DNA of 64,000 nt, from IMG/VR virus record IMGVR_UViG_3300033233_000011. One strand, given 5' to 3'. This stretch comes from an uncultured virus (IMG/VR IMGVR_UViG_3300033233_000011). Lineage: Duplodnaviria > Heunggongvirae > Uroviricota > Caudoviricetes. The notes beneath the pieces are model-generated. The model saw only the letters and a program-made list of their open reading frames with translations. It made no database searches and had not been told where the DNA came from. Within the stretch, counting starts at the first letter, position 1. Every line of letters begins with the position of its first letter. Shown piece after piece: positions 1 to 64,000 of this stretch. The position numbers and the translations under genes were made by a program.

Positions 1-369
1 TCGACCGCGACCTTGTACGCCGCTTGTCGTCCGGGCGGCAACGTGCAGCCGCGCAGCGCGAACGCCGCAGCCAGCTCCCATGCCTGCGCTTTTTGTTCGC
101 TCGTCGAGTGAGTGTTCCACTTCTTCAGCATTTCTACCTGACCTCCCGTGCATTGCGGCGAATGATCTGCGCTCGACGGCGCAGCGATGGCAGTACCTTG
201 CAGAGCAGATGCACGCGCACCGGATCGACCGCGACCTTGTACGCCGCTTGTCGTCCGGGCGGCAACGTGCAGCCGCGCAGCGCGAACGCCGCAGCCAGCT
301 CCCATGCCTGCGCTTTTTGTTCGCTCGTCGAGTGAGTGTTCCACTTCTTCAACATTGCTACCTGACCTC
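1..369. repeat. Tandem direct repeat, period 224 bp (1-145 matches 225-369; left copy truncated by the window edge)
   Basis: Copies are identical except ttcagcatttctacc vs ttcaacattgctacc; each copy contains the start of the same small minus-strand ORF. Confidence 0.95.
134..355 (-). CDS. Hypothetical 73-aa protein; a duplicate copy starts at ~131 and runs off the window
   Basis: GAGGTCAGGTAG RBS-like sequence upstream of ATG; same orientation as the gene block. Confidence 0.55.
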   Translation of the reverse strand: MLKKWNTHSTSEQKAQAWELAAAFALRGCTLPPGRQAAYKVAVDPVRVHLLCKVLPSLRRRAQIIRRNAREVR

Positions 370-911
370 TAGGTGACGCCGCGCTCCGGCGGATCCCTAT
401 CCTCGACAGGATCGAGGTTGCCGACCGCGAATCCTTCCGGCCGCGTCGCAGCGGCAGCGAACAGCGCGTCTACGCCACGCTCTGCCAAGCACGCATCGAC
501 GAGCGCGCTCTCGACTGCGCGCCAGTCGCCACCTTCCACGGGCACCCGCAGTGCCGAGCACGCGCGCACGATGGCCTCGCGGTGTTGGTCCCGTTCACGC
601 TCTGCCTTCGCTAAGTCGGCGGTCAGGCTCACACGCTCCGTCGAGCGCTCGTACTCGGCGAGAGCGGCTACGAGCTTGGCGTGATCGTCTGCCTTGCGAG
701 CGGCAGCGTCAGCAACGCCGACGAAGTGCGGAAGCCGGCGGTCCTCCAGCACGGCCATCGCCTCGATGCAGTCGAGGCCACCTCGCCCAGCCAACGTCGC
801 GAGGTTCTGCGCGTGGTTCACTTGGGCCTGGCGTTCGTGCGGCTCGATCATCGCCCATGGCAGCGAGGGACCGCCCATGATCGGGAAACGTCGGTCGTCA
901 GGATTCTTCAC
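369..911 (-). CDS. Hypothetical phage protein
   Basis: GTG start overlaps the upstream stop (GTGA); coiled-coil-like C-terminal half. Confidence 0.6.
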   Translation of the reverse strand: MKNPDDRRFPIMGGPSLPWAMIEPHERQAQVNHAQNLATLAGRGGLDCIEAMAVLEDRRLPHFVGVADAAARKADDHAKLVAALAEYERSTERVSLTADLAKAERERDQHREAIVRACSALRVPVEGGDWRAVESALVDACLAERGVDALFAAAATRPEGFAVGNLDPVEDRDPPERGVT

Positions 912-1156
912 GATCCGCACCGTAGCCGAGCGCGTAAATGTTCGGCCGCCGCTATCGTTCCGAGCGGCGCGCTGATACGGAACCACTCGTCTGCCAGCGC
1001 CTCGGCTCCCCGCAGCACCGCTTCGAGAACGGCGATGCGGGCCTTGAGTCGAGCCTCCTCCGCGAGCGCGTTGTTGGCGATCTGCTCTAGCTCAGCGCCC
1101 GCGTCGAGCATGTCGAGCACGCGCCGGTCGAACACGGGTTGGGGTTCACGCTTCAT
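908..1156 (-). CDS. Hypothetical coiled-coil protein
   Basis: GGAGG upstream of ATG; overlapping start/stop coupling. Confidence 0.55.
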   Translation of the reverse strand: MKREPQPVFDRRVLDMLDAGAELEQIANNALAEEARLKARIAVLEAVLRGAEALADEWFRISAPLGTIAAAEHLRARLRCGS

Positions 1157-1289
1157 GCTCCACCTCCCACGATCCAGTCGCACGGCTTCAGGCGAGCGTA
1201 CCGCCGCGAGCACCACCAGCCAGCAGTCCACTCCAGCACCCATCCGAGCCGGCACTTCGGACAGCGTTCGCCTTTCAGTACACGCTTCT

Positions 1290-1826
1290 TCACGCTTGCA
1301 CCGTAGACCCTGCGGCCTGTTTCGGGTGCGCCGGAGCCGACGCCGACCACGGCGCCCACCAGCGCACCTTGCGACCACCTTCGACGGGCGCGGCCCGGCG
1401 CCGGCTCGGTCGGTCGTAGCTCCCGCCCTTCGATTCGTGCTCCGTGTCTTCGATCCAGCCGGCCGCGCGCAGCGACGTGCCCGGTTCGTCGTCGTGGATG
1501 TACGTCCACATGTCCTCGCAACCCATCGCCCGAGCTGCGCGAGCGCACGCCGCGTACAGCATCGAGCAAGCGCCCTTGTGACCGCTCAGACTCGCGTCGC
1601 CTTCGAGCACGGCGACGCGGAGCACTTGGAGACGCGGCTGCGGCAAATCGCGGGATTCGAGCGCCTGTGCGTTGGGGCGCCCGACGACGGCGATCCCGCG
1701 CACGTCGTCGCCGCGCAGCACGGCGATTGCCCACATGCCGCCTGTCACCTTTGGCAGGCGACGATATGTGAGCTTGCACCAGCGTAGCGCCCGCTTGATC
1801 GGGATGGGCAGCAGGCGAAGGCTCAC
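1290..1826 (-). CDS. XF1762-family protein (GNAT/Mom-like putative DNA modification enzyme)
   Basis: Motifs GIAVVGRP, ACSMLYAACARAARAMG, TY...EPGTSLRAAGW and GGSYDRPSR are typical of XF1762 proteins. Confidence 0.75.
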   Translation of the reverse strand: MSLRLLPIPIKRALRWCKLTYRRLPKVTGGMWAIAVLRGDDVRGIAVVGRPNAQALESRDLPQPRLQVLRVAVLEGDASLSGHKGACSMLYAACARAARAMGCEDMWTYIHDDEPGTSLRAAGWIEDTEHESKGGSYDRPSRRRAAPVEGGRKVRWWAPWSASAPAHPKQAAGSTVQA

Positions 1827-2758
1827 AGCCCCATCCCGCGCGTGGCGTTGTAGCGATGCAGCTCGGCGACGCGGATGTAGCGCCGCACCATCGCGTTGTT
1901 GCCGTGCCCGGTGTGCCGCATGATCTCGCTCTCGGTCTTGCCGTTCAGCGCGGCCTGCGTGACGAAGCCGGCGCGAAGCGAATGCGCGCCGTAGCCCTTC
2001 GAGTCGAGCCCGGCCTTGCGCATCATCTTCTTGATCACCTTGTCCACATACTGCGGCCACAGGCCGATGCGCTCGCCCTCGACGATGCGGCCCCAGCGCG
2101 AGATCGGACGGAAGACGTGGCCGCTGTCGATGCCGCTCGCCGCGAGCCACGCCTTCAAGAGCTTCACCGGGCACGTCTCCGGGTGCTCGCCGGTGAGCAC
2201 CATCTTCTCGAAGCCGACGCCCTCCTGGTCGGTCTTGCTCGACGGCAGCAGCACCGTGAAGCCGTGCTCGTGGAACGTCAGGTGCTCGACCTTCAGGTCC
2301 GCGATCTCGTGCCGGCGGTTCGCAGTGGACCAGCCGAAGACGAGCATCGCCCGGTCGCGGTAGCCGATCAGGTCGTCCGGCGGCGAGGCCGCGAGCATCT
2401 TCTTCACGTCATCGAGCAGTAGCGGCTTCATGCCGACCTGGCGCACCTTCAGCGTGCGCCTGACGCCCCTCCACACGCGCTGGACCTCGGGATGAAAGCG
2501 CGGCGAGGCCAGGCCCTTCTGGACGTGCATGTCCGAGATCGACGACAGGAACTGGTTGATGGTGCTCACCGCGAAGCCCTCCTCGGCCATCTGCGCGACG
2601 TGCAGCGCGACAGTCTTCGGGTTTGCCGGGACGACCTTCTCCCCACGCTTCTTGCAGAGCTTCGCGAACTGGATCTTGCGCTCCACGTAGCTGGCCATCG
2701 TGGACTTGGCTTTCGCAGCTTCGGCGTACCGCTTCGCAGCGGCTTCGAGTTTCCCCAT
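1823..2758 (-). CDS. Tyrosine recombinase/integrase (Cre-like)
   Basis: RDRAML...RRHEI, SKTDQ, HSLRAGFVT, RHTGH and catalytic Y in RRYIR. Confidence 0.92.
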   Translation of the reverse strand: MGKLEAAAKRYAEAAKAKSTMASYVERKIQFAKLCKKRGEKVVPANPKTVALHVAQMAEEGFAVSTINQFLSSISDMHVQKGLASPRFHPEVQRVWRGVRRTLKVRQVGMKPLLLDDVKKMLAASPPDDLIGYRDRAMLVFGWSTANRRHEIADLKVEHLTFHEHGFTVLLPSSKTDQEGVGFEKMVLTGEHPETCPVKLLKAWLAASGIDSGHVFRPISRWGRIVEGERIGLWPQYVDKVIKKMMRKAGLDSKGYGAHSLRAGFVTQAALNGKTESEIMRHTGHGNNAMVRRYIRVAELHRYNATRGMGL

Positions 2759-2994
2759 GATTCCTCCGTCCGGTCAGACGGGGCTGGGGTGCCAATATTC
2801 AGGTGGCAACTGTTCTTCAGTGCGGAATGTAAGACGGGATCACGCGGCATTCCGGCCTTCCCCGTGGAGCTTGTGCCACTCACGGTGATGCTTCGCGCAG
2901 AGCCATGTCGCTGTTTGCGCTGCACCTGTGGAAGTCCCGCGCGGGTTTCGTGAGCGAGCAATCTCGGCAGAGCTTCATGGGTAGAAACCTCGGT

Positions 2995-3261
2995 TCATCG
3001 CGCCCCCGCGCTCTTCTCGTCCGGCAGCCACATCGCCATCTTGATCTCCCCGCGCGTCCCCTGCTGGATCTTCCACGCCTGCGTGACCGAGATCCGATCC
3101 TTCTTGCCGTCGAGGAGCTTGTAGAAGTCGGACGGTTCCAGGCCGTGCTTCACGGCGAAGCGGAAGGGCACGACCTCGTTCTCCTTCAGCCACGCGCCGA
3201 GGGCCTCGACGGCGCGGGGGTTGAGGAGCCCCTCCTTCTCGCCGCGTTGCTGCCTCCTCAT
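2995..3261 (-). CDS. Cro/XRE-like helix-turn-helix protein
   Basis: Pattern L..WL....FA.KHGLEPSDFYKLLDG...IS...A.KI...T.GEI....W. Confidence 0.6.
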   Translation of the reverse strand: MRRQQRGEKEGLLNPRAVEALGAWLKENEVVPFRFAVKHGLEPSDFYKLLDGKKDRISVTQAWKIQQGTRGEIKMAMWLPDEKSAGAR

Positions 3262-6200
3262 GCGACCCTCCGCAGGTGTCTCTTCCCCTTCGCCTCGCCG
3301 ATCCGGTAGAGCTTCGCCGCCGACGCCTGCCACTCGGTCTTGGCGACGCAGTACTCCTCGTAGAGCGTATGGTAGCGCGGGTCGGGTGACTCGACCGAGA
3401 GCCAGGCCTTGAGCAGGTACTGGAAGCGCTTCCAGCACACGGTCTCGTCGATCTGGGCGAGGCGCAGGGCTGTCTTCGGACTCACGGGGCCTCCGGCGTG
3501 ATCTTGCTATCGCCCAGGTGCGGGTCGGCCGCGCGGCGGCGAAGCTCAGCGGCAGCGCTCTGGTAGGCGTGCTTGATTGACGAGAGCGGGAAGTCCTGCG
3601 CGTCGCACCACGCGGCCGCGGCGTTCAGCTCGTCGCGGGCGAGACGCTCCGGAGAGAAGAAGGCGGACGCCATCGCTTCGAGGGCGTCGGCGAGCACGAC
3701 GGGTACGTACTCGCGGATCTCATGCCGGCAGCCCTCGTACCCTTCGAGGTCGCGCACGCGGTAGTCTTCGAGCGCGCGGATCTTCTCTGCCTCCTCGGGG
3801 CTCGCCCACGCCGAGCGCAGCTCCGGCGTCTCGCCGGGCAAGAGGCGGATGACGGCGAAGAGCTTGGGGATCACTCGTCCCCCCACGCGCGGTCGCGCGT
3901 CTCTCGTTCGTGGATCTCCGCGCGCACGCCCGCGTCGTGCTCCGGGTGCCTGGCCTCGAAGTGCATCCCCATCGTCTTGACCCCGCCCGGGGCGAACGCC
4001 AGGCACGCGACGCCCTCGGCCAGGCGGTTGAACGCGGCGGCGGACTGGCCCTTCTTCTTGCTCCGGTACATCACCACGTCGCCGTGCTCGGCGACCTCCT
4101 GCGCGCAGGCACGAGCGCGCTCGGCGACGTAGCTCCAGGGCCTGCGGCGCAGCTCCTCGATCCAGAGCGGGACCGCGGCCGAGAGGGCGATCGTGAGCAG
4201 TGACTCGGTCACTTGACGCTCCGCACGTCGAAGCCGTGGTCGAGCACGTCGCGCAGGACGGACGCGGAGCAGAGCAGTTCAACGTCGAGAACCCACTCGA
4301 TCGTCGCGCGCAGCCGATCGCGCTCATCGAGTAGAGCGGCGATCACCTTCGAGTGGGCGTCGTCTGGGTGCGCCGCGGCGGCGCTCCGTAGTTGCTCCTC
4401 TGTGTAACCGGCGAAGTTCACGACAACCCGCCCTTCATCCTCTTCACGATCTCCTCCGCCGCCTGCATGTTCTCCTTCGACGCCTGCCACCCGGGCTGCT
4501 TCATCCACGTGGCCTCCCCGACCCGCGCCCTGTAGCAGAGCACCGCGCCCTCGGGCCCCTCGAAGTTCGCGCCCTCCTTGCCCTTGTGCCAGCGCGGCGT
4601 GACCTGCCCGACGAAGACCTCCGGTACCGGGATCTGCTTCTCGGGCCGGGAGAACTGCCCCGCCGCGGCGTCGACGAGCCATTCTTTCCCGACCACGCAC
4701 ACGAGGTGCCCGGCCCACTTGCCGTTTTCTACCCCGTTCAGGTCGATCCCGACCGCCCAGCCCCCGAGCGCCGCCCACTCGTTCACGTCCTGCTGCGTGG
4801 GTTCCCGCCCCATCTTCTTGACCCGCTCCGCGTAGATGCCGTTCATCGCCGTGGCGGTGACGGAGACCGGCTCGGTCGCGAGCGAGAAGCGCTTCATGAC
4901 CTCGACCGCGACGCGGGTCGCGTTCAGGCAGCGGTCGGCTCGGAAGCGGTCGACGAGGACGCCGGGGGCGTGGTGGGCGAAGAGGGCGAGGGCGTCGGAG
5001 GTGGAGAGGGTCACGGGGCGGGCGCTTTCTTGGCCGGCTCGCGCCGGATCGGGAACTGTTTTTGGATCCGCTCGGGCACGTAGTCTCGCATCGCGTTCAT
5101 CTTCCACGGCCCGTGCTCGCCGTAGGTTGCGGCGACCCATGCTTTCGCAGCAGTGAACTGTGCGGCCTTGTCGTTCCGCGAACAGGTGAAGGTTTTCTGT
5201 CCGTGGTCGAGGAAGTGAGCCTTCGGGTCCGTCGCGACGATCTTTCCGTTTGCGACTCGAAACACACGCCAGCCGGCGACCGCCATCCGATCGGAAGGCT
5301 GGTAGGAGATCGCGACGCCACCGCCGGCCGCGACGAGTTGGTCGTAGGTGTTGATGATCCGGCGCGCGCTCACGGCTCGTACCTCCGGAACAGCGCCCCC
5401 TCGGGCAGGGTCACGTGCGCGGGCAGGGCGCGCGAGGCTCGATGGTGCTCCTGCCGGTCCGGCACGCTGAAGCAGAACGACGGCCGCACGCCGTACCGGC
5501 CCGACCACTCGAAGCGGACCTGGAAGAACTCCCCGCTGTGGAGCAGCACTTCGAGCAGGTCGCCCGCGTGCACGGCCCGGCCGTCGAGGAAGTACCGCGG
5601 CCCGCCCGCGTCTTCGAGCAGCACGAGGCGGCAGGGCCGCCGGGCCGCCAGTTGTGCGGGCGCAGCTTGGTTGGCCATCATGCGTGTCTCTCCACGTAGC
5701 GGTAGACGTAGTCGAGTGCCTCTCGTGCCACGGTCATCCCCTCGATCTTGCCGTCGAGAAACGCGCGAGTCAGCGGGTCGGTGCGGGCGTCGAGGTTCTT
5801 GCGTGCGTGATCCAGGGCACTCGCCATGACGTACATCTTCTTGGAGACCATTCCCAGCGTCCCGAATCGGATGCGGCGCTCGTGCTTGTCCTTGTTCACG
5901 ACCATTTCCCTCTCTGATCGCGCGGCAGTCGCGGGCCGCGCTTCGGCTTGTCGCCGCAGCGGCGGTGCCGCGTCCCGGGCGGTGCGTGGGCCTTCGCGCC
6001 GCACTTGTCGCAGGTCGCGTTGCTGAACCCCGTGAGCCTCGCGTTCTTCATGACCAGTTCACCTCTCCGCCGTGCCACTCGGCGCTCTTCACGACCCGCA
6101 CCACCGCCCCCGCGCTCACGACCCGCCTCGCCTCCGCCCGCGCCTCGCCCAGGCTCGGGTGGTCCGAGAGCAGGGTGTACCGGGGCAGGCCGTCGGGCTT

Positions 6201-8417
6201 CTGCTCGATCTGGATCACGGCGTGCTCGACGGACTTCATGACGAGAACCCAAACTCGCGAAGGACGACTCTTCCCGATGAGAAGACGCATCCGTGATTGC
6301 GCCTGCGACGATCCGCCACCATGAGCCGCCAGAAGTAGGATTCGTCGATGGTGAGTGCTCGCCACTCTCCGTGCTCCCAGCGGAGGCGGAGGCTGTGGTG
6401 TGGGTTCTCAGCCCACACCCTCGCTGCCGTCTCCACCGAGGCGTGCTCCTCGATGAGCTTCTGCGTGGCGAACGACAAATCGTAGAGCATCTGCCGTTCG
6501 TGTGGCGCGTGGTCGAGGTCTCCCTCGGTCACGCACATGGCCATGTTCCGCGCCTCGATCGCGAGAGCGAGCGGATCCCTGGGCGTCACGGCCGCTGCGG
6601 GGTCCTCGGCGCTCACGATTCCTCCGGCCCCTCGGGCTTCGGCGTCTCGGGCTTAACCGCCGGCGCTCGGCCGAGCTGGCTCAGCTCGAACTGCACCTGC
6701 GCCGGCACCGTGCGGTACGCGGCCGCGGCGCGCTTCGTCAGGGCCGCGTGGTCCGCGTCCGAGAGGCGCAGGGCGACGCCCCGGCCCTCGCGCGGGGTCG
6801 GGTGGGACTTCGGCTTCTTCTTGGGCTTCTGCTTGGACTTGTTCACTTGGGATCCTTTCACGGTTTCGGCGGGAACGGCCCGACTTCTTTCCAGAGGCGA
6901 ACGTCCGGCCCCTGCGGCTTCGGGACCGTCGTCTCGGTCTTGCTGCGGTGGCCGCGGAGAGGGTCGAGCCGTAGCAGGCTCTCGCAGAGGAGTTGCATCT
7001 CGTGCGGCGGGACCACGACGAGTTGGCGCTGGTGCGCGCTGGCGTCCGCGGCCTGCTCCCACCAGTACCGTGCGAGCATGTACTCGTGGGTCGTGAGCGT
7101 CTCGGGGAAGCTACTCTCGGGGATCTGGATCGGCGGCGCGTTCGTTGCTTGGGGGAACGGCTCAGGCGGACCGACCGGCGACATGGCCGCGAGCACCCGC
7201 CGCGCCTCGTCGCTCACGGCCTTCGCTGCGGCCGGCGACGCGCGCAGGTCATCCATCGACGAGTTCTTCATGCCTTCCTCCGTTCCAGCATCTTCACGCG
7301 CCGCGCCCACTTCTTCTCGATCGTTCCCGCGCGCTTCGCCCGCGTCACTGCCCGCGCCAGCATCGAGCGCGCGTGCGCGAGCTTGTCCGAGAATGCCGCT
7401 TTCTGGACAGGTGCTGCGGGCTCGACGTTCAGGGCCAGCCCACGCGCCCACTCGACCGACTGCGTGCAGTACATCTGCGGTTCGGTCATGTCCTTGTGCC
7501 GAGCGCCGATCGCGTGAAGGGCCTCGTGGTGCATCGTGCGGGCGACTTGGTCGCGGAAGGAGGCCGGGGCGTACGGCGCCCACGGCGCGCCTTCTTTCTG
7601 CGCCTCCGCAGCGAGTGCCGAGGAGAGGGCTACGCCCCTGGCTTCTGTCTCTGGCGTCGGCAGGCGGAGCGTGCACAGGCCGGGTCGCCCGTGTCGGCCG
7701 AGCCAGCAGTTGCCGCCTACGCCCGCGCCGCGTCGGTTCTTGACGACCAGCGCGCCGCCCGCGCTCGCGCCCGCAGCCTTGAGCGCCGCCTTGTAGAGCG
7801 CGCGCAGGTCGGCGGTGGACCAGCGGGTCTGGTTCTTGATCGAGATCCTCACGAAGGCATCTCCCGGCTCAGCACCATCTTCATGGTCGCCGTCCCGTGC
7901 GGGGTCGCGACGAGCAGCCTCAGCGTGCCACCCGCCGGCAGGGCGAACGCCAGCGAGAGCTTCTCTCGGTAGAAGTGCTCCTCGCTCGGGGCCATCGCCT
8001 TGATCGCCCGGATGAAGTGCTCCGGCTCCTCGCCGGCCTCGACGAAGTCCACGGTCATGAACTGCGCCTCGACGACGAGCACCACCGCGGCGACGGTCTT
8101 GTTCGTCTCGTAGCCGCTCGCGCGCAGGCCCGCGGCGATGCTCGGCGCGGCGGCGGAGAGCAGCGTCTGCTCCTCGGCGGTGAAGAGGTTCGTGGAGTCG
8201 AAGGTCACTTGCGCCTACGAGCGCGGCGGCGCTTCGAGATCGCGAGGGCGTCCTCGCCCAGCGCGAGGCGGGCGTCCTGGATCGTCATGGTGAGCGCGTC
8301 GCGAACCGATGCCAGTACCGAGGGCAGGACGTGCTCGTGGAGCTGGCCCTCGTAGGTCGTTAGCGCGTAGAGCGCGAGGTCGAGGTGCGTGACGGCGATC
8401 AGCGGCAAGCGGCTCAC
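3258..8417 (-). other. Run of small, translationally coupled hypothetical phage genes (e.g. 3258-3485, 3871-4212, 4418-5014, 5011-5373, 5370-5681, 6236-6616, 7849-8208, 8205-8417)
   Basis: Successive ORFs joined by 4-bp GTGA/ATGA overlaps, all on the minus strand. Confidence 0.65.
7268..7852 (-). CDS. HExxH-motif putative zinc metalloprotease-like protein
   Basis: TMHHEALHAIGARH motif. Confidence 0.5.
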   Translation of the reverse strand: MRISIKNQTRWSTADLRALYKAALKAAGASAGGALVVKNRRGAGVGGNCWLGRHGRPGLCTLRLPTPETEARGVALSSALAAEAQKEGAPWAPYAPASFRDQVARTMHHEALHAIGARHKDMTEPQMYCTQSVEWARGLALNVEPAAPVQKAAFSDKLAHARSMLARAVTRAKRAGTIEKKWARRVKMLERRKA

Positions 8418-8590
8418 GAGCCCCCCACGATCTCGCCCTCGGCGCAGCCCGCGAAGCAGCTCTGGTACCCGTCCTCGCGCGTGCAGTGGTGCGCGCCCGA
8501 GAGCGCCCCGTCCCGGCGCTCGTAGGTCCAGGTCCGGCCGTCGCCCACGGCGACGAACCGGTCGCCCTTCTTCATCTCGTCGATCCGCAT
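8414..8590 (-). CDS. 58-aa hypothetical protein (not in the ORF track)
   Basis: ATG preceded by AGGAGG and a TTGACA hexamer; translates MRIDEMKKGDRFVAVGDG... Confidence 0.6.
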   Translation of the reverse strand: MRIDEMKKGDRFVAVGDGRTWTYERRDGALSGAHHCTREDGYQSCFAGCAEGEIVGGS

Positions 8591-8634
8591 TAGGTGATTC
8601 CTCCTAGCTACTAGGTGAAACGTCCTAGTGTCAA
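8591..8634 (-). promoter_or_regulatory. Sigma70-like promoter (TTGACA at 8634-8629) with two TAGG-N8-CCTA palindromes (8591-8606, 8612-8627)
   Basis: Perfect -35 hexamer; the palindromes overlap the spacer and the RBS; the -10 element is not clear-cut. Confidence 0.7.
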
Positions 8635-8649
8635 ACTTTATTCACCGAC

Positions 8650-8732
8650 GCGCCCGAAGCGACGACCGGATCCCGCCGGCAGGAAACCGACCAAGGAGAC
8701 CTCCGGAGAGATCCGACCGTCGCTTCGAGCGC
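8650..8732 (-). ncRNA. Long hairpin: candidate sRNA and/or terminator, with loop region antisense to the start-associated sequence
   Basis: gcgc-cgaagcgacg/cgtcgcttcg-gcgc, cggatc/gatccg and ccgg/ccgg stems; A-C mismatches on + become G-U pairs on -. Confidence 0.55.
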
Positions 8733-8877
8733 GCCGGCTACTTCCGCTTCCTCTTCTTCGACTTCAAGACCGTGATCTTCTTCCCCTCGACCAAGTACAC
8801 CGGCCCCGTCGGGACGAACGTTCCGCCCGGCAGGCGCGCCGGTCCGAGGTTCACGGGCACGCCCTTGATCTTGCGGA

Positions 8878-9429
8878 TCACGTGGCCCTCAGCGTGGCGT
8901 AGCGGACGCCGTCGCGCTGCAGCTCGGCGTAGACCGCCTCCTGCCGCAACTTGCCCGCGAGTGTCTCGGCGATCTTGCCGACGTTCTGCTCGAACTTCTG
9001 ATCGTTCTCGGCGCTCAGGCGCAGGATCACGACTTGCACGCTGTCCTCGGGGATGGTCTTGCCCTTCGACTTGCCGCGCGTGTACTTGTACAGGCCGCGC
9101 TGAAGCAGGAACGACGCGCCCGGGTCGCCGCCGATCCGCCGGAGCTGTGCGAGGCGCATCTTCTTCACGATCTTGAGCACGTCGTCGACCGAGTACGTCG
9201 GCACGCCGTCGACCGAGAGCCCCACGAAGATGCGCGCGGACAGGGCCGGGTCCGTGTCGCGAGTGACGGGGTTGCCCTGGCGGGTCGAGTGGCGAAGCGC
9301 GCTCACGTCGCCGATCTCGTAGACCTTGCCGTGCGGCTCGAAGGAGCAGTCCGGGTGGCGAAACGCGCGCAGGTCGACCTTGTAGGTGCCGCGCTTCAGG
9401 GGGTTCGAGAGACGGGTGAAGTCGGTCAT
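8878..9429 (-). CDS. Hypothetical protein with N-terminal RLSNPL tag
   Basis: Begins MTDFTRLSNPL; TACCAT -10-like element just upstream. Confidence 0.7.
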   Translation of the reverse strand: MTDFTRLSNPLKRGTYKVDLRAFRHPDCSFEPHGKVYEIGDVSALRHSTRQGNPVTRDTDPALSARIFVGLSVDGVPTYSVDDVLKIVKKMRLAQLRRIGGDPGASFLLQRGLYKYTRGKSKGKTIPEDSVQVVILRLSAENDQKFEQNVGKIAETLAGKLRQEAVYAELQRDGVRYATLRAT

Positions 9430-10705
9430 GGCGCGCTCGATGGTAGCAGGGGCCGGACGCGAGAGACGAACGACTCGACGATCTTCGCCGCGTTCTCCTC
9501 GTCGAAGTAGTATTGGTTCCACTTGCCGGAGTAGGGGTTCATGCCCTCGATGCCGAGGCTGTTCGCGCGCTCGATGTCGTCGAACCGGCAGAAGACCTGG
9601 CCGCCGTGACTGCCCGTAAATGACGGGCACGGGCTCATGCGCAGCGTGCCGGCCTTCGTCTCGATCGCGTGGCGGTGGTCGCCCTCGTACCAGGACTCGC
9701 ACGGCGTCGCGCCGAGCTGCCGGAACGCTACGAGCACGGCGGCCGTGAACGCAGCCTGGGCGCGCTCCCGCTGGCGAGGGCCGAGCTTTCGGGGACGGGG
9801 CTTCGATGCTGCGCCCGCACGGCTGGCGGGGCTCACGACCACACCAACACGACGCCGCCCAGCTCCCGGACGCGGTCGAAGATGGCGACGATGCGCGCCG
9901 CGATCCAGTCCCGGTCCGCGATGCTCTGCCAGTTGCGGGCGCGGTACTCGACGAGGAGAGTCGCGAGGTCGTTGTCGAACGCCGGCACGACGAAGTCGGC
10001 GCCGAAGTTGCCGACGAGCGACCCGTCCCACTCCCACAGCACCCGGCCGCCCTCGCGGGCGTTCACGTCGCCGAGCCAGGCGACGCCGTGGCGGTCGCGC
10101 AGCTCCGCGATGGCCGCGCGGCTGGCGTCGTTCAGGGCGCTGTCCGCTTCGGGGATGCAGCCGTCGCCCTCGCGGATGGCGCGGGCGACTTCGTTGGCGA
10201 GGTTCTGGGATGCGGTCATGGATTTCTCCTCGCTTCTACGTCGTAAAAACGCGCCCCGCCGTTTCCACCCGACCTCCAGCTCCGATACGTGAACGGCCGG
10301 CGGCAGCACCGGCACGTGGCGTTCTTCCAGCGCCGGCCCGTGACGCGGCCGGTCACGCAGTTGTGGCAACACGGACAGGTGACGGGCAAGGTCATGGCAG
10401 CACCACCCACGTCTCGCAGGCGTGCTCGTACGCCGCCGCGATCAGATCACGTACACGCTCCACCTCTGCCTCGTCGCCGTAGGCTGCGGTCAGCAGTTCG
10501 CCGCCGCGGCCGACTCGGTAGATCTGCGCGATCTCGGAGTGTCTGCCGGTGCGGCCGGGTCGCATCGTGATCGAGAGATCCTCGCCCTCGTGCTCCGTGA
10601 GCCAGTCGGTCGCGCGCTGACAGGCGTCCGCGTGCTCGTCGTCGCTGATGGCGTCCAGCGTGCCCCAGCAATCCGGGTACACCACGTCGACGTACTCGGC
10701 GGCGC

Positions 10706-10885
10706 TCACGACCGCTCCTCCGGCGCCCCGTGCTTCTTCAGAAAGCGCTGCACCCGGGCGCGCTCCTTCTCGCCCATCGCTGCCAGCTCGCGGTCGGGCA
10801 CGGCCCACGCCGAGAGCCAGCGCTGCTCGTAGACGCTCCAGTACGTGAGCGATCCGTCGCGGCGGAACTTGGTCTTGATGCTCAT
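10706..10885 (-). CDS. Small hypothetical protein
   Basis: ATG directly follows AAGGAGACCGACCA. Confidence 0.65.
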   Translation of the reverse strand: MSIKTKFRRDGSLTYWSVYEQRWLSAWAVPDRELAAMGEKERARVQRFLKKHGAPEERS

Positions 10886-10901
10886 TGGTCGGTCTCCTTT
10901 T

Positions 10902-11375
10902 TCAGTGGATCTTGAACCCGCCGCAGTCGCGCAGGAACGCGATGAACTCGCGGACGTTGTCGACGTCGAACGGGTAGCTCGTATCCCACGGGCGGCGCCA
11001 GCCCGAGGCTTCGCAGCCGTTGCAGGGCTGCTTGCCCGGTCCGGTCTTCGGCGGCACTGCGCGCTTGCCGGTGCCGCCGCAGATTTCACACGATTCGCTC
11101 GGCATCGCTTCGAGCGTCGCTGCGCGCTCGCGGGCGTACTGCTCGGTGCGGCCGGCGTCGATCTCTTCTTGCAGCCTGGCGGCGAGCTTCACCGAGCGCG
11201 CCGCGTTCAGTCCCTTGCCGTCGTTGTAGTGGCCAGCTTTTGCGAGCTGTGCGTCGATCAGTTCCGGTGCAACCTCGCAGCAGTAGTCCCACAGCGGGCG
11301 CCACCACCAGCAGTTGTTGCGGAAGTATTTGCCCGTCTCGCTGCTCGGCTTCTTGCCGTAGACATCCATTCCCAT
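10902..11375 (-). CDS. Hypothetical protein with DnaJ-type CxxCxGxG zinc-finger repeats
   Basis: CEICGGTG and CNGCEASG; preceded by the start-associated sequence. Confidence 0.75.
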   Translation of the reverse strand: MGMDVYGKKPSSETGKYFRNNCWWWRPLWDYCCEVAPELIDAQLAKAGHYNDGKGLNAARSVKLAARLQEEIDAGRTEQYARERAATLEAMPSESCEICGGTGKRAVPPKTGPGKQPCNGCEASGWRRPWDTSYPFDVDNVREFIAFLRDCGGFKIH

Positions 11376-11908
11376 TGGTCGGTCTCCTTTTTCAGGTCAC
11401 GTTCATCCAGCGTTCGTCGTCTCGGTTCGGCTTGACTTCGACCCAGCCCCGCTCCCGCACCAGCTCCCGGGCGTCTTGCAGCGCCGCGCGCTGAAAGCCG
11501 CGCGGGCGCACGTCGTCCGCCTCGGCGATCTTCTCGCGCGTGCGGGCGTCGCGCACGACGCCGCGGCAGGCCAGGGTGAGGCCCTCGGTGCGGAAGTCGA
11601 TGTAGACGGAGCGGGTCACGGGCGCCTCCCCGCGGGCCGGTCGCCGCCCTGCGCGGCGAAGACGTCGATCGAGTCGGGGTCGCCGCGGACGGGGGCGGTC
11701 CGGGGTGGGACGCCGAGCGCCACGCGGTCGCCTACCTTGACATCGGGAGGTGCGAGCCAGAAGCGGAGCTTCTCGGACCGCGCGCCGTCCCGGTCGGTGT
11801 ACCGGGCAACGACGGCGCTGATCGGATCGGTCGTGCCTTCCACGACGGCGCCCGGGCCAGCGCCGAAGCGCGCGTCGTCGAGCATGATGACGATGAGCGG
11901 CGCGGACA

Positions 11909-12244
11909 TCAGTGCTTGCTCCAGGTCACGCCGTCATGCGTGTGGAGCCCAGCCGCCACGGCCCGCGCGTCGACCTTGCGGCCGGCGAGCTTCTCGGCCT
12001 TCGCCACGGCCTGGCGCAGCGCCCAGCTATTCGCGGCGGTCAGCGTCCGGTACGCGCACACGTCCGAGACGTCGCGCCGGTTGTCTCCGTCCCAGCCGTC
12101 GAACATGATGCCGCCCTGCGGGCCGACCTTCACGCGCGCGCGGCCGCTGTTGAGCGCGTCTTCGAGGAGCTTCAGGGCCGATTCGATCTCGGTCCGGCGC
12201 TCGGCCGGGGTCTGGTTCTTGCGGACGTAGGTGTCACAGGGCAT
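11909..12244 (-). CDS. Hypothetical protein near the AAA ATPase module
   Basis: MPCDTY start with AAGGA upstream; GC3-biased frame. Confidence 0.65.
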   Translation of the reverse strand: MPCDTYVRKNQTPAERRTEIESALKLLEDALNSGRARVKVGPQGGIMFDGWDGDNRRDVSDVCAYRTLTAANSWALRQAVAKAEKLAGRKVDARAVAAGLHTHDGVTWSKH

Positions 12245-12486
12245 CGGACAATTCCTTTTCCGAGACTTCTCGCCAAGCTCGCGGGCGGACCTGTTCGTAG
12301 ATGGCAACATGCGTGGCCCCCACTGCGTTCGCCTTTGCTGAACTGAGCGTGTTCGTCTCAGCGAGACATCGCCGTCCCTTGCCGTCGTCGACCACGACGG
12401 CGAAACGGTGGCCAAGGGCACCGATCCAGCGCAGCACTTCAGCGTCCGCGGCCGAGATGCCGGCGCCTTTCATCGTGCGATCCATC

Positions 12487-13212
12487 TCAGACCTCCAGCG
12501 CCCGCGCCGGCTCGGCGCTCTCGACCACACCCGCCCGCACTGGCTCCACGTCCAGGAACGCGAACCGGCTCATCTCGACCGCGGCGAGCTGGGTCTCCAG
12601 CCCCTTCGCGGTCTCGCCGTCCTTCGCCGCCTTGGTCAGCTCCCGGGCCGCCTTGCGAGCGGCCTCGATCCCGACCTGGACGCGCGCGGCGCTCGACTCG
12701 TCGAGCACGCCCGAGACCTGCTTGACCTTCGTCGCCGCCTCGCGGATCTCCTCGACGTCGCCGGCCTTGATCCCCTGCGCCATCCGGGCGAGTAGCCCCT
12801 CGATCTCGCTCGCGACGGCCTTGGCCGCCTCGGCTTCCGACTCGGCGATCCTGAGCTGCAAGACGAACAGCTCGACGCGCGTGGACTGCGCGCCCGCGTT
12901 GTGGACGGCGCAGAGCGTGCGCGCGTTCTCGACCGCTTCGTTCAGCTCGGGGATCCGAGCGGTCGGGCAGAGCAGCAACCGGCTCGCGTTGATGCACACC
13001 TTCTCGACGAGTCGCCGGGCCTCGCTGCGCGTGTTCGAGGCGCGCGTGAACTCGGCCGGGTCCGCGATCTCGCGCCGGGTCTCCCAGCTCGCGACGGCCG
13101 CGCCGCCTCCGTTGGTGTGCTCGACTTCCAGCTCCTTGCGGAAGTAGGCGACACCGCCCTTCACTGACGATTCCAGAATCACGATGACTCCGGGCTTCAA
13201 GATGGTCAACAT
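12487..13212 (-). CDS. Alpha-helical hypothetical protein downstream of the AAA ATPase
   Basis: 241 aa, start-associated sequence, coiled-coil character. Confidence 0.75.
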   Translation of the reverse strand: MLTILKPGVIVILESSVKGGVAYFRKELEVEHTNGGGAAVASWETRREIADPAEFTRASNTRSEARRLVEKVCINASRLLLCPTARIPELNEAVENARTLCAVHNAGAQSTRVELFVLQLRIAESEAEAAKAVASEIEGLLARMAQGIKAGDVEEIREAATKVKQVSGVLDESSAARVQVGIEAARKAARELTKAAKDGETAKGLETQLAAVEMSRFAFLDVEPVRAGVVESAEPARALEV

Positions 13213-13270
13213 TTGGTCGGTCTCCTTGCTTCGTGTGTTAGGTGAAACGTCCTACTCGGTCAATCTATTC

Positions 13271-14842
13271 TCACAAATCGAGCGCTCGCCCCGCGCCCGC
13301 GCCCTCGGCGGCCTCGGGCAGCGACGCCGGCCGCGCGCGGCCCTTGGCCCAGTCGCGGAGGCCCTGGATCTTCTCGGCCTGGGTCTTCGACGACGGGACG
13401 ACGCTCAGCGCGGAGGTGATGAGGTCGTCGATCGTCAGGTCGCGCTCTGCCTCGGTGAAGGCGTAGAAGAGCGCGTCCGGGACGAGCGCTGCGATCTCGG
13501 CGCCGGTGAAGCCGCGGGTGTGAGGTTCGAGGATCCCGAGGTCGCCGACCTGTTCGGGGTCGCGCCTGTAGAGGCGCAGCGACGCGGCTAGGATGTCCCG
13601 GCGCTCGCGCGCCGTGGGAAGATCGACGAAGAACGTCTCGTCGAACCGGCCCTTGCGCGTCAGCTCGGGCGGCAGGTAGCGCGTTTCGTTCGCGGTCGCG
13701 ATCGTGATGATCGATCCCGATCGATCCTGCATCCAGGTCAGGAACGTGCCGAGCATGTCCGACGAGACGCCGCCGTCGCCCTGTGGCCCGCTCGCGCCGG
13801 CGAGGGACTTCTCGATCTCGTCGAGGAAGAGAATGCAGGGCGCCACGGCCTCGACGACGGCGAGGGCCTTGCGGAAGCCGGCCTCGGATTCGCCGACGTA
13901 TTTGCTCTTCGTCGCGCCCATGTCGAGCCGGACGATCGGCAGTTGCAGCGCTGCGCCCGCGCACTTGGCGACGAGCGTCTTGCCGCAACCACTGATCCCG
14001 TACAGGAAGATCCCCTTCGGGGGCGGCAGGCCGAAAGTGCGAGCGCGGGGTGACAAGGCGGTCTTCATGCGCCGCAGGCAGCTCTTGACGTTGTCGAGCC
14101 CGCCGATCGCGTCGAACCCTCGCGGGTCCGGGTCGTAGATCGTCAGCCCCGAGGCCTGCGACACGATCCGCTTCTTCTCTCCCGAGACCTGCGCCGGGTC
14201 GATGCGCCGCACCGTGACCAGACTCTTGGCGTACGAGTTCCCCGCGCCCTGGCCCGTGAGCCCCGTCGCCGCGTCGATCGCCGCCTCGCGCCGGCCGTTC
14301 ACGAGGTCGCCCTTGACCGCGTCGCGCAGCGGGTTCCCGTCGCGATCTTTCTCGGCCAGGACGTCGACCGCGCGGTCGAGGATCGCCGCCAGCTCCTGCC
14401 GTTCGGGCAGGGGCCAGTCGATGACGGTCGCCAGGTCCGAAAGCTCCGGGGGGACTTTCGCCTCGGGCGTCAGCACGATGATGCTCCGCGCCTCGGTGCC
14501 GGGCGATCCTTGCAGGTCCCTCGCCAGGTTCTTGAGCTTGCGGATCGTCGGGTAGTCGAGGCAGGCGTGCAGGTCCCGGAGCACGTACACGGCGCGCGCC
14601 GTGCGCTCGCGGATCGTCGCCAGGATCCGCGCGGGGTCGCCGTTCGGGTCGATCACTTCGCCGCTCGCGTCGCAGAGGCCCTTGTCGCAGTCCCAGAAGA
14701 GCACCGGGTACCCGGCCGCTTTCGCGGCGGCCTTGATCTGGTCCTCGACGCGGGGCTCCTCGACGGAGACCGTCCAGACGAGCGTCACGCGGGAGCGCAG
14801 GAGCGCGGAGAGGTCGTCCCGGGCTTGGTCGTTCTTGGTCAT
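13271..14842 (-). CDS. AAA+ ATPase (Ycf46-like, with a degenerate N-terminal AAA domain)
   Basis: Walker A GISGCGKT, Walker B ILFLDEIEK, SKYVGESE, TAN...LPPELTRKGRFDE. Confidence 0.92.
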   Translation of the reverse strand: MTKNDQARDDLSALLRSRVTLVWTVSVEEPRVEDQIKAAAKAAGYPVLFWDCDKGLCDASGEVIDPNGDPARILATIRERTARAVYVLRDLHACLDYPTIRKLKNLARDLQGSPGTEARSIIVLTPEAKVPPELSDLATVIDWPLPERQELAAILDRAVDVLAEKDRDGNPLRDAVKGDLVNGRREAAIDAATGLTGQGAGNSYAKSLVTVRRIDPAQVSGEKKRIVSQASGLTIYDPDPRGFDAIGGLDNVKSCLRRMKTALSPRARTFGLPPPKGIFLYGISGCGKTLVAKCAGAALQLPIVRLDMGATKSKYVGESEAGFRKALAVVEAVAPCILFLDEIEKSLAGASGPQGDGGVSSDMLGTFLTWMQDRSGSIITIATANETRYLPPELTRKGRFDETFFVDLPTARERRDILAASLRLYRRDPEQVGDLGILEPHTRGFTGAEIAALVPDALFYAFTEAERDLTIDDLITSALSVVPSSKTQAEKIQGLRDWAKGRARPASLPEAAEGAGAGRALDL

Positions 14843-17800
14843 GGCTTCGTCTCCTCGAAGGCGAGCTTGACCTGTTCGAGCAGGGCCGCCTCGGACTCCT
14901 CGGCCGTGGCGAGCGCTTCGCGGAGTCTGTGCAGCGCTGTCTCTGCCGCGGTGACGGCGATGCGCGTGTCGGATGCAGCGCGTTGTGCGACGCGATGCAG
15001 AGCTTGAATGGCGGCGAAGTCGATGGTCATTTGGTCGGTCTCCCTGTCCCCCGTCGTTAGGTGAAACGTCCTAGCCCTGGTCCCCATTCCCGCGTTCCTG
15101 CCGGCGGTCGCGGTCCCGCTCGCCCGAGAGCACGTACGCCAGATCGGCCGGCGTCGCCTCGGTCACGCGCTCGCCCTCTACCAAGTACAGGCGCGGTTCC
15201 GGGCCGCCCGGTGTCCGGACCGTGACCACGCGCTCGCGGATCCGCGTCTCCGTCATGGTGCTCCGGTACTTGTCGGCCGAGATCACGTGCGTCCCGCACG
15301 TGTAGAGCAGCCAGCCGAACGCCGCGGGGCAGTCCGAAGAGCGGAGCATGTTGAGATCGTGGACGTGGAGGTCGGTCGCGAAACTCTGCGGCAGGCCGTG
15401 CTTCTTGGACTCGGCGCAGAGCGCCGCGTAGGTGCGATCGGCCGGGGTCTGGGGCTTCTTCTTGGGCATGGGTCAGGCTCCGATCTTCTGCGCGTCGTCG
15501 CGCACGTTGTAGCCGGCGATCCGGTTCCGCGCCGAGACGATGCGCTCGCACGCGATCCGCTCGGACAGGTACTCGGGGAGCCCCGCGAACGTCCGACAGT
15601 CACCGTCCCACCGATCGACGTACTTCGCGATCGTGTGCGGGCGCTGGCCCGGGTGACGGAACGTGATTACGACGATCCCACCGTCCGCGCGCTTCGCCCC
15701 GAAGAGCTGGGCGCGGTAGTGGTCTTCGCCGTCGATCCACCAGTCTTCGACGTGATCCGGCTTGTCGCCGTTCGCGACGTAGCCGAGCGCCAGCGATAGG
15801 ATGCCAGCCTCTTCACGGTTCGCGTTCGCGCGCTCGACGGCTTGGTCTCGGGTTTCGCGTTTCATGACTTCACCGCGTTCGGATCCTGCGGAGCCAGCAC
15901 GCCGATTTCCTGGAGCTGTTCGGCGGTCCCGACGTACCACTTGCCGCGGGGCGGAAAGATACTCCAGCCGAAGAGCAAGCCACGCTCGACGGCGAGCGCT
16001 CGCGCGGTTTCTTCGTTGTTGCACGAGAGCATCGGTCAGGCCTCCCACTTGATGAGCTTCAGGCTGTACGGCAGTCCCGCCAGGTGTTCGCGGCCCCAGA
16101 CGATAGCCTCTTCCTCGGTCGCGAACGCGCCGCGAGTGAGGGGATCGAACGCTCCGCCGCGCTCGGTCTCGGTCGGGTGCCACTCGGTCGCGAACGCGCT
16201 CGGCACGCTCGGGACCACGAGGGTCCAGTAGTCGTTTCCTTCTTTCAGGGGCATTGGTCGGTCTCCTTTTCGATCTTCTTACCGGCTCGGGTGCGTGGCA
16301 AGCCGCTTGCAACGCGCCCGAACCGGTTAGGGCTCGGGTCCTACCTCACTTCACCAGCGTCGCGATTGCCCTCAGTTTCTCGGCGCGCTCGCGTGCCGCT
16401 GCGCTGCGTGCGGTCGCGTTGCCGGAGAGCTGCGCATCCAGCGCCGCGTGCAACGCCTTGAGCGCGTCGCCGTCGCGATCGTACTTGACCAGATCACGCG
16501 CGGCCTCCTCCGCGGTGCTGTATTCGACCGCGGCCTCCCACGTGGTCGTAGACCCCTGCCAGCGGGACCAGCCGCCGCTGTACTTGAGCCACGCGATCCG
16601 GCCGTCCGTCAGCAGGAAGACGTCGGAGCCGTCGAACGCGCCAGAATTCGCGCGCGCGTCGCACCTGCCCGGGCCCACGGCGTCCGTATCGAGGTGGACC
16701 CCGCGCTCGGGTAGATGCGTGCCGGTCTCCACCTGATCGTAGTTCACGTCACCGAGGTGCGACTGGCGGCTGCTCACCTTGATCCGGCTCGCGAGCGCCC
16801 GCAGCGCGGGGCGAACCGCGTCGAGCGCGACCTGGAGCACTGCAGCGCGGGCCCCGCGCTCCTCGGTGACGGCCGCCGCCAGATCCTCGTGCTGCGCGGC
16901 GACGGCTGCCGCTTTTTCGGACAGATCGTTGATCGTTTCCATTGGACTACTGCTTTCTGCGGCTCCTCGCCGCTGTTTCGGCCACTCCTCGTGGCCTAGT
17001 GCCCGCTCGCGGAGCCATCCGCGAGAGCGCCGGGGGCCGTCCCGGCTCGGGCTTTCGATCATGCAGCGTGACGGGGGGCCTCCTTTGCTAGCGCGTTGAA
17101 GAGCGCGCCGATCTTCACGGTCTCGGCGCCGCACGCGAACATGAAGCGCTCGACGTCGAACCGGGGGTTCTCCTCGCGAAAGAACACGGCGAAGAGAGTC
17201 GCGGTGTTCTCGCGGCAGCTTGCCTTGGGAATCGCCGCGACGAGTCGCGCGGCGCGGACGAAGTCTTTCTTGGTACGCATTTGGTCGGTCTCCTTGTTTC
17301 GCGTTTCCGTTACTGCCGCGGAGCTACCTCCGGCGCCCTGCGGCAGGCCCAGACGTCGCTGTCCAGCGCGCCCGCGGCCTCCTCCGCGGCGATGATCTCG
17401 TCCAGGTGCGAGAGCAAGAAGTCACACGCGCCGTCCAGCTCTTCCAGCGTGAGACTCTGAATCAGCACGCCGTCTTCCTCGATGATGAGAGTAGCCATTT
17501 GGTCGGTCTCCTTCGGTCTCCGTTGCTGCCGTCGTGTCGTTAGGTGATACGTCCTACTGCGATCCCTCATTCCCCGGTCCGATCTTTTTTTCGATCGGGC
17601 CGGGACGCGAGGGCCTCACTCGGCCGCTTGCGCTACCTCCTCCGCTGGCGAGTCGCCGTCGATGCCGCGGAACGAGGCGAGCGCGGCGAGCGCCGCGGGC
17701 AGGTAGCAGGGCACGCCGCGAACCAGCGCCCAGCCGGCGCGCACGCGGCCCGTGGGTGAGAAGGCGTCGCGGAACGCGGGCGCGGTCGCGAAGCGTGCCC

Positions 17801-18098
17801 ACTGCGCGGCGTCCGCGTCGCGCGCGGCCTTCGCGGCGTCGCGCTCGCTCTTCACATGCGCGCGGGCCACGCTGGCCAGCTCCGCGAAGCCCCGGGCGTT
17901 GCCGCGCACGACGTCGCGCTCGCCCTTCGCAGCGTCGCGCGCCTGCTTCGCGACGATTCGGCCCGCCTGCTTCTCCGCGCGCTCGCGCTCGGACTGCGCC
18001 GGTCGCGCGCCGAGGAGGAGCCACGCGCGATCCCAGATCGCGCCTTGGGTCGGGACGGGCGCGGGGCCCTCGTGCCTGATTTCGTTGTGGGTGTACAT
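14839..18098 (-). other. Leftward early-type small genes (14839-15030, 15071-15469, 15473-15865, 16036-16254, 16346-16942, 17059-17280, 17310-17498, 17616-18098)
   Basis: Most begin at a start-associated sequence or at a stop/start overlap. Confidence 0.65.
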
Positions 18099-18149
18099 GG
18101 TCGGTCTCCTTCGGTTCCGTTGCGATTGCAATACTAGGATGCAACACCT

Positions 18150-18640
18150 AGGCCAAGTCTCCTACCGAACCTCCCCTAATGATTCCGCACACTTAGCGCT
18201 CGACGCGGTGCATCATGTGTGTCTTTTGCCGCAACACTGTGGCGTCACAGATACAGTTACCAGTGATTCCGCACAGTTACCGGCGACCTTGACGGTAACT
18301 CGTCAGGCCCTCCGGTTGCCGGTAACTGGGTGCCTCGACCGGGCCGGTTACCGGTAACTGAAAACTGGACGAGCGGTCAATTTGAGCCGTCCGGCCAGAA
18401 TTGGACCCCTGAAAACTGGCCGGGTGGAATGAATTGGTGAAAACTGGCCGGTCGGATCAAATTGACCGATCGGCCAGAATTGGGCAACGGTGTGGATCTA
18501 TTGGGGCCCTTTTTCGACCGTCCCGGCATTGAGCAGCCAATGCGGCCCGATAGCTGCGCGCTGGCCCGTTCGATTCCCGTCCCATACCAGCCGGCTTTTT
18601 GCGTTGCCAGATCCGCCCCCGCGTGCTAGCGGTCGGGGGC
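18150..18640. promoter_or_regulatory. Divergent intergenic region with iterated short repeats (candidate origin or control region)
   Basis: Strand switch, lower GC, TGAAAACTGG x3, CGGCCAGAATTGG x2, multiple CAGTTACC/GGTAACTG, GATTCCGCAC x2. Confidence 0.55.
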
Positions 18641-18943
18641 TCATGGATCCGACTTCCGACTCGCTGCTTTTGTGCTGCGGCGGCAAGAAATGCCCGACGA
18701 TCTCAGCCAAACCCGACGGATCATTCGCGCTCAGCGACGCGGCCGAGGGCTGCCCGCCGATCGCGCTCAGCCGCGAGCAAGCGGCGCTCATGGTGACGTG
18801 GCTCGGGACGAAGCTCCGCGCGCCGGCCGAAGCGGCCGAGTGAGGCTCGTTCGGCTGTTTCTCTGCTCGATCTGCGATCGTGAGGCCGTCGCGTCGCGCG
18901 GGGCCCTGGTGCTCTGCGCCGAGTGCGCCGGGATGCTCGCCGG

Positions 18944-19423
18944 ATGAGCCTCGCCGCGATCGTAGCCGAGGCCGCCGCGGTCGCGTTCGTCGCCACGCGC
19001 GGCAACCTTTTCAAGCCGTTGCGCGTGCGCGGTCCGGCCTGGTGGCGCGAGCTGTCCACGTGCCAGCTCTGCGCCGGGACGTGGGCCGGGATCGTCTTCG
19101 CCCTCGCCTCCGGCTGGGCTTCGGGGCCGCTGGCCGCGCGCGGGCTCGCCGCGCTCGGGGCCGGGTGCCTGGCCGGCGTTCTGGCCATGTTCCTGCGCCT
19201 TTGCGCCGACGCCGCCGAGGCGTTCGCGGCCTCGCACGAGGCGCAGGCGAAGGCCCAGGGCGCGCAGGCCGACGCCGCGGTCGGCATGACGGCGGCCTTG
19301 CAGGAACAGGCTCAGGCGATGGTGGCTTCTGCTGAGGCGGATCAGCAGCGAAACGTCATCTACGAGCGCTCGATGCCGCCGCGCCCGATGGCACGGGTAC
19401 AGCCGCTCAAGCCGGTAAAATGA
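18944..19423 (+). CDS. DUF1360-like membrane protein
   Basis: ELSTCQLCAGTW motif flanked by hydrophobic helices. Confidence 0.5.
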   Translation: MSLAAIVAEAAAVAFVATRGNLFKPLRVRGPAWWRELSTCQLCAGTWAGIVFALASGWASGPLAARGLAALGAGCLAGVLAMFLRLCADAAEAFAASHEAQAKAQGAQADAAVGMTAALQEQAQAMVASAEADQQRNVIYERSMPPRPMARVQPLKPVK

Positions 19424-20234
19424 GCCAGAAACAGCCCCAGGACCCCGGCCAGCCCCCGTACTGCGGCAAGCTCGTCAGGGTGCACTGACCGTGTACGCGA
19501 GCGGCACGCCGACCCTGACGACGCCGTGGATCACGTGGGCGCCGCCGTCGATCGTCTACTCGTCGAACTGGGCCGATCCGCAGGAGATCGAGGGCTTCTC
19601 GCCGGTGGCGGAGGCGAAGGCCGCGCGCCTCCTGCGGCTCACCGCCGAGGCGATCGATCGGGCGATCTGCTGGCTCCGGAAGCTGCGCCCGCGGGCGCCC
19701 GCGCTGCCGGCGTTCAGCGTCCAGCCGGCGCGGGCGTGCTCGCTCTCGGGCTCCTGGCGCGCGCAGGGACCGCCGTGAAACGCCTGCGCCTGGCCCTCTG
19801 GGGGGCCGCCTGGTTCGTCGCGCGCCGGGGCCTGGGCTTCCGGCACCCAGCGGCGATCTGGGCCGAGGATCGCTGGTCGCGGGCATGGTGGCGGGCGCGG
19901 GGCCGCGCGGCGTGACGGCCTGCAAGAACTGCCGCAAACCGGTCAAGCTGACGTTCTCGCTGCGGACGCGGCTCGGCGTTCTCGGGATCCGCTGCGCGAA
20001 TTGCCTGCGGGTCTACTGCCTGCCGTGCGCGTACGGGCACTTCCGGATGCAGCCGCCGGCCTGGCTCCGGCGCCTGGCGCGCAAGCGAAGTCGCCAGAGG
20101 CGCGCCCGCGCGGCCAGCCGAACGCAGCCCCATGTGCGGGCGCAGCGTCGCCGGCCTTGCCCTCCGGCCGACGTAAGGCGCATTCTGCGGCCCACTGACG
20201 GAATCTCTCACTTACCGTCAGTGGTGAAATTCCA

Positions 20235-21329
20235 TTGTCAGTGAAAAAGATCGTGGTCGTCGGCGGGGTGGTCGTGCTCCGGCGAGACCATCCGGAGCCG
20301 GCGGCGCACACCGATGCCGTTGAGGCGCCGACTGCTGCGATCGAGGTTGTCCCGCGCGAACCAGCCGTTCTGGCCCGTTTTGGGGTTCCAGTGCCACTTC
20401 CGACGCCGAACGGCGCCGACGTGCTCGCGGACTTCCTCAGCAGCCGCTCGGAGGAGACCGTGCGCGCCTACCGCCGGGACCTCTCGCTGTTCGCCCAGTT
20501 CTTAGGGCTCGCCCCGGGTGATGTGCAGGGGGCCATCGCGACGCTCGTCGCGGCGACCGAGCAACAGGCGCGCCTTGCCGTCAAGAACTGGCTCGTGAAG
20601 ATGCAGGCTGAAGGGCTGTCGGCGGCGACGCGCGCTCGGCGGCTCGGCTCGCTGAAGAAACTCGTGCGTGTCGCACGCGAAGCCAAGGTCATCGACTGGT
20701 ACCTCTCGCTGCAGCCGCCGAAGAAGGAGCCGGTTCGTGACAATCGCGGCCCCGGCGTCGACGTCGTCCGGCAGATGCTTGCCGTCTGCGGCGGCGACGT
20801 CGAGGGGTTGCGCGACCGCGCGATCGTGACTCTGCTCGGGATCGCTGGCCTGCGACGTTCCGAGGTCTCGTGGCTGAAACTCCGGGACTACGACCGGGCG
20901 AGTCGCGTGCTCAAGTTCCTGCGCAAGGGGGGCAAGTCGTTCACGTTCGTGATGCCGGCCGAGGACGCCAAGACGCTCGAAGCGTGGCTCGTGGCATCGG
21001 GGAACCGGACCAATCCAGTGTCCCCACTCGTCTACTCGCTCACCTGCTCGGCCGTCGGGCGCCGACTCAGCCCGACCGGCGTGTACTTCACCGTGCAGAA
21101 ACTCGCCAAGAAGATCGGTACCGATCTGCACGTCAGGCCGCACGGGTTGCGGCACACAGCGATCACCACGTCCGAGAAGAAGACCAACGGCAACGTCGTC
21201 GCGATGCAGAGCTTTTCTGGGCACGCGAGCGTGCAGACCTTGATGGGCTACATCGACGACAAGAACGAGAAGGGCTCCGAGGTGCTGCGCCTGGTCTCGG
21301 AGGAGGTGCACGGGCCGAAACAGTCTTGA
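20235..21329 (+). CDS. Tyrosine recombinase (XerC/D-like)
   Basis: SEETVRAYRRDL, RDRAIV...GLRRSEV, HGLRHTAIT, SGHASVQTLMGY; start codon uncertain. Confidence 0.92.
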   Translation: MSVKKIVVVGGVVVLRRDHPEPAAHTDAVEAPTAAIEVVPREPAVLARFGVPVPLPTPNGADVLADFLSSRSEETVRAYRRDLSLFAQFLGLAPGDVQGAIATLVAATEQQARLAVKNWLVKMQAEGLSAATRARRLGSLKKLVRVAREAKVIDWYLSLQPPKKEPVRDNRGPGVDVVRQMLAVCGGDVEGLRDRAIVTLLGIAGLRRSEVSWLKLRDYDRASRVLKFLRKGGKSFTFVMPAEDAKTLEAWLVASGNRTNPVSPLVYSLTCSAVGRRLSPTGVYFTVQKLAKKIGTDLHVRPHGLRHTAITTSEKKTNGNVVAMQSFSGHASVQTLMGYIDDKNEKGSEVLRLVSEEVHGPKQS

Positions 21330-21361
21330 CTGCTCAAGCATCCTGATCTACACCTACCCGC

Positions 21362-21499
21362 ATGCAGAAGAACCCCGCCGCCGTCGCGCTCGGAAAGCTC
21401 GGCGGCAAGAAGGGCGGCCCCGCGCGCGCCGCGAAGCTCACGGCGAAGCGCCGGCAGGAGATCGCGCGCAAGGCCGCGCGGGCTCGGTGGGGCAAGTGA
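21362..21499 (+). CDS. 45-aa basic protein (KNPAAVALGKLGGKKGG type), probably nucleic-acid binding
   Basis: MQKNPAAVALGKLGGKKGGPARAAKLTAKRRQEIARKAARARWGK; TTGACT-17-TACACC upstream. Confidence 0.75.
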   Translation: MQKNPAAVALGKLGGKKGGPARAAKLTAKRRQEIARKAARARWGK

Positions 21500-22002
21500 T
21501 GGCCGAGAACGAGGAGCGCGAGGCCGAACGTACAATGCTCGCTCACGCGCTCGACCGCGCCGGGATCCACGGATGCGCGTCCTACGTGCAAGCGTGCAAC
21601 GGTCCCGTGATGACGGAGTTTCCTGCCGGCCGAGCGCGTGAGCTAGCCGAGACGCTCGGCGGGAAGAGTAACGCATGGCGCGCCCGCGCCCGCGAGCTGA
21701 TCAATGGCTGGCGTGACCTCGCCAAGACGTGCGGCCTTGGCCAGGCGCCCGTGCTCCTGGGCTGCGCCTCTGACTTGGACCGCGTCTTCAACAGGCCCGA
21801 GCACACCGGGGAGACCCCCGCCCTGCTCACGGCAGAGGAACTGGTCGAAGTCTCGAAGCGCGGACGCTGCCACTGCGGGCACCTGCACGTGTTCCACGCC
21901 GAGCACGTGACGCGCTACGATCCGCCCTACGACTTGTGGTGCGGCATCGGGGGCTGCTCGTGCATGGAGTTTCGTCCGGAGCCCGTACCAAGTGGCCGCT
22001 GA
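21499..22002 (+). CDS. Hypothetical protein with C-terminal Cys/His zinc-binding motif
   Basis: CHCGH...H...C...CSC..F. Confidence 0.6.
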   Translation: MAENEEREAERTMLAHALDRAGIHGCASYVQACNGPVMTEFPAGRARELAETLGGKSNAWRARARELINGWRDLAKTCGLGQAPVLLGCASDLDRVFNRPEHTGETPALLTAEELVEVSKRGRCHCGHLHVFHAEHVTRYDPPYDLWCGIGGCSCMEFRPEPVPSGR

Positions 22003-22369
22003 CGTGGTGCCCGCCCTGCTCACGGCCGAGGAGCTGGTCGAGGTGGCCCGCAGGGGCCGGTGCCGCTGCGGGCACCTGCGAGTGTTCCACGGCGACGGGC
22101 GCGAGCTCACTGCGGAGGGAGCATGGTCTGCGCCCTGCCACACGGGGGCCGCACAGGGGCAAGATGTGACCGTGCGCGATCGTCCCGGATCCGCCGTCGG
22201 CCGACATCGCGACGAAGCTGAACTGCGAAGCGCGACCCGTGCTTCCTGCGCTGCGGCGTCGAGGGCAACGGCCGCGGGACGTGGCGGGTGATCCCGAAGG
22301 TGCTGCGCCTGGAGTGGCTCCGCGCCGTGGAGGTTGCCGTCGACCGGGGGCGCCGGTAGCCTCGGGGGC

Positions 22370-22777
22370 GTGAACTACGAGCGCTTCTCGAACCCGCTCA
22401 CCGAGAAGTACCCGCTCGCCGGTGCGAGAGTCGACGGCCGGATCGTCGGCAGCGACGTTCCGAACACCTCTTCGATCGGCGCGAGCCTCGACAGCTACGA
22501 AGTCCTGCGCGGCATCCGCGAGGTCCCGCTCTCGGCGTTCACGCAACTCGGTCCGCTGCGGCCGCGCTACTCGGTGAGCGAGGAGCGCCGGACGAAGGAT
22601 CTGACGGAAGACATCCGTTGGTCCGGTCGAGTCGACCCGCTCATCGTTGTCGAGGACGCCGAGGGGCCGTACGTGCTCGAAGGAGGGCACCGCTTCGACG
22701 CCCTGCGCCGGCTCGGCGCTCGGGCGCTGCCGGCGCTGGTCGTGCTCGACCTCGAAAGCCTCGCGGGTGCGGCGTGA
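22370..22777 (+). CDS. ParB/sulfiredoxin N-terminal-like domain protein with N-terminal RFSNPL tag
   Basis: DI..SGRVDPLIV....YVLEGGHRFDALRRLG; begins (M)NYERFSNPL. Confidence 0.75.
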   Translation: MNYERFSNPLTEKYPLAGARVDGRIVGSDVPNTSSIGASLDSYEVLRGIREVPLSAFTQLGPLRPRYSVSEERRTKDLTEDIRWSGRVDPLIVVEDAEGPYVLEGGHRFDALRRLGARALPALVVLDLESLAGAA

Positions 22778-23322
22778 TCTTCGAGTGGCTCTCCGCCGCC
22801 CCCTCCGAGGCCGCGATCGACACGCTCGACCCGAGCATCCGCGTCCTGGCCGACGCGCTGCTGCGCCGCGCCGCCGCCCAGGGCGTCTCGCTCGCCGTGA
22901 CCGACGGCTACCGCTCGTGGGACGACCAGGAACGGCTCTACAAGCAGGGCCGCGAGACGCCGGGGCCGATCGTCACGGGCGCGAAGCCGGGCTACTCGTG
23001 GCACCAGTACAGCCTCGCGTTCGACGTCGCGAAGCTGCAGGACGGGAAGCGCACGTGGCCCGCGGACCGCGCGTTCTGGGAGCGGATCGGCGCGATCGGC
23101 GCGGGCCTGGGCCTGAAGTGGGGCGGCTCGTTCGGGGACCTGCCGCACTTCGAGTACCACCCGGGGCTCTCCTTCGAGGACGCGATGAACGGGAAGAGGC
23201 CGCCGGTGCCGAGCGTCCCGCCCGAGGGTGGGGGCGGCTCGAAGAGCGGCTGGGTGGCCGTCGGCCTCTTCGGCGCGCTCGCGGCGGCGGGGTTGTGGCT
23301 CGCGCGGGGGAAATTGTGGTAG
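22774..23322 (+). CDS. M15-family peptidoglycan peptidase with C-terminal transmembrane anchor
   Basis: GYRS..DQ..LY.QGR, SWHQYSLAFD, WGG.F.DLPHFE; hydrophobic C-terminus. Confidence 0.9.
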   Translation: MIFEWLSAAPSEAAIDTLDPSIRVLADALLRRAAAQGVSLAVTDGYRSWDDQERLYKQGRETPGPIVTGAKPGYSWHQYSLAFDVAKLQDGKRTWPADRAFWERIGAIGAGLGLKWGGSFGDLPHFEYHPGLSFEDAMNGKRPPVPSVPPEGGGGSKSGWVAVGLFGALAAAGLWLARGKLW

Positions 23323-23732
23323 AGGATCGGGTGATGCGGCATCGCCACGCATTCTTTCGTTGGCTCCTGCTCGGCGGCGCAAGGCGTTCCGCTCCAAGGT
23401 GCTGCGATGCGTAGCCTCCCGCCGCAGCAGAAAATGTGGTTGGCGTTCGCCGACTCGTACGAGGAAGTTGAAATCGTCTGCCGAGGTGTGAGCGGCCACG
23501 TCTTCAAGCCCGGCCACAAGCCCGAGCAGCCGTACACAGTCGTCGACTGTGACGGTCACGAGTACATCGTAGGGCTCGCGAACCTTCATCACTCCCCGCT
23601 CGAAGCGTCGATCGAGATGGCCCAGCTCGCGAAGAAGCACGGCGTCAAGCTGGAGAGTAACCCGTCGGACCCGGACGATGACGACCCGCCGGATTCTTCG
23701 CCAGGCGATGACGATGACGAGGACGACGACGA

Positions 23733-24218
23733 GTGAACTACGAGCGTTTCTCGAACCCGCTCGTAGTTCGGCGCACCTCGAACGCCGGCCGCTCGACGCT
23801 CGACCGCGCCGTCGCGCACTACGGGCTCACGGACTTCTGGCCGTACGCCGGGTACATCCTGCCCGACGGATCGATGCTCGACTTCTCAGAGGGATCCGGC
23901 AGACGGACGCAGGACCACCACAACGTCGAGCAGTTCGTGCGCGTCGGGGAACGCGAGTCCCGGCACGACGCGATGATCAAGTTCATGCGCGTGACGGGTG
24001 CGATCCGCTTCGGCCCCGAGGGCATGACGTTCATGCTCGTCGAGCGACCGACGGGCGACCAGATCCGGCGCATGACCGAGATCGTGCGCGAGTCCGACAA
24101 GCCGCCCGTGCTCGAACTCCGGGACGCCCACGGCGAGGTCGAGTGGCAGCGGGAGTACGAGGACTGGAACCAGCGTGAGTTCGCGCGCGACCTGCGCGCC
24201 TACGGCCCCGGGGAATGA
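23733..24218 (+). CDS. Hypothetical protein with N-terminal RFSNPL tag
   Basis: MNYERFSNPL; contains AGYILPDGSMLDFS...DH. Confidence 0.75.
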   Translation: MNYERFSNPLVVRRTSNAGRSTLDRAVAHYGLTDFWPYAGYILPDGSMLDFSEGSGRRTQDHHNVEQFVRVGERESRHDAMIKFMRVTGAIRFGPEGMTFMLVERPTGDQIRRMTEIVRESDKPPVLELRDAHGEVEWQREYEDWNQREFARDLRAYGPGE

Positions 24219-25077
24219 CTGATGAGGCAGGAGCGCTCTTCCCCCCGCACTTCCCTCTCGCGCCAGGACGAGGACGAGCGCCCGGCGGCCGCGCGCTTCA
24301 CCGGCAGGGGGATCTGCCCCGACTGCGGGAGCCTGCCGCACCGCGTGCGCGGCCGGCGGTGCGGGCGCTGTGGGCTCCGGAAGGGGCAGGAGCGCGGCGC
24401 CGAGGAGCAGGCGCGGACGTGGGCGAAGAAGTCGCACCAGTGGGACTCGTTTTACTGATGCCGGACCGCGCCGTGATGCTCCCGATGCGCGCGTTCGCGG
24501 GCGTGAACGTGCAAATCATCAAGTGGAGCGCGCCCTACGACCAGGACTGCCCCGTCTGCGGCGCGCGCGTGATCGACGACGGCAAGACGACCCGCGACGT
24601 GGAGCTGGCGAAGGACGGGTGGCGGTGCCTGCCGTGCGCCCCGCCGATCGACCTGGGGTTGTGATGAACCGTCGCGCCTTCTTCGCTTTCTACGTGGGCG
24701 AGGCCCTCGGTCAGCTCGACCAAGCGCCGCGGGTGTCGATCGTCGGCCAGGGTCCGACGCGCCCACGCTGGGTCGCACTGTTCGAGTGGGCCGCGACGTT
24801 CGGGTGGTCGTGCGCGGCTTGACCGATGCGGAGTGGACCGCGCTGCGACCGATCGGCGAGCCTGGCGAGTACGCGCACGATGCGATCGTGCAGGCGCTCG
24901 TCGATTGCGGCCGTGCGCGGTGGGAGCGGGAGCCCGACGGGGGCTGCGTGCTCGTACCCACCGAGCTGGGCATGCTCGCGCTTCGTTTGGCCGAGATGGG
25001 CGCTCGCTAGGGGCCTAGAAAGCTGCGCCCGCACGCGCGGCTTGGCTGTTCGGCCGGGCTCGGGTAGGCTCCGGGGC

Positions 25078-25653
25078 GTGGACTACGGGCGCTTCTCGAA
25101 TCCGCACGGCGGCTCCGCGCGGACCTCGAACCAGCAGGCCGGCATGCCCTGGGGCGAGGGCTACGTCATCATCCCTACGTTCGGCTGGAAGCAGATCGGC
25201 GGGGACGTGAGCGCTGACAAGTACGGCGGCACGATCGCGCGGGCGGACGGGTCGAGCATCGAGCTTTTGAAGATCCAGCCGGTGCGCGAGTACGTCGGCG
25301 AAGGGGAAGCCCGGGACGTCGGCTACCCGTTCTGGACGCGCGAGGCGAGCTTCGACGCTGCCGACCTCGACCCGAACAAGAAGGAAGTGCAGAGCGCGAT
25401 GCGGTCCGTCGGGATCAGCAAGTCCGACCTCGCTGACATGACGCCGGAGGTGCGCGCGGTCGCGCTCGCCGAGGCGATGCTCGACTACGGCCACGCCGAG
25501 GAGGGTCCCGCGGGCTGGTCCAAGGACCTGCCGAACTACGACGTCGAGTGGTCGTACGGCGGCAAGCGACAGAAGATGCGCGAGTACCTCGCCGAGGAGG
25601 ACGACGAGTTCCGGCGCGAGGTGCTCGGCGAAGAGGACGAGGACGAGGAATGA
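25078..25653 (+). CDS. Acidic hypothetical protein with N-terminal RFSNPH tag
   Basis: (M)DYGRFSNPHGG; TTGGCT-17-TAGGCT promoter 7 nt upstream. Confidence 0.75.
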   Translation: MDYGRFSNPHGGSARTSNQQAGMPWGEGYVIIPTFGWKQIGGDVSADKYGGTIARADGSSIELLKIQPVREYVGEGEARDVGYPFWTREASFDAADLDPNKKEVQSAMRSVGISKSDLADMTPEVRAVALAEAMLDYGHAEEGPAGWSKDLPNYDVEWSYGGKRQKMREYLAEEDDEFRREVLGEEDEDEE

Positions 25654-25877
25654 ACGCCCTCTCCGGCCTCGCCCAGTCCCGCAAGGTCTGGTACGTGTCC
25701 GCGGTCCTCGCCGCCGGCCAGGCGATGGTACAGACCCACCAGCTCCCAGCGACGTGGTGGTGGGCCGGATCCTGCGCGCTCGCGGCCGTGTACGTCGTCG
25801 CGCACGCGGCGCAGGAGCGGGGCAAGCCGCCGCCGGCACCGACGCCCCCGCCCGCACCGCCGGCGAGCGGAGGTTGA
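25650..25877 (+). CDS. Holin-like small membrane protein
   Basis: SRKVW start motif and two hydrophobic segments. Confidence 0.45.
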   Translation: MNALSGLAQSRKVWYVSAVLAAGQAMVQTHQLPATWWWAGSCALAAVYVVAHAAQERGKPPPAPTPPPAPPASGG

Positions 25878-25879
25878 AC

Positions 25880-26155
25880 GTGGACTACGAGCGGTTCTCA
25901 AATCCGATCAGCGCCCGGAAGCGGCTGAACAAGGAGACCGCGCAAGCACTCGCGACGGCAAAGCGCGAAGGCTGGCGAATCAAGTGGCTCGAACCCGGTG
26001 AAAAGCCCGGACGGAACCTGGTGCGCGCCTGGGTGCAGACGCGCGGCGGCGAGACGCTCACGACTCTCACCAGTGGCAGTCCCATCCCGCGCTCGGAGAG
26101 GAAGAGCTACGAGCACGACCTGTTCTGGGAGGCGTGGATGCGTTCGCGCCGGTGA
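25880..26155 (+). CDS. Hypothetical protein with N-terminal RFSNP tag
   Basis: (M)DYERFSNPI; GGAGG RBS. Confidence 0.7.
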   Translation: MDYERFSNPISARKRLNKETAQALATAKREGWRIKWLEPGEKPGRNLVRAWVQTRGGETLTTLTSGSPIPRSERKSYEHDLFWEAWMRSRR

Positions 26156-26399
26156 CCCGTCGCCCGCCCGAGCACCTCGAAGGGGTGAGGGGTGAGCACC
26201 TGTGGCGCTTCTCCGACGGCAACGCCGCGTGGCACTTGCTCCGTCCGTCCGACTTCGACCGCTCCTTCGTCCGCCGGTCGCTGCGCCCCGTCCCGCAGAG
26301 CCCGCTGCGCGCGCTCGCCGACAAGATCGGCGACTTCTTCCTCGCGGGCGTCGTCCTCGCCGTCGCGCTAGCGTTCATGCTGAAGGCGTGCTCCTGAAA

Positions 26400-26621
26400 A
26401 TGTTCGACCTCTACGACGGCTACTTCCAGCCGCAGATCGTCATCTACACCCTCGAAGGTTGCCCGGCCTGCACGCAGGCGAAGGACTACTTCCGGAACCG
26501 CGGCGTCGCGTTCACCGTCCGGGACGGCGCGGGGCTCGGCGAGGTCCCGGTCGTCGAGGTCGGCGGCGAGCGGACGGTCGGCTTCGACCCGCGGTGGATC
26601 GACGCGAAGCTGGGGCGCTAG
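26400..26621 (+). CDS. Glutaredoxin/NrdH-like protein with N-terminal MFDLYDGY tag
   Basis: IYTLEGCPAC.QAK.YF, VPVVEVGG...VGFD. Confidence 0.8.
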   Translation: MFDLYDGYFQPQIVIYTLEGCPACTQAKDYFRNRGVAFTVRDGAGLGEVPVVEVGGERTVGFDPRWIDAKLGR

Positions 26622-26897
26622 GTGTTCGACCTCTACGACGGCTACTTCGAGGAGGAGTCCCGCTCCTTCCTCGGCCAGCCCGCGCTGCCGAGCGGCGACT
26701 CCGCGCTGCGCCTGGTCCAGGGCGACACGAGCGCCGCGTCGACCGTGCTCCTGCACTGGGGCCTGCGGACCGTCCTCATCGCCTCGGGCCTGTACCTGGC
26801 GGGGATGCGCGAGAAGGTGTGGCTCGGCGCGTTCGGGGGATCGACCGCGATCGAGCTGTTCGTGCTCGGCTGGGCGGCGACGCACCGGGACGCTTGA
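26622..26897 (+). CDS. Small membrane protein with MFDLYDGY tag
   Basis: Same first 9 codons as the previous gene; two hydrophobic stretches. Confidence 0.7.
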   Translation: MFDLYDGYFEEESRSFLGQPALPSGDSALRLVQGDTSAASTVLLHWGLRTVLIASGLYLAGMREKVWLGAFGGSTAIELFVLGWAATHRDA

Positions 26898-27182
26898 AGC
26901 GGGACCTCGATCCGTGGGAGGCTCTGTCGTGGCTCTCGTGGGTGCTCGTCCTCGCGGTCCTGGTGGTCTGGGTCTGGCGGCGCTGCTCGCCGTAGCGTGC
27001 GGGCCGCAGAGGCCCGCGTGCGCGCCGGAGAGTGAACTGGGGAAGCTGGAAGCGGCGTTCTTGGCCGAGGCGCTCGTCGATTGCAAGGGGTTCACGTTCG
27101 ACACGTGTCCCGCGCTGCCGAAACTCCGCGCCGAGTATCGGGTGAAGGTCGAGGCGTGGCGGGACTGCGTGGGAGAGAAGCC

Positions 27183-27455
27183 GTGAGCATCTGGCAGCGG
27201 CTGTCGAATCCTCTGGCTCCGTCAGAAGGCGACGACTACGACGACGTGGAGGGATCTGACCGCGCAGTTTTCGGACAGTACAAGGTACACGTTGACGTCC
27301 ACCAGAGCAGGGCGGTTCCCAGCTACGTCTACGGCTCGATGTACCGCAGCGACGCGATCAGGGTTGCAAAGGCACACAGAGGTCGAGGCAAAACCGTGAC
27401 CGTCATCGACGAAGAAAGCCCCGATGTCGTGTGGCAGAGCGAGAACGGAAGATGA
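27183..27455 (+). CDS. Hypothetical protein with N-terminal RLSNPL tag
   Basis: (M)SIWQRLSNPL. Confidence 0.65.
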   Translation: MSIWQRLSNPLAPSEGDDYDDVEGSDRAVFGQYKVHVDVHQSRAVPSYVYGSMYRSDAIRVAKAHRGRGKTVTVIDEESPDVVWQSENGR

Positions 27456-27999
27456 TCCTCGACGACCTCATCCGGCTCCTGCGCTCCGTCCCGCCCGAGG
27501 CCTACGACGCGCTCGGCCGCCTCTTCACCAGCGTCGCGAGCGCCCCGGACCCCGTCGAGGCCGCGCGGCGGGCCGCGGAGGCCATCGCGGCCGAAGAGGG
27601 CGCGGACGAGATCCTGAAGAAGGCGCTCGGGCGGAGCGCGCCGTGAGCCACCTCGACAACGGTACGGTCCAGGTGCTGCGAGATGTGGGAGAGCAGGCGA
27701 CGGCTATTCTCATCGAGACCAGCCGGATCGTGCAGGGCCTGTCGGCGGGGCAGATCCTCGATCAGAACCGCGGGCAGGCGGCGTTCTATTTCGGCGAGGC
27801 GCTGTGGGCGCTCACCGGCGGGGCGCCCTGGCACCTCGTCGAGCGCCGGCTCCTGCAGGTCGCGGCGCTCTGGAGGCAGGCGTCGTGACCAGCGCCGAGC
27901 TTCACCGATGGGCCCGGCCGATCGAACTCGCCGCGCTCGCTGCCAACGGTCTCGTCGACGAACCCATCAGCGTCGCGAAGTCCCTGCACGGCGTTTGGA

Positions 28000-28503
28000 T
28001 CAGGCGCGCGGTCTAGGGCCTCGCTGCCGTTTTGTGCGGGGACCGCCGACGTGCGGCCAGATCCGACCGGAGCAGATCGCTGAGACGGTCACGGGTGTCA
28101 CCGCAAACTCCGCCGCTAGATCCATTCCGTACTCGCCGTTGGCGTACCTCTGACGAATCGCGAGCACGTCGACCTCTTTCAATCGAGCCCTCGGACAACC
28201 TTCGCCTCGGTAGTTCTTCCTGCCCTTGGCGAAGGAGTCCTGCATGTTCTCTGCGTTAGTGCCCAAGAACAGGTGCGCTGGGTTGCAGCACGGCGGATTG
28301 TCGCAACGATGCAGCACGTGCAGATCGCCGGGGTGTGCCCCGGTGCTGATCCACCAGGCAACACGCGGGCTCGTGTGTCCGTGGCCCTCGAACCAGAAGA
28401 GCCCGTAGCCCTTCGGGTTGCGGTGAGCTTTCCAGGGCCAGCACTCGTCGTCGCCACGGCGCTCGACGCGCGACCAAAAAACTGCGACTCTTGCTTCGTC
28501 CAC
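28000..28503 (-). CDS. HNH homing endonuclease with C-terminal HTH
   Basis: CWPW...GYG, VLHRCDNPPCCNPAHLFLGTNAENMQD; antisense to its neighbours. Confidence 0.92.
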   Translation of the reverse strand: MDEARVAVFWSRVERRGDDECWPWKAHRNPKGYGLFWFEGHGHTSPRVAWWISTGAHPGDLHVLHRCDNPPCCNPAHLFLGTNAENMQDSFAKGRKNYRGEGCPRARLKEVDVLAIRQRYANGEYGMDLAAEFAVTPVTVSAICSGRIWPHVGGPRTKRQRGPRPRA

Positions 28504-28575
28504 GGCGGTACCTCGCTACTGGGCCACGGCCGCGGGTGCTCGTACACCGCGCGGCCAACTTTCTCGGAGCCTAGC

Positions 28576-29448
28576 ATGACCCCCGACCGGATCCGCCTGA
28601 AAGCCGCAGCCTACGCGACCGCGTGGGAGCGCCTCTTCGGCTCGCCGCCGTCGACCCACAACACCGCGCTCGGGCTCTCGGTTGCGCTGGCCGAGACGAA
28701 AGCGGGTGATTCCTGGATCGGACCCGACGGCGTGCTCGACACGGCGGACGACCCGCGAAATTGGGGGGCATCGACGCTGCGCGCCCTGAACGCGGCCGAG
28801 CTGGCCGCCGTCGAGGCCGCCGGCATCAAGCCGACCGTCGGACCGGAGCGCGAGGAGCGCGCTCGGGCGGCGAAGACTGCGATCGTCCTCGCGGGTCTAC
28901 CGCTGCCGCAGGGGGAGATCCACTGCGACAGCCGGCCGACCTCGCACGGTTCGGTCGCGTATTTTACCTTCTTCCGTACGAGCACGACCGACGTCGACGG
29001 CGCCGAGTACTTCCTGCGGATCCTCGCCGGCACGCCGGACCGACCGAAGCCGGCGAGGGTGATCCTGGAGAGCGGCTCCGGCACCGAGCACGACCTCGCG
29101 GCGGCGATGTACTCGGCCCATTATTTTCTCGGCCGCCATGACCCAGCGCAGCCCGGCGGCGCGCAGAGGAACATCGACGACTACATCTCGTTCATCCGAC
29201 CGTGGGCGGCGGCCGTGAGGGCCGCGCTCATCGGCGAGGACGACACGATCCCGCCGCCCCCGCACCCGGCCGTGCTCGCGGAGGGGTCGCGCGGGCCGGC
29301 GGTGCTCCGGTTGCAGCAGAAGATCATGGTGCACGACGGGAGCTTCGGACCCGTGACCACTGCTGCGCTCAAGGTGAAGCAGCGCCTGCTCGGCCTGCCG
29401 GAGACCGGCGTGCTCGACGAGGCGACGAAGAAGAAGCTCTGCCTCTAG
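28576..29448 (+). CDS. Putative endolysin: lysozyme/glucosaminidase-like region plus peptidoglycan-binding domain
   Basis: C-terminal L.EGSRGPAVLRLQ...DGSFGPVTTAALK..Q...GL..TG..D..T is PG_binding_1-like; the catalytic call is tentative. Confidence 0.65.
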   Translation: MTPDRIRLKAAAYATAWERLFGSPPSTHNTALGLSVALAETKAGDSWIGPDGVLDTADDPRNWGASTLRALNAAELAAVEAAGIKPTVGPEREERARAAKTAIVLAGLPLPQGEIHCDSRPTSHGSVAYFTFFRTSTTDVDGAEYFLRILAGTPDRPKPARVILESGSGTEHDLAAAMYSAHYFLGRHDPAQPGGAQRNIDDYISFIRPWAAAVRAALIGEDDTIPPPPHPAVLAEGSRGPAVLRLQQKIMVHDGSFGPVTTAALKVKQRLLGLPETGVLDEATKKKLCL

Positions 29449-29807
29449 GAGATCCCCGTGAAGCCCAAGAAGAAATGCCCCCGTCCTCGCGTCATCGATC
29501 TCATGGCCTACGTGCGTCGCGCCCCCTTCCGTGTCCAGGTCAAGTGGAAGCCGCAGCCGGACGACTCGGACCAGCAGATCCTGCGCGCGGCGCGTGCGCG
29601 GCCGGCGTTCTCCATCCGCAAACTCGTGCTCTTCAACTGCAAGACACGCGACGAAGCGGAGAAGATCAAGATCCGCGTCGAGGCCGCCCTGCCGCACGCG
29701 CACGTGCGCGTCGTGGACCGCGTCCGGGCCATCGAGAAGCACCGGACCTGGGCGAAGAAGCGTCGCGTCGCCCGGCGCGTGAAGAAGATCAAGCTGCTCG
29801 TCGCGTG

Positions 29808-29960
29808 ATGGACTTCGCCCGCTTCTCGAACCCGCTGCAGGCGAACCAGGGCATCGGCCTCGTCCAGCAGCAGCGCCCCGTCGTCCCGAAGCAGCAGCGC
29901 AAGCCGCGAGTCAAGACATCGCGGACCGGAGCGACGCCTACTCGCGAGCGCTTGGTGTAG
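29808..29960 (+). pseudogene. Short ORF resembling the 5' end of the kinase-like gene, upstream of TnpB
   Basis: MDFARFSNPLQANQGIGLVQ vs MNFFQRFSNPLAQNQGIALVQ at 31138. Confidence 0.6.
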
Positions 29961-29972
29961 TAGGATAGATAC

Positions 29973-31070
29973 GTGCTCCGCAGCTACCGCTATCCGCTCC
30001 GGCCTACGGTGGCGCAAGAAGCGAAGCTCGATCAGTGGCGCATCGCCTGCTGCGACCTCTACAACGGCGCCCTCGAAGAGCGACGCGAAACGTGGCGCCG
30101 GCAACGCTACTGCGTGACCTTCTACGACCAGCAGCGTGAACTCGTCGAGCTGCGGCATTCGGTCGCGGAGTGGGAGTCTGTTCCCAGCGACATCGCGCGC
30201 AGTGCATTGCGCCGTCTCGATCGCAGCTTCAAGGACTTCCGTCGCCGTCTTCGGCGCGGAGAAGATCCCGGCCCGCCTCGTTACCGCGGTGTCGATCACT
30301 ACAAGTCCTTCAGTCTCGGAGATCGTCACCGAATCGTCGAGAACCGCCTGCACGTTCCGAAGCTCGGCTGGGTGAAGCTACACCTGTACCGGCCGCTCGG
30401 CGGCCCGGTGCGCGACGTGGTCCTGAAGAAGGAGGCCGGCGGTTGGTTCGCCTACGTCGTCTGCGACATCGGCGCCGCGCCGCCGAAGGGCGTCGTGCAT
30501 CCGAACAAGATCGTCGGCATCGACGTGGGGCTCAACGTGCTGGCCGTGCTATCGGACGGTGGCGCCATTGAAAACCCGAGGTACATGAAGAAAAGCGAGG
30601 TGCTGCTCGCACGACGCCAGCAAGCGTACCGCCGCAAGCGTCCTGGATCACGAAGCCACGCGCGAGCCGTGAACCTCGTAGCGAGGATGCGGCAACACAT
30701 CGGCGATCAGCGGCTCGACTACGCCCGCAAAACCGCCAAGCAACTCATCAACAACTACGACTTGATCGTGCATGAAGACTTGCAGATCGCCCGCATGGTG
30801 CGGGGGAACTTCGCGAAGTCCATCCACGACGCCGGCTGGGGAATCCTCTTGCGGTGCATCGCTTCCAAAGCGGAAGAAGCTGGGAAGCACGTCATCGCAG
30901 TAGACCCCCGCGGTACCAGTCAGCGGTGCAGCATGTGCGGGAAGGCGGTGGCGAAGGACCTCTCGGTCCGCGTCCACGCTTGCCCTAACTGCGGCTACAC
31001 CGCTGACAGGGACCTCAACGCCGCTCGGAACATTTTGGCGCTCGGTAGGAGCGTGGTGGCGGTCGCATGA
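29973..31070 (+). CDS. tnpB: RNA-guided endonuclease TnpB (IS200/IS605 family), no adjacent TnpA
   Basis: YRYPLRPT HTH, RuvC GIDVG / HEDL / DRDLNAARNI, zinc finger CSMCG..CPNCG. Confidence 0.95.
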   Translation: MLRSYRYPLRPTVAQEAKLDQWRIACCDLYNGALEERRETWRRQRYCVTFYDQQRELVELRHSVAEWESVPSDIARSALRRLDRSFKDFRRRLRRGEDPGPPRYRGVDHYKSFSLGDRHRIVENRLHVPKLGWVKLHLYRPLGGPVRDVVLKKEAGGWFAYVVCDIGAAPPKGVVHPNKIVGIDVGLNVLAVLSDGGAIENPRYMKKSEVLLARRQQAYRRKRPGSRSHARAVNLVARMRQHIGDQRLDYARKTAKQLINNYDLIVHEDLQIARMVRGNFAKSIHDAGWGILLRCIASKAEEAGKHVIAVDPRGTSQRCSMCGKAVAKDLSVRVHACPNCGYTADRDLNAARNILALGRSVVAVA

Positions 31071-31137
31071 CCGCGCCGAAGACCAAGAGCAAGGTTGCTA
31101 CCGCACTGGGGATGCGTTTCGTCTGGGCGCTGACGCC

Positions 31138-32048
31138 ATGAACTTCTTTCAGCGCTTTTCAAATCCGCTAGCCCAGAACCAGGGCATCGCCCTCGTGCAG
31201 CGACCGCCACGCGAGCCAAGGATCCGCCGTCCTCGGATCAAGCACTGGGCTCAAGCGATTGCAGATCGCTCTGATGCCTACGCAAAAGCTCTGAACGTTC
31301 CACTCGGAGAAATTCTGGGCTGTGGGCACTTCGGCTGCGTGTTCGATTCCACGCCGCCGTGGGTCGTCAAGTTCAGCCTCGACCCGAACGAGGGGCCGAT
31401 CTGGCAGCGGATCCTCGGGCTGCTCGAAGAAGAGTCGTACGGGCAGGGCGGCCTCACGCGCGTCAAGCTCCTGACGCGCATCGATCCCGGCATCAAGTCT
31501 GGGAGCCGGACGAAGAAGCTCTACGCGGTCGTGCGCGAGGCCGTGGCGCCGGCGTTCGTGATGGGGCGCGGCGGCAACACGTACACGCTCTCGCCGTACA
31601 CGGTCCGTCGGCTGGGACTGAACCCCGACCCGACGCTCGGGTGGCACTACGAGCACTACTCGCGCTCGGTCGTCACGGCGGACGGCGGCGAGGCGCACAC
31701 GCCTATCGTGGAAGAGTTCGCCGAGAACGTCCGGGCCATTCAGGTGTACCGAGACGAGGCGCACGACTACCACCGCGGCGACAAGGACACGAGCCGGATC
31801 GAGCGCGCCGTCAACCACCTGCGCGGCTCGACCGGCGGCGCGCTCGGCGAGACGCTCCAGATGCTGCTCTCGAACGACGTCGTGCTCGGCGACGTGCACC
31901 TCTTCAACGTCGGCTGGCGCCTGTACCGGAGCGCGCGGGGTTCTCGGACGAGGACGAGACGCTCGTGGTGTTTGACCCAGGTCACACGCCGACGCGGAAG
32001 AACGTGCCGATCGGCACGACGCTCGTCTCGAACCCGCGGCGGTGCTGA
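31138..32048 (+). CDS. Protein-kinase-like (ePK/APH fold) protein with SNP tags; apparent -1 frameshift near 31925-31940
   Basis: LGCGHFGCVF, VVK and DVHLFNVG in one frame; VVFDPG and the C-terminus in the other frame. Confidence 0.65.
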
Positions 32049-32606
32049 ATGGACTGGTTGCGCCGTCTCTCGAATCCGCTCGCCACGACCCAGGAACCGT
32101 GGGACGTGGCCCGCGAGCGATTGCTCGCGCTGGTGGAGGCGCCGGACGATCCGAGCCCGCAGGCCGTCGCGTCGGCGTTGGAACCGCTCGGACTCGGTGA
32201 CGCGCTCGTGAGCCACGAGGCGATGCGTGTGCTCTCGTTGCTCGGTCACAGGGGATCCGCGACGACGCTCCTGCGCGCCTCGGCTCTGCCTCGTTCTGTC
32301 CCGACGCTCTACGACGCGCGCTCTCTGATCACCGCCGTGCGTCGCCAGCGCGCCGAGAAGGCGGGCGCGGGGCGTACGCGCGCCGCGCTGAAGCGCAGGC
32401 TTGCCGTGCTCTCCGAGGATGATCGGCGGAGCCTCGACTACGCACGGAGCCGCGAGCGCGAGCTGGTGGAGAGGGCGCGCGCGTTCGAGGCGCTCGCGAA
32501 AGAAGGTCACTCGCCGGCGTGGGTTGCTCGAAGCTGGCGCGTACAGGCGCAGCAAGCGACCCGTGAGCGCGAGGTTCTGGAGCAGAGGCTGGCGGGCGTG
32601 CTGTGA
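32049..32606 (+). CDS. Helical hypothetical protein with N-terminal RLSNPL tag
   Basis: MDWLRRLSNPL. Confidence 0.7.
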   Translation: MDWLRRLSNPLATTQEPWDVARERLLALVEAPDDPSPQAVASALEPLGLGDALVSHEAMRVLSLLGHRGSATTLLRASALPRSVPTLYDARSLITAVRRQRAEKAGAGRTRAALKRRLAVLSEDDRRSLDYARSRERELVERARAFEALAKEGHSPAWVARSWRVQAQQATREREVLEQRLAGVL

Positions 32607-32993
32607 TCCACACCGAGCAGATCATCGAGCGCGCCGCCGACATGATCGCTCGCCGCGGCCTCAGCCCAGAGGGCGCCACGAAGAAGCTCGTGCGGGAGGG
32701 CGTCGATCCCTGGACCGCGTTCCTGTGCGCGAAAGCCGGCCGGATCCTCGCCCGCGACCGCCCCTCGCGTCCCCGGCGCCCGCCGGTGTAGACTTGCTCG
32801 TGTCCCGCGACGACACCTCGACCGTCGTCCCCTGCGCCGCCTGCAACGGAGGCTACCAGCAAGTGGAGGAGCTACCTGACGGCAAGTACCGCGCGACGGT
32901 CTGTCGCTGGTGCACGCAAGGAGGTATGGACCAGGGGCAGATCCTCGCCTGGGCGCGGCACGAGCGCGAGCGGCGTGAAGCGGGGCGTCAGCC

Positions 32994-33335
32994 GTGACCG
33001 CCCTCGAAGTCGTGGGCTCCGGCCTCGCCTCGTTCCTGACCGTCCTGCGCGGCGTCGAGGAGGTCCAGAAGCGGCGCAAGAAGGACGCTTCGCCCGAGTC
33101 GGGCGCAACGGCTGCGCTCACGACGCGCCTCGGGCGCCTGGAGCAGGACGTCGCCAGGTTGTTCGACCGCGACCCCCCGCCCGACCTCTCCGAGCGCGTC
33201 ACGCGCCTCGAAGACGACGTGCGGGAGAATGCCACGGCCGCTGCACTTCGCCACGATCGCGTGCTCGAAACCCTCGGGAAGTTGCGCGGCATGCTCGATG
33301 CACTGCTGCGCGGCGGGAGTATCCACGATGACTGA
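32994..33335 (+). CDS. Coiled-coil protein with hydrophobic N-terminus
   Basis: RLGRLEQ and RVTRLED heptad repeats. Confidence 0.6.
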   Translation: MTALEVVGSGLASFLTVLRGVEEVQKRRKKDASPESGATAALTTRLGRLEQDVARLFDRDPPPDLSERVTRLEDDVRENATAAALRHDRVLETLGKLRGMLDALLRGGSIHDD

Positions 33336-33496
33336 TCAGGTCAGGAAGAGCAGGAGCCGTCAGCTCGCCCAGCAGCTCGAACGGGCGAAGGGCGAGCGAG
33401 TCCTGAAGGAACTCGGCGAGCTGGAGAGCCTCGTCGCGACCGCCGTCCGGGCCAGGAGCGAGCGGCCGCGGGCGGTCGAGGCGCGCCGGAAGTAGG

Positions 33497-36001
33497 TCAG
33501 CGGCGGTGCTTCTTCTTCCTCGGCCGCTTCCTCGGCGCCTCGGGCGCTGGCGGGCGGCTCGTGACGAAGAAGATCGCCGCCGCGCCGACGATCGCGGTCG
33601 CCAGGAGCGCCACCCAGCCCATGCGCCGCGGCGCTGGGTCGGGCGGCGCCTGCACCTCGTCGGAGAAGAGCGCCATCATCGAGGAGACGTCGACGGACGG
33701 GACGGTGACCGGCGCCGCGACGGGCGGGGCGTACGCGGCCCACGCCACTTGTGCGGACGCAGCTTGCGCTATCGGCGCCGCCACGTTGGTGATCGTGTTG
33801 CCGAAGTGCTCGTGCTTGTGGGCGTGCACGTGGTAGTGGACCTCGGGTTTCGTCCCGCCGCGGTCGACCCACTCGACCTGCACCAGGCCTGGTTCCTCGG
33901 GAGGCTTCGGGTCCTCGACGATGACGATCGGCGCCGGGGTGGGCGGACTGAAGACCTGCCAGATCGGGTCGCTCTCCGAGACCGGGAAGCCGCCTCCCGA
34001 GCCGCCGCCGGTCGGGGGAGTCGCCACGGGGCGCCTGGGCTTCGGCTTCGGGGGCTTCGGCGACGGTGCTGGGTGGATGACCGTCACCGTCAGCTCGTCC
34101 GTGACGCTCACCGAGTCGAAGAGGTCGAGATTGACCGGGCCCTGGATCGTGATCGAGTCGGTGACGCCAGCAGAATCGAACAGCGAGACCGAGTAGTCAC
34201 CAGCCGTGGCGAGCACGTCCGAGATGCCGACGGAGTCCCCGATCGTGATCTCGCGCTCGGCCTCCGTCGCGATGGAGTCAGAAACGCCGACCGCGTCCGA
34301 GATGTCGACGGAGGCGCCAGCGGACGTCGAGATCACGTCGCCGATGTCGATGGAATCGCCTTCTGAACGCTCGAAGGTCAGTTCCAGCGCCGTGGAGTCG
34401 GTCGTGGCGATCGAGTCGGCCAGATCCACTCCGAGCGTCTTTTCGGTCGCGACGGAGTCGGTTGCCCCCGCCGAGTCCGAGAGGCTGACCTCGATTTGCA
34501 GGCCGGCGGCGACCTCGTCGGTGACGCCGACCGCGTCAGACGAGGTGATTGAGATATCGGACGCGGTGAAGGTCTCGTCCCCCACGTCGATCGAATCGCC
34601 CTCGGCGCGCTCGAAGGTCAACTCCAGGACGGAGCCGTCCGAGACGCTGGCGGAGTCGGCCGCGGCGACTTCCAGCGTCAATTCTGGTGCGACGGCGTCG
34701 GTGACGCCTGCGGCGTCCGCGAGGCTCCGGTCGTAACTCGCCTCCGTCGCGAGCGCGTCGGTCGCGTCGACCGCGTCACTCGGAGTCCGCTCCAGGCTCT
34801 CTTCCGTCGCGACGGCGTCTGAGACGCTCACGGAGTCGGACGCCGAGACCTCCAGCGTCAGCTCAGTCGCTACGCCGTCCGTCACGTCGACCGCGTCCGA
34901 GAGGTCGATCCCGCCCTGGATCACCTCGACCGTCAGGTCGTCCGAGACGCCCACGGAGTCGGTGCTGACGACCTCGACCTGCATCTCGGTCGCGAGCACG
35001 TCTCCGACGTCGACCGAGTCGCCCTCGACGCGCGCGTAGGTGAGATCGAGTGCCGTGGTGTCCGATACTGCGGCGGAGTCCGAGAGCGCGACGGCTACCT
35101 GAAGCTCGGTTCCGAGCGTGTCGGAGACGCCCGCCGAGTCCGAGAGCGCGACGGCCTTCTGCATCTCCGTCGCGATCGTGTCGGTCACGCTCACCGAATC
35201 GCTCGCGGATATTCCGATCTGGAGTTCCGTGGCGATCGAGTCGGTTACGTCGACCGAGTTGCTCAGGCTGACGGTCTTCTCCAGGCCGACGGTGACCGAG
35301 TCGGTGACGGCCGCCGCATCGCTGGGCGTGCGAGCGAACTGCGTCTCTTTCGCTACAGAGTCCGTGACTGCGGCCGAATCGCTCAGGCCCGTCGGCTCGA
35401 ACGTGAACGTCGGCGTCGTGACGATGCTGTTCGTCAGGTCCGTGCGGAACAGGCAGTCCGCGCTGTTCGACCCGCTCGCGGTCGTGACGACGCACGCGCA
35501 CTGGAGGCCGAGGTACTGACCCGCGAGCGTGACAGCAGCCAGCGAGGCAGACGTGACCGTTAGGTTCTGTGCCGCCGAGGTGAGGAGGTTCGACCAGTTC
35601 GTAGAGACGAGTGTTCCGGAGGTGATCTCCGTCGCGCTCGACATGTCGGTGTTAGCCGAGTACCAGATGCGAAAGCGAATGGCGCCGACGCCCGTGGACG
35701 CCGCACTGACGGCGATGACGCTGACCTTGACGGTCCACGCCGCGTTCGCGAACGTGCCCGCGATCGTGTTCTCGGATCGCCAGCAGTCGGATGTACTAGG
35801 GGCTCCGGAGGGCTGCGCGGTCGCGCCGAACGTGCTCGCGGCACGCTCGGTGTTCGCGATCATCAGCGAGTAGTTAGTCGCTGCCGTCTTGCCGACGGTC
35901 CAGCCGGTGACGGTCGTCGCCGTAGACGGACCCGTACCGCGGAACTGCAACGATCTGTGCGATGCCGAGGCCGTGTCCTTCAGGTAGAGCGTGACGGCCA
36001 T
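33497..36001 (-). CDS. 834-aa Ser/Thr/Asp-rich repeat protein, probable virion spike/fibre, with C-terminal TM and basic tail
   Basis: About 20 copies of a ~22-aa SDSxxVxD repeat, a Pro-rich linker, and WVALLATAIVGAAAIFFV followed by RKRPRKKKHRR. Confidence 0.75.
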   Translation of the reverse strand: MAVTLYLKDTASASHRSLQFRGTGPSTATTVTGWTVGKTAATNYSLMIANTERAASTFGATAQPSGAPSTSDCWRSENTIAGTFANAAWTVKVSVIAVSAASTGVGAIRFRIWYSANTDMSSATEITSGTLVSTNWSNLLTSAAQNLTVTSASLAAVTLAGQYLGLQCACVVTTASGSNSADCLFRTDLTNSIVTTPTFTFEPTGLSDSAAVTDSVAKETQFARTPSDAAAVTDSVTVGLEKTVSLSNSVDVTDSIATELQIGISASDSVSVTDTIATEMQKAVALSDSAGVSDTLGTELQVAVALSDSAAVSDTTALDLTYARVEGDSVDVGDVLATEMQVEVVSTDSVGVSDDLTVEVIQGGIDLSDAVDVTDGVATELTLEVSASDSVSVSDAVATEESLERTPSDAVDATDALATEASYDRSLADAAGVTDAVAPELTLEVAAADSASVSDGSVLELTFERAEGDSIDVGDETFTASDISITSSDAVGVTDEVAAGLQIEVSLSDSAGATDSVATEKTLGVDLADSIATTDSTALELTFERSEGDSIDIGDVISTSAGASVDISDAVGVSDSIATEAEREITIGDSVGISDVLATAGDYSVSLFDSAGVTDSITIQGPVNLDLFDSVSVTDELTVTVIHPAPSPKPPKPKPRRPVATPPTGGGSGGGFPVSESDPIWQVFSPPTPAPIVIVEDPKPPEEPGLVQVEWVDRGGTKPEVHYHVHAHKHEHFGNTITNVAAPIAQAASAQVAWAAYAPPVAAPVTVPSVDVSSMMALFSDEVQAPPDPAPRRMGWVALLATAIVGAAAIFFVTSRPPAPEAPRKRPRKKKHRR

Positions 36002-36010
36002 CGGCGCGGC

Positions 36011-36316
36011 CTACTCTACGCGCGTGAACACGTAGGAGCAGCTTGGGTAGTCCGTGATCTGCGTCGGGTGGCTGGGCCAGTGCGCGCAGGCCATCTTGTA
36101 GTAGTGGGCCTCGCGGTCGGTGCAGACGCCCACGCCGTCGCTCTCCCACGCGAAGAGCGGGCAAGCGCCTTTGACTTTCGCTGGCCCCTGCTCACCGAGA
36201 AATGGGTCTCCTGAGCGGCAGCATTCTCCGCAGCGGTTGCACACACCCGTCCGGCGCCACGTCACCCCATCGTGATCGACGAAGTCCTGCGGCGCGTCTT
36301 GCAGGACGGGGAGCAC
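36011..36316 (-). CDS. YkgJ/CxxCxxCC cysteine-cluster protein
   Basis: CNRCGECC...CPLF...C...C..WP. Confidence 0.75.
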   Translation of the reverse strand: MLPVLQDAPQDFVDHDGVTWRRTGVCNRCGECCRSGDPFLGEQGPAKVKGACPLFAWESDGVGVCTDREAHYYKMACAHWPSHPTQITDYPSCSYVFTRVE

Positions 36317-36552
36317 GTCACCTCGGGATGGGCGTCCGCTGTTCGTTGCCGCAGCTGCAGCCGGCGTAGACCACGTAGCCGTCCTCGACGCGGTCGATCT
36401 GCATCTCGCCCTTGCAGTGCGCGACGAGGCAGAAGCACGGCAGGATCCCCTTCACGAAGTCGAGGTCGAGACCGTACCGCTCGGCGATGGTTTGCAGCAG
36501 CGACTCGTAGGGGTCCGGCAGCGGAGCCGGAGTGGCCTTCACCAGATCCAGT

Positions 36553-36864
36553 TCAACCACCGACGATCTCCCTGCACGCCTCGGCCGAGCAGATCCGCCG
36601 CCCCTCGGTGTGCTCCTTCGTCTCCTTGCCGCACTTCGGGCACGGGTAGGCGACGATGGGGGCGCGCTCGTGCGGGGCCGCCATGGGCGCCTTTTCTTTG
36701 GCCCACACCGCCCGGCAGGGTTCGTGCGAGCAGATGCGCCGGTCCTCGATGTGCTCCTTCGTCTCGCGCCCGCAGCGGGGGCAGGGGTAGACGGCGGTGG
36801 TCTTCTCCCTGGCGAGTCCCGCCTCGATCGAGTCGGCGGCGGAGACTTTGTCGGTGATGTTCAT
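36553..36864 (-). CDS. Small protein with two tandem zinc ribbons
   Basis: YPCPxCGxETKEHxExRRICSxExCR occurs twice. Confidence 0.7.
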   Translation of the reverse strand: MNITDKVSAADSIEAGLAREKTTAVYPCPRCGRETKEHIEDRRICSHEPCRAVWAKEKAPMAAPHERAPIVAYPCPKCGKETKEHTEGRRICSAEACREIVGG

Positions 36865-37553
36865 GCGGCGTTCCTCTGGAGCAGGCGCTTGCGGGCCATG
36901 TGGTGGATCCGAATGTACGGGAACTTGAAGTGCTTGACCAGCAGCTCGATCATGACGCGCTCTTCCTCGGCATGCTGGCGACCGTGACACTGACGGCAAA
37001 GCCGCTCCAAATTGCTTTGTTCGGGGTTGCGTGGGTTGCGATCCTTGTGGTTTACGTCGATACCGTCATCGCCGCAGACCGCACAGGGGCCCGGAAGCGT
37101 TGCGCGACGCGCGCGTACACGGAGTGCGATCGTGGTGGCATCCTCGCGCGCGAGTCTGAGCTTCAGGTTGGGACGTCCGCGCTTTGCTTCCCCGTGTGAC
37201 TTGATGCGAATACCCGCCACCCTCAACGCGCGAAAGGTTGCTGGAATCGAAGCACCCGCAAGGTGTGCTACCTCAGAAGCGTTCCGGTTGTTGTCCACGT
37301 ATTGCTCGCGTAGCCATACCGGATTGTGCAACGTCGAAACGAACGCTCGACGGGGGCGCGGCGCATGCGAGCCGACGTGCTTGGCAAAGCGTCCGCGCTC
37401 GATCGGGATCTTGTGTTTTCGTAGGTTGTCCAGCACGGCCCCGTAGGTGCAGCCGAGCAGCTCCGCAATTTGCGGTGCGTTCATCCGCTTGTACTTCTTC
37501 CGGAGCCAGCGCGCATCGTAGAGCGTCTTGGCGAAGTCGGAGATGTAGGGCAT
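36861..37553 (-). CDS. HNH endonuclease with two N-terminal HTH repeats
   Basis: WLRxxY...IA HTH x2; CAVCG...VNHKDRNPRN...NLERLCRQCH. Confidence 0.85.
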   Translation of the reverse strand: MPYISDFAKTLYDARWLRKKYKRMNAPQIAELLGCTYGAVLDNLRKHKIPIERGRFAKHVGSHAPRPRRAFVSTLHNPVWLREQYVDNNRNASEVAHLAGASIPATFRALRVAGIRIKSHGEAKRGRPNLKLRLAREDATTIALRVRARRATLPGPCAVCGDDGIDVNHKDRNPRNPEQSNLERLCRQCHGRQHAEEERVMIELLVKHFKFPYIRIHHMARKRLLQRNAA

Positions 37554-37597
37554 GGCCCCATATCTAGCACGCCTACGTGGGCCAAGACCACCGCAGA

Positions 37598-38098
37598 CTA
37601 GGTTATTCTTGCTCGGTACGTGAGCTTCAATTTGTCGGCCGTCGTCTTCGCCACCGTCGCGAACACGCTCCGCATCAGGATCGATCCGCCAGGCGTCGTC
37701 TTCTGGTCCGACAGGATCACTTCCTTGATCGCCGCCGCGCTGAGCGAGCCGCCACCCGAAGGGTAGGAGATGATCCACTTGTAGGTGCGCCCGGCGTCGA
37801 CCGTCTTGCTGTCCACGGTCTTGATCGTGGACGTGATCGCGGTCTTCAAGTTCGTGTCACCCGAGCCCGCCGCCGCGCTGTTCTTGCCGAGGCGCATGAA
37901 GCGCCAGAGCTTCGTGCTCGTGCCGATCGTCATCTTCCACATGCGCTTCTTGCCGACGGTGACGATGAGGTTCGACGCCTCGCTGCGCTGGATCACCTCG
38001 GGGCCGTTCTTGCCGTCGCGGATCACCTCCACGACGACGCGGCCTCCCATGTGGGGGATCTCGTCGCTCAGCTCACGCAGATCGTTTTCGTCGCTCAT
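37598..38098 (-). CDS. Probable virion structural protein
   Basis: NLIVTVGK...LG....GDTNL...EV.L...RSVF..V.KT..DKLKLTY pattern seen in phage fibre-associated proteins. Confidence 0.55.
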   Translation of the reverse strand: MSDENDLRELSDEIPHMGGRVVVEVIRDGKNGPEVIQRSEASNLIVTVGKKRMWKMTIGTSTKLWRFMRLGKNSAAAGSGDTNLKTAITSTIKTVDSKTVDAGRTYKWIISYPSGGGSLSAAAIKEVILSDQKTTPGGSILMRSVFATVAKTTADKLKLTYRARIT

Positions 38099-39872
38099 CG
38101 CGGAACTCCTCGATCATGGTCAGGTTGTTGGCGGCTTCTGTCTTCATCTCGTCGGGTGCGTCGTCCGGGAGCAGTTCTACCACGCGCGCGGCCCAGGAGT
38201 GAGCCTCGTCCACTTTGCCGAGCGTCGCGAGCGTCATCGCCATCCGCTGCGCGGGCAGGTAGCTGTAGCAGGCGAGGTCGATCCACCACGTCGTGAAGGG
38301 CGGATCCCCGATGCGCGAGGCCGCGTAGCCGTACCAGACCAGGGCCTGCTCGTGCTGGTTCTGCTCGCTCGCCAGGTCCCCGAGCCACATCCAGTGCTCG
38401 CTCCGGCTCCAGTCGTCAGCGGCCGCGCCGAGCAGCACCTCGCGCGTCTCGACGAGGCGGCTCTCGGCGGCGAGGGTCTTCGCGAGGACCAGCCTCGTGT
38501 GGTACCGCGCCGGGCCGTTCTTGCTCGGCAGCGCCAGGAACTCGCGCAGCCGCTCGACGCTCCGGCGCGCGTCGTGCTCGCCCCACTCGGTCGCGAGGTA
38601 GTAGAGGCTGTTCTCGTTGCCGTTGACGACCCAGTCCTCCATCAGGTTCTTGCGGTTCTGGACCTTGCGCTGCGCGGCGCGCTCGACGTCCTTGGCGTGC
38701 GCTCGCTCGTGCAGCGTGGAAACCTGCGGCATCCGGACCGTGAGGAAGTCGTCCGGGTAGTCGAGCGTGTTGTGAGTCGCGCGCTTGAAGCGGATCTTCG
38801 GGTGTTTCCTGAAGAGCCACGGGAACGCCCAGCGTTGGCTGTGAGACGTGCGGAACACGAGCCCGACCTGCGCGCCCGCGGGCATCACGCGGTCCAGGGC
38901 GAGCAGTGTGTCCTGTCCCGAGGCGAGAGACTCGTGCCCCTCGGACATGAAGATCCACTCACCTGTGCAGCGGTCGATGCACTGGTTCCTGACGTGCGCG
39001 AAGTGCACGCCCGCCTCCGGCACGCCGTCCTCGGGCGGTCCCTGGGGGTTCTGGAGGTCGAAGACGACCTCGGCGTACTTCCTGGCGACCTCGCGCGTCG
39101 CGTCGGTCGTGCGCGGGTCCACGCCGATCACGATCTCGTCGGCGACGCCCCGGAAGCTCGCGAGCGTGCGGGCGAGGTCCGCGGCCTCGTCGCGCACCGG
39201 CATCGTGACGGAGAGCTTGAACGCCTTCGGGAAGCCGCAGACGCCGAGCAGGTAGCCGTCGATGCACTCGACGCGGGCGCGGTCGGGGCCGAAGTGTCGG
39301 CGTAGGAGCTTCAGGAACGAGAGCGCCGTGAACTTCACCGTGTGCTGCGGCTCCTCGTCGGGGCCGAGCCGGTCGTTCGGGACGGAGATGAGCGCGCGGC
39401 CTGCGTGCTTTGCGATCGACAGCACACGGTCCCGTGCCTCGACGCTCAGGTGCTCGACGCACTCGGTCGCGACGATGACGTGTCCAGGTTCGACGATGTC
39501 GCCGGGCAGAATGCGGCCCGAACGTATGTAGCCCGGTTGCATCGCCTCGACGAGCAACGGCAGGTTGCGGCCGGATTCCAGATCCACGAAGCGCGTACTG
39601 AGCCTAGCTGCCGCCGCCTGGCGAAGGGCTTCCACGCTGTGGTCCCACACGACGACGTCGCGCTTGCCTCCCCGCGAGATGCGCTCCGCGAGTACCCCCA
39701 CGCCGCCGCCAACGTCGTGCACCAGTCCGCGCTCGTGCTCGACCAGTTTTTCGATCCGGTCGTAGACGCCGCCGAGCGCGTCCTTGCGCCAGGTCTCGCG
39801 GCCCTCGGCCTTCCAGATCGCGTCCCAGTTCTCGACCGAGTTCGCCTGGCGGGCCTGCGTCTCCGCGTGCAT
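38073..39872 (-). CDS. Fusion of SAM-methyltransferase-like, GT2 glycosyltransferase and TPR-like regions
   Basis: DVGGGVG...ECVEHL; LSVTMPVRDE...DEIVIGVD..TTDAT...FAHVRN; helical C-terminus. Confidence 0.8.
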   Translation of the reverse strand: MHAETQARQANSVENWDAIWKAEGRETWRKDALGGVYDRIEKLVEHERGLVHDVGGGVGVLAERISRGGKRDVVVWDHSVEALRQAAAARLSTRFVDLESGRNLPLLVEAMQPGYIRSGRILPGDIVEPGHVIVATECVEHLSVEARDRVLSIAKHAGRALISVPNDRLGPDEEPQHTVKFTALSFLKLLRRHFGPDRARVECIDGYLLGVCGFPKAFKLSVTMPVRDEAADLARTLASFRGVADEIVIGVDPRTTDATREVARKYAEVVFDLQNPQGPPEDGVPEAGVHFAHVRNQCIDRCTGEWIFMSEGHESLASGQDTLLALDRVMPAGAQVGLVFRTSHSQRWAFPWLFRKHPKIRFKRATHNTLDYPDDFLTVRMPQVSTLHERAHAKDVERAAQRKVQNRKNLMEDWVVNGNENSLYYLATEWGEHDARRSVERLREFLALPSKNGPARYHTRLVLAKTLAAESRLVETREVLLGAAADDWSRSEHWMWLGDLASEQNQHEQALVWYGYAASRIGDPPFTTWWIDLACYSYLPAQRMAMTLATLGKVDEAHSWAARVVELLPDDAPDEMKTEAANNLTMIEEFRDERRKRSA

Positions 39873-39958
39873 CGCGAGCGCAGGTTACAGGAAAAGGCAA
39901 GCGCTTTCTAGTGGTTCTGGAACTTGCTCGTGTTGTGCAGCCGTTCTAGGCTCCCGCG

Positions 39959-40822
39959 ATGCAGACCCTCTCCGGACCGTTGGCGAAGTGGCTTTTCTCG
40001 TTGTTGATCGCGTCCACGAAGCCTGGCGGCAGCGTCTACAGCTTCGAGCCGGCGCTGGAGTGCGGAACGGACGCCGTTCGTGCTACCTGCCCGCTGACAC
40101 GAAGCTGCTCGAACGACGGCCCCTTGTGCGCTGCCCCTCGGTGGAGCGCCGTCCGACAGGCCTGGGTGCGCCCCGAGACCCGCGAGGGTGCCGCCCGGCG
40201 CTTCGTTTCCGTTGCGAACGCCCTGGCGGAGACCTCGACGCGCCTGACCGGGTGCCGTGACGAGTCCGGGTCGGTCGTCGAGGACTGCAAGCCGATCGCC
40301 TGGGGCGGTGGCGCCCGTGGCCTCGCCTCAGCCCTGACGACGCTCGTCGTCTGGGAGAGCGGAGGGCGCGAAGACATCGAGGCCGGCTACGCGCCGATGG
40401 GCCGCGGTCCCGACCACGAGGCTTGCATGTGCCAGGAGATGCCCGACCACATCAAGCCGTACGCCTCGTGGCTCCCCGAAGGCGCGACTGTCGAGGACGC
40501 CGTCCAGAGCGTGCTCGGCGAGCAGAACCTCGGGCACTGCTTCGAGGTCGCGGCGAGGATGATCTCCATCCGCCGACAGAACGCGGCGTCCATGTGCCAC
40601 GGACTGGACCCGATTTACGCGATGTTTTCGTTGTATGGCACGGGCTCTCGCTGCTCGTCCGCCGGTCTGTCCGTCGGCGACTTCGCGCTCAAGCGTCAGG
40701 GCACGTACCGGAAGTTCCTCTCGATGAAGCCGGCGCTGCCGGACTGGGTCGAGATGGCGATCGGGACACCGGTGCCGACGACGGTCGCCACTGTCTCGGA
40801 ACCCGCCAACCCGACCGAGTAA
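39959..40822 (+). CDS. Cys-containing hypothetical protein, possibly lysozyme-like
   Basis: TTGCTC-17-TAGGCT promoter 6 nt before ATG; VVWESG..EDI motif. Confidence 0.55.
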   Translation: MQTLSGPLAKWLFSLLIASTKPGGSVYSFEPALECGTDAVRATCPLTRSCSNDGPLCAAPRWSAVRQAWVRPETREGAARRFVSVANALAETSTRLTGCRDESGSVVEDCKPIAWGGGARGLASALTTLVVWESGGREDIEAGYAPMGRGPDHEACMCQEMPDHIKPYASWLPEGATVEDAVQSVLGEQNLGHCFEVAARMISIRRQNAASMCHGLDPIYAMFSLYGTGSRCSSAGLSVGDFALKRQGTYRKFLSMKPALPDWVEMAIGTPVPTTVATVSEPANPTE

Positions 40823-40836
40823 AGGAAACCCTTTCT

Positions 40837-41172
40837 TCACTTGCGTCGACCGTCGCGGTGTTCGAACTCTTTCAGAACCTTACGCCAAGTTAACCCTTGG
40901 TGTATGCGCTCTACGACCTGAACATCGACACCAAAACGATCAGCGATCTGCTTCTGCTCCACTATGCCACGGAGCCTGAGTACTTCATGAGCTTGATCGG
41001 CAGTGAGTTTTGCCCTGGGATTCTTCTCGCCAGAAGTGGACGGCCTGACAGGGCGAGTTTTTTCTAGTTGCAGCTTTTTCCAACTGCGGTTCGATAGAAC
41101 ACTGTTGACCGCAGAGCCACTGATCCCGAAGTGTGCAACTAGCTGCGCTTGTATGGGTCTTGGACAATTCAT
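40837..41172 (-). CDS. Tandem HTH protein resembling the DNA-binding tail of an HNH endonuclease (possible remnant)
   Basis: GEKNPRAKLT...IADRFGV....I..G.TW; low-GC segment. Confidence 0.6.
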   Translation of the reverse strand: MNCPRPIQAQLVAHFGISGSAVNSVLSNRSWKKLQLEKTRPVRPSTSGEKNPRAKLTADQAHEVLRLRGIVEQKQIADRFGVDVQVVERIHQGLTWRKVLKEFEHRDGRRK

Positions 41173-41408
41173 GCAATGCTTGAACAGATTCTGAACTCAA
41201 CTTGGCGCTGGGGTTGACTTCCCCCTCTAGCCCTTTGTGTAGCCCTGTTCTGTATGCGTTCCAGCCGCCGCCGGGGCTCCTACTCTAGCAGATCTGTGAA
41301 TCCGGCTGGTTCGCGGCGTGGCAGGCTTCGCGTTCGAAGGCGACCCTCCCGTCCTGGGTCGAGGAGGCGCTCTTCCCGGAGCAGGCGGCCGTCGTCGCTG
41401 CCGAGTGA

Positions 41409-41888
41409 TCACGGAGGCCCGTAGAGGAATCCTTCCTTCACGTACAGGCGCGGCCAGCCGGCCGTCAGGACGTCCGTCGTCGCGCCGGCGAAGCTGTTCA
41501 CGATGAGCGCGAGGACGTGCGGCAGGCTGTCGCCGGGGATGGTGTACTGCTTGTCGAGCATCTGCGCGATCATCACGTCGCCGAGCACCTGCGGCACCGT
41601 CGGCGAGACGCTCGAAAAGCTGAAGTCGAAGACCGCGTTCCCGTCGAGCTGCACGGCCACTGCGATCTCGTTGTTCCCGGGGGCTACCTGCGTCGATCGC
41701 AGCCGCACGTCGAACGAGACGAGCACGACGCGGGCCTGGGAGCTGGGGCCGAACGTGATCGGAGCCTGGCCGTTTACCTGCGTCAGCGCCGGGTACAGCA
41801 CGTCGGGCGCCACGTAGTCGGCCGACTGGCGCTGCGTCGGGCAGCACGACCCGGATCCTCCGCCGCCTCCCCCGGGGAAGATCGGCAT
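41409..41888 (-). CDS. Probable beta-rich virion protein
   Basis: MPIFPGGGGGGSG start; beta-strand pattern; in the structural operon. Confidence 0.55.
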   Translation of the reverse strand: MPIFPGGGGGGSGSCCPTQRQSADYVAPDVLYPALTQVNGQAPITFGPSSQARVVLVSFDVRLRSTQVAPGNNEIAVAVQLDGNAVFDFSFSSVSPTVPQVLGDVMIAQMLDKQYTIPGDSLPHVLALIVNSFAGATTDVLTAGWPRLYVKEGFLYGPP

Positions 41889-42033
41889 CAGGCCTTGAGC
41901 CTCTCCACGGTCAACTCGACGACGTCGCCAGGGAGCCCCAAGCGGACGACCGCAAGAGCTTCCGCAAGGATCTCGGCCCCCGAGAATTTCTTGCCGACGT
42001 GCTGTTGCACAGCCTTCACCAGTTCCTCGTTCG

Positions 42034-43077
42034 TCATGGTGTCCCGTACAAGGTCTGCGACCAGAGGAGCAGCTTCGCTCGATTCCCAGCAGACGGCACG
42101 TTGTTGTAGAGCAAGTACCTCGCGAACGTGCCGATGAACTTGAACACGGCGGTCGGCGGTCGCGGGGATCCGATCGTCAAGCCCGCGTTCGCCAAGGCGC
42201 CGTCGTTGCCCGCGGCCGCCCCGGCACCGTTTTTCTCGATGAAGCCCGAAGCGCCGTTGTAGGAAACGGCGTAGAGGTTCGTGGTGAGGTCGTAGGCCCC
42301 TGTCGTGATGGGGTTGCCGGCGTACGCCTCGACGCCGGTACCGACTGCACCGTTTGAGTAGAACTGCCAGCGCTTCGTCGCGTCCGAGCCGCCGTCCCAG
42401 ATGTACTCGATGCCGGCGATGGCGAAGCGCAGGACTCCGAACGCGCATCCCGGTTGCGCCAGGTCCGCCGTGAAATCTCCAGTCAACCGTTCGACCCCCG
42501 TGTACGTCAGGCTCGGCTGGCCCTTGAAGTTCACGTCCGTCGCGTTCCAGGTCGGTCTCTGCGCGGGGTCGGCTTCTGCCACCGCCGGCAGGAACGCCAC
42601 GTCGGCTTGGTTGGGCCAGGACGACACCTTGCCCGCGGCGAGCGTGACCTTGCTGCTGTCGAGGTCGACGAGCAGCCCGGGCACGTCGGCCGGGGTGAAG
42701 ACCTGTGTCGCCATCTCGACGCGCTCGGCCCAGACGTTCCAGTCGACTTCGTGCCCGGCGGCGGCCGTCACGTACACGTCCACGTACTGCCCGCTCGGCG
42801 TGAGCGTCACCGCGTAGCCGAGCGCGAGCGGGTCGGTGGTGACCGCCGCGATCGAGGCGGTCAGTTCTGGCAGGACACCGGTCGCGTTGTTGTAGACGAG
42901 GAGTTGCTGGGTCTTGACGAAGATCGCCTCGGCCGCGGCGTTGTTCTGGCCCGTCACCACGAGCCCGTAGATCGTGACGGTCGTGCCGGCCGGCACCTCG
43001 ATCCGCTTGATGAGCTTCGGGGTCGCGTTCGAGGTGTGCTCGATCGCGCTCGCGACGCCGTTGACGATGGGGATCAT
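42034..43077 (-). CDS. Virion protein with LamG/concanavalin-like C-terminal domain
   Basis: FTPADVPGL..DLD...VSSW.NQ and L.IG......F.G.FA..LLYN..S pattern. Confidence 0.65.
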   Translation of the reverse strand: MIPIVNGVASAIEHTSNATPKLIKRIEVPAGTTVTIYGLVVTGQNNAAAEAIFVKTQQLLVYNNATGVLPELTASIAAVTTDPLALGYAVTLTPSGQYVDVYVTAAAGHEVDWNVWAERVEMATQVFTPADVPGLLVDLDSSKVTLAAGKVSSWPNQADVAFLPAVAEADPAQRPTWNATDVNFKGQPSLTYTGVERLTGDFTADLAQPGCAFGVLRFAIAGIEYIWDGGSDATKRWQFYSNGAVGTGVEAYAGNPITTGAYDLTTNLYAVSYNGASGFIEKNGAGAAAGNDGALANAGLTIGSPRPPTAVFKFIGTFARYLLYNNVPSAGNRAKLLLWSQTLYGTP

Positions 43078-45059
43078 CTGGTGGCCACCAGTGCCGCGGC
43101 GCCCGCGGCCTTGCTCGTGACGGCGATGCCGAGCGAGTCGTTCGTCGCCGCCGCGTCCACGATCGCGTCGCCGCCGGCCCCGTGACGGAGCGGGTCGCCG
43201 GGAACGACGGCCTGCGCGGCCGCCACCCGGACCTGGGAGGCGTTGCCGGGCTTGGTGACGGCCACCAGGAAGGAACTCAGCGTCGCGGTGTCGTCGGCCG
43301 GCCCCTTGACGACCGTGAGGAAGCGGGCCGGGCTGCCGCCGAGCCCCGCCGCGATGACCTGGCCATCCGTCGTCGGGTCTAGCTCCACTACCGACCCGAG
43401 CGGTAGCGTGGCCGGGTTGCCGGCGCCGTCCAGGACGTCGTTCTGCACCAAGTACACCTCGTCGAGCGTCTGCACGACGCCGTCGAACGTGAACTGCTTG
43501 GCTCGGAACACGGTGCCCACCGGCACGGCTGCACTCAGGCCGAGCAGGTTGCCGCCGCCGGAGCCGCTGACGGTCAGCCGGTCGAACTCGATGAAGGCGG
43601 CCAGGGCGAGGTTCAGGACGAGCGGGGCGCCGTTGTACGTGCCGCCGCTGCCGCCCTGCTCGCGGATGTCCGTCTCGCCGAAGTGGTTCGTGTAGTTGCC
43701 GTTCTGCCACGTGATGGCGGCGGTCGTGCCCCGGATCTTCATGAGCGGGAAGTCGCCGTTCACGTCGCTGATGGAGATCCCGCGCATGCTCGTGCCGACG
43801 CCGAGGTTGATGACCTCCAGCTCGACGTCCCCGGACTGCCCGTCGTGCAGCGAGGCCGCGTAGACGTAGGCGGTGGCGCTCGTGTCCACGTTCTCGATCT
43901 TCACGCCCCGGGCCTCTAGGCCGAAGAAGAAGTCAGCGAGCGTCGCGACCACGTCCGCGCCCGTGTCGATGCCGGCGCCGATCGGAGCGCCGCCGATGTA
44001 GCCGTCGAGGTTGCCCGGCCCGCAGCGCGTGATGCGTTCGGCCGGGTTGCAGTCCGTGATCGTCACGTCGGCGAGCTTCGGGTTGAGGCCCCCGTAGACC
44101 TGGATGCCGATGTTGCCGCCGCCCAGGCGCCCACCGAGGAGCTGGTCGCTGGCGCTCCTGCCGCGGAACGTGACGTTACCGCGCGGAAAGCCGTTCGCGT
44201 GCTGCCGGGCGCCGCCCGGCACGTAGTCGAAGTTGATGATCCGTCCCTCGTGGGCGGAGTTCATCAGCACGTCGGAGTTCGTCTCGCCGACTCGTACGTA
44301 GTCCTCGACGAGGAAGTTCTGCGCCGCCAGCTCCAGGTCGAGCGCCGATCGGCTGAAGCCCCGCATGCGCTGGCCGATGAGCTGCACGTCGAGCGCGTAC
44401 TGCGCCATGATGCCGCTCGCGATGCTGCCGCCCGAGGCGTCCCAGTACCCGCCGATCACCTCGACGTTCCTGACGGGCAGGACGCGCCGGACGCGCGCCG
44501 CCACGGCGACGGACGAGAAGAACTCCAGGAGCGGCGCGTCGAGCGTGAGCACGAGCCCGGCGATGTTGACGACCTTTCGGATCTCGAAGATGAGGATCGA
44601 CCCGGCGCCGGACCCGTAGAGGTCACTGCCGGCCGTGCCGGTGTCGACGCTGAGGACCACGTACTGCCCGACCGCGAGCGCGCCGACGGCGGCGACCGTG
44701 ATCGTCGAGTCGCCGATGTTCCCGTCCGCCGTGAGCGTCGTGTCGAGCGTGACGGCGTCGATCGTGCCCTGCGCGCCGAACAGGTGGTTCTGCGGGTCGT
44801 CGGCGGACCCGACCGGGGGCGCGAGGGTCGTCGTGATGTTGCTCGGGCCGAAGTCGACCGTGACGAACGACCGGCCGGCGAGCGGGGCTTCGAGCACCAC
44901 GTCGCCGCAGACGTACAGGACCTTCTGGTGGCTCTCGCTGCCGAGCAGCGTCAGGGCGTCGAGGAAGAACTGGATCTCGGCCGCGGTGATGGTGGCGCCC
45001 GAGAGCACCGTGCCGCAGGAGGCGGTGCCGGACCCGGACCCCGGCGGGAAGAGCGGCAC
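43074..45059 (-). CDS. Tailspike-like parallel beta-helix protein (candidate receptor-binding protein or depolymerase)
   Basis: Gly/Asn/Ile-rich beta-helix-like repeats, 661 aa. Confidence 0.6.
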   Translation of the reverse strand: MPLFPPGSGSGTASCGTVLSGATITAAEIQFFLDALTLLGSESHQKVLYVCGDVVLEAPLAGRSFVTVDFGPSNITTTLAPPVGSADDPQNHLFGAQGTIDAVTLDTTLTADGNIGDSTITVAAVGALAVGQYVVLSVDTGTAGSDLYGSGAGSILIFEIRKVVNIAGLVLTLDAPLLEFFSSVAVAARVRRVLPVRNVEVIGGYWDASGGSIASGIMAQYALDVQLIGQRMRGFSRSALDLELAAQNFLVEDYVRVGETNSDVLMNSAHEGRIINFDYVPGGARQHANGFPRGNVTFRGRSASDQLLGGRLGGGNIGIQVYGGLNPKLADVTITDCNPAERITRCGPGNLDGYIGGAPIGAGIDTGADVVATLADFFFGLEARGVKIENVDTSATAYVYAASLHDGQSGDVELEVINLGVGTSMRGISISDVNGDFPLMKIRGTTAAITWQNGNYTNHFGETDIREQGGSGGTYNGAPLVLNLALAAFIEFDRLTVSGSGGGNLLGLSAAVPVGTVFRAKQFTFDGVVQTLDEVYLVQNDVLDGAGNPATLPLGSVVELDPTTDGQVIAAGLGGSPARFLTVVKGPADDTATLSSFLVAVTKPGNASQVRVAAAQAVVPGDPLRHGAGGDAIVDAAATNDSLGIAVTSKAAGAAALVATR

Positions 45060-45109
45060 CTAGGCCCCCGGCTCTGCCTCAAAATGAGGCTTCGCGTTCA
45101 GCGGCGTTT

Positions 45110-46210
45110 TCACGCCGCCTCCGGCGCGCTCAAGCCGAGCGCCAAAATGTTCCGAGCGGCGTTGAGGTCCCTGTCGGCGGTGTAGCCGCAGGACGGGCAG
45201 GCGTGAACACGGATCGAGAGATCCTTGCTCACCACCGTCCCGCACATGCTACACCGCTGACTGGTCCCGCGGGGATCTACGGCGATGACGTGCTTGCCAG
45301 CTTCTTCCGCTTTGCAAGCAATGCACCGCAAGAGGACTCCCCAGGCCGCATCGTGGATCGACTTCGCCAGGTTCCCGCGGACCATCCGCGCGATCTGCAA
45401 ATCTTCGTGGACGATCAGGTCGTAGTCGTTGACGAGCTGCTTGGCGACCTTCCTCGCGTAGTCGAGTCGCTGGTTCTTGATGTGCTCGTGGGAGCGGGCA
45501 ACGAGCCGCTTCGCGCGACGACGAGATCGGCTGTCGCGTTTTCTTCGAGCAAGTATCCGTTGGCGTCGGGCGAGCTGCTCTTCCGCTTCTCGAAAGTACC
45601 GCGGGTTCTCGACGACGCCGCCGTCGGAGAGCGTCGCGAGTTTCGTGAGCCCCACGTCGATCCCGACGACCTTGCCGGGACGAACGGCAACCTTCGGAGG
45701 CGCCTCGCCGACGTCACATGCGACGCAGGCATACCAACCCTTCGCGGAACGATGCAGGATGATGTCGAGCACTTCACCACCGAGGGGCCGGTAGAGGTGC
45801 ACCTTCACGTCGCCGAGCTTCGGGATCCGGATCCTCTTCGCGGCGAGATCGATCGCGACGCGACCGACCGAGAACGAATCGTAGCGGTCGCGACTCTTGA
45901 AGCGGGGATAGCCGGGCGTCTTGCCGGTCTTCACTCGCTGGAAGAACCCCTGAAAGGCGCGTTCGAGGCGACGCAGTGGTGACCGCATGACAGTCACCGG
46001 GATGTCTCGGTACTCGGCGGCGTCGCGACGCAACTTCGTCAACTCCTTCTGCTGGTCGTACCGGGTGATGGAGACTCGCTGACGGCGGTACGCTTCGCGT
46101 CGTTCTTCGAGAGCGGAGTTGTAGAACCTCTGGCAGGTGAGCAACCAGCGATCCAGGATCGCCTCCTGGATCTTCGTCGGTTGGAGCGGGTAGCGAAACG
46201 TCCGAGTCAC
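45110..46210 (-). CDS. tnpB: RNA-guided endonuclease TnpB, second copy, no TnpA
   Basis: FRYPLQPT, GYPRFKS, GIDVG / HEDL / DRDLNAARNI, CSMCG..CPSCG. Confidence 0.95.
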   Translation of the reverse strand: MTRTFRYPLQPTKIQEAILDRWLLTCQRFYNSALEERREAYRRQRVSITRYDQQKELTKLRRDAAEYRDIPVTVMRSPLRRLERAFQGFFQRVKTGKTPGYPRFKSRDRYDSFSVGRVAIDLAAKRIRIPKLGDVKVHLYRPLGGEVLDIILHRSAKGWYACVACDVGEAPPKVAVRPGKVVGIDVGLTKLATLSDGGVVENPRYFREAEEQLARRQRILARRKRDSRSRRRAKRLVARSHEHIKNQRLDYARKVAKQLVNDYDLIVHEDLQIARMVRGNLAKSIHDAAWGVLLRCIACKAEEAGKHVIAVDPRGTSQRCSMCGTVVSKDLSIRVHACPSCGYTADRDLNAARNILALGLSAPEAA

Positions 46211-46240
46211 GTCGAGGTCAGCTTAACACTTTTTTTGAGG

Positions 46241-46510
46241 CTAGGCCCCCCAGGCGACGAACCAGCTCGTCACGTTGCCGCCGAACGTCACCACGATGAT
46301 CCCCTGCTCCTGCGCCTCGCGGCGCGTCTCCCACGGCGAGAAGCCGGCGCCGGGCGGGACCGTCACGACCGCCCCGGCCGCGCCGATCTGGCAGGTGCAC
46401 CCGAGCGGCCCCGCGAGGCACGAGACCTCCTTCAGGTAGTGCCGGACCGGGACGGTGACGACCGCGGCGCCGACGCCGGCCGCGTTGTTGTAGTAGGGCG
46501 TGGTCGCCAC
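46241..46510 (-). CDS. Small beta-rich hypothetical protein
   Basis: ORF in the structural block; TAGGAT upstream. Confidence 0.55.
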   Translation of the reverse strand: MATTPYYNNAAGVGAAVVTVPVRHYLKEVSCLAGPLGCTCQIGAAGAVVTVPPGAGFSPWETRREAQEQGIIVVTFGGNVTSWFVAWGA

Positions 46511-46523
46511 GGAAGGCCCGATC

Positions 46524-47048
46524 CTAGTACCAGCTCGGCCCCGAAGTCCAACTCAGGGCCGCGCTGCGCGTCTGCCAGCTCCGGCTCTGGCCGTCCCACT
46601 CGAACCAGCGCGAGATGCTCCAGGGGCGGGTCGGCTGGGCCTGGCCGAGCCTCCGGCGCGCCTCGAAGATCTCGACGGCGCTCACGATGGGCATCTTCTG
46701 CTCCAGCCGCTCCCACGCCCGCTCGGACCACGCGACGGGCCCGAGGGTCGGGTCCTCTCGGCTCTCGTACTCGTCGAAGAAGTGCCACGTCGCGGCCGGC
46801 GGCGTCGCCTTGATCCAGGCGGCGATGAAGCCCGAGGCGTCGAGGTACCAGAGGGGGTTGGCTGCTTCGTGCTGCCCCGGCACGGGACGGGGACCGGGAG
46901 GCGGCGGGTAGCCGGCGGGGCGGGCGCTCGGGGGCGGCAGATCGGCGGGCGGAGCGGGCGGAGCGGGGGCGGCGGGCTTCTTCTTCAGCAGCTCGTAGCC
47001 GGCGACGAGGACGCCCGCGCCGATGGCGAGCTTGGCGAAGAAGCTCAT
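46524..47048 (-). CDS. Protein with N-terminal membrane anchor and Pro-rich linker
   Basis: MSFFAKLAIGAGVLVAGYELLKKK. Confidence 0.65.
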   Translation of the reverse strand: MSFFAKLAIGAGVLVAGYELLKKKPAAPAPPAPPADLPPPSARPAGYPPPPGPRPVPGQHEAANPLWYLDASGFIAAWIKATPPAATWHFFDEYESREDPTLGPVAWSERAWERLEQKMPIVSAVEIFEARRRLGQAQPTRPWSISRWFEWDGQSRSWQTRSAALSWTSGPSWY

Positions 47049-47175
47049 GATCCGAAGATCCTCTCGCCGATGCGGCGCAGCCTGACGTTCTCGCGCTCCT
47101 CTGCCGCGCGCAGTCGGCGTTCCTTGGCACTCAGCTTCGAGGGCTGACGACTCTTCGGCTTTCGACGCCTGCGGT

Positions 47176-47670
47176 TCACGACAGTTTCTCCAGCGCCGCG
47201 ACGAAGCTCGGGTTCGTGAGCGCATTCGACCGCGCCCGGCGCACCTGATCGATACACGCCTTGCCGGAGGCGCGGGTCAGCTCGCGGATCGCGAGCGCGC
47301 TGATGAGCCCGCTCCGATTTCTGCCCTGCATGCAGGTCGTGAGGACCCTGCCCTTCATCTTCAGAACGCGCGCGACGAAGTGCGCCGCCGCGCGCGCACG
47401 CCTGTGCTCGGCATCCGAGAGGTCCGCGTCGTCGAGGTCCGCCGAGTGCAGCATCACGCCCGGGAACAGCCGCTCGTCGGGCTCCGCACCGTAGCAGTAC
47501 CGGTACTCGGCCGTCGTCGCCGCGAGCACGAGCGCGTCGAAGCCAGCGCGCCGAACAGCGGACCCCGTAGGCGGCACGCTCCCCTGCCAGAGGCCCGGGT
47601 ACACGCGGTGCGCGTCGAGGCCGGGGGCCTGGGAGACGGCAGCGTAGGTGGGGATCCACTCGAACTGCAC
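47176..47670 (-). CDS. Dual-specificity/PTP-like phosphatase
   Basis: VYPGLWQGS and CX5R loop VLTTCMQGRNRS. Confidence 0.85.
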   Translation of the reverse strand: MQFEWIPTYAAVSQAPGLDAHRVYPGLWQGSVPPTGSAVRRAGFDALVLAATTAEYRYCYGAEPDERLFPGVMLHSADLDDADLSDAEHRRARAAAHFVARVLKMKGRVLTTCMQGRNRSGLISALAIRELTRASGKACIDQVRRARSNALTNPSFVAALEKLS

Positions 47671-47673
47671 GGG

Positions 47674-48255
47674 CTACCTAGGTTGAAAATACGACCCGTC
47701 GTACGTGCGCCTGATCTGCTCGTTGAAGTGCTCCACCCCGGCCTCGCCGTACAGGCGGTGCACGGCCCGGGCCTGGTCGAAGTAGCCCTGGTCGTAGAGC
47801 GCGACGGCCGCGAGGGACGCCTCGCTGATGGGCGGGGAGTGGCTCTTGATCGCTTCGACGATCGCGCCGGCCTCGAAGAACGACAGGCGGCGGAGGTTCC
47901 AGCACTCGACGCCGAGGCAGTACCGCTCCGGCAGGTGCGTCCCGGTGTGCGTCCAGAACTCGGGCAGCCACGGGTAGAGGATCCCCGGGGATCGCTCGGC
48001 CTCGGGGCGGGGGTCGCCGACGGCGCCCGGGGGCGCGTCCGCTCCCTCGAAGGTCACCGCCAGCCTCGTCGGTGCGGCGATCAGGCCGAGCGCCGATCCG
48101 ACGACCGCGCCGAGGGCGGCGCCCTTCACGCCCCCGACGAGCGCCCCGATCCCGGCGCCGGCCGCGGCGGAGCCGACGACCACGCCCATGCCGGTGCTCC
48201 GCTCGGCCGTGATCTTCTTCGGCGGGTCTGTTGAAGTAGCTTCCAGGCCGATCAT
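47674..48255 (-). CDS. Glycine-zipper membrane protein
   Basis: GAGIGALVGG..GAALGAVVG; ends YDGSYFQPR. Confidence 0.65.
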   Translation of the reverse strand: MIGLEATSTDPPKKITAERSTGMGVVVGSAAAGAGIGALVGGVKGAALGAVVGSALGLIAAPTRLAVTFEGADAPPGAVGDPRPEAERSPGILYPWLPEFWTHTGTHLPERYCLGVECWNLRRLSFFEAGAIVEAIKSHSPPISEASLAAVALYDQGYFDQARAVHRLYGEAGVEHFNEQIRRTYDGSYFQPR

Positions 48256-48908
48256 CAGTAGTCCATCGGGTTCGAGAAGAGTGCGTAGGGGTTCGAGGTC
48301 CGGCCCCCGGGCTCAGCGTACTCCACGCTCCGCCCCGCCGGGCGACCGAGTGCGTTCCGGCCCTCGGTCGTGATCTGCGTCGCGCCGGCCTTGTTTCGCT
48401 TCAGCCACCCGCGCGCGACGAAAGCGTCCAGCTCCGCCGGGCTCGGCGGGTGCCGCTCGCGCGCCCACTCGTCCTTCCTGCCCGCGGAGGTCAGGGCGTC
48501 GAACGTGTAGAGCACCCACCGCTCGCGCGGCGTGACCGAGACGCCGGCTGCCGGCAGCAGGGGCGCGAGCATGTCGGGCCGCACGTACACGCGCGCGTTC
48601 GTCGGGTGACCGCCGCCGGACGAGCCCCTGACGACCGCGACGTTCGCCGGGATCCGGTAGGCGTTTCGATCGAGGTCCACGCGGTTCTCGGGGCTGAACA
48701 TGTTCGCGCCGCCCCAGGATCCCCACTCGACCTCGTGCCTGCCGCTCGACAGGTCCACGATCGCGAAGAACTCGCGCCGCCCCGCGCCGCCGGCGCCGAG
48801 CGGGGAGATCTCTTCGGCGGCCTCCACCTCGATGTCCTTCCTGCCGTAGCCGACCTCGTCGAGGGCGCGCTGGATGGCGTCGGGCAGGTCGGAGGTCTTG
48901 GCGTACAC
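48255..48908 (-). CDS. Hypothetical protein with C-terminal FSNP tag
   Basis: Ends RTSNPYALFSNPMDY. Confidence 0.75.
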   Translation of the reverse strand: MYAKTSDLPDAIQRALDEVGYGRKDIEVEAAEEISPLGAGGAGRREFFAIVDLSSGRHEVEWGSWGGANMFSPENRVDLDRNAYRIPANVAVVRGSSGGGHPTNARVYVRPDMLAPLLPAAGVSVTPRERWVLYTFDALTSAGRKDEWARERHPPSPAELDAFVARGWLKRNKAGATQITTEGRNALGRPAGRSVEYAEPGGRTSNPYALFSNPMDY

Positions 48909-48911
48909 GGC

Positions 48912-49322
48912 TCACTCGCCCCCGTGCGGGTTCGAGAAGCGCGCGTACGGGTTCCCCTCCGGGTTGCCCCGGCGCTCTTTTCGGACCGCGGCGCGCTTCT
49001 TCGCGGGGCTCATCTTGTGGTGCCACTGCGCGCCGCACACCGCGCCGGCGTCCCTGACCTTGCCGCCGGCTTCGACGCCAGCGATGCAGCGGCGCATCCA
49101 CTGCTTCGGGGGGCGGCCGGGGTTGGAGGTGCGGCCGGCCTCGCCCAGTATCTCTGCGAGACTGATACGTACCGCCTGAGCCCCCATGACGCTCAGATTG
49201 GCGGGGCTCTCTGGTTCAGCCGCCAATCCCAAACGGTAGCGAAGGTACCGCTCGGCATACTCGCGCTTGGCATCGTTCCGGATCTTTCGCACGTACCGAT
49301 GTGCTGCTTCCTTGGCCGTCAC
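48912..49322 (-). CDS. Basic hypothetical protein with C-terminal FSNP tag
   Basis: Ends GNPYARFSNPHGGE; internal RTSNP. Confidence 0.7.
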   Translation of the reverse strand: MTAKEAAHRYVRKIRNDAKREYAERYLRYRLGLAAEPESPANLSVMGAQAVRISLAEILGEAGRTSNPGRPPKQWMRRCIAGVEAGGKVRDAGAVCGAQWHHKMSPAKKRAAVRKERRGNPEGNPYARFSNPHGGE

Positions 49323-49663
49323 GACAAACCCCCGTGCGGGTTCGAGAACATGGCGTACGGGTTCTTGACCCGGACGGTCTGCGTCGAGGTCGTGACCGTC
49401 TTGGTGATCTTCTTCGGGTTCGAGGAGCGGGGGTCGAACACCGTCGCGTGCTCGTCGATCCAAACGTTGCCCAAGGGCGTCACGAAGTAATGACCGCGTC
49501 GGCTGCTTTCGATGATGCGCGCACTTTCGAGCGCTCCGATCGTCATCGGCCGGCGGTGCACGGAGTAGAAACGGAAATCTGCCGGCGTCCAGTCCGGAGA
49601 GTGCTTCTCTTCGAGCGTCTTCAGGATGATCGCCGTGTCGTGCTTGTCTCCGCGGTAGCTCAT
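49319..49663 (-). CDS. Hypothetical protein with C-terminal FSNP tag
   Basis: Ends KNPYAMFSNPHGGLS. Confidence 0.7.
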   Translation of the reverse strand: MSYRGDKHDTAIILKTLEEKHSPDWTPADFRFYSVHRRPMTIGALESARIIESSRRGHYFVTPLGNVWIDEHATVFDPRSSNPKKITKTVTTSTQTVRVKNPYAMFSNPHGGLS

Positions 49664-50091
49664 CGCGCCCCCCACGGGTTCGAGAACGTCTTCGGGTTCG
49701 TCATCCGTCCCCGCCCCGACGCCGCGGCTCCTACCAACGCTCCTCCTACGGCCCCCGCCGCCGCGCCCACGGGCCCGCCGACGACCGCGCCGAGCACGGC
49801 GCCCGAGGCGCCGCCCACGAGCATGTTCGTGTTCGAGGAGGGGTTGCTCCGGCGCGGCTCGCGGACGACGAGCGTGCCGGAGCGGGCGTGGACCCACTCG
49901 CGCTTGACGATCTGCGAGGCCTTCCACTCCTCTTCCGTGCCGACGCGAAAGGGCCCGCGCCGCGCGGTGTACCGGACGCGGACGTCGCCGACCTCGGGCC
50001 GGGAGCGCACGACGACGGCGGGGACCAGGCCCGCCCCGATCGAGTCGAGGAAGACCTTGTCACCGGGGGCGAAGTCGGAGGCGCTAGCCAC
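49660..50091 (-). CDS. SH3-like plus glycine-zipper protein with C-terminal FSNP tag
   Basis: Ends TNPKTFSNPWGAR. Confidence 0.7.
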   Translation of the reverse strand: MASASDFAPGDKVFLDSIGAGLVPAVVVRSRPEVGDVRVRYTARRGPFRVGTEEEWKASQIVKREWVHARSGTLVVREPRRSNPSSNTNMLVGGASGAVLGAVVGGPVGAAAGAVGGALVGAAASGRGRMTNPKTFSNPWGAR

Positions 50092-50356
50092 AGTTGCATC
50101 CGAAGGGGTTCGAGAAGCGAGTGGGATTGTTGTAGCGATCGAACAGCGTCGCCAACTCGGGGGCGAGGCGCCGGTAGCCCTCCAGCTTGTCCATCTCGAC
50201 GATGAAGTGGCCGTCGCGGGAGACTCCCTTCACCTCACCGTAGCGAGCGCCGCGCATCCACAGGTCGGTACCCGGGTGCAACTCGAAGCGGCGACCGAGA
50301 ACACCCTGCGCCTCGGCTCGTTCGATGTCGGCGGTGCTTCGCTTCGTACGTCTCAT
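50084..50356 (-). CDS. Small protein with C-terminal FSNP tag
   Basis: Ends NNPTRFSNPFGCNCG. Confidence 0.7.
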   Translation of the reverse strand: MRRTKRSTADIERAEAQGVLGRRFELHPGTDLWMRGARYGEVKGVSRDGHFIVEMDKLEGYRRLAPELATLFDRYNNPTRFSNPFGCNCG

Positions 50357-50499
50357 GGGCCCCCCATCGGGTTCGAGAAGCCGGCCGGCACGTAGTCGCG
50401 GCGCTGCGCGACGCGCGTGCCGTCCGAGAGCAGCGTGAAGTCGCCGAGCCTGGCGGAGTACAGCATCACGACGCGGTCGCCGGGCTTGTAGTCCTTCAC
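50353..50499 (-). CDS. 48-aa protein with C-terminal FSNP tag
   Basis: Ends AGFSNPMGGP; GTGA overlap start. Confidence 0.6.
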   Translation of the reverse strand: MKDYKPGDRVVMLYSARLGDFTLLSDGTRVAQRRDYVPAGFSNPMGGP

Positions 50500-50893
50500 G
50501 GCGACCTGTGCGGGTTCGAGAAGAAGGTCGGGCTCATTGGGTTGTGGTGTCTCTCTACCGTGGGGCCCGATTTGCTGCGCCGGATCTGCGTCGTGCCGTC
50601 GTCGTTCGTCGCCCACTCCGTGGCGGCGGCGATGGCGTCGGCAACTTCTTCGGACGGTCCCGAGGCGTCCTCACGTTGTCCGTGTAGTAGCTGCCGAACG
50701 AGATCGCACTCCGGGCCATCTCGTCGTATGCCTCTGGCGAGTCGTAGGCGATCCCTGGCCCGAAGCCGATCGGCGCTGCGTGAAGGTTCTCAAATCTCCA
50801 AATCTTGCCGCCGGCTGAGATGCTGCCGGCGTAGTCGCCCCGGTCCCGATACGTGATCCGGACGACCGCGTCGCCGATGTACCGGGTGGCCAC
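50496..50893 (-). CDS. Hypothetical protein with C-terminal FSNP tag; apparent frameshift near 50673
   Basis: MATRYIG...YYTDN continues in another frame as EDASGPSEEVAD...HNPMSPTFFSNPHRSP*. Confidence 0.6.
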
Positions 50894-50907
50894 GGGCGCA
50901 TCCTACC

Positions 50908-52209
50908 CTACGCCGCGCGCCACGAGTAGCTCCAGCCGTGGTCCACCCACTCCGACCCGCCCGAGGCGGGGTCCACGTGCAGGCCCCAGTCCCGCCAGGC
51001 GAACCAGGGCGGGTTGTTCGGGACCGCCTGCGCGTGGCACGCCTCGCTCCCCGAGCAGTCCAGGACCCAGCCCGCGACCCACTTCCAGCGCTCGATGTAC
51101 CACGCCCGGACGGGCCAGCCCGCTTCGAGGCTCCCCGGGATGGTCCCCGGCACGTCGGGCAGCGCCGGGATCGAGGCGGCGAGGGACGAGACGCGCTTCG
51201 GCGAAACCCACCAGCCCAGGATCGCCCCGGCGAGGGCCCCGAGGACCGTGCTCGCCTGCGTGCCGATGACGGCGCCGATGGTCGCGCCGACGGCCGTCCC
51301 CGCGATGGTCGTGCCCGCCTTGCCGCCGGTCGCCGCGCTCGCCGCGCTCGGGACGCCCCCGACCGGCGGCGTCTTCGGGGGCGGCTTCATGGTCTGCGTG
51401 CCCGGGGGCACGAGCGCCATCGGGGGCACGGTGGGCGTGCTCGGGGTGCCTCCCTGAGCGAAGCCGGGGAGCGGGCCCTCGTGGGAGACGAGCGCGTTGC
51501 CTGGGGATGCGCCCGTGTAGACGTCGGCGAGGTCCACGTCGGCACCGTTCAGCTTCGCGGATCTTTTGACCCAGCGCCCGAGCTGCGAATAATCCGTGTG
51601 AGAATCTGGATGCGCCGTTCCGACGCCCTGCAAGACCCACTCGTTCGGGATCGAGACGCTGCGCTCCGCGCCGCGCGCGCGCTGCCCGACCGACGCAGAC
51701 ACGTGAAAACCGTAGTTCGCCGCCTTCTTCGCGGCCAGGGCATTCGGCGTGAAGATCGCGCGAGCGATGACCCAGTCCTTGCCAGATCCGGAGACGAGCT
51801 GGTCCGGCACGGCGCCCTGCGCCGCGAGCTTCGAGTCGATGCGCTGGCTCTGCTCGATCATCGACGCCGTCGACATCGGGATCCCGCCCGTCGCCGGGTT
51901 GTACGGCATCGTGAGCGGGAAGAGCCGGTTGGACGAGGCCGTCGCGCTCCAGATCGCGTCCGAGAGCTTCGGCGTGAGCAGGAGCAGGAAGAGCATGTCG
52001 GCGATCTTCTGCTGCGTCTTGGCGTTCACGTCCACGCGCACGTCGTCCACCTTCAGCGCGTCGCACGAGACTTCGAGTTCGAGCGTGTTCTCGCCGTCAG
52101 ACAGAGTGAGAGGGCACCACGCGAAGACCGCGCGGCCCGTGACGACCGCTTCGAGCGTCTTCTGGTCCCGGTCGTCGCCGGGGGACGAGGGCCAGTCATC
52201 CAGCGGCAT
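50908..52209 (-). CDS. 433-aa hypothetical protein with Pro linker and glycine-zipper TM
   Basis: Long GC3-biased ORF; GATIGAVIG...GALAGAILGWW. Confidence 0.7.
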   Translation of the reverse strand: MPLDDWPSSPGDDRDQKTLEAVVTGRAVFAWCPLTLSDGENTLELEVSCDALKVDDVRVDVNAKTQQKIADMLFLLLLTPKLSDAIWSATASSNRLFPLTMPYNPATGGIPMSTASMIEQSQRIDSKLAAQGAVPDQLVSGSGKDWVIARAIFTPNALAAKKAANYGFHVSASVGQRARGAERSVSIPNEWVLQGVGTAHPDSHTDYSQLGRWVKRSAKLNGADVDLADVYTGASPGNALVSHEGPLPGFAQGGTPSTPTVPPMALVPPGTQTMKPPPKTPPVGGVPSAASAATGGKAGTTIAGTAVGATIGAVIGTQASTVLGALAGAILGWWVSPKRVSSLAASIPALPDVPGTIPGSLEAGWPVRAWYIERWKWVAGWVLDCSGSEACHAQAVPNNPPWFAWRDWGLHVDPASGGSEWVDHGWSYSWRAA

Positions 52210-52705
52210 CTAGGGCCTCCGTGTACGAGAACTCCGGGTGCTCGACGCGGTGGCACGAGGAGCAGAGCCACTGGACGTCGAAGAAGTGCTCAGGTTCGTA
52301 GCCGAGATGATGGTGCCCCTGCGCCGGAGTCTTGCCGCACTTTTCGCACGGCTGCCGGATGATGTGCCCACCACGGACAGCCGTAGCAAATCGCATACGA
52401 GCCAAGAGCTTCAGCTTGTGTGCGTCGGAAGCATGGCGCTTGAGATCGGCACGCCGCTGTGTTGCTTTCCCTTTGTCGGACTGCGCGTAGCGCCGATCGT
52501 TCTCGCGGTACGCTGCCGTCTTCCGGTACGCGGCGTTGCAGGCCTTGCACTGCGTCTGTAGGCCGTCGGGCCCGCGATTCCAGTGCGCGAACGCCCCGCA
52601 CACCTTCGTGGTCTTGCACTTCGGGCAGAACTTCGTCGCGACCGCGTCGAGGATCCTCTGCGAGCGCTCGGCTCCGGGACCGGAGGGCCAACCGTCGAGG
52701 GCCAC
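52196..52705 (-). CDS. Zinc-finger HNH-type homing endonuclease
   Basis: CPKC...F.....DGLQ.QCKAC; PCEKCG...HHH..Y...VQWLCSSCH. Confidence 0.85.
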   Translation of the reverse strand: MALDGWPSGPGAERSQRILDAVATKFCPKCKTTKVCGAFAHWNRGPDGLQTQCKACNAAYRKTAAYRENDRRYAQSDKGKATQRRADLKRHASDAHKLKLLARMRFATAVRGGHIIRQPCEKCGKTPAQGHHHLGYEPEHFFDVQWLCSSCHRVEHPEFSYTEALDAAG

Positions 52706-52708
52706 GGG

Positions 52709-53278
52709 CTAGGACCCGGAGGGTTCGCCGTCGGGGTCGGGAGTACCGTGAATGCCCGTGAAGACGGCGGTGCGCGTCGAAGTGACGGGGGCCGAACGGC
52801 CGTGTGGTGCGGGCGGAGGTGGCACGGGCTTCGGAGGCGTACCGTGGGGGCGGCAGACGTCCGTTCCTGTTCGAGTTGCGTATCCAAACGACGTTGTGTA
52901 GTCGAAAGCCACCCTTGCACATTTACCTGCAGGCAAGATCAACGGAGACGCTCCCTGCCCGCGCGAAACGGAGCCGCCCGAAGCTAGCGCAGAAATGACT
53001 TTCTGATACTCGCCGTAGCCGTGTTCGATGTCGCCGACGGGTGAATTGTCGTAGGCGACAAGAACCGTTACGCCCTTGGAGTACACCGCGCCGTTCACAG
53101 CGTCCGTTGCTCCTCCTGTGAAGTCCACATAAACAGACCACGTTCCGGACCCGCTCGGCCCTGAGCTTCCGCCCTTCGGTGGGTTGTACGGCACCGCCGC
53201 ACGCATGCCGAGCATCCCGCCCCTCGGCACCAAGATCGGCCCGAGCGCCTTGTCCTCGTCGTAGGTCCGTCGCATCAT
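52709..53278 (-). CDS. Hypothetical protein
   Basis: GAGG RBS; Pro-rich C-terminus. Confidence 0.55.
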   Translation of the reverse strand: MMRRTYDEDKALGPILVPRGGMLGMRAAVPYNPPKGGSSGPSGSGTWSVYVDFTGGATDAVNGAVYSKGVTVLVAYDNSPVGDIEHGYGEYQKVISALASGGSVSRGQGASPLILPAGKCARVAFDYTTSFGYATRTGTDVCRPHGTPPKPVPPPPAPHGRSAPVTSTRTAVFTGIHGTPDPDGEPSGS

Positions 53279-53282
53279 GCCC

Positions 53283-53693
53283 TCACAGTCCGAGTCGGTT
53301 CCGCACCCACGTCACGGTCGCGTCCGAGACCTGGCCGCGAAACAAAACGATCCGCCGGTCCACGAGCAGCTCCAGGAACCGCGGCCCGCCCGGCGTGATG
53401 CTCCGCAGGTACTGCTCGACGACGAGCGCCCGGCCGTAGACGATCTCCCCAGAGCCGACCTCCCGGCCGTCCACGCGGATCGTGACCCACGCGAGCGGCA
53501 GCTCGGGCTCGACCGCGACCGGGTAGTAGCCGTCGTAGAGCCACGGGTAGCCGCCGCCCCAGAACCCGCCGCGAAAACCGCCGCCGTGGTGCCCGTGATG
53601 CCCGTGATGCCCGCCGCCCCCGCCCCAGTGGCCGAAGTGCGGCGGCGCGTCCACGCCCGTGCGGGTCCCGTAGCCGTCGTAGAGGTCGAACAT
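53283..53693 (-). CDS. Gly/His-rich protein with MFDLYDGY tag
   Basis: MFDLYDGY...GGHHGHHGHHGGGF; internal LYDGYY. Confidence 0.7.
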   Translation of the reverse strand: MFDLYDGYGTRTGVDAPPHFGHWGGGGGHHGHHGHHGGGFRGGFWGGGYPWLYDGYYPVAVEPELPLAWVTIRVDGREVGSGEIVYGRALVVEQYLRSITPGGPRFLELLVDRRIVLFRGQVSDATVTWVRNRLGL

Positions 53694-53702
53694 CCCGGGG
53701 GC

Positions 53703-54296
53703 TCAGGCCGCCGCGGCCTTCGGCGCCATGGCGCTGCCGACGATCGCACCGACGACCGCGCCCGCGCCCGCGCCGATCGGGCCGCCCGCGAAGAAGCCCA
53801 CGCCGCCGCCGACCAGCAGGCCCGCGATGAGGGGCATGTTGCTCTTCTCCTTCTTGGCGCCGGCCGCGACCGGAGGAGCGGGCGGTCCCTGGATGATCGC
53901 GAAGTCCATCCCCGGGGCGGCGAACTGCTTGGCCGACGCGAGCGAACTCGTGACCCAGACGTCCACGTAGCCCATCGTCATCGTCGCGAGGTTCGCGACG
54001 ACGAAGCTGCCGGGCGGCGCCGCCCTCAGCGTGTCCAGGGCGTTCGGGCCGTCGCACGACCCGCCCACCTTCTTCACCTCCGCGCATGTCATCGCGCTGT
54101 AGCCCATCGCGTCCGGTCCCGGGGCCTTCACCTGCGGGGAGAAGTAGAGCTGCGACAGGAAGCCCTGGGCCGACACGACGGCGCCGGGGACGGCCCACTG
54201 CACGCCGTCGCGGACTTCGGTCGAGCCCGCCGGAGCCGCGCCGAGGTCTCCCGATCCGCCGTCGTTCCGCGAGTACCCGTCGTAGAGGTCGAACAT
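53703..54296 (-). CDS. Glycine-zipper membrane protein with MFDLYDGY tag
   Basis: N-terminal tag; C-terminal GGPIGAGAGAVVGAIVG. Confidence 0.7.
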   Translation of the reverse strand: MFDLYDGYSRNDGGSGDLGAAPAGSTEVRDGVQWAVPGAVVSAQGFLSQLYFSPQVKAPGPDAMGYSAMTCAEVKKVGGSCDGPNALDTLRAAPPGSFVVANLATMTMGYVDVWVTSSLASAKQFAAPGMDFAIIQGPPAPPVAAGAKKEKSNMPLIAGLLVGGGVGFFAGGPIGAGAGAVVGAIVGSAMAPKAAAA

Positions 54297-54308
54297 TTCT
54301 GGTTCCCT

Positions 54309-54794
54309 TCAGGCCACGTGGGCTTCGAGAGTCTTCGTCACCGGCGTCGCTTCGTCCGGCTCCGGCAGGATCGTGATCTTCTTGTCGGCTTCCGCCGCGA
54401 GCGACATCGCGCGGTGGTCGGCCTGCAGGGCCTGCTCGCGCGCGAGCGCGATCGTTTCCCCGATGGCGAAGTAGGTGCGGACCCCTCGCGCCGCGACGAT
54501 GACGAGCGCGACGAGCAGCACGACGCCGAGCGCACCCCACGCGAAGGGCGAGACCCAGGTCCCGAGCGCGCCGCCGACGAGCACCGCCGCGAGCGACCCG
54601 CCGACGGCCAGGGCGTTCGTCTTGGCGATCCTGAGCGTCGTCGCCGCCTCCACCTTCGCGTCCTCGGCGTGCCGGCGGGCGTCGTTGGCCTCCTTCGCGG
54701 CGAAGAGAGACGGCCACACGTCGCCGACGGGCTGGTCCTCGCCCTGCCACGGAGCGGCGGCGTCCTCGGGCATCTTCTTGAAGGCGGTGAACAT
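54309..54794 (-). CDS. Two-TM membrane protein
   Basis: Two hydrophobic helices. Confidence 0.6.
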   Translation of the reverse strand: MFTAFKKMPEDAAAPWQGEDQPVGDVWPSLFAAKEANDARRHAEDAKVEAATTLRIAKTNALAVGGSLAAVLVGGALGTWVSPFAWGALGVVLLVALVIVAARGVRTYFAIGETIALAREQALQADHRAMSLAAEADKKITILPEPDEATPVTKTLEAHVA

Positions 54795-54856
54795 GAGAGG
54801 GAAGGTACACCGGGCCGGGAAATCGCACAAGCGGGAGAGTCAAGGGATATTCCGGC

Positions 54857-56137
54857 TCAGACGACCTCGATCTCCGGGAAGGGGAAGATCAGCCGCCCCC
54901 CACGTTCGAGCAACTCCCGCTCCCGCTCGACGATGCCGGCCTTGAAGTGCCACGGCAGGACCAGGAAGAAGTCCGGGCGCATCGCGCGGGCCTCCTCTTC
55001 CGAGACGATCGGGATGTGCGTCCCGGGCGTCACGCACCCGTACTTGTCGGGGTTCACGTCCGCGACGGCGAGGATCTCGCCGGGGCCGAGCCCCGCGAAC
55101 TGCAGGAGTACGTTGCCCTTCGTCGAGGCGCCGAGACCGAGGACCTTCTTGCCGTCCGCGACCAGTAGCCGGATCAGCCGGCGCAGGTCGTCGCGGTGCC
55201 GGAACACGCGCTCCTCGAAGTCGCGGAACGGCCGCGGCGTGTCGAGGCCCATGCGGCGCTCTTGCTCCAGGAGCCAGGCGACCATCACGTTGTGCGGGCG
55301 CAGCGTCCCGGACTTCGCCGCCGTGACGGCGAAGCTGCCGCCGTTGACCGAGTTCATCTGCACGTCGAGGATCTGGAGCCCGGCCTCCTCGACGATCCTC
55401 TTCAACGCCGTGAGCGAGTAGTACTCCAGGTGCTCGTGCACGACCGTGTCGTACGAGTTCATGCGCAGCATCGACGGCATGTAGCTCTGCTCCAGGTGCC
55501 AGACGCCGTCCGGGTCCAGCACCTCGTGCACCTGCCGCGCGAAGTCGACCGGATCTTCGAGGTCGTAGAACATCGCGACGGAGGTGACGATCTTCGCCTT
55601 CTTCGCGCTCACGCGCCCGTAGGCCTCCAGCGAGAAGAAGTCCGGCACGAGCACGATCTCGGGCGGGTAGAACTCCCGGAACTTCTCGCCTGTCGGGTCG
55701 ATGCCGACGCGCTCGACGCCCGCCCGGTACGCCTTGAGCAACGTCGCGTCGTTCGACCCGATGTCGAGCACCACGTCGCCGCGCTGAAGCCACACGAGAG
55801 CTTCCAGACGCCGGACCTTCTGCTCCAGGTGCCGGACCATCGAGGCGTTCAAGCCCGACCGGTAGCCGTAGTTCCGGCCGTACAGCTCCGCGAGGTCGTA
55901 CGAGTGCGCGAGCTGCAGGAGACCCGACTCCGGACACCAGACCAGCTCCAGCGGACCGGACGTGACGGGATCGTCCTTCGAGCGCGGAAAGACGCCTGTC
56001 AGGGCCTGCTCCCCGAGGTGAAGGACGCTGACGAGGTGGTCACCACCGCCGGCGCGGCAGCGAGTGATCCGCTTTGGTTCCACGGGCTTGGAGAGTACCT
56101 GGAATGCACCGAGATCTGGTAGCGTTCTAGGGAACAT
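54857..56137 (-). CDS. NDP-hexose C-methyltransferase-like SAM-dependent enzyme
   Basis: LHLGEQALTGVF, YGYRSG, VLDIGSNDA, HEHLEYYS, GASTKGNVLLQ, PGTHIPI, LPWHF; true start may be slightly downstream. Confidence 0.9.
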   Translation of the reverse strand: MFPRTLPDLGAFQVLSKPVEPKRITRCRAGGGDHLVSVLHLGEQALTGVFPRSKDDPVTSGPLELVWCPESGLLQLAHSYDLAELYGRNYGYRSGLNASMVRHLEQKVRRLEALVWLQRGDVVLDIGSNDATLLKAYRAGVERVGIDPTGEKFREFYPPEIVLVPDFFSLEAYGRVSAKKAKIVTSVAMFYDLEDPVDFARQVHEVLDPDGVWHLEQSYMPSMLRMNSYDTVVHEHLEYYSLTALKRIVEEAGLQILDVQMNSVNGGSFAVTAAKSGTLRPHNVMVAWLLEQERRMGLDTPRPFRDFEERVFRHRDDLRRLIRLLVADGKKVLGLGASTKGNVLLQFAGLGPGEILAVADVNPDKYGCVTPGTHIPIVSEEEARAMRPDFFLVLPWHFKAGIVERERELLERGGRLIFPFPEIEVV

Positions 56138-56639
56138 GACGAGGTTTCTCTTCTTGGCTGCGCTGGTGAGCGGGTGCTCGTCGGGGGCGTTCGAGACGAA
56201 CGACGGAACGGACGGGGCGGGCGATCAGGAAGCCGCCGCGCCCGACACCACGATCGACGCGGTTTTCGAAGTCCTCAGCGAAGCCACCACTGACGCCGAC
56301 ACGGAAGCGGCTCCCGTCGAGACGGAGGCGGGCGACGGCGGCGCGTGCGTCTCCGGCTCCACGCGCCCGTGCAACTGCTCGCTCGGCATCGAGGGGCAGG
56401 AGAGCTGCATCGACTTCGAGTGGGGCGTCTGCTCGATCCCGGAGAACGGCGTGTGCTGCAGTCAGCCCGGCGAGTGGGTCGGTTGCTGGAGCACGGGCTG
56501 TAGCGTGTGCTCGGATCTCATAGCTGGCTACCCGTCCTACTGGGCTCACCACCCGGACTGCCTGCCGATCGAGTGCGCGCCGACACAGCGCGGCGGCTGC
56601 TCCTCGGCCTGCCCGCCTCCGACGGAGACCGACCGCTAG
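56136..56639 (+). CDS. Cys-rich lipoprotein of myxobacterial type
   Basis: Lipobox LVSGC, acidic linker, many Cys. Confidence 0.65.
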   Translation: MTRFLFLAALVSGCSSGAFETNDGTDGAGDQEAAAPDTTIDAVFEVLSEATTDADTEAAPVETEAGDGGACVSGSTRPCNCSLGIEGQESCIDFEWGVCSIPENGVCCSQPGEWVGCWSTGCSVCSDLIAGYPSYWAHHPDCLPIECAPTQRGGCSSACPPPTETDR

Positions 56640-57478
56640 CCGAGAGCGGCCGCCAGATCCGGCGTGAGCAGATCGGGGCGTCCCTCGACCTCGCGCCGCA
56701 CGTGCGCGCGGCTCTCGGGCAGGTCGATCAACCGGATCATCTCGGCGACCAGGAACTCGTCCTGCATCTTCTCGTGCACCGGCAGCCCGAGGTGCGTCGG
56801 CTCCCTCTTCGTCCCGAGGCAGTCCCCGACGACGGTCGGCTGCGTGTCGTCAGGGCCCATCTTGTAGAGCGCGTGCTCGTGGACGAGGTAGCTCGTGTAG
56901 CCGGCCTCGGTGAACTGCTGGCGCAGCCCACGGAGGGTGCCGCCGAGCAGGGTGAGCGTGTGCGTGTTGGTCTCATAGAGCACGTCCACGCCGAGACCGA
57001 GGATCCGTTGCATTCCCCGGACGGCCTCAGGCTCAGCGCCCTCGACGTCGATCTTCACGCACCGGACCCGGTCGAGTAGGTCGCCCACGAGGGCATCGAC
57101 GGGAACGGCCTGCACCTCGACGCCCTCCGGAGCGACCATCCCCCACGCGCGGTTCTGGGCGAAGCGGAGCGTCGTCCTCTCGGACCACGCGGCGCAGTGG
57201 TTGACCCAGATGTCGAGCGACGGGTTCAACCGGACGGTCTCCCGCAGCAAGCGCACGTTGTTCTCACCCGCCTCGACCGCGATGACTTTCGCCCCACGAG
57301 CCGCAGCCTGGATCGTGAACGATCCTTGATGGGCGCCGACGTCGAGCACGACGTCACCGGTCCGGACCTGTTGCAACAAGAGGTCCCACAACCAGAAGCT
57401 CGCGTCCGTGTGCACGCGCAGGTCCATGTCAGTCGGATCGGTCGCGACCTCGAACTCCCTGGTGACGCGGATCTTCAT
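56636..57478 (-). CDS. FkbM-family methyltransferase
   Basis: VLDVGAHQG, VIAVEA, KIDVEGAE. Confidence 0.9.
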   Translation of the reverse strand: MKIRVTREFEVATDPTDMDLRVHTDASFWLWDLLLQQVRTGDVVLDVGAHQGSFTIQAAARGAKVIAVEAGENNVRLLRETVRLNPSLDIWVNHCAAWSERTTLRFAQNRAWGMVAPEGVEVQAVPVDALVGDLLDRVRCVKIDVEGAEPEAVRGMQRILGLGVDVLYETNTHTLTLLGGTLRGLRQQFTEAGYTSYLVHEHALYKMGPDDTQPTVVGDCLGTKREPTHLGLPVHEKMQDEFLVAEMIRLIDLPESRAHVRREVEGRPDLLTPDLAAALG

Positions 57479-57996
57479 TCGGACCCCTCGGGCTCCTTGA
57501 ACCATTTCTCGTTGCCGTCCAGGATCTCCTCGTGCTGCACCCGCGGCAACCCAAGCATGTCGAGTAGGCGCCCGACCGCCTCCGGCCGTCTCACCATAGA
57601 CTCGTAGATCGCGATCACGTACGGGATCCCGTGGCGCAACAAAGCCGCAAAGATAAACGGATAGGCCGCGCGCGTCTGGCGCAGCGCCGTCGCCTCGTCC
57701 GACACGTGCCCGATCGCGACCTGCGATGGTACAGCCGCGGTCCAATCTCGGACCGTCACGACGGCGCCCACATCGTAGCTCTGAGCACGCAGGAAATCGA
57801 TCATCGCACCAATGTCCGGCCAGACCTTGTCGTGAGGGATCGACCGGCGCCACACGACGAGAGGCCCGACCGGCGTCTCGGAATCCCACCGCTGGACGTG
57901 ATCGCCGTCACCGGCGCACCCAGACGAGATGAGCAGGCGCGTCACGAGGCGCGTGCCGGTAGATTCCGCACCCAGGACCAAAAACGCGCGTTTCAT
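57475..57996 (-). CDS. Sulfotransferase-like P-loop protein
   Basis: LVLGAESTGTRLV, VVTVRD...S, IYESMV..P. Confidence 0.55.
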   Translation of the reverse strand: MKRAFLVLGAESTGTRLVTRLLISSGCAGDGDHVQRWDSETPVGPLVVWRRSIPHDKVWPDIGAMIDFLRAQSYDVGAVVTVRDWTAAVPSQVAIGHVSDEATALRQTRAAYPFIFAALLRHGIPYVIAIYESMVRRPEAVGRLLDMLGLPRVQHEEILDGNEKWFKEPEGSE

Positions 57997-58010
57997 CGGT
58001 TCTCCGGCGT

Positions 58011-58044
58011 GGAAGCCTCAGCCTTCAGGCCGGGGTAGGTTTAC
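58011..58044 (+). mobile_element. Orphan IS200/IS605 right-end-like hairpin
   Basis: GGAAGCCTCAGCCTTCAGGCCGGGGTAGGTTTAC resembles the common GAAGCCCC..CCTTCAGG..GGGG.AG.T(C/T)AC right end. Confidence 0.6.
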
Positions 58045-60014
58045 GTCTCTCGGATCTCCTCGGTGTGTACTTTTCTCGGGTGGTAGATGCCGGTCGTCGG
58101 GTCGGCCCAGACAGAGTACCCGGCACCCCGCATGTTCTTGCAGAACCCGACAACGTCCTCGTCGAGCGTGTACCGGACCCCGGCGTAGATCGGCGCCGCG
58201 CGACAGAAGAGCACGCTGCCGACTGACTCCAGCCTCTCGGGTCCCGGGCCGAGCGCGGTGAGCAGCGCCTCTCTCCTCGGGCTGTTGTCGAACCGAGGAT
58301 CCCGCCGCTTCGCGTCCGCGCGGAACGCCCAGGTGTCGTAGAACACGTCGTCACCGGCGGGGTCGGTCCACCAGATCATCGGGGCCACGACCCCGGGGCG
58401 CGCGGCGGCGATCTCCCTCGACCCGAGCACGTCCCGGAGCCTCCTTGGCAGGTCCGGCGGGCACAGGAGGTCGCTCGTCAGGAAGAGCACGTACTCGACG
58501 TCGAGGTGATCCGCGACGAAGTCGAAGCCGACGTTCGAGACCGTGGCGAGGGTCAAGAGGCGCAGCGGGTTGAGCGTCGACCCGAAGAGCGGGTTGCCGA
58601 GGCTGTGGTGGATCACGTGCACGTGCCGATCGTCGCACTGCTCCCAGAGGTCGAGCAGGTCCGGCGTCCAGTCCGTGCTGTCCCCCTCGACGCAGACGAC
58701 CTCGGGCGTCGAGGGCCAGTCGAGCGCCTCGACTTGCGCCCGGTAGCGCACGACCTCCTCCGGGCACTGCCGGAAGAGCGAGACGATCGCGAGCGAGTCC
58801 TTCTTCGTCCCGCGCGACGGGGCACGAAGGAGCCTCGCCGGCTCGGATTCGAGGAGCTGCTTCATGAGCGCCCCCACGTCGGCGGCCGTGTAGCCGGCCC
58901 AGGTCCGGCGGTGCTCCTTCGGCAGGGGGTTCTCGTGCGCGTGACGCATCGCCGCCGAGGCCGCCGCGCGGTCGTAGTCGCTCCAGCGCGCGTCAGGCTC
59001 CCAACCGAAGCTGGGAGCGCACAGCGGCGTGCTGGTCGTCGGGACGAGCAGGTCGCCCTCGGAGGCGAACTCTTCGGGGCCGCCGCTCGCCGTGTAGACG
59101 AGTTGGTTGCCGGAGAGCAGCGCGTCCATCGCGGGCATGTCCCAGCCCTCGGCGTGCGAGAGCGACAGGTACACGTCGCCGCGGCGGTGAAGGGCGAGCA
59201 TGCTCACCTCGGACCACATCTCGTTCACCACCTGCACCGACCGGCCGACGAGTTCCGTCGTCCAGCCGTTCGCGAGGACCTGCTCGTCGGTCTCGACGCC
59301 CTCGAAGACATCGACGCCGATCATCGTCGTCTTGATCGTGAGGACCGCTTCACCGGGCCGAAACGCGCCGAGGAACGAGAGGACCATCTTCGGCTGGTCC
59401 TTGCGTCGGTCGACCGTGCCGACGTGGTAAAAGTGCGTCGGCCCCGGCGACCGAGCGCGCCCGACGAGTCCCAGGTGCGGGTCGTTCGGGAAGAACGGAA
59501 CGCGGACCTTGCGGAGGCGTTGCGCCTCGACGCCGGACTTCCGGAACGCCTCGATGTTCGCGTCGCACGGGAGCCAGATCTGCCTGCACCTGTTCGCGGC
59601 CGCGACGCTCAGCGGGCCGATCCGGTCCCGCTCGATCATGGTGGTGATCACCGCGTCGGGGGAGCGCTGAAGGATCGCCTCGATCTTCTTCGCCTGCTCC
59701 GCGTCCCCGGCCGTCGAGAAGCCGCCGACGAACGCGCGCGGCCTGACCCGCTGCCCCGCGAGGTCCGCGACCTCGGCGAGCGCCTGCGGGTGGGCCCCGC
59801 CGTAGAACGGGTCGAGCGAGAGCTGGACCGGGACGCCCGTGTCCGCGAGCGCCCGCGCCATCCGGCGCCACACGGCGCAGATCCCGACACCCCACATGGC
59901 CCACGGAGCGTGGAGCAGGACTCCCTCTGGGAGAGCGACGGCCCTCTGCGCCTCGGCCTCGATCCGTCGCTGGAGCTTCCTCAACCTCGCGGCCCGTGAC
60001 TGATACGATGCCAT
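58041..60014 (-). CDS. Bifunctional glycosyltransferase (GT4-like plus GT2-like)
   Basis: RKDQ, YLSLSHAEGWDMPAMDA; VEGDSTD.T, FYDTWAFR, ESVGS. Confidence 0.85.
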   Translation of the reverse strand: MASYQSRAARLRKLQRRIEAEAQRAVALPEGVLLHAPWAMWGVGICAVWRRMARALADTGVPVQLSLDPFYGGAHPQALAEVADLAGQRVRPRAFVGGFSTAGDAEQAKKIEAILQRSPDAVITTMIERDRIGPLSVAAANRCRQIWLPCDANIEAFRKSGVEAQRLRKVRVPFFPNDPHLGLVGRARSPGPTHFYHVGTVDRRKDQPKMVLSFLGAFRPGEAVLTIKTTMIGVDVFEGVETDEQVLANGWTTELVGRSVQVVNEMWSEVSMLALHRRGDVYLSLSHAEGWDMPAMDALLSGNQLVYTASGGPEEFASEGDLLVPTTSTPLCAPSFGWEPDARWSDYDRAAASAAMRHAHENPLPKEHRRTWAGYTAADVGALMKQLLESEPARLLRAPSRGTKKDSLAIVSLFRQCPEEVVRYRAQVEALDWPSTPEVVCVEGDSTDWTPDLLDLWEQCDDRHVHVIHHSLGNPLFGSTLNPLRLLTLATVSNVGFDFVADHLDVEYVLFLTSDLLCPPDLPRRLRDVLGSREIAAARPGVVAPMIWWTDPAGDDVFYDTWAFRADAKRRDPRFDNSPRREALLTALGPGPERLESVGSVLFCRAAPIYAGVRYTLDEDVVGFCKNMRGAGYSVWADPTTGIYHPRKVHTEEIRET

Positions 60015-61184
60015 TTACCCGAGGATCTCCTCGACCCACTCGCGCATCCGCTTGCCGACGTGCTCCGCCCGGTGAGTCTCCGGGACTCGGCTACCAACCG
60101 GCGTACCGGCCCTCGCTTCCTGGAGCGCCGCGACGAGGGCGTCGAGGTCGTAGGCGGAGTAGCACGCGCCCGGTCCGTGCTCGTAACTCTCGTCGAAAGG
60201 GATGAGGCCCGTTGCAGGAACGAGGACGTCCCCGTCGTTCAGGAAGTCCCGCGGGCCGCCGCTGTCCGTCGTCACGACCTGCCGTCCGGAGAGCTTCGCC
60301 TCCAGCTCGGGCAATCCAATTCCTTCTCCTCGTGAAGCAGAGGCGTACACGTCGTGACTCGCGTGCAGCTCCAGCATCTGCCTCTTCGACAGGCGCCCAC
60401 GGATGATCCGGATCCACTCGATCGCAGCGCCCGCCGTCCAGTTGTTCTTTCCGAGACCCTCGTCGATCACTTCTTCTGGCGTCACGTACGGGTTGCCCTG
60501 CGGTCCGGCGTAAGCCGAGAGCTTCAAGGTCAGGCTCGCCTCGCCCGGCCTGAACGCCCGCATGAACGCCCGGATCAAATTGTCCGGAGCCTTTCTCGGC
60601 TCGAACCGGCCGACGTAGTAGAAGCGCCTGGACTCCTTGGGCGGCGGGATCTCTAAGTGCGGGTCGTCGTCGAAGTACGGGAACGGAATGAACGTGGAGT
60701 TCTTCACCCCACATCTCGTCAGCACCTCGTGGTTCATGCCGCACTGGGCCCAGACGCCGCGAAGTTGGTTCAACTCGTCCACGATGGCGGGTTCGATGTA
60801 CTGTCGCTCGAACATCGCGTGGAACGCCTGCGGCTCCCTGTCGAACTTCAGGTGCGAGATGGCCGGCAAGATCTTCTCGGCCCCAAACAGCGCCGCCGAG
60901 AACACGTGCAGGTCCCACTCGCTCACGAGCTTCGCGTAGGGCAGCGCGTCGATCACCTCCGGGTCCACCTTGCCGCTCGGCGACTCGTTCCACGAGTACA
61001 GGTGCACGTCGATCCCGCCCATGTGCATGGCCCGGGCGTTCGCGCGGGCGCAGATGCTCCAGCCGTCGTCCGGGCGCTGCCAGGGGGAGTGGTAGAGGAC
61101 GACCGGGCGGCCGTCGCGCGGGGCGGGGCGAAGCGGGCCGCGCTTCATCGCGGACAGGGCACGGTCGTAGCCTGAGACGGTCAC
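60015..61184 (-). CDS. GT4-like glycosyltransferase
   Basis: YVGRFEPRK..DNLIRAF, SRGEGIGLPELEA. Confidence 0.88.
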   Translation of the reverse strand: MTVSGYDRALSAMKRGPLRPAPRDGRPVVLYHSPWQRPDDGWSICARANARAMHMGGIDVHLYSWNESPSGKVDPEVIDALPYAKLVSEWDLHVFSAALFGAEKILPAISHLKFDREPQAFHAMFERQYIEPAIVDELNQLRGVWAQCGMNHEVLTRCGVKNSTFIPFPYFDDDPHLEIPPPKESRRFYYVGRFEPRKAPDNLIRAFMRAFRPGEASLTLKLSAYAGPQGNPYVTPEEVIDEGLGKNNWTAGAAIEWIRIIRGRLSKRQMLELHASHDVYASASRGEGIGLPELEAKLSGRQVVTTDSGGPRDFLNDGDVLVPATGLIPFDESYEHGPGACYSAYDLDALVAALQEARAGTPVGSRVPETHRAEHVGKRMREWVEEILG

Positions 61185-61302
61185 CGGTGCAGCCCCGCCG
61201 AGCACATCGTGAAGAGCGCGAGCACCAAGATCGCGGTGATGACCCATTCGAGGCGGTCCGCGATGCGGTTGAGCGCGCGCACGACTTCGTCACCCGGCGC
61301 GT

Positions 61303-61572
61303 TCACTTCTTCTCGTCGATTTCGTCGAGTTTTCGCTTGAGCCACCGCGCGCCGTTCTTGACGACGGAGTTGCGCGCGACTCGGCCGACGGCGCCCTGGT
61401 CGTCCTTCAGGCGCTGGTTCACGTCCTTCACCGCGCCCTGGACTTTCTTGACGAGCACCTTGGCGTCGTTCACGAACTCGTCGGGGTTGTCGAGCGCCTG
61501 TTGAATCGCGCCCTCGACGACGTGTCGCCAGGAGGGGCGCTCGGGCTCGGCTTCGGGCTTCTTCTTCGTCAT
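61303..61572 (-). CDS. Hypothetical protein
   Basis: GGAGG RBS. Confidence 0.6.
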   Translation of the reverse strand: MTKKKPEAEPERPSWRHVVEGAIQQALDNPDEFVNDAKVLVKKVQGAVKDVNQRLKDDQGAVGRVARNSVVKNGARWLKRKLDEIDEKK

Positions 61573-61788
61573 GCAGTTCCTCCGGCAGAGAGCTTCTGGG
61601 CCTTCGCCGTGCGAACGAGCCGCGTGAGCACTGTGTTCGAGCTGACGACTTTTCCTTCGACCTGGGTCAACTCGGCCGCCAACTCGTGCAGTCGTCGCCA
61701 GGCGTCCTCGGGGAGCCTTACCGAGATCGTTCGGATCTTCTTCGGCACGCGGCGAAAGTAGATCCTGGTGGCGGTGGTGTCAACGCCC

Positions 61789-62880
61789 TCAACGCAGCCA
61801 CTTGCTCCAAGCCGGAAAAGTCGCCGCCGCGAGCGCGGCCCCGCCGACGAGCCAGATGATCCCGCTCTTCTGCCCGCTCGTCGCGAGGCTCGACGGCATC
61901 TGCTCGCCGAGCGCCTTCGTGATCGTGCGCAGGCACGCCTCCAGGTTCTTCGCGTAGGCGTCCAGGCCCAGCTCGAAGTACCCGCTCGCGCGCATGGCCC
62001 GCGCGAAGTCGTACGCGGACCCGGTGTTCGCCGTCGCGAGTACGCTCGCGCGGTGGTGATCGACGTACAAGACGCGAATGAACGCCGCGAAGCCGTCGGC
62101 TGCGTTCGTGAACTTCATGAAGCAGGCGTTGTAAGGCGTGCCGTCGGCGTGGTGGTCGATGCACTCGAAGGATCCTGGGCCGCACGGTGGCCGACCCGAC
62201 TGCATCGATCCGAAGTTGAACGAGCCGACACCGCCGCAGCAGAGATCCGGTCCGTATTTGGTGCAGGCGTGTTGCCAGTTACCATAACCGGACTCGCAGA
62301 GCGCGATGCCCTGCGCGAACTGGGCCTCACGGAGAGTCGGCTCCTTGCCGAAGACCTGCCTGAAGCCGGCGACGACTCCGGCGCGAGCCGAGGCGTGCGT
62401 GAGCGCTTCTTCCTCGCCCTGCCCCAGCCACTCGAAACCCGAGCTGAGCCCGCACACGTGCGCGCCCAGGGCCCCCGCCGCCCTTCGCCGCTCGTCCCGG
62501 CGCTTCTCGACCGTCCCGAGCACGCGCCGGTGCTCCGCCGCGTCCCAGCCGAGCCCGACCCGCAGTCGCTCCGCCCAGCGGTCCGCGCCCGGCTCGTCCA
62601 TGGGCTCGCGGCGCTCCCACTGCCGCGCGTGACCGACCTCGTGCCCAAGGGCCCACTCGTGGACGGCTCCGAGGGTGTGCGGGCCGCCCGACTCGTCCGC
62701 GACCTCCACGAGGTCCTCGCCGTCCACGACGACGCGGCCCGGGGCGAAGTAGCTGGAGCGGTTCGGGGTCCGGTCCTGCCAGACGAGGCGCGGGTGGTTC
62801 GTGGTGAGGGAGGCCGCGCAGATCTTCTGGAAGAGCCCACGCGCTTCAGGAGGCTCGTCGTGGAGCCAGGCGGCGAGCAC
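61789..62880 (-). CDS. HExxH region plus glucosaminidase/lysozyme-like domain with C-terminal TM
   Basis: GHEVGH; IALCESGYG...NFGSMQ...F....DG...A....SGYF; hydrophobic tail. Confidence 0.6.
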   Translation of the reverse strand: MLAAWLHDEPPEARGLFQKICAASLTTNHPRLVWQDRTPNRSSYFAPGRVVVDGEDLVEVADESGGPHTLGAVHEWALGHEVGHARQWERREPMDEPGADRWAERLRVGLGWDAAEHRRVLGTVEKRRDERRRAAGALGAHVCGLSSGFEWLGQGEEEALTHASARAGVVAGFRQVFGKEPTLREAQFAQGIALCESGYGNWQHACTKYGPDLCCGGVGSFNFGSMQSGRPPCGPGSFECIDHHADGTPYNACFMKFTNAADGFAAFIRVLYVDHHRASVLATANTGSAYDFARAMRASGYFELGLDAYAKNLEACLRTITKALGEQMPSSLATSGQKSGIIWLVGGAALAAATFPAWSKWLR

Positions 62881-62883
62881 GGG

Positions 62884-63462
62884 CTACGCCTCGATCCACT
62901 CGATGACGCCCGGGACTCCGTGCAGCTTTCCGTACTGGTCGGCGGCGCTGGCCGACGTCTCCGCCGTCGCGCGCACGGACGCCGCGAAGGCCGCCGGCAT
63001 CTCGCCGGCCGGCAGCAGCAGCCGGTGCGCGAGCAGCACGGCCTGCCGGGCCGCCTGCGGGTAGAACTTCGACACGTTCTTCGCCCAGTCCGTGAGCGGC
63101 GAGGTGTCCTGCTTGGTCGCCTTCTTGATCCCGTCCTCGTACTGCTTCGCGACGTTCGGGGTCATCCCCTGCAACTCGCGCACGTAGTCGCCGAGCCCGA
63201 CCGCGTTCACGCCGGAGCCGTTGAGCTTCTCGATCACGTTGCCGAGGCGCGTGCGGTCCGTCGTGTGGAACGCGGCGAACTCCAGCATCACGATCTGGTC
63301 GTCGGTCAGGCGCGGCTGCTGCTGGTCCGTCGGCGGGAGAGTCTGCTCCGGTGCGGGCGCGGGCGCCTGATCCGTGGTGCTCTTCTTCCTCGACGCGACG
63401 AGGAGGCCGACGCCGACGCCCACGATGCCACCGATGACGAAGCTGATCGCGTCGGAGGCCAT
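62884..63462 (-). CDS. Protein with N-terminal membrane anchor
   Basis: FVIGGIVGVGVGLLVASRKK. Confidence 0.65.
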   Translation of the reverse strand: MASDAISFVIGGIVGVGVGLLVASRKKSTTDQAPAPAPEQTLPPTDQQQPRLTDDQIVMLEFAAFHTTDRTRLGNVIEKLNGSGVNAVGLGDYVRELQGMTPNVAKQYEDGIKKATKQDTSPLTDWAKNVSKFYPQAARQAVLLAHRLLLPAGEMPAAFAASVRATAETSASAADQYGKLHGVPGVIEWIEA

Positions 63463-64000
63463 CTACTTCAACGCGATCCACACGATGGTGCCGACCACGG
63501 CCGCCCCGACGACGTACAGGACCGCGTTCGACTTCGTGGGGGCGCCGCCGTCGCCCATCGGCAGGTCGGTGTCGCCGCTCGCGGCCGTGCTGCACGCGAC
63601 CGGCATGGAAGAATCGATCGACTTCACGGCAGCGGCCGTCACGTCGTTGTACTCGCCCGTCACGGACAAGCCGAACGCCTTCTGCACGCGGCTGACCATC
63701 GCTGGCGCGAGACCGCAGGCGCCCTTCGGCGTTTTCGAGACGAGCATCCAGGCGGTGTGAAGAGCCCGAACGGCAGAGCCGATTTCCTTCTGCGCGTCCG
63801 GTGGCAGGCTCTGGTACTGCTGCCGGTAGGTGTTCGGGTCCGTCTTCGATCCTGCGCCGCCCTGCCTCACCCCGGTGCCGGCGAGCTTCTTCAGCTCGTC
63901 CTTCACCCTCGACAACTTCGCGTCGAAGTCCTTGCGCCAGTCGAGGTAGACCTGCATGCCGGTGTCGTAGGCACCGATGTCGACCTGGGGATCGCCGCTG
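63463..64000 (-). CDS. Partial protein with peptidoglycan-binding-like segment and C-terminal TM
   Basis: VQKAFGLSVTGEYNDVTAAAV; VLYVVGAAVVGTIVWIALK; frame is open to the window edge. Confidence 0.6.
   Translation of the reverse strand, partial: SGDPQVDIGAYDTGMQVYLDWRKDFDAKLSRVKDELKKLAGTGVRQGGAGSKTDPNTYRQQYQSLPPDAQKEIGSAVRALHTAWMLVSKTPKGACGLAPAMVSRVQKAFGLSVTGEYNDVTAAAVKSIDSSMPVACSTAASGDTDLPMGDGGAPTKSNAVLYVVGAAVVGTIVWIALK

Follow-up and report, generated by a model that had tools for sequence, protein, structure and literature searches.

A gene-strand RNA hairpin whose tip mirrors the ribosome-binding tag of eight upstream genes

A 64-kb stretch of DNA (referred to here as the window) contains a 95-nt hairpin that folds better as RNA of the gene strand than of the opposite strand, begins in the stop codon of the gene before it, and lies downstream of eight genes that share a 14-nt ribosome-binding tag. 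The tip of the hairpin is complementary to this tag, and the complementarity distinguishes the eight tagged start codons from other starts nearby. To judge from the sequence, there is an even chance that the hairpin is a 3′-end structure doubling as an anti-RBS RNA that acts on the tagged genes.

The hairpin and the tag that its tip mirrors

A first-pass annotation of the window had placed a hairpin of ~83 nt at 8650-8732. This structure is real, but it is slightly larger than was first described.

8644..8738, minus strand: RNA hairpin of 95 nt whose 31-bp lower stem is joined through a 1-nt bulge to a 4+3-bp upper stem, topped by an open tip

The fold comprises 40 base pairs, including 34 Watson-Crick and six G-U pairs. 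All six of the G-U pairs reside in the 31-bp lower stem, where their plus-strand counterparts are A-C mismatches, and because of these exchanges the minus-strand RNA (MFE of -76.4 kcal/mol, z = -8.87, with none of 200 shuffled sequences as stable) is favored by 16.5 kcal/mol over the plus-strand RNA (-59.9 kcal/mol). The proposal that the minus strand folds better by converting A-C mismatches to G-U pairs is therefore borne out. When DNA parameters are used instead, the hairpin folds on both strands with only a small asymmetry (-38.4 versus -34.5 kcal/mol). The evidence supports the minus (gene) strand as the functional strand of the hairpin.

Across both strands of the entire window, the hairpin is the most stable fold among 8,520 segments of 110 nt (runner-up -67.8 kcal/mol, mean -42.9, sd 7.8), and it is the sole uninterrupted single helix among the 14 top folds listed. 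The tip is built differently from the stem, with 3-nt bulges, a 2-bp helix, and a 6-nt loop (UUGGUC). When isolated as a 39-nt RNA, it is no more stable than shuffled sequences (z = -0.75), and therefore the hairpin can be viewed as an open, loose head carried on a rigid stem. Further copies of the hairpin arms were not found within the window, and an origin from a repeat family or MITE was rejected because the arms are unique there. No Rfam family was detected at the gathering threshold across the window, and none was detected over positions 8500-8900 at E values up to 1. The DNA stems from a sediment metagenome, and the contigs of one DNA run that may be its source yielded only the source contig over the whole stretch, with no variant of the hairpin.

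The tag itself, AGGAGACCGACCAA, is strongly overrepresented. When up to two mismatches are allowed, there are 10 matches in the window compared to 0.46 expected, and none of 100 shuffled sequences reached this number. Eight copies are on the minus strand, six of them exact and two with one mismatch (15031 and 18097).

10885..10898, minus strand: RBS tag, exact, preceding a 59-aa ORF
11375..11388, minus strand: RBS tag, exact, preceding a 157-aa ORF
13213..13226, minus strand: RBS tag, exact, preceding a 241-aa ORF (phrog_11021, like Corndog gp95), with a 16-bp element 12 nt upstream
15031..15044, minus strand: RBS tag, one mismatch (first A to G), preceding a 63-aa ORF
16254..16267, minus strand: RBS tag, exact, preceding a 72-aa ORF
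17281..17294, minus strand: RBS tag, exact, preceding a 73-aa ORF
17499..17512, minus strand: RBS tag, exact, preceding a 62-aa ORF, with a partial second copy (GGAGACCGA) before the tag
18097..18110, minus strand: RBS tag, one mismatch (last A to T, within the ATG), preceding the 160-aa ORF that opens the array

Each of these eight copies ends at or overlaps an ATG codon (0-1 nt), so that the AGGAG core is located 7-9 nt from the start codon, and the earlier view of an RBS motif common to eight genes is correct. The sequences flanking the tag vary from site to site, and the spacer ACCGACCA is conserved among the tagged starts; ribosome binding needs no fixed spacer sequence. In this region of 68% G+C, tag copies are confined to positions 10885-18110, all upstream of the hairpin, and none is found downstream on the minus strand. 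Searches of Pfam and PHROGs assigned no function to seven of the eight tagged genes, and the eighth matched only phrog_11021, a family of unknown function. A screen for other standardized RBS tags among the collected loci of at least 8 kb returned only this window and three Cluster K genomes. A plus-strand match with two mismatches is present at 25932-25945 (AGGAGACCGCGCAA), which has no start codon in reach and probably is due to chance.

An inverted copy of the tag, AGGAAACCGACCAA, occupies positions 8681-8694 of the plus strand with one mismatch and forms the tip of the hairpin; no other inverted copy with one mismatch or fewer exists in the 64 kb. Both antisense segments that had been proposed for the apical region, including a second match of 9 nt, can be located in the minus-strand RNA.

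8694-8681, minus strand: anti-RBS register 1, UUGGUCGGUUUCCU, which pairs with AGGAGACCGACCAA by 13 Watson-Crick pairs and 1 G-U pair
8701-8693, minus strand: anti-RBS register 2, GGUCUCCUU, the complement of AAGGAGACC, which is found at seven of the eight tagged starts
Within the hairpin tip, minus strand: loop segment UUGGUCGG, whose counterpart in the tag is the conserved spacer

Register 1 spans the apical loop, the 2-bp helix, a UUU bulge, and a 3-bp helix (CCU). Given the base composition, chance would yield 0.006 plus-strand copies with no more than one mismatch per 64 kb, and 1e-6 within the tip, which supports the view that the complementarity between tip and tag is far above chance. 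The complementary span of the mirror coincides with the conserved span of the tag. Moreover, the sole deviation of the mirror is a C-to-U change that retains pairing as G-U, and only four of the 42 possible single changes would preserve pairing by wobble in this manner. The same deviation read on the plus strand would break the Shine-Dalgarno core (AGGAG to AGGAA).

The energetics of pairing were modeled by setting the 25-nt tip against windows extending from -25 to +5 relative to each start codon, with the cost of opening both partners added (contexts of 141 nt for the hairpin and 121 nt for the targets). The pairing anticipated for the tagged leaders is predicted to be favorable in eight of eight cases, with net energies ranging from -9.7 to -16.4 kcal/mol (mean -13.8), and is weak at 22 other starts of the same genomic island, where values range from -5.2 to +20.4 kcal/mol (mean +6.2). 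This separation quantifies the complementarity already known and is not independent evidence for it. The predicted duplex at the tagged starts covers positions -15 to 0 or beyond, and the A-to-G mismatch in the 15031 tag is tolerated through a G-U pair. Roughly half of the anti-RBS segment takes part in base pairs within the tip, whose opening costs 8.6-11.8 kcal/mol, and the net values of the model show that the stem would not lock the mirror away. Unconstrained duplex prediction with 120-nt contexts was discarded, as it produced long, loop-ridden duplexes in targets and non-targets alike; with RNA this rich in G and C, the method yields large energies for many non-targets too.

Gene order and the nature of the element

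The hairpin lies within an array of minus-strand genes that, as judged by third-position GC content and ORF layout, is continuous from about 18098 down to about 3258.

8878..9429, minus strand: 183-aa ORF, whose ATG (9427-9429) shares bases with the TGA of the preceding ORF (ATGA)
8738..8881, minus strand: last ORF before the hairpin, 47 aa, GC3 of 0.96
8612..8634, minus strand: TTGACA (8629-8634) and a 16-bp element, TAGGACGTTTCACCTA (8612-8627), promoter- or operator-like, 9 nt past the hairpin

Base pairing in the stem begins at the stop codon (TAG, 8738-8740) of the 47-aa ORF, of which the G is the first base involved. This ORF is translationally coupled to ORF 8878-9429, whose stop overlaps its GTG start. 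The hairpin had been described as lying 3′ of an operon that begins at 9429. It does lie 3′ of every tagged gene, but the ATGA overlap at 9427-9429 means that this position is not an operon start. On its other side, the stem is followed by GUGAAUAAAGUU and then by the TTGACA motif. A degenerate second copy of the 16-bp element that contains an RBS (8591-8606) is present between the 8612-8627 element and the downstream ATG (8588-8590).

Four copies of the 16-bp element with one mismatch or fewer are present in the window, all on the minus strand; only 0.15 are expected even if up to three mismatches are allowed.

8612-8627, minus strand: 16-bp element before the gene at 8590
13239-13254, minus strand: 16-bp element before the gene at 13212
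15058-15073, minus strand: 16-bp element before the gene at 15030
17541-17556, minus strand: 16-bp element (1 mismatch) before the gene at 17498

The element thus precedes three of the eight tagged starts and one untagged start, and a variant with TAGG...CCTA ends precedes the first gene at 18098. To judge from their sequences and placement, these elements look like promoter or operator sites. The hairpin, flanked as it is by a stop codon and a promoter-like element, thus appears to close the transcription units that hold all the tagged genes.

Several additional features were noted in the same region. A GAAT motif is conserved about 12-14 nt further upstream of the 16-bp elements. A small hairpin (17575-17594, CCGATC-GAAAAAAA-GATCGG) is located in the gap after the first gene, just upstream of the element at 17541. 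The intergenic segment at 18140-18700, ahead of the first tagged gene, is dense in repeats and rich in iterons. A 46-nt unit with TGAAAACTGG at its start is found there twice, with an abbreviated 27-nt version in between, and the segment also contains three copies of TT(A/G)(A/C)CGGTAACT and a 34-nt inverted repeat (18365-18398 and 18444-18477). The segment may serve the island as an origin or as an operator region.

The array belongs to a 17.5-kb island flanked by two integrase genes.

1823-2758, minus strand: tyrosine integrase gene, left flank of the island
20235-21329, plus strand: tyrosine integrase gene, right flank of the island
13271-14842, minus strand: AAA ATPase, like Corndog gp96
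12487-13212, minus strand: 241-aa ORF, like Corndog gp95
11909-12421, minus strand: 170-aa ORF, like Corndog gp94/93

The last three of these features form a block (11909-14842) that shares its gene order with Corndog gp96, gp95, and gp94/93, the proteins being 34-44% identical in amino-acid sequence. Likeness to phages is limited to this three-gene block, and relatives of the AAA ATPase at ~40% identity are widespread in the genomes of Armatimonadota and other phyla. No virion genes were recognized and no tRNAs were found in the window, and neither a relaxase nor a rolling-circle replication gene was recognized in the island. The right half of the window carries IS transposases, glycosyltransferases, and methyltransferases. 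Two of the transposase genes (29973-31070 and 45110-46210) belong to the same family, phrog_506, and are situated amid the glycosyltransferase and methyltransferase genes. The tagged genes had been called early genes of a phage, which is not supported: the region is an island between two integrase genes and virion genes were not recognized, and therefore neither term can be considered established. As far as the data go, the sequence is best described as an integrated phage-like element.

No close relative of the element was found. A megablast search of positions 8000-11000 against phages returned no match. With the AAA ATPase as the query, identities were at most 49% among 80 of 106 relatives in GTDB genomes and at most 35% at six loci in IMG/VR, and the best value was 51% among 80 of 127 relatives in JGI metagenomes. 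ORFs 8878-9429 and 12487-13212 had no relatives in IMG/VR. In a large protein collection, the 183-aa ORF has one relative with 86% identity (P0002), encoded on a 1.6-kb contig, and one with 40% identity. A 17-mer composed of the tag plus ATG matches 24 contigs in IMG/VR with one match apiece, which looks like chance. Similarly, a 12-mer of the tag occurs no more than once per locus across 190 loci; 25 loci matched, 24 of which had been retrieved by that very pattern.

A parallel in Cluster K mycobacteriophages

Cluster K mycobacteriophages carry a 13-bp start-associated sequence (SAS) that prefers ATG starts (80/93) and has a partner that was left open as RNA or protein; for the ESAS inverted repeats, the same paper favors DNA-binding proteins (Pope et al. 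2011, PMC3203893). The role of SAS is stated as undefined in this 2011 paper and in papers from 2024 and 2025. No paper describing the reverse SAS as a hairpin loop or as an anti-SAS hairpin was found in literature searches with incomplete coverage of subscription journals.

In phage Anaya, positions 20000-60835 contain 16 forward SAS copies and one reverse copy. The reverse copy falls between gp96 and gp97, which are 385 bp apart, at a distance of about 190 nt past a canonical terminator, and corresponds to the 10-nt apical loop (CCUCCUAUCC) of a hairpin on the plus strand, which is the gene strand (record positions 59849-59899). This hairpin has an outer helix of 10 bp and an inner helix of 6 bp, and the surrounding 161-nt region folds with z = -3.99 on the gene strand versus -1.83 on the other strand.

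A 71-nt region comprising the Anaya hairpin matches 122 Mycobacterium phage records at 80-100% identity, from which 14 phages were chosen for alignment to span the range of identities. The sequence CGCGG-CCTCCTATCCC is identical in 14 of 14 phages, and the stems and flanks vary. Despite this variation, the stems are paired in 98.5% of 203 cells (the unpaired ones being one outer-helix cell and two inner-helix cells), compared to 33-50% of cells when the partners are slid as a control. Two pairs have changed on both sides, and several G-U pairs have been exchanged for G-C or A-U. The covariation is modest, with its score reached by 14 of 500 shuffles and the count of both-side changes reached by 86 of 500. 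A conserved reading frame is ruled out by 1-nt indels among these phages, though some records annotate an ORF here. Not all phages with the tag carry a mirror. No reverse copy with two or fewer mismatches and no CTCCTAT core were found in TM4 (3000-52797, 11 SAS) or in Pixie (12000-61000, 18 SAS), and therefore a mirror RNA is not needed to explain a conserved tag.

The SAS system and that of the window have much in common. In both, an asymmetric tag with a Shine-Dalgarno core is conserved beyond this core and is found, at a distance of only a few nt, next to the starts of many non-structural genes in one orientation. ATG starts are preferred in both (8/8 here, compared to 80/93 in PMC3203893). 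Each has one reverse copy away from gene starts, which in Anaya and in the window is the tip of a hairpin. A second repeated element precedes a subset of the tagged genes in each case, ESAS in Cluster K and TAGG-N8-CCTA, with dyad ends, in the window, and the two may be comparable. There are also clear differences. The 16-bp element of the window is one short element with dyad ends rather than a pair of 17-bp repeats like ESAS, and the mirror of the window is a 95-nt hairpin at a stop codon, whereas that of Anaya is in a 385-bp gap. The tags are unrelated, as the SAS consensus GGGATAGGAGCCC with up to two deviations has no matches in the window, and shared genes were not detected between Cluster K and the window. 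The system of the window is classed as an analog of the SAS/ESAS system rather than a member of it.

Possible functions and known RNA systems

If the hairpin acts as an anti-RBS RNA, it would be made from the minus strand at the 3′ end of leftward transcripts carrying the eight tagged cistrons. Its 31-bp stem would be a very stable 3′ structure between the gene block and the next promoter-like element, where it would probably stabilize the transcript end and might halt or pause RNA polymerase or bar the way to 3′ exonucleases. Its length also makes the stem a candidate substrate of RNase III. The weakly paired tip would expose about 21 nt that mirror the private tag. First contact could be made between the open loop UUGGUC and GACCAA, from which pairing would spread over positions -15 to 0 and cover the segment from the Shine-Dalgarno sequence through the spacer to the first base of the start codon, such that 30S binding would be blocked. 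The polycistronic RNA that carries the hairpin could be its target in cis; alternatively, a stable 3′ fragment could accumulate and act in trans. Either way, the outcome would be a group-wise damping of the tagged genes. Transcription, accumulation, and pairing in vivo with the tagged leaders are presumed here, as is a negative sign of the effect. With a single hairpin for as many as eight targets on each transcript, the hairpin would have to accumulate for repression to be strong. No U-tract is found past the stem (tail GUGAAUAAAGUUUG) and a consensus terminator scan does not list the site, and therefore the hairpin might sit inside a read-through RNA rather than at its 3′ terminus.

The main rival is the less probable but still quite possible explanation that the hairpin is a plain 3′-end structure, such as a U-tract-independent terminator, a processing site, or a stabilizer. 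Under this explanation there would be no regulatory pairing, and the match between loop and tag would be a historical by-product, for example of a captured gene-start cassette. The order of stop codon, hairpin, and promoter-like element is typical of terminators, strand-biased G-U pairs are to be expected of any RNA hairpin, and the SAS tags of TM4 and Pixie persist without a mirror. Although this rival fits the position of the hairpin, it does not account for a 13/14 match in the tip that is expected about 1e-6 times by chance, nor for an unrelated phage group that keeps the same layout with an invariant loop. There is also no nearby inverted gene or repeat to explain a captured cassette, given that the arms are unique in the window, and the tip consists of two overlapping antisense registers rather than a palindromic junction. 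The absence of a U-tract likewise speaks against an ordinary 3′-end structure.

An improbable alternative is that the element operates as DNA. In this case, a protein would bind the tag, and the hairpin would be a ninth, reversed site flanked by inverted repeats; alternatively, the repeats might form a cruciform or, as part of a replication or transfer origin, a hairpin of single-stranded DNA. Some precedent comes from Cluster K, as PMC3203893 allows RNA or protein as the SAS partner and favors DNA-binding proteins for ESAS. Both strands of the hairpin do fold with DNA parameters, and an iteron-rich region (18140-18700) is present elsewhere in the island. However, the placement of the tag at a fixed 0-1 nt from the ATG at eight of eight sites points to the RNA level, as do the six wobble pairs that all favor one strand and, in the Cluster K hairpin, both the exchanges of gene-strand G-U pairs for G-C or A-U and the strand difference in z score. 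Moreover, no relaxase or rolling-circle replication gene was recognized in the island. Because the wobble pairs are strand-specific and the tag is strictly tied to start codons, this explanation is less likely, and the same is true for an active plus strand. The latter possibility, in which an antisense transcript carries an RBS-like decoy (AGGAAACCGACCAAGGAGACC) or a small plus-strand ORF begins here, is very improbable: the tip read on the plus strand has the appearance of two tandem RBS tags, but no ATG, GTG, or TTG is within RBS distance, the sole deviation breaks the Shine-Dalgarno core, the fold is 16.5 kcal/mol weaker with six A-C mismatches, and the neighboring genes are all on the minus strand. 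A plus-strand ORF at the hairpin was rejected because a start codon is absent.

Should the anti-RBS reading hold, it might extend beyond this element. It is conceivable, though doubtful, that a ‘tag and mirror’ arrangement is a recurrent form of translation control in phages and phage-like elements of high-GC bacteria that was invented more than once. It is equally tentative that one same-strand hairpin titrates a whole privately tagged gene set in such an arrangement. In the window, the terminal hairpin of the operon would itself contain the mirror, and its 31-bp stem would yield a fragment that is long-lived, possibly after RNase III trimming, and that sets the time of shut-off by accumulating. 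Regulation by anti-Shine-Dalgarno RNAs is known; the potentially new aspect is a private tag whose mirror appears to be built into the terminal hairpin of an operon. This would constitute a one-to-many translational switch written in short sequence tags on a mobile element, with a regulator that ends the transcript it regulates. If the arrangement is genuine, the reverse SAS hairpin of Cluster K1 phages would be the missing SAS partner. The parallel makes the long-open SAS question directly testable, given that K1 phages are engineerable and are grown on M. smegmatis. Also, a private RBS tag and its mirror hairpin would be a compact orthogonal part for the synthetic control of gene sets.

Several known systems provide useful points of comparison. 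An intrinsic terminator is a GC-rich stem-loop located just past a stop codon, which describes the window hairpin as well; however, the hairpin has no U-tract, its stem is far longer than usual, and its loop carries a specific complementarity. The sib element of phage lambda is a 3′ hairpin that acts by retroregulation. The window hairpin shares with sib and other 3′ hairpins its GC-rich nature, its location after a stop codon, and a long stem that suits RNase III.

The loops of C4 antisense RNAs pair with sites at the RBS. C4 RNA of phages P1 and P7 represses by base pairing with targets that are downstream on the same strand in the same operon (Citron and Schuster 1990; as cited in PMC8198154). 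C4 is a processed, dedicated RNA that is encoded upstream of its targets and has one target region, whereas the window hairpin is at a 3′ end and has eight. For the 6C/B11 sRNA of Actinobacteria, PMC10470900 describes hairpin loops that pair with the RBSs of many mRNAs and repress translation without long exact antisense. In that account, B11 is a chromosomal stand-alone sRNA whose C-rich loops recognize generic G-rich Shine-Dalgarno sequences, whereas the loop in the window mirrors a private 14-nt tag. Furthermore, 6C/B11 RNAs have two C-rich loops, in contrast to the single hairpin of the window, whose loop is not a run of C residues. The Rfam covariance models for C4 and 6C/B11 gave no match to the window or to positions 8500-8900.

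Pairing within one message is described for the icaR 3′UTR of Staphylococcus aureus, which pairs with its own Shine-Dalgarno sequence, blocks initiation, and creates an RNase III substrate (PMC3868564). The icaR case concerns a single gene with a single site, and the icaR motif is not placed in the tip of a terminator-like hairpin; the window hairpin faces eight sites on a presumed polycistronic transcript. The hallmark of this type, which is a 3′ motif complementary to Shine-Dalgarno regions upstream on the same strand, is present in the window at the level of sequence for 8 sites. Overall, the window hairpin would by analogy work in the manner of the icaR 3′UTR, the B11/6C loops, and the C4 RNA of P1, without belonging to any of the three.

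Follow-up and report, generated by a model that had tools for sequence, protein, structure and literature searches.

Phage T4 provides one of the closest described counterparts of the peptide tag reported here. Its capsid targeting sequence (CTS) is an N-terminal propeptide of 10-20 residues carried by IPI-III and Alt, and the cited portion of the same account mentions a proposal that the C-terminal propeptide of the SPN3US protease targets the prohead (PMC7411985). In phage P1, the cited part of the source places the DarB signal within residues 6-10, describes the first 30 residues as sufficient, and reports that a short N-terminal piece of DarB loads a foreign protein (PMC9024508).

The sequence examined here, called the window, is a stretch of 64,000 nucleotides from an uncultured sediment phage. 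The motif [FL]SNP lies near one end of 16 of 128 predicted proteins (about one in eight), nine times at the N-terminus and seven times at the C-terminus, within an eight-residue core, [YFW]-x-x-[FL]-S-N-P-hydrophobic. We consider it probable that this is a portable docking tag, acting at the peptide level on a putative partner. The tag would dock all carriers onto one shared partner, for which our first-ranked candidate is the assembling prohead (either its scaffold or core or the shell's inner surface), and the carriers would enter the capsid and be delivered along with the DNA. This complete statement, with prohead loading and the capsid as partner, is tentative, and we regard it as possible rather than probable.

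Like the T4 CTS, which is shared by IPI, IPII, IPIII and Alt, the tag is a terminal address of roughly 10 residues common to unrelated proteins of one phage (PMC7411985, PMC9024508, in the portions cited), and its nine N-terminal copies also fall within the first 10-20 residues. Furthermore, the [FL] codon that begins the core is codon 6 or 7 in all nine N-tagged genes, much as the DarB signal occupies residues 6-10. However, the FSNP tag has no sequence likeness to the T4 CTS, and the CTS, as the cited sections present it, is N-terminal only, binds the scaffold core, and is cut at a set site by the prohead protease, whereas the FSNP tag also occupies C-termini and is accompanied by no visible cleavage motif. 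The four named CTS carriers are head proteins, whereas the 16 of 128 proteins with FSNP tags have no head gene nearby. The DarB signal differs in being described for one P1 protein rather than a family of carriers, and it is not known at C-termini; packaging was shown by experiment in P1, whereas for the FSNP carriers it is putative. The tagged genes are as follows.

N1: 8878-9429, minus strand; 183 aa, MTDFTRLSNPL; tag 9397-9420; ATG overlaps the upstream stop (ATGA)
N2: 22370-22777, plus strand; 135 aa, MNYERFSNPL, ParB-N/sulfiredoxin-like body; tag 22376-22399
N3: 23733-24218, plus strand; 161 aa, body of unknown kind; tag 23739-23762; GTGA overlap with the upstream stop
N4: 25078-25653, plus strand; 191 aa, conserved phage domain and acidic tail; tag 25084-25107
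N5: 25880-26155, plus strand; 91 aa; tag 25886-25909 (TTC TCA AAT CCG)
N6: 27183-27455, plus strand; 90 aa; tag 27192-27215 (CTG TCG AAT CCT); GTGA overlap
N7: 29808-29960, plus strand; 50 aa; tag 29814-29837
N8: 31138-32048, plus strand; ~300 aa; tag 31147-31170
N9: 32049-32606, plus strand; 185 aa; tag 32058-32081; ATG directly 3' of the stop at 32046-32048
C1: 48255-48908, minus strand; 217 aa, tail ..RTSNPYALFSNPMDY before the stop; tag 48264-48287
C2: 48912-49322, minus strand; 136 aa (126 aa if the start is 49292), domain A, RTSNP, domain B (48957-49127) and tail ..NPEGNPYARFSNPHGGE before the stop; tag 48924-48947
C3: 49319-49663, minus strand; 114 aa, tail ..VKNPYAMFSNPHGGLS before the stop; tag 49334-49357
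C4: 49660-50091, minus strand; 143 aa, glycine-zipper membrane segment followed by ..MTNPKTFSNPWGAR before the stop; tag 49672-49695
C5: 50084-50356, minus strand; 90 aa, tail ..NNPTRFSNPFGCNCG before the stop; tag 50102-50125; ATG at 50356 overlaps the C6 stop
C6: 50353-50499, minus strand; 48 aa, tail ..VPAGFSNPMGGP before the stop; tag 50365-50388
C7: 50496-50893, minus strand; tail ..HHNPMSPTFFSNPHRSP before the stop; tag 50508-50531; apparent -1 frame break near 50660-50690

An earlier sequence-only reading had listed the nine N-terminal (F/L)SNP peptides, and each was found at its start codon. Its further suggestion that the tag serves at either terminus agrees with the seven C-terminal copies now counted beside them, which lie 7-10 residues ahead of the stop in a chain of overlapping minus-strand genes (48255-50893). 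The N-tagged genes start with ATG (9429 on the minus strand, 29808, 31138 and 32049) or GTG (22370, 23733, 25078, 25880 and 27183). Five starts overlap or abut an upstream stop, with N7 (TGATG) and N9 (TGAATG) joining N1, N3 and N6, and N5 has GGAGG 7 nt 5' of its start. The codon AAT is used in five of the nine N-tags (6% genome-wide) and TCA in two of nine (3% genome-wide), whereas rare codons occur in none of the seven C-tags, a distribution that fits N-tags located at true 5' ends. The annotated starts are thus plausible. In N8 the reading frame appears to shift by -1 near 31930-31960, and the likely end of the gene is 32048, not 32211; the shifted frame terminates in ..TLVSNPRRC (SNP at 32028-32036).

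Chance is a poor explanation for this distribution. Six-frame translation of the window yields 16 matches to [FL]SNP against approximately 0.2-1 expected, a first-order Markov control averaged 1.06 (maximum 5 in 200 runs), and residue shuffles of the 128 predicted proteins averaged 0.17 (maximum 3 in 2000 runs). Seven of eight permuted motifs produced 0-1 matches; the eighth, SNP[FL], produced 8 because it is part of the FSNPL tags. Moreover, all 16 matches lie within 10 residues of a protein terminus. Because only 15% of all residues sit within 12 of an end, this placement has P ~1e-13. Nearly the same tag can occupy opposite ends, as with YARFSNPH in C2 (C-terminal) and YGRFSNPH in N4 (N-terminal).

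The tags differ from TTCTCGAACCCG by 15 base changes, restricted to positions 1, 3, 6, 9 and 12, and every one is synonymous or exchanges F and L. Since all 16 copies also reside on the coding strand in the same reading frame, selection acts on the peptide and not on a DNA word, and the tag is maintained at the amino-acid level. The synonymous codon variants quoted previously are real, as was the selection deduced from them. The Ser codon is TCR in 16 of 16 tags compared with 42% genome-wide, which indicates spread by copying rather than independent origins; all tags evidently descend from one ancestral DNA stretch copied from gene to gene. Common descent is also supported by the 21 nt that N2 and N4 share ahead of their start codons.

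A different reading takes the conserved unit to be the nucleic acid, either a regulatory element (operator or enhancer) close to translation starts or a short stretch of homology that drives cassette shuffling, with the peptides as by-products. The tags plainly spread as DNA, the window includes two tyrosine recombinases and two TnpB elements, and four other genes, which share the peptide MFDLYDGY, have 21-24 identical bases in common. Each of the seven C-tags reads TTCTCGAACCC(G/C), finishes 11-18 nt short of the following start codon and immediately precedes the G-rich Shine-Dalgarno stretch of the next gene. However, the constant 11-nt spacing follows from tails of 3-4 residues combined with ATGA or TGATG overlaps, and a single reading frame holds for all copies despite their differing stop/start arrangements. 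The N-tags lie downstream of their own starts, no start codon follows them, and the only variable positions are synonymous or F/L. Of 17 occurrences of the octamer TCGAACCC, 14 are in-frame S-N-P on the coding strand, and the three strays are close to the chance number (~2 expected by arithmetic from base composition). In C1 of a sister phage, RFS and NPW are both kept with three residues between them, breaking the 12-mer. Such a nucleic acid function is highly improbable.

It is also conceivable that the tags are functionless hitch-hikers: each new gene would have been acquired behind or ahead of a start or stop module already in place, and the few shared codons would simply be tolerated. N2 and N4 have 21 nt 5' of the start in common besides the tag, the first ~21 codons of N8 recur in N7 beside an IS element (a TnpB element lies just downstream of N7), and other neighboring genes in the window share N-terminal stretches. 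We nevertheless judge this explanation very unlikely, given that the 16 copies contain no non-conservative change despite 12 synonymous ones, that the tag is retained in the sister phage at 73-81% identity, and that the same tail appears on domain-B proteins from other metagenomes.

The carriers of the proposed docking tag have little else in common. In an all-against-all blastp comparison of the 128 predicted proteins, tagged proteins were linked through the tag region only, and the bodies of at least 16 proteins appear mutually unrelated. The ParB-like cargo noted previously (N2) gains support from Pfam ParB_N (26.0 bits, cut-off 26.3) and PDB ParB chains (E 5e-5), whereas the proposed kinase-like cargo (N8) drew no match in Pfam or PDB sequence searches. 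N1 has no Pfam or PHROG match.

Relatives of three tagged bodies are tagless, and the comparison with untagged homologs that had been suggested thus shows acquisition of the tag. In the N4 family, only two of 86 members carry it (its own record and P0002, 73% identical), leaving 84 without. Among 87 members of the C1 family, [FLIM]SNP occurs in the last 14 residues in its own record only; the sister P0089 (81% identical) ends in a related NP tail, and 85 of 87 are without the tag. N2 relatives at three loci (L152, L155 and L156) also lack it. A single close sister phage came to light, and it retains the tag (73-81% identity).

AlphaFold models suggest that the tags of N4 and C2 probably reside on flexible ends. 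For N4, pLDDT is 50-61 over residues 1-30, with block means of 94-98 for residues 31-180; for C2 (126-aa form), domain B (residues 61-110) has block means of 88-98 and the tail 52-59. These low-confidence ends, the C-terminal copies, and the lack of a hydrophobic segment after the tag uphold the view that this is not a signal peptide.

Short peptides on the flexible termini of many unrelated proteins also describe clamp-binding motifs, the gp45-binding tails of T4/RB69 and ClpX degrons. Terminal degrons of ClpXP are established (PMC10638403). Perhaps the tag is itself a degron, or another terminal signal recognized by an AAA+ unfoldase (a Cdc48/VCP-like ATPase encoded by the phage, or host Clp, Lon or proteasome ATPase) that would remove or remodel the carriers at a set time. 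All 16 tags are at unstructured termini, where unfoldases engage substrates, and one gene of the window specifies a Cdc48-like protein with a single AAA domain and an N-terminal region of 240 residues (13271-14842, minus strand; Pfam AAA E 6e-26, best PDB matches Cdc48/VCP/VAT E 1e-54). However, relatives of this ATPase occur in tagless phages: terminal FSNP runs were present in 0 of 6 IMG/VR loci, and motif counts in four whole records with ATPase relatives were no higher than in the control. The ATPase also occurs in cluster O mycobacteriophages. Furthermore, no protease partner lies beside the ATPase, and its end, ..GRALDL, is not of the proteasome-docking type when judged against the C-terminal docking motif. 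We consider a degron role very unlikely.

The tag might instead be a modification site, its unvarying Ser being phosphorylated or glycosylated by phage enzymes; Pro stands at +2, and 11 of 16 tags have Arg at -2. R-x-S-x-P is present in 9 of 9 N-tags and 2 of 7 C-tags, and also internally in C1-C4 as RTSNP, RSSNP and RRSNP. The window encodes three glycosyltransferases, methyltransferases and a protein resembling dual-specificity phosphatases (47176-47670; E 7e-6, short of the Pfam cut-off). Such sites need not be terminal, yet all 16 are; at least one internal SNP, that of C2, just marks where domain B begins; and the N8 searches did not confirm a kinase. A modification site is accordingly most improbable.

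What connects the docking tag to the phage head is domain B, an undescribed three-helix domain that neighbors the C-terminal tag. A fold search gave no match. FSNP-type C-terminal tails also end small domain-B proteins from other metagenomes: three other 50%-identity clusters finish with ..NPYALISNPWSY (P0332), ..NPYELLSNPWHY (P0305) and ..GFFSNPNKGY (P0296), each with the motif 7-8 residues from the end as in the window, and P0345 finishes with ..NPYGYIPNPW. The C-terminal form, being the tail of a family of small proteins, is thus older than the phage itself. The N-domain of C3 is fused to domain B in P0297.

Among 19 domain-B ORFs from 21 IMG/VR loci, Pfam Peptidase_S78 was found in 7 and PHROG head-maturation protease families in 11 (12 of 19 in union), with domain B C-terminal to the protease. 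This arrangement recalls the regions at the C-terminus of prohead proteases (SPN3US gp245 and HK97 gp4) that are proposed to carry them into the prohead. Encapsulin cargo peptides, for their part, work from either terminus through a flexible linker. However, neither domain B nor an FSNP tail is described in the prohead protease or encapsulin systems, and the encapsulin consensus differs from FSNP. The attachment of domain B to head-maturation proteases in many phages is the only link of the tag to the head. Of the 49 longest (>=200 aa) among the 150 closest domain-B relatives, only one (P0422) has Peptidase_S78; others carry RadC, DUF5661, or domain B followed by a membrane segment. Domain B is thus promiscuous as a module, and it is through more distant relatives that it is linked to the head.

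Capsid, portal, scaffold and protease genes were not recognized in the window (Pfam and PHROGs, 109 proteins), and ~55 kb of the 119,384-bp contig lies outside it. Several observations run against the head reading: one carrier, C4, is a membrane protein; 16 carriers exceed the four named T4 CTS proteins; the N-tagged genes are surrounded by an integrase, lysis-type genes and small unknown genes rather than a head module; and no shared protease-type cleavage motif was seen by eye after the N-tags.

It is reasonable to ask whether the docking peptide serves another hub, such as a protein of the host (a sliding clamp, RNA polymerase, or a chaperone ring like Clp) or a phage protein unconnected with the head, gathering regulators and enzymes at one site in the infected cell. 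Hub-binding peptides of replication proteins plug into one ring-shaped partner and may sit at either end; clamp-binding motifs, with the consensus QL[SD]LF, function at either terminus. A ParB-like protein is among the carriers, C1 may bind DNA by the look of its sequence, and the N-tagged genes are not part of a structural module. The varied hydrophobic tails of domain-B relatives (..NP..AWA[KR]VFG, ..NPSFVLGA[FL] and ..[DH]Pxx[LF]F[IL][LF], each at the C-terminus) resemble lineage-specific plugs for a co-evolving partner, and MFDLYDGY, as a second shared peptide, shows that the phage uses more than one tag. However, the tag fits neither QL[SD]LF nor the ssrA type, no clamp, other hub protein or protease partner was recognized in the window with Pfam and PHROGs, and this reading would not explain why domain B is associated with proteases (12 of 19). 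We consider a hub of this kind rather unlikely, though the strongest of the rival readings. Elsewhere in the window, positions 42034-43077 encode a ConA-like, probably tail-fibre, protein.

A six-frame scan of the window finds 16 matches to [FL]SNP, nine at the N-termini of the genes called here N1 to N9 and seven at the C-termini of the genes C1 to C7. The nine N-terminal peptides listed in the sequence-only reading are all among them. The [FL] residue is codon 6 or 7 in every N-terminal tag, and the C-terminal tags lie 7-10 residues upstream of the stop in seven minus-strand genes, which form a continuous run of overlapping genes from C7 to C1 (50893-48255, minus strand). Against the 16 matches observed, first-order Markov controls averaged 1.06 (maximum 5, 200 runs) and residue shuffles of the 128 predicted proteins averaged 0.17 (maximum 3, 2000 runs). 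Seven of eight permuted motifs yield 0-1 matches, and the eighth, SNP[FL], yields 8 because this string is contained in FSNPL tags. Residues within 12 of a protein end make up 15% of the total, and yet all 16 matches are terminal and none is internal (P about 1e-13). The start codons of the N-terminally tagged genes are credible, given that five of the nine overlap or abut an upstream stop and one is preceded by GGAGG at -7.

When aligned, the N- and C-terminal forms have an identical eight-residue core, [YFW]-x-x-[FL]-S-N-P-hydrophobic, as in YERFSNPL (N2 and N3), YGRFSNPH (N4), YARFSNPH (C2) and YALFSNPM (C1). M-[DN] stands before the N-terminal form, and the C-terminal form usually has another N-P ahead of it and 3-6 residues behind it. 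In the AlphaFold model of N4, residues 1-30 have pLDDT values of 50-61 and the 10-residue block means of residues 31-180 are 94-98; in that of C2, the values are 52-59 for the tail and 88-98 for the domain that precedes it (domain B, below). This low model confidence suggests that the tagged ends of both proteins are flexible.

The sequence-only reading had also argued that the tag is not a signal peptide, and this view holds: seven tags are C-terminal, no hydrophobic stretch follows any N-terminal tag, and the Sec/Tat layout of a basic region and then a hydrophobic core is absent behind all nine. Inspection by eye revealed no cleavage-type motif common to the sequences downstream of the nine N-terminal tags. 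Several other candidates were considered and set aside. None of 2A-like NPGP skipping, Asn-Pro self-cleavage of the NPTH type, RiPP precursors and a Tat or type VII signal appears to fit the sequence together with its two-ended position. The bacterial sliding-clamp binding consensus is QL[SD]LF or QLxLxL, whereas the tag has no Gln and carries Asn at the position of the second Leu.

Perhaps the conserved unit acts instead as nucleic acid, for example as an operator, an enhancer or a recombination core. The frame-independent conservation of such a repeat is not seen, because all 16 copies lie in a single reading frame on the coding strand and all 15 base differences from TTCTCGAACCCG fall at positions 1, 3, 6, 9 or 12, with 12 being synonymous and three exchanging F and L. 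Likewise, the octamer TCGAACCC occurs 17 times, 14 of them as in-frame S-N-P and only three elsewhere, which is about the number expected by chance. A DNA role would be favored by the tag serine codon, which is TCR in 16 of 16 copies while AGC and TCC constitute half of all serine codons, by the near-identity of the seven C-terminal tags as DNA, and by the 21 bases upstream of the start that N2 and N4 have in common. Even so, we regard a purely nucleic-acid function as very unlikely. Rather, we read the tags as having been copied as DNA from a single origin and as having since then been held constant at the peptide level. The N-terminal tags use AAT in five of nine cases and TCA in two of nine, versus 6% and 3% genome-wide, which fits relaxed, A/T-leaning codon use at what would be true 5′ ends; rare codons appear in none of the seven C-terminal tags. 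The C-terminal tags finish 11-18 nt ahead of the next start codon because their 3-6 residue tails are combined with overlapping stops and starts.

Apart from N7 and N8, the tagged proteins match one another through the tag region alone in all-against-all blastp. N7 repeats the first ~21 codons of N8 and looks like a cut-off duplicate of its start. It lies beside the first of two TnpB elements:

29973-31070, plus strand: TnpB (IS605 OrfB-type), between N7 and N8
45110-46210, minus strand: TnpB (IS605 OrfB-type), 64% identical to the TnpB at 29973-31070

The closest TnpB relatives share no more than 62% identity, and a terminal copy of the tag is found in none of 120 TnpB relatives. Among the carriers, N2 has a ParB-N/sulfiredoxin-like body, as had been proposed, C4 contains a glycine-zipper membrane segment, and N4 and C1 belong to families that are widespread in uncultured phages. 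The remaining carriers have no useful match in family searches, and the suggestion that N8 is kinase-like found no confirmation in family and structure-sequence searches. In N8 (near 31930-31960, plus strand) and C7 (near 50660-50690, minus strand) the reading frame apparently breaks by -1, and neither site contains a slippery heptamer or a homopolymer. The frame downstream of the break shows third-position G+C of the coding type in both genes and runs to an SNP tail (..LVSNPRRC in N8 and ..FFSNPHRSP in C7, each followed by the stop). Assembly error, mutation and programmed shifting are all candidate causes of these breaks.

Comparison with untagged homologs, which the sequence-only reading had put forward as a sign of tag acquisition, gives the expected picture, in that the relatives of N4, C1 and N2 mostly do not carry the tag. 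In the N4 family it is present in two of 86 proteins, namely the window's own and a 73% identical sister-phage protein, P0002 (MSRFSNPGAFANPM..), and the other 84 begin at the conserved domain or bear different extensions. [FLIM]SNP within the last 14 residues is confined to the window's own protein among 87 C1-family members; the tail of the 81% identical sister-phage protein P0089, ..GNPAARFSRVLNPWSRS, is related but interrupted. N2 relatives at three IMG/VR loci have a different N-terminus. Many N4 relatives (P0004-P0078; loci L144, L150-L152, L155 and L159) carry RRxQxxLPG[IF][EP] directly before the conserved domain, at the N-terminus or in an internal linker. As an alternative N-terminal tag, RRxQxxLPG[IF]EP was rejected, since it is an internal linker at three loci.

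Wider searches returned no further tagged phage. The pattern [MV][DN][YF]xRFSNP, searched as DNA, matches one IMG/VR stretch, in a 43% GC record, which is attributable to chance because its six further loose matches sit in short non-coding frames. The same pattern gives 54 JGI metagenome stretches with one match each, none resembling the tagged start of a related phage (16 of the 54 belong to one conserved family in which the motif is internal), and 75 GTDB genome stretches with one match each and no tagged relative, as judged from the match table. NPYxxxSNPWxY matches three IMG/VR stretches, also by chance because all are short (16-19 codon) frames of low-GC records. IMG/VR contains no exact copy of a 40-base word taken from the end of the window. 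INPHARED holds no DNA match to 20000-34000 and no protein match to C2 or to the 647-aa, 661-aa and 433-aa window proteins. The single sequencing run found to contain the window stretch is DNA from a sediment metagenome and is probably the source; no RNA run is listed.

A possible origin of the tag is found in C2, which consists of a small domain A, a linker (RTSNP), a second small domain and then the tail. The second domain is as follows:

48957-49127, minus strand: domain B, about 55 residues with two conserved Cys, which models as three helices

Domain B has the pattern NPxRPPKxWMRxC..DPxAVCGxxWYHKMS..KRAA.RRE, and an exhaustive profile search yields 232 relatives. Searches of Pfam, PHROGs, INPHARED and known folds give no counterpart to domain B, and neither the C2 nor the N4 model matches a structure in BFVD or PDB at an E-value of 0.001 or below. 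Among the best 150 of the 232 relatives, 110 fit the pattern, and 54 of these 110 have N-P within 60 residues after domain B. Three other 50%-identity clusters carry the tail at an equal distance from the end, where the sequences before the stop are ..RRSNPYALISNPWSY (P0332), ..RRNPYELLSNPWHY (P0305) and ..GFFSNPNKGY (P0296). P0345 ends in ..NPYGYIPNPW, a similar motif precedes a membrane helix in P0301 (FFSSPL) and P0330 (LLQNPL), and further relatives bear other hydrophobic tails. The tail therefore pre-dates this phage and has its native place on proteins with domain B. Within this phage lineage, it was transferred to other bodies and to N-termini. When a complex between domain B (residues 56-112) and the C1 tail (residues 176-217) was predicted, the score was 0.01 and the outcome 'no answer', which carries no weight either way.

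Taken at the peptide level, the tag is probably a docking peptide that would bring its carriers to one common partner. That it is a modification site seems highly improbable, and we give little more credence to its being a neutral by-product. The partner might be the prohead, in which case the carriers would be loaded into the capsid. An IMG/VR scan with the domain-B alignment returned 21 loci (L162-L182), from which 19 distinct ORFs were tested. Pfam Peptidase_S78 is present in seven of the 19 and PHROG head-maturation protease families match 11, giving 12 with a protease by either database. In those ORFs domain B is always C-terminal to the protease; elsewhere it stands alone or before a membrane segment. 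Sections of the literature propose that the C-terminal parts of prohead proteases carry these enzymes into the prohead (PMC7411985) and describe T4 and P1 proteins loaded into capsids by short terminal peptides (PMC7411985, PMC9024508). We rank the prohead first as partner because domain B sits behind head-maturation proteases and because terminal peptides address T4 and P1 proteins to heads and are proposed to do so for prohead proteases.

Other evidence points away from capsid loading. Peptidase_S78 occurs in only one of the 49 longest among the best 150 of 232 domain-B relatives, others among them having RadC, DUF5661, or domain B and then a membrane segment. One carrier, C4, is a membrane protein, and the N-tagged genes adjoin integrase and lysis-type genes rather than a head module. 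No capsid, portal, scaffold, terminase or protease gene was recognized by Pfam and PHROGs among 109 window proteins. With the protease link set against this counter-evidence, the whole capsid-loading reading is therefore tentative, at somewhat below even odds. The tag could alternatively dock its carriers to another hub, which we consider rather unlikely.

A further alternative is that the tag is a degron recognized by an unfoldase, since it is terminal and the window encodes a candidate enzyme:

13271-14842, minus strand: Cdc48/VCP-like single-AAA ATPase with a 240-residue N-terminal region

However, relatives of this ATPase occur without the tag, and neither 6 loci of such relatives nor 4 whole records show tag enrichment. 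We regard this explanation as improbable. A literature search found nothing relevant on a phage unfoldase with degrons. Among named phages, cluster O mycobacteriophages carry the nearest relatives of the ATPase, with 43% identity to Corndog gp96. Two genes downstream of it, 12487-13212 and 11909-12244, match the function-unassigned families phrog_11021 and phrog_11784.

The fullest form of the prohead proposal is a two-way address code, in which a single peptide of eight residues, taken over from the tail of a protein family associated with the prohead, would bring a minimum of 16 unrelated proteins (enzymes, regulators and small proteins) into the capsid, whichever chain end it occupies. We judge this somewhat unlikely. 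Perhaps ~30 tagged proteins are present across the whole 119-kb genome. The published capsid-targeting peptides of T4 and P1 are both N-terminal (PMC7411985, PMC9024508). Like the T4-type sequence, the tag is a short N-terminal peptide on nine proteins whose bodies are unrelated by blastp; unlike it, the tag is C-terminal on seven carriers, and its carriers lie outside a head module by gene position (109 window proteins). It also resembles the cargo and targeting peptides of HK97-fold shells (the encapsulin cargo peptide and the protease C-terminal region) in being a terminal peptide on a probably flexible linker and in being used at either end, with nine N- and seven C-terminal placements and pLDDT values of 50-61 and 52-59 for the tagged ends. 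Encapsulin cargo peptides function at either end. A letter-string literature search found no published description of the tag peptide among the matches listed. New here are the use of one tag at both ends, the clear record of its being copied and then kept, and its derivation from the tail of a domain associated with proteases.

Should the tag be an address label, the proteins sent to one place could be read from sequence alone; they would include a membrane protein and a ParB-like one as well as small orphan proteins. If the two-way capsid code is true, this sediment phage, which is high in GC and not of the T4 type, injects a large set of preformed proteins that can be recognized from its sequence, and the three-helix domain B would be a widespread prohead docking module. 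The presence of domain B on head-maturation proteases of many uncultured phages, with several hydrophobic tail classes, hints that a more general docking system may exist. The copying pattern, in which tags travel as DNA and are afterwards preserved as peptide, shows how new genes can be brought into a pathway that a phage already has. An eight-residue tag that works at either end, if functional, would be a convenient means of loading foreign proteins, a use to which the T4 and P1 signals are already put.

The window is 68% G+C, with dense, short and often overlapping genes, which were called from third-position G+C. No tRNA genes or Rfam families were found in it. Besides the TnpB elements, it encodes two tyrosine integrases, an M15/VanY endolysin-type peptidase, a peptidoglycan-binding protein, a glutaredoxin, HNH nucleases, a Mom-like protein and the following:

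42034-43077: ConA-like fold protein, typical of tail fibres

An 834-residue protein (33497-36001, minus strand) is composed mostly of 60-nt (20-residue) repeats (34150-35380). It matches no known family and is possibly a surface protein or a fibre. Sugar-enzyme genes at 54857-61184 and 38073-39872 (both minus strand) encode glycosyltransferases (GT2 and GT1), a sugar C-methyltransferase and an FkbM-type methyltransferase. In cluster O and other mycobacteriophages, the C-termini of capsid and tail-tube proteins are glycosylated by such glycosyltransferase and methyltransferase enzymes. A conserved leader (gene strand, ..AAGGAGACCGACCAAATG) lies upstream of four minus-strand genes (13203-13272, 15021-15091, 17271-17304 and 17489-17574), with the upstream 18-mer TAGGACGTTTCACCTAAC (gene strand) at three of the four; it is likely a common promoter or operator plus a ribosome-binding module.

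Gene-end sharing is common in this genome. A second common N-terminal peptide, MFDLYDGY, begins four otherwise unrelated genes, including one for a glutaredoxin (26400-26423 and 26622-26645, plus strand; 54273-54296 and 53670-53693, minus strand). Its 21-24 coding bases are identical save for one synonymous change, and the peptide might be another tag of the address or hub-binding kind. The window starts with a 145-nt direct repeat (1-145 and 225-369, 99% identical), so that the opening 43 codons of a small gene are present twice. Two minus-strand gene pairs also have common N-terminal stretches, namely MP[IL]FP.G.G.G.. (41409-41888 and 43074-45059) and M/V-[PA]-LD.WPS.PG..R.Q..L.AV (50908-52209 and 52196-52705).

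Follow-up and report, generated by a model that had tools for sequence, protein, structure and literature searches.

The capsid targeting sequence of T-even phages stands only at the N-terminus and is removed by the prohead protease. The terminal degradation tags of AAA+ proteases are exposed and unstructured, work from either end of the chain and occur on diverse proteins. As the literature describes it, the T-even capsid targeting sequence is a short conserved terminal peptide on unrelated small internal proteins, encoded by neighbouring variable genes and read by one assembly partner (PMC3012670, PMC9958956). Encapsulin cargo-loading (targeting) peptides (PMC11664910, PMC11866011, PMC11659603) are short and joined by a flexible linker to the end of unrelated proteins; they dock cargo inside a phage-capsid-like shell, can be transferred to foreign proteins, and their cargo genes adjoin the shell gene. 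Phage junction repeats, such as the start-associated sequences of Cluster K (PMC3203893), the palindromic 17-bp repeat of Cluster O (PMC4351075) and the promoter/stem-loop cassettes of T4-type phages (PMC2839356, PMC4122927), appear as many short copies close to the borders of genes, in blocks of small genes of unknown function, and recombination between the copies can shuffle genes.

We analysed a 64-kb stretch of DNA (the window) from an uncultured phage of a sediment metagenome, in which an FSNP-containing tail recurs at protein ends and looks like an undescribed address label. The original prediction knew of no described FSNP system, and our literature search found none either. The tail can be likened to the T-even sequence in being a short conserved terminal peptide on unrelated small proteins from neighbouring variable genes, and by analogy it may have one assembly partner as its reader; unlike that sequence, the FSNP box stands at either end (9 N-terminal, 8 C-terminal), with two boxes per tail, and its carriers are known from genes alone. 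Family searches including Pfam and PHROGs recognised no capsid, scaffold, portal or prohead-protease genes in the 64-kb window, which is the extent of the head-gene search; the protein database gives a 119,384-base contig for these proteins. The tail shares with encapsulin peptides its shortness, predicted flexible attachment and position, and it is absent from most homologues, as a peptide confined to cargo should be, but its sequence differs, and its roughly 16 carriers are scattered, with no match to a shell/capsid (HK97-fold) family in the window. As with AAA+ degradation tags, it occupies ends predicted to be exposed and disordered, at either terminus, but the box lies 3-6 residues inside the chain end, the end residues vary, and no protease was found in the window. 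Junction repeats are non-coding or frame-independent, whereas every FSNP box is translated, all of them in one frame and with synonymous variation. A sortase/exosortase C-terminal sorting signal was considered and rejected, since the 3-6 residues after FSNP leave no room for a membrane helix and basic tail and N-terminal copies exist.

The C-termini first quoted for seven genes in 48255..50893 all reappear at the ends of minus-strand ORFs: RTSNPYALFSNPMDY, GNPYARFSNPHGGE, KNPYAMFSNPHGGLS, TNPKTFSNPWGAR, NNPTRFSNPFGCNCG, AGFSNPMGGP and HNPMSPTFFSNPHRSP, the last of them in a shifted frame, each directly before the stop. The genes of this cassette are as follows.

48255..48908, minus strand: gene 1, 217 aa; body of a beta-domain and a winged helix; inner box RTSNP; tail ending GGRTSNPYALFSNPMDY; outer box FSNP codons 48267-48278
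48912..49322, minus strand: gene 2, 136 aa from GTG 49322 (longer ORF to 49463); inner box GRTSNP at residue 64; tail ending GNPEGNPYARFSNPHGGE; FSNP codons 48927-48938
49319..49663, minus strand: gene 3, 114 aa; tail RSSNPKKITKTVTTSTQTVRVKNPYAMFSNPHGGLS; FSNP codons 49337-49348
49660..50091, minus strand: gene 4, 143 aa; inner box PRRSNP, followed by a glycine-zipper stretch and the tail, which ends GRMTNPKTFSNPWGAR; FSNP codons 49675-49686
50084..50356, minus strand: gene 5, 90 aa; small beta-barrel body; tail ending DRYNNPTRFSNPFGCNCG; FSNP codons 50105-50116
50353..50499, minus strand: gene 6, 48 aa from GTG 50499; tail ending DYVPAGFSNPMGGP; FSNP codons 50368-50379
50496..50893, minus strand: gene 7, a single gene interrupted by a -1 frame break near 50640-50670; tail ending ERHHNPMSPTFFSNPHRSP; FSNP codons 50511-50522

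FSNP is followed by 3-6 codons before the stop in all seven, as predicted, encoding the chain ends MDY, HGGE, HGGLS, WGAR, FGCNCG, MGGP and HRSP. A second NP, said to lie usually 5-7 residues upstream, is present in 6 of the 7 genes at a wider spacing of 4-8 residues, gene 6 being without it. The bodies had been called dissimilar, which they are by Pfam and PHROGs, but genes 4-6 may have a small beta-barrel in common (from a model for gene 5, an impression from sequence for genes 4 and 6). The C-terminal 67-73 aa of gene 1 are similar to MarR-type winged helices, gene 4 matches Gly-zipper_YMGG slightly below the Pfam cut-off (E=3e-6), gene 5 matches phrog_5546 (E=2e-8), and Pfam and PHROG searches found no family for gene 2.

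The tag set is larger than the seven genes originally named. Nine more genes bear the tag at the N-terminus, one of them with a C-terminal copy as well.

8878..9429, minus strand: N-tagged gene, 183 aa; begins MTDFTRLSNPL
22370..22777, plus strand: N-tagged gene with ParB_N-like body; begins (GTG)NYERFSNPL; TAGCCT hexamer at 22357-22362, 7 nt upstream of the GTG
23733..24218, plus strand: N-tagged gene, 161 aa; begins (GTG)NYERFSNPLVVRRTSNAG; outer box FSNP, inner box RTSNA
25078..25653, plus strand: N-tagged gene, 191 aa; begins (GTG)DYGRFSNPHGGSARTSNQ; TAGGCT hexamer at 25065-25070, 7 nt upstream of the GTG; Asn codon AAT
25880..26155, plus strand: N-tagged gene, 91 aa; begins (GTG)DYERFSNPI; codons TTC TCA AAT CCG
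27183..27455, plus strand: N-tagged gene, 90 aa; begins (GTG)SIWQRLSNPL; codons CTG TCG AAT CCT
29808..29960, plus strand: short N-tagged ORF, 50 aa; begins MDFARFSNPLQANQGIGLVQ
31138..32048, plus strand: gene tagged at both ends; begins MNFFQRFSNPL, codons TTT TCA AAT CCG; ends TTLVSNPRRC before the stop
32049..32606, plus strand: N-tagged gene, 185 aa; begins MDWLRRLSNPL; codons CTC TCG AAT CCG

The ParB_N match of 22370..22777 is at the Pfam cut-off (E=1e-5); for 25078..25653 no family was found and the ESM Atlas had no usable match. The existence of N-terminal copies argues against any role that needs a free C-terminus.

Terminal enrichment, for which a regex scan against a shuffled control had been proposed, is strong. 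[FLIVMWY]-S-N-P occurs 17 times in a six-frame scan of the full 64-kb window, against a mean of 1.70 (maximum 5) in 200 second-order Markov simulations, and 13 times in called proteins, for which 1000 residue shuffles gave 0.40 (maximum 4). The 11-mer TTCTCSAACCC with at most one mismatch has 15 copies, against 1.78 (maximum 6) in 100 shuffles. All 17 peptide matches are at ORF ends, no more than 12 residues from the end, in zones that make up 15% of residues (P ~1e-14). FSNP is the most frequent 4-mer of the predicted proteome and about 1 in 7 predicted proteins carries the tag, with gene calls and start codons taken from a crude caller made for this analysis; the carriers are spread across 42 kb (8878-50893).

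The tail has two parts. An outer box at its very end reads aromatic-x-(R)-[F/L]-S-N-P, often with another N-P before it, and an inner box, R-x-S-N-(P/A/Q), stands at the junction of tail and folded body; the tagged genes, with 2,045 residues, contain R-x-S-N 15 times, and the untagged genes, with 17,130 residues, a single time. The tails are predicted to be intrinsically disordered: in the AlphaFold models of genes 1 and 5 they have pLDDT of 54-58 versus above 85-90 for the bodies. In gene 1, pLDDT stays above 90 as far as about residue 190 and is 54-58 over the last 20 residues; gene 5 has its core at residues 21-70 and values of 55-57 over its last 20. No homologue of gene 5 (0 of 81) has SNP within the last 20 residues, and none of 86 homologues of gene 1 has SNP in the tail, with only the closest, P0002, bearing a degenerate form. 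The tag is thus, to judge from these homologues, an add-on.

Searches of IMG/VR, JGI metagenomes and GTDB genomes yielded no relatives, and one related lineage is represented by the protein sequences of three proteins, P0002, P0089 and P0173. The tag is kept in the latter two and degenerate in the first. P0002 is 81% identical to gene 1 and its FSNP box is broken (…RFSRVLNPW…), so the tag is dispensable on some carriers. P0089, the sole relative of 23733..24218 (75% identity), begins MTDWARFSNPLRASNAG and keeps RFSNPL amid changed flanking residues. P0173 is the orthologue of gene 7, yet it bears the 33-residue tail of the unrelated gene 3: it ends in RTSNPKKITKTSTVSTTTTRVMNPGFFSNPWGR, 70% identical (23/33) to the tail of that gene. 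The protein sequences show here a complete tail exchanged from one body to another, unrelated one. The original view of a portable tag on unrelated proteins is upheld by this swap, together with the low-confidence tails, the absence from most homologues and the 17/17 in-frame placement described below.

Selection is, as codon choice indicates, on the peptide and not on the DNA. Each of the 17 copies lies on the coding strand and keeps the reading frame of its gene, and the six-frame scan shows none between genes. Rare synonymous codons appear in the N-terminal copies (AAT in 5 of 9, TCA in 2, also TTT, CCT and CTG/CTC), general usage being AAC 94%, TCG 38% and TTC 92%. The shorter core CTCGAAC is found 44 times in the DNA, on either strand and in every frame, so that no DNA-level rule is visible beyond the peptide. 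A start-associated or junction DNA repeat was rejected as a class on the frame and intergenic counts and because nine copies lie downstream of the start codon; the Cluster O 17-bp dyad repeat has no match in the window with up to 2 mismatches allowed.

The C-terminal copies have a nucleotide context of their own. The 3-6 residues after FSNP overlap a Shine-Dalgarno-like G-run and the next gene's start codon, which accounts for the fixed distance from FSNP to the stop; this ribosome-binding site and overlapping start dictate the residues, and the tag is as near to the C-terminal end as the operon layout permits. A nucleotide-level element at gene junctions, which aids translation of the next gene, as a coupling or ribosome-binding context in the manner of start-associated sequences, or serves as a short homology box for cassette shuffling while the upstream ORF reads through it, would fit several features of the cassette. 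Its seven C-terminal copies are identical in DNA (TTCTCGAACCC) despite three common Ser codons, an identity with a probability of ~4e-4 from codon usage alone, which points to recent copying or an added nucleotide-level constraint; genes 2 and 3 have 12+20 identical bases around the box; and the copies stand 23, 30, 26, 23, 25, 23 and 23 nt before the next start, directly ahead of the G-run and the ATGA/GTGA overlaps. An upstream hexamer and spacer are common to two N-tagged genes, whole tails have moved between bodies, and recombination between short repeats is documented for Cluster O phages (PMC4351075). Such an element, however, does not account for copies that keep one frame and avoid intergenic DNA, that in nine cases follow the start codon rather than precede it, and that at N-termini differ from one another only by synonymous changes. 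In 2 of the 7 cassette genes the phase to the next start is different, yet the motif keeps the frame of the upstream gene, and the relative keeps residues while flanks change. Nor did RNAalifold find a conserved RNA structure at the motif (3 pairs, -1.7 kcal/mol, no covariation), an Rfam search of the window a match at gathering score, or a scan of the cassette strand any promoter-like or terminator-like site. As a contributor to the spread of tails the idea is plausible; as the reason for the motif's existence it is not, and we regard it as improbable overall.

Other explanations act at the peptide level. Actinobacteriophage repressors and integrases can bear C-terminal ssrA-like tags, and the exposed box might likewise be a degron that delivers its carriers, directly or via an adaptor, to an AAA+ protease or unfoldase for timed removal of accessory proteins. 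Strictly terminal, disordered extensions at either end suit this, as do carriers that include likely regulators and enzymes (e.g. the winged-helix and ParB_N-like bodies) and a classical AAA ATPase encoded at 13271-14842 (PF00004, E=6e-26). Chain-end residues that vary in length and chemistry do not, one box at both N- and C-termini would be unusual for direct engagement by a single unfoldase, and no protease domain was found in the window. In addition, the 20-kb part of Corndog that was scanned has a 43%-identical ATPase and no terminal SNP motif, so this ATPase family does not travel with the tag; degradation is an unlikely purpose. Only a little less doubtful is a short linear motif that recruits phage proteins to one host or phage hub (replisome, transcription or cell envelope): a short motif in disordered context at either terminus, gained and lost fast between relatives, is typical of the class, and the shared MFDLYDGY N-termini of 4 other genes in this phage, a second such family, suggest wider use of such peptides, but the box resembles no hub-binding motif compared and ~16 clients are many for one phage hub. 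Processing sites are very improbable. The S-N-P boxes, two of which bracket each tail, could mark protease cleavage or self-cleavage that trims tails or frees small peptides, and some viral and secretion proteins do cleave themselves at Asn-Pro bonds. Known Asn-Pro self-cleavage, however, relies on a folded environment, and the models show these tails as disordered; the window yielded no recognisable protease, and cleavage alone leaves the same tail on unrelated proteins unexplained.

The explanation we prefer, and consider probable, is a portable two-box terminal docking or address tail with one common partner as its reader. The phage lineage would have grafted the tail onto ~16 otherwise unrelated proteins, at the N- or C-terminus, and a common reader protein would bind the exposed S-N-P boxes and so gather varied cargo proteins. 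Binding by the tail, the identity of the reader and the effect of binding are what we infer; a candidate reader of the boxes was not found. The likeliest single purpose, by analogy with capsid-targeting and cargo-loading peptides, is loading into or onto a phage-built assembly, e.g. the capsid interior, and it is offered tentatively. Its fullest form, a possible but rather speculative one, is a two-ended cargo address code in which one reader in the procapsid or another phage-built compartment would recognise S-N-P boxes from either terminus, and about one-seventh of the accessory proteins of the phage would be packaged and co-delivered with the DNA. The cargo would include DNA-binding, ParB-like and small beta-barrel proteins, and new cargo would be gained by recombining the tail onto any gene. 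Against virion loading stand the lack of a recognised capsid, scaffold, portal or protease gene in the window, the large number of tagged proteins, winged-helix and ParB_N-like ones included, and the two N-tagged genes behind promoter-like hexamers, which are typical of leaderless genes and not of a structural module.

Should the tail be an address label, it would be a compact transferable handle of ~10-35 residues that works from either protein end, and it would mark a set of proteins of unknown function as sharing one destination or partner. Some 16 orphan genes are thereby reduced to one testable question, the reader of S-N-P. If so, a proline-containing, bipolar type would be added to the few known phage targeting peptides, and its use as an engineering tag could allow proteins to be loaded into phage-derived particles.

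Two of the tagged genes come to their C-terminal box only after a change of frame. In 31138..32048 the VSNP box is reached only via a -1 frame switch near 31917-31940. Gene 7 had been described as tagged after a frameshift, and it is indeed one gene with a -1 break: the GC3 signal changes frame at the break, the frame-0 part is 66% identical to residues 1-68 of P0173, and the shifted part aligns with residues 68-133. The sequence is identical in a second assembly from the same sequencing run. Because P0173 is a single intact ORF, we take the frameshift as a lesion. Finally, the first ~20 residues of the short ORF 29808..29960 are similar to the start of the doubly tagged gene, and this ORF adjoins a TnpB-like gene downstream.

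The seven cassette genes (1-7, minus strand, 48255-50893) carry the C-termini that the original prediction gave, as confirmed where their minus-strand ORFs end, from 48255 to 50522, and FSNP does lie 3-6 codons before the stop in all seven. The second NP described upstream is found a few residues before FSNP in six of them, while gene 6 has none. One 11-base string, TTCTCGAACCC, encodes all seven boxes. A G-run comes directly after it, then the next gene's start codon, in many cases sharing bases with the stop (ATGA or GTGA). Translation initiation of that next gene thus dictates the last 3-6 residues and keeps the FSNP-to-stop distance constant.

The tagged set is larger than the original prediction reported. 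Enrichment at termini extends to the whole proteome: across the six frames of the whole window, [FLIVMWY]-S-N-P occurs 17 times, always at an ORF end. These copies are the seven cassette C-termini, one further C-terminus (...TTLVSNPRRC before the stop, at 32025, in gene 31138; genes outside the cassette are named by their starts) and nine N-termini, in which the box starts 5-6 residues past the start codon.

N-termini carrying the box
MTDFTRLSNPL
(M)NYERFSNPL, two genes
(M)DYGRFSNPH
(M)DYERFSNPI
(M)SIWQRLSNPL
MDFARFSNPL
MNFFQRFSNPL
MDWLRRLSNPL

Second-order Markov simulations of the window (n = 200) gave an expectation of 1.70 copies (maximum 5) against the 17 observed. Among called proteins there are 13 copies against 0.40 expected from shuffling residues within each protein (maximum 4, n = 1000). 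Given that 15% of residues lie no more than 12 positions from an end, the probability that 17 of 17 copies would be terminal is near 1e-14. FSNP is the commonest 4-mer in the predicted proteome (11 proteins), and S-N-P is found 18 times where composition predicts 1.5. The FSNP tail is a real, statistically overwhelming, protein-level terminal module, for which we found no published description; as the original prediction had it, no account of such a system was found in literature on FSNP, on FSNP in phages (by title or abstract) or on the short linear motifs that accessory proteins of phages carry.

Conservation of a nucleotide signal, rather than of a peptide, was weighed as the reason for the motif. 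All seven cassette copies read TTC-TCG-AAC, which from the codon usage of the window (Ser TCG, 38%) has P of about 4e-4, and long identical flanks surround the copies in genes 2 and 3; the N-terminal copies, however, vary synonymously only, and use rare codons (AAT in five of nine, TCA in two, plus TTT, CCT, CTG and CTC). The cassette copies do place identical DNA just before the start of the next gene, but the distances from box to next start are 23, 30, 26, 23, 25, 23 and 23 bases, so that the phase is off in two while the frame of the box's own gene is kept, and the nine N-terminal copies lie downstream of a start codon, not upstream. Each of the 17 copies reads in frame on the coding strand of its gene, and none is intergenic. 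The shorter core CTCGAAC is found 44 times, on either strand and in every frame, with unremarkable placement. The seven cassette junctions have no RNA structure in common (three C-G pairs, -1.7 kcal/mol, covariation 0), the Rfam scan of the window gave no match, and neither promoter-like nor terminator-like sites were found on the cassette strand. Two N-tagged genes, 22370 and 25078, are nevertheless alike upstream of their GTG start codons:

22357-22372 and 25065-25080, plus strand: hexamer TAGCCT or TAGGCT exactly 7 bases 5' of GTG, with similar flanks

We conclude that the motif is maintained as a peptide. That the cassette copies are identical in DNA is more likely due to tails having been copied recently, and this identity may help tails to recombine. 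The hexamer with its 7-base spacing has what we take to be the geometry of leaderless genes or transcripts; leaderless transcripts are common in Actinobacteria. This geometry gives a hint of the host and of a duplicated 'promoter plus tag' module.

The FSNP tail has been added to protein families that are otherwise ordinary. The family of gene 1 is widespread (86 homologues found), and its chains end soon after the last conserved block; S-N-P is in the tail of none of the 86, and only P0002, the nearest of them (81% identity), has a degenerate form, ...SGNPAARFSRVLNPWSRS. Gene 5 is a member of a small-protein family, and its 81 homologues all lack S-N-P within their last 20 residues. AlphaFold models, built on homologue alignments, have pLDDT above 90 to about residue 190 of gene 1 and 54-58 over its last 20 residues; for gene 5 the core spans residues 21-70, with a tail pLDDT of 55-57. 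A Foldseek search with the body of gene 1 gave no full-length structural match, its C-terminal part being similar to MarR-type winged helices, and the ESM Atlas held no usable match to the N-tagged gene 25078-25653. In addition to the outer box at the tip, tails have an inner box where they meet the folded body, R-x-S-N-(P/A/Q).

Inner boxes
Cassette genes 1-4: GRTSNP, GRTSNP, PRSSNP, PRRSNP
Two N-tagged genes: RRTSNA, ARTSNQ
Relatives: ARTSNP, RASNA

Tagged genes (2,045 residues) contain R-x-S-N 15 times, and the remaining genes (17,130 residues) contain it once. The spacer between the boxes ranges from 3 to about 60 residues, with a glycine-zipper stretch in gene 4 and a Thr/Ser-rich one in gene 3.

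That the tag is portable, as originally proposed, is borne out by P0173, the orthologue of gene 7. Residues 1-68 of P0173 match the first part of gene 7 at 66% identity, residues 68-133 align to its shifted-frame part, and the tail, RTSNPKKITKTSTVSTTTTRVMNPGFFSNPWGR, is 70% identical to that of the unrelated gene 3. That one complete 33-residue tail is carried by differing bodies in two related phages shows its portability directly. P0089, the sole relative of gene 23733 (75% identity), starts MTDWARFSNPLRASNAG against MNYERFSNPLVVRRTSNAG in the window, with the R-F-S-N-P-L core and the aromatic position retained and other residues changed. In relatives the tag is thus kept on P0089 and P0173 and degenerate on P0002. 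The carriers found are this contig and one relative (three proteins, on short assembled contigs). FSNP marks a lineage-specific, disordered, two-box terminal tail under selection at the peptide level, grafted on about 16 unrelated proteins at either end and swapped between bodies.

Gene 7 has a frame break near 50640-50670, which another assembly from the same run also shows. Since P0173 is a single ORF, gene 7 is one gene and the break is a lesion or a strain variant, not a conserved programmed shift. Just one other frame break was seen, likewise within a tagged gene:

31917-31940, plus strand: -1 frame switch on the way to the ...TTLVSNPRRC terminus of gene 31138, with the GC3 signal passing from frame 0 to frame 2

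Programmed frameshifting as a means of adding the tag was considered, two tagged genes needing a -1 shift; it is unlikely for gene 7, given the single ORF of P0173 and no evident slippery site. An impression that gene 31138 is kinase-like was dropped after Pfam gave no support.

The window has a G+C content of 68% and looks like a piece of a large tailed phage or prophage. A crude caller based on codon usage gave 121 genes, most of them without a family (Pfam and PHROGs are mostly blank, carriers included). One sequencing run contains this DNA and is probably its source; it is labelled sediment metagenome, and its contigs are identical to the window over 47600-51000. No RNA run with this sequence was listed. 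A protein database assigns the window's proteins to a contig of 119,384 bases.

Recognizable genes of the window
Two tyrosine integrases
HNH endonucleases
M15/VanY-type peptidase
11909-14842, minus strand: classical AAA ATPase and neighbours (phrog_11021, phrog_11784)
29973-31070, plus strand: TnpB/Cas12f-like (IS605 OrfB), phrog_506, E=2e-91
45110-46210, minus strand: TnpB/Cas12f-like (IS605 OrfB), phrog_506, E=2e-102
43074-45059, minus strand: 661-aa gene, tail-fibre-like by impression, capsule-lyase domain E=0.009 (below the Pfam cut-off)
47176-47670, minus strand: dual-specificity-phosphatase-like gene, DSPc E=7e-6 (below the Pfam cut-off), phrog_10650 E=1e-7
38073-39872 and 54857-61205, minus strand: sugar-modification block of glycosyltransferases and methyltransferases, with a C-methyltransferase (Methyltransf_14, E=3e-50), an FkbM-type methyltransferase, a GT1-type glycosyltransferase and two GT2-like genes (one with a weak TPR match)

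The AAA ATPase is 43% identical to gp96 of Corndog, one of the Cluster O mycobacteriophages (phrog_8638, E=3e-144); the ATPase and its neighbours look like a conserved module in common with Cluster O, and the rest of the window had no DNA match in the phage collection. Similar sugar genes are tied to capsid modification in the discussion section of the Cluster O paper (PMC4351075). On either side of the TnpB-like gene at 29973-31070 are gene 31138 and a 50-aa ORF, which resemble each other over roughly their first 20 residues. Downstream of the cassette, the phosphatase-like gene comes second, after a 193-aa gene (47674-48255).

The FSNP tail makes most sense as a portable tail for addressing or docking. 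We infer that its boxes would form a docking motif for one common partner, whose binding groove could grip the exposed peptide from either terminus; function at either terminus and variable residues at the chain end fit such a groove better than a machine for which the N- or C-terminus must be free. As to purpose, our first, tentative choice is loading into or onto an assembly that the phage builds, as capsid-targeting and cargo-loading peptides act in this way; the cassette is also part of a long same-strand array, which continues into genes that give the impression of tail fibres. Recruitment to a host or phage hub ranks second and seems unlikely, and timed degradation, third, is more doubtful again. 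The AAA ATPase is a weak candidate for a reader of the tag, since the 20 kb of Corndog that were scanned, which carry its homologue, have no terminal SNP. Ribosome skipping of the 2A type, Asn-Pro self-cleavage, amyloid signalling motif pairs and a glycosylation sequon for phage glycosyltransferases were considered and set aside.

Among the closest described systems, the capsid targeting sequence of T-even internal proteins is known from N-termini only, unlike the FSNP tail, and encapsulin cargo-loading peptides are disordered terminal add-ons absent from non-cargo homologues, a feature that the FSNP tail shares. Terminal degrons are the third such system. The junction DNA repeats of Cluster K, Cluster O and T4-type phages, as described, are non-coding or frame-independent, unlike the FSNP box, and the Cluster O repeat consensus is not in the window. 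Among terminal targeting peptides the FSNP tail is unusual in being both bipolar and two-boxed.

A search of 1.84 billion representative proteins with a profile built from 16 tags returned four at E<=0.001 (gene 3, P0173 and two unrelated repeat proteins), and is no proof of absence, a 15-residue motif being too short for significance in a search of that size. The phage collection held no DNA match to 47000-52500. In IMG/VR, gene 1 had no protein match, and the protein at 50908-52209 matched two loci only, at 39% identity and with tags absent. A 14-mer for R-F-S-N-P hit at least 120 IMG/VR loci, once each; among the matches listed many were inside long ORFs and none was a tagged relative. The degenerate patterns N-P-Y-A-x-F-S-N-P and M-[DN]-[YF]-x-R-F-S-N-P each gave one unrelated IMG/VR locus. 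The former gave 14 loci in GTDB species genomes, about the chance expectation and none terminal in a phage-like high-GC context, and 63 in JGI metagenomes, of which 49 are one AT-rich repeat and 14 are singletons in other contexts. No further tagged genome thus emerged from IMG/VR, JGI metagenomes or GTDB by patterns that match just three of the seven cassette tags or a single N-terminal copy, which diverged systems would escape.

The AT-rich repeat (L130, about 4990-5030, and 48 other loci; 26-40% G+C, non-coding) has a chance translation ...NPYALFSNP[MI]L..., closed by stops, and no Rfam match at L130; we take it to have no relation to the phage tag. On L123, a viral contig of 34% G+C, 3788-5689 encodes a 633-aa N-P repeat protein beside fibre-like genes, with an N-terminal hydrophobic stretch, about 30 seven-residue [FM]-[ST]-N-P-[YF]-[AS]-G repeats and a long Gln-rich part; the same protein is in locus L174.

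Other N-terminal peptides are shared in the window. MFDLYDGY begins four otherwise different genes, in nearly identical DNA, and presumably resembles bacterial sliding-clamp-binding pentapeptides; Corndog-type phages, we assume, encode their own clamp.

26400-26621 and 26622-26897, plus strand, and 53283-53693 and 53703-54296, minus strand: MFDLYDGY genes, one with a glutaredoxin domain (E=4e-8)

M-[PA]-L-D-[DG]-W-P-S-[SG]-P-G...[KR]-[TI]-L-[ED]-A-V is common to two neighbours:

50908-52209, minus strand: 433-aa protein with a glycine-zipper stretch and a Trp-rich end
52196-52705, minus strand: HNH-endonuclease-like, phrog_2340, E=1e-22

A third shared peptide, MP[IL]FP(P)G with a Gly/Ser run after it, starts the minus-strand genes at 41409-41888 (159 aa) and 43074-45059 (661 aa).
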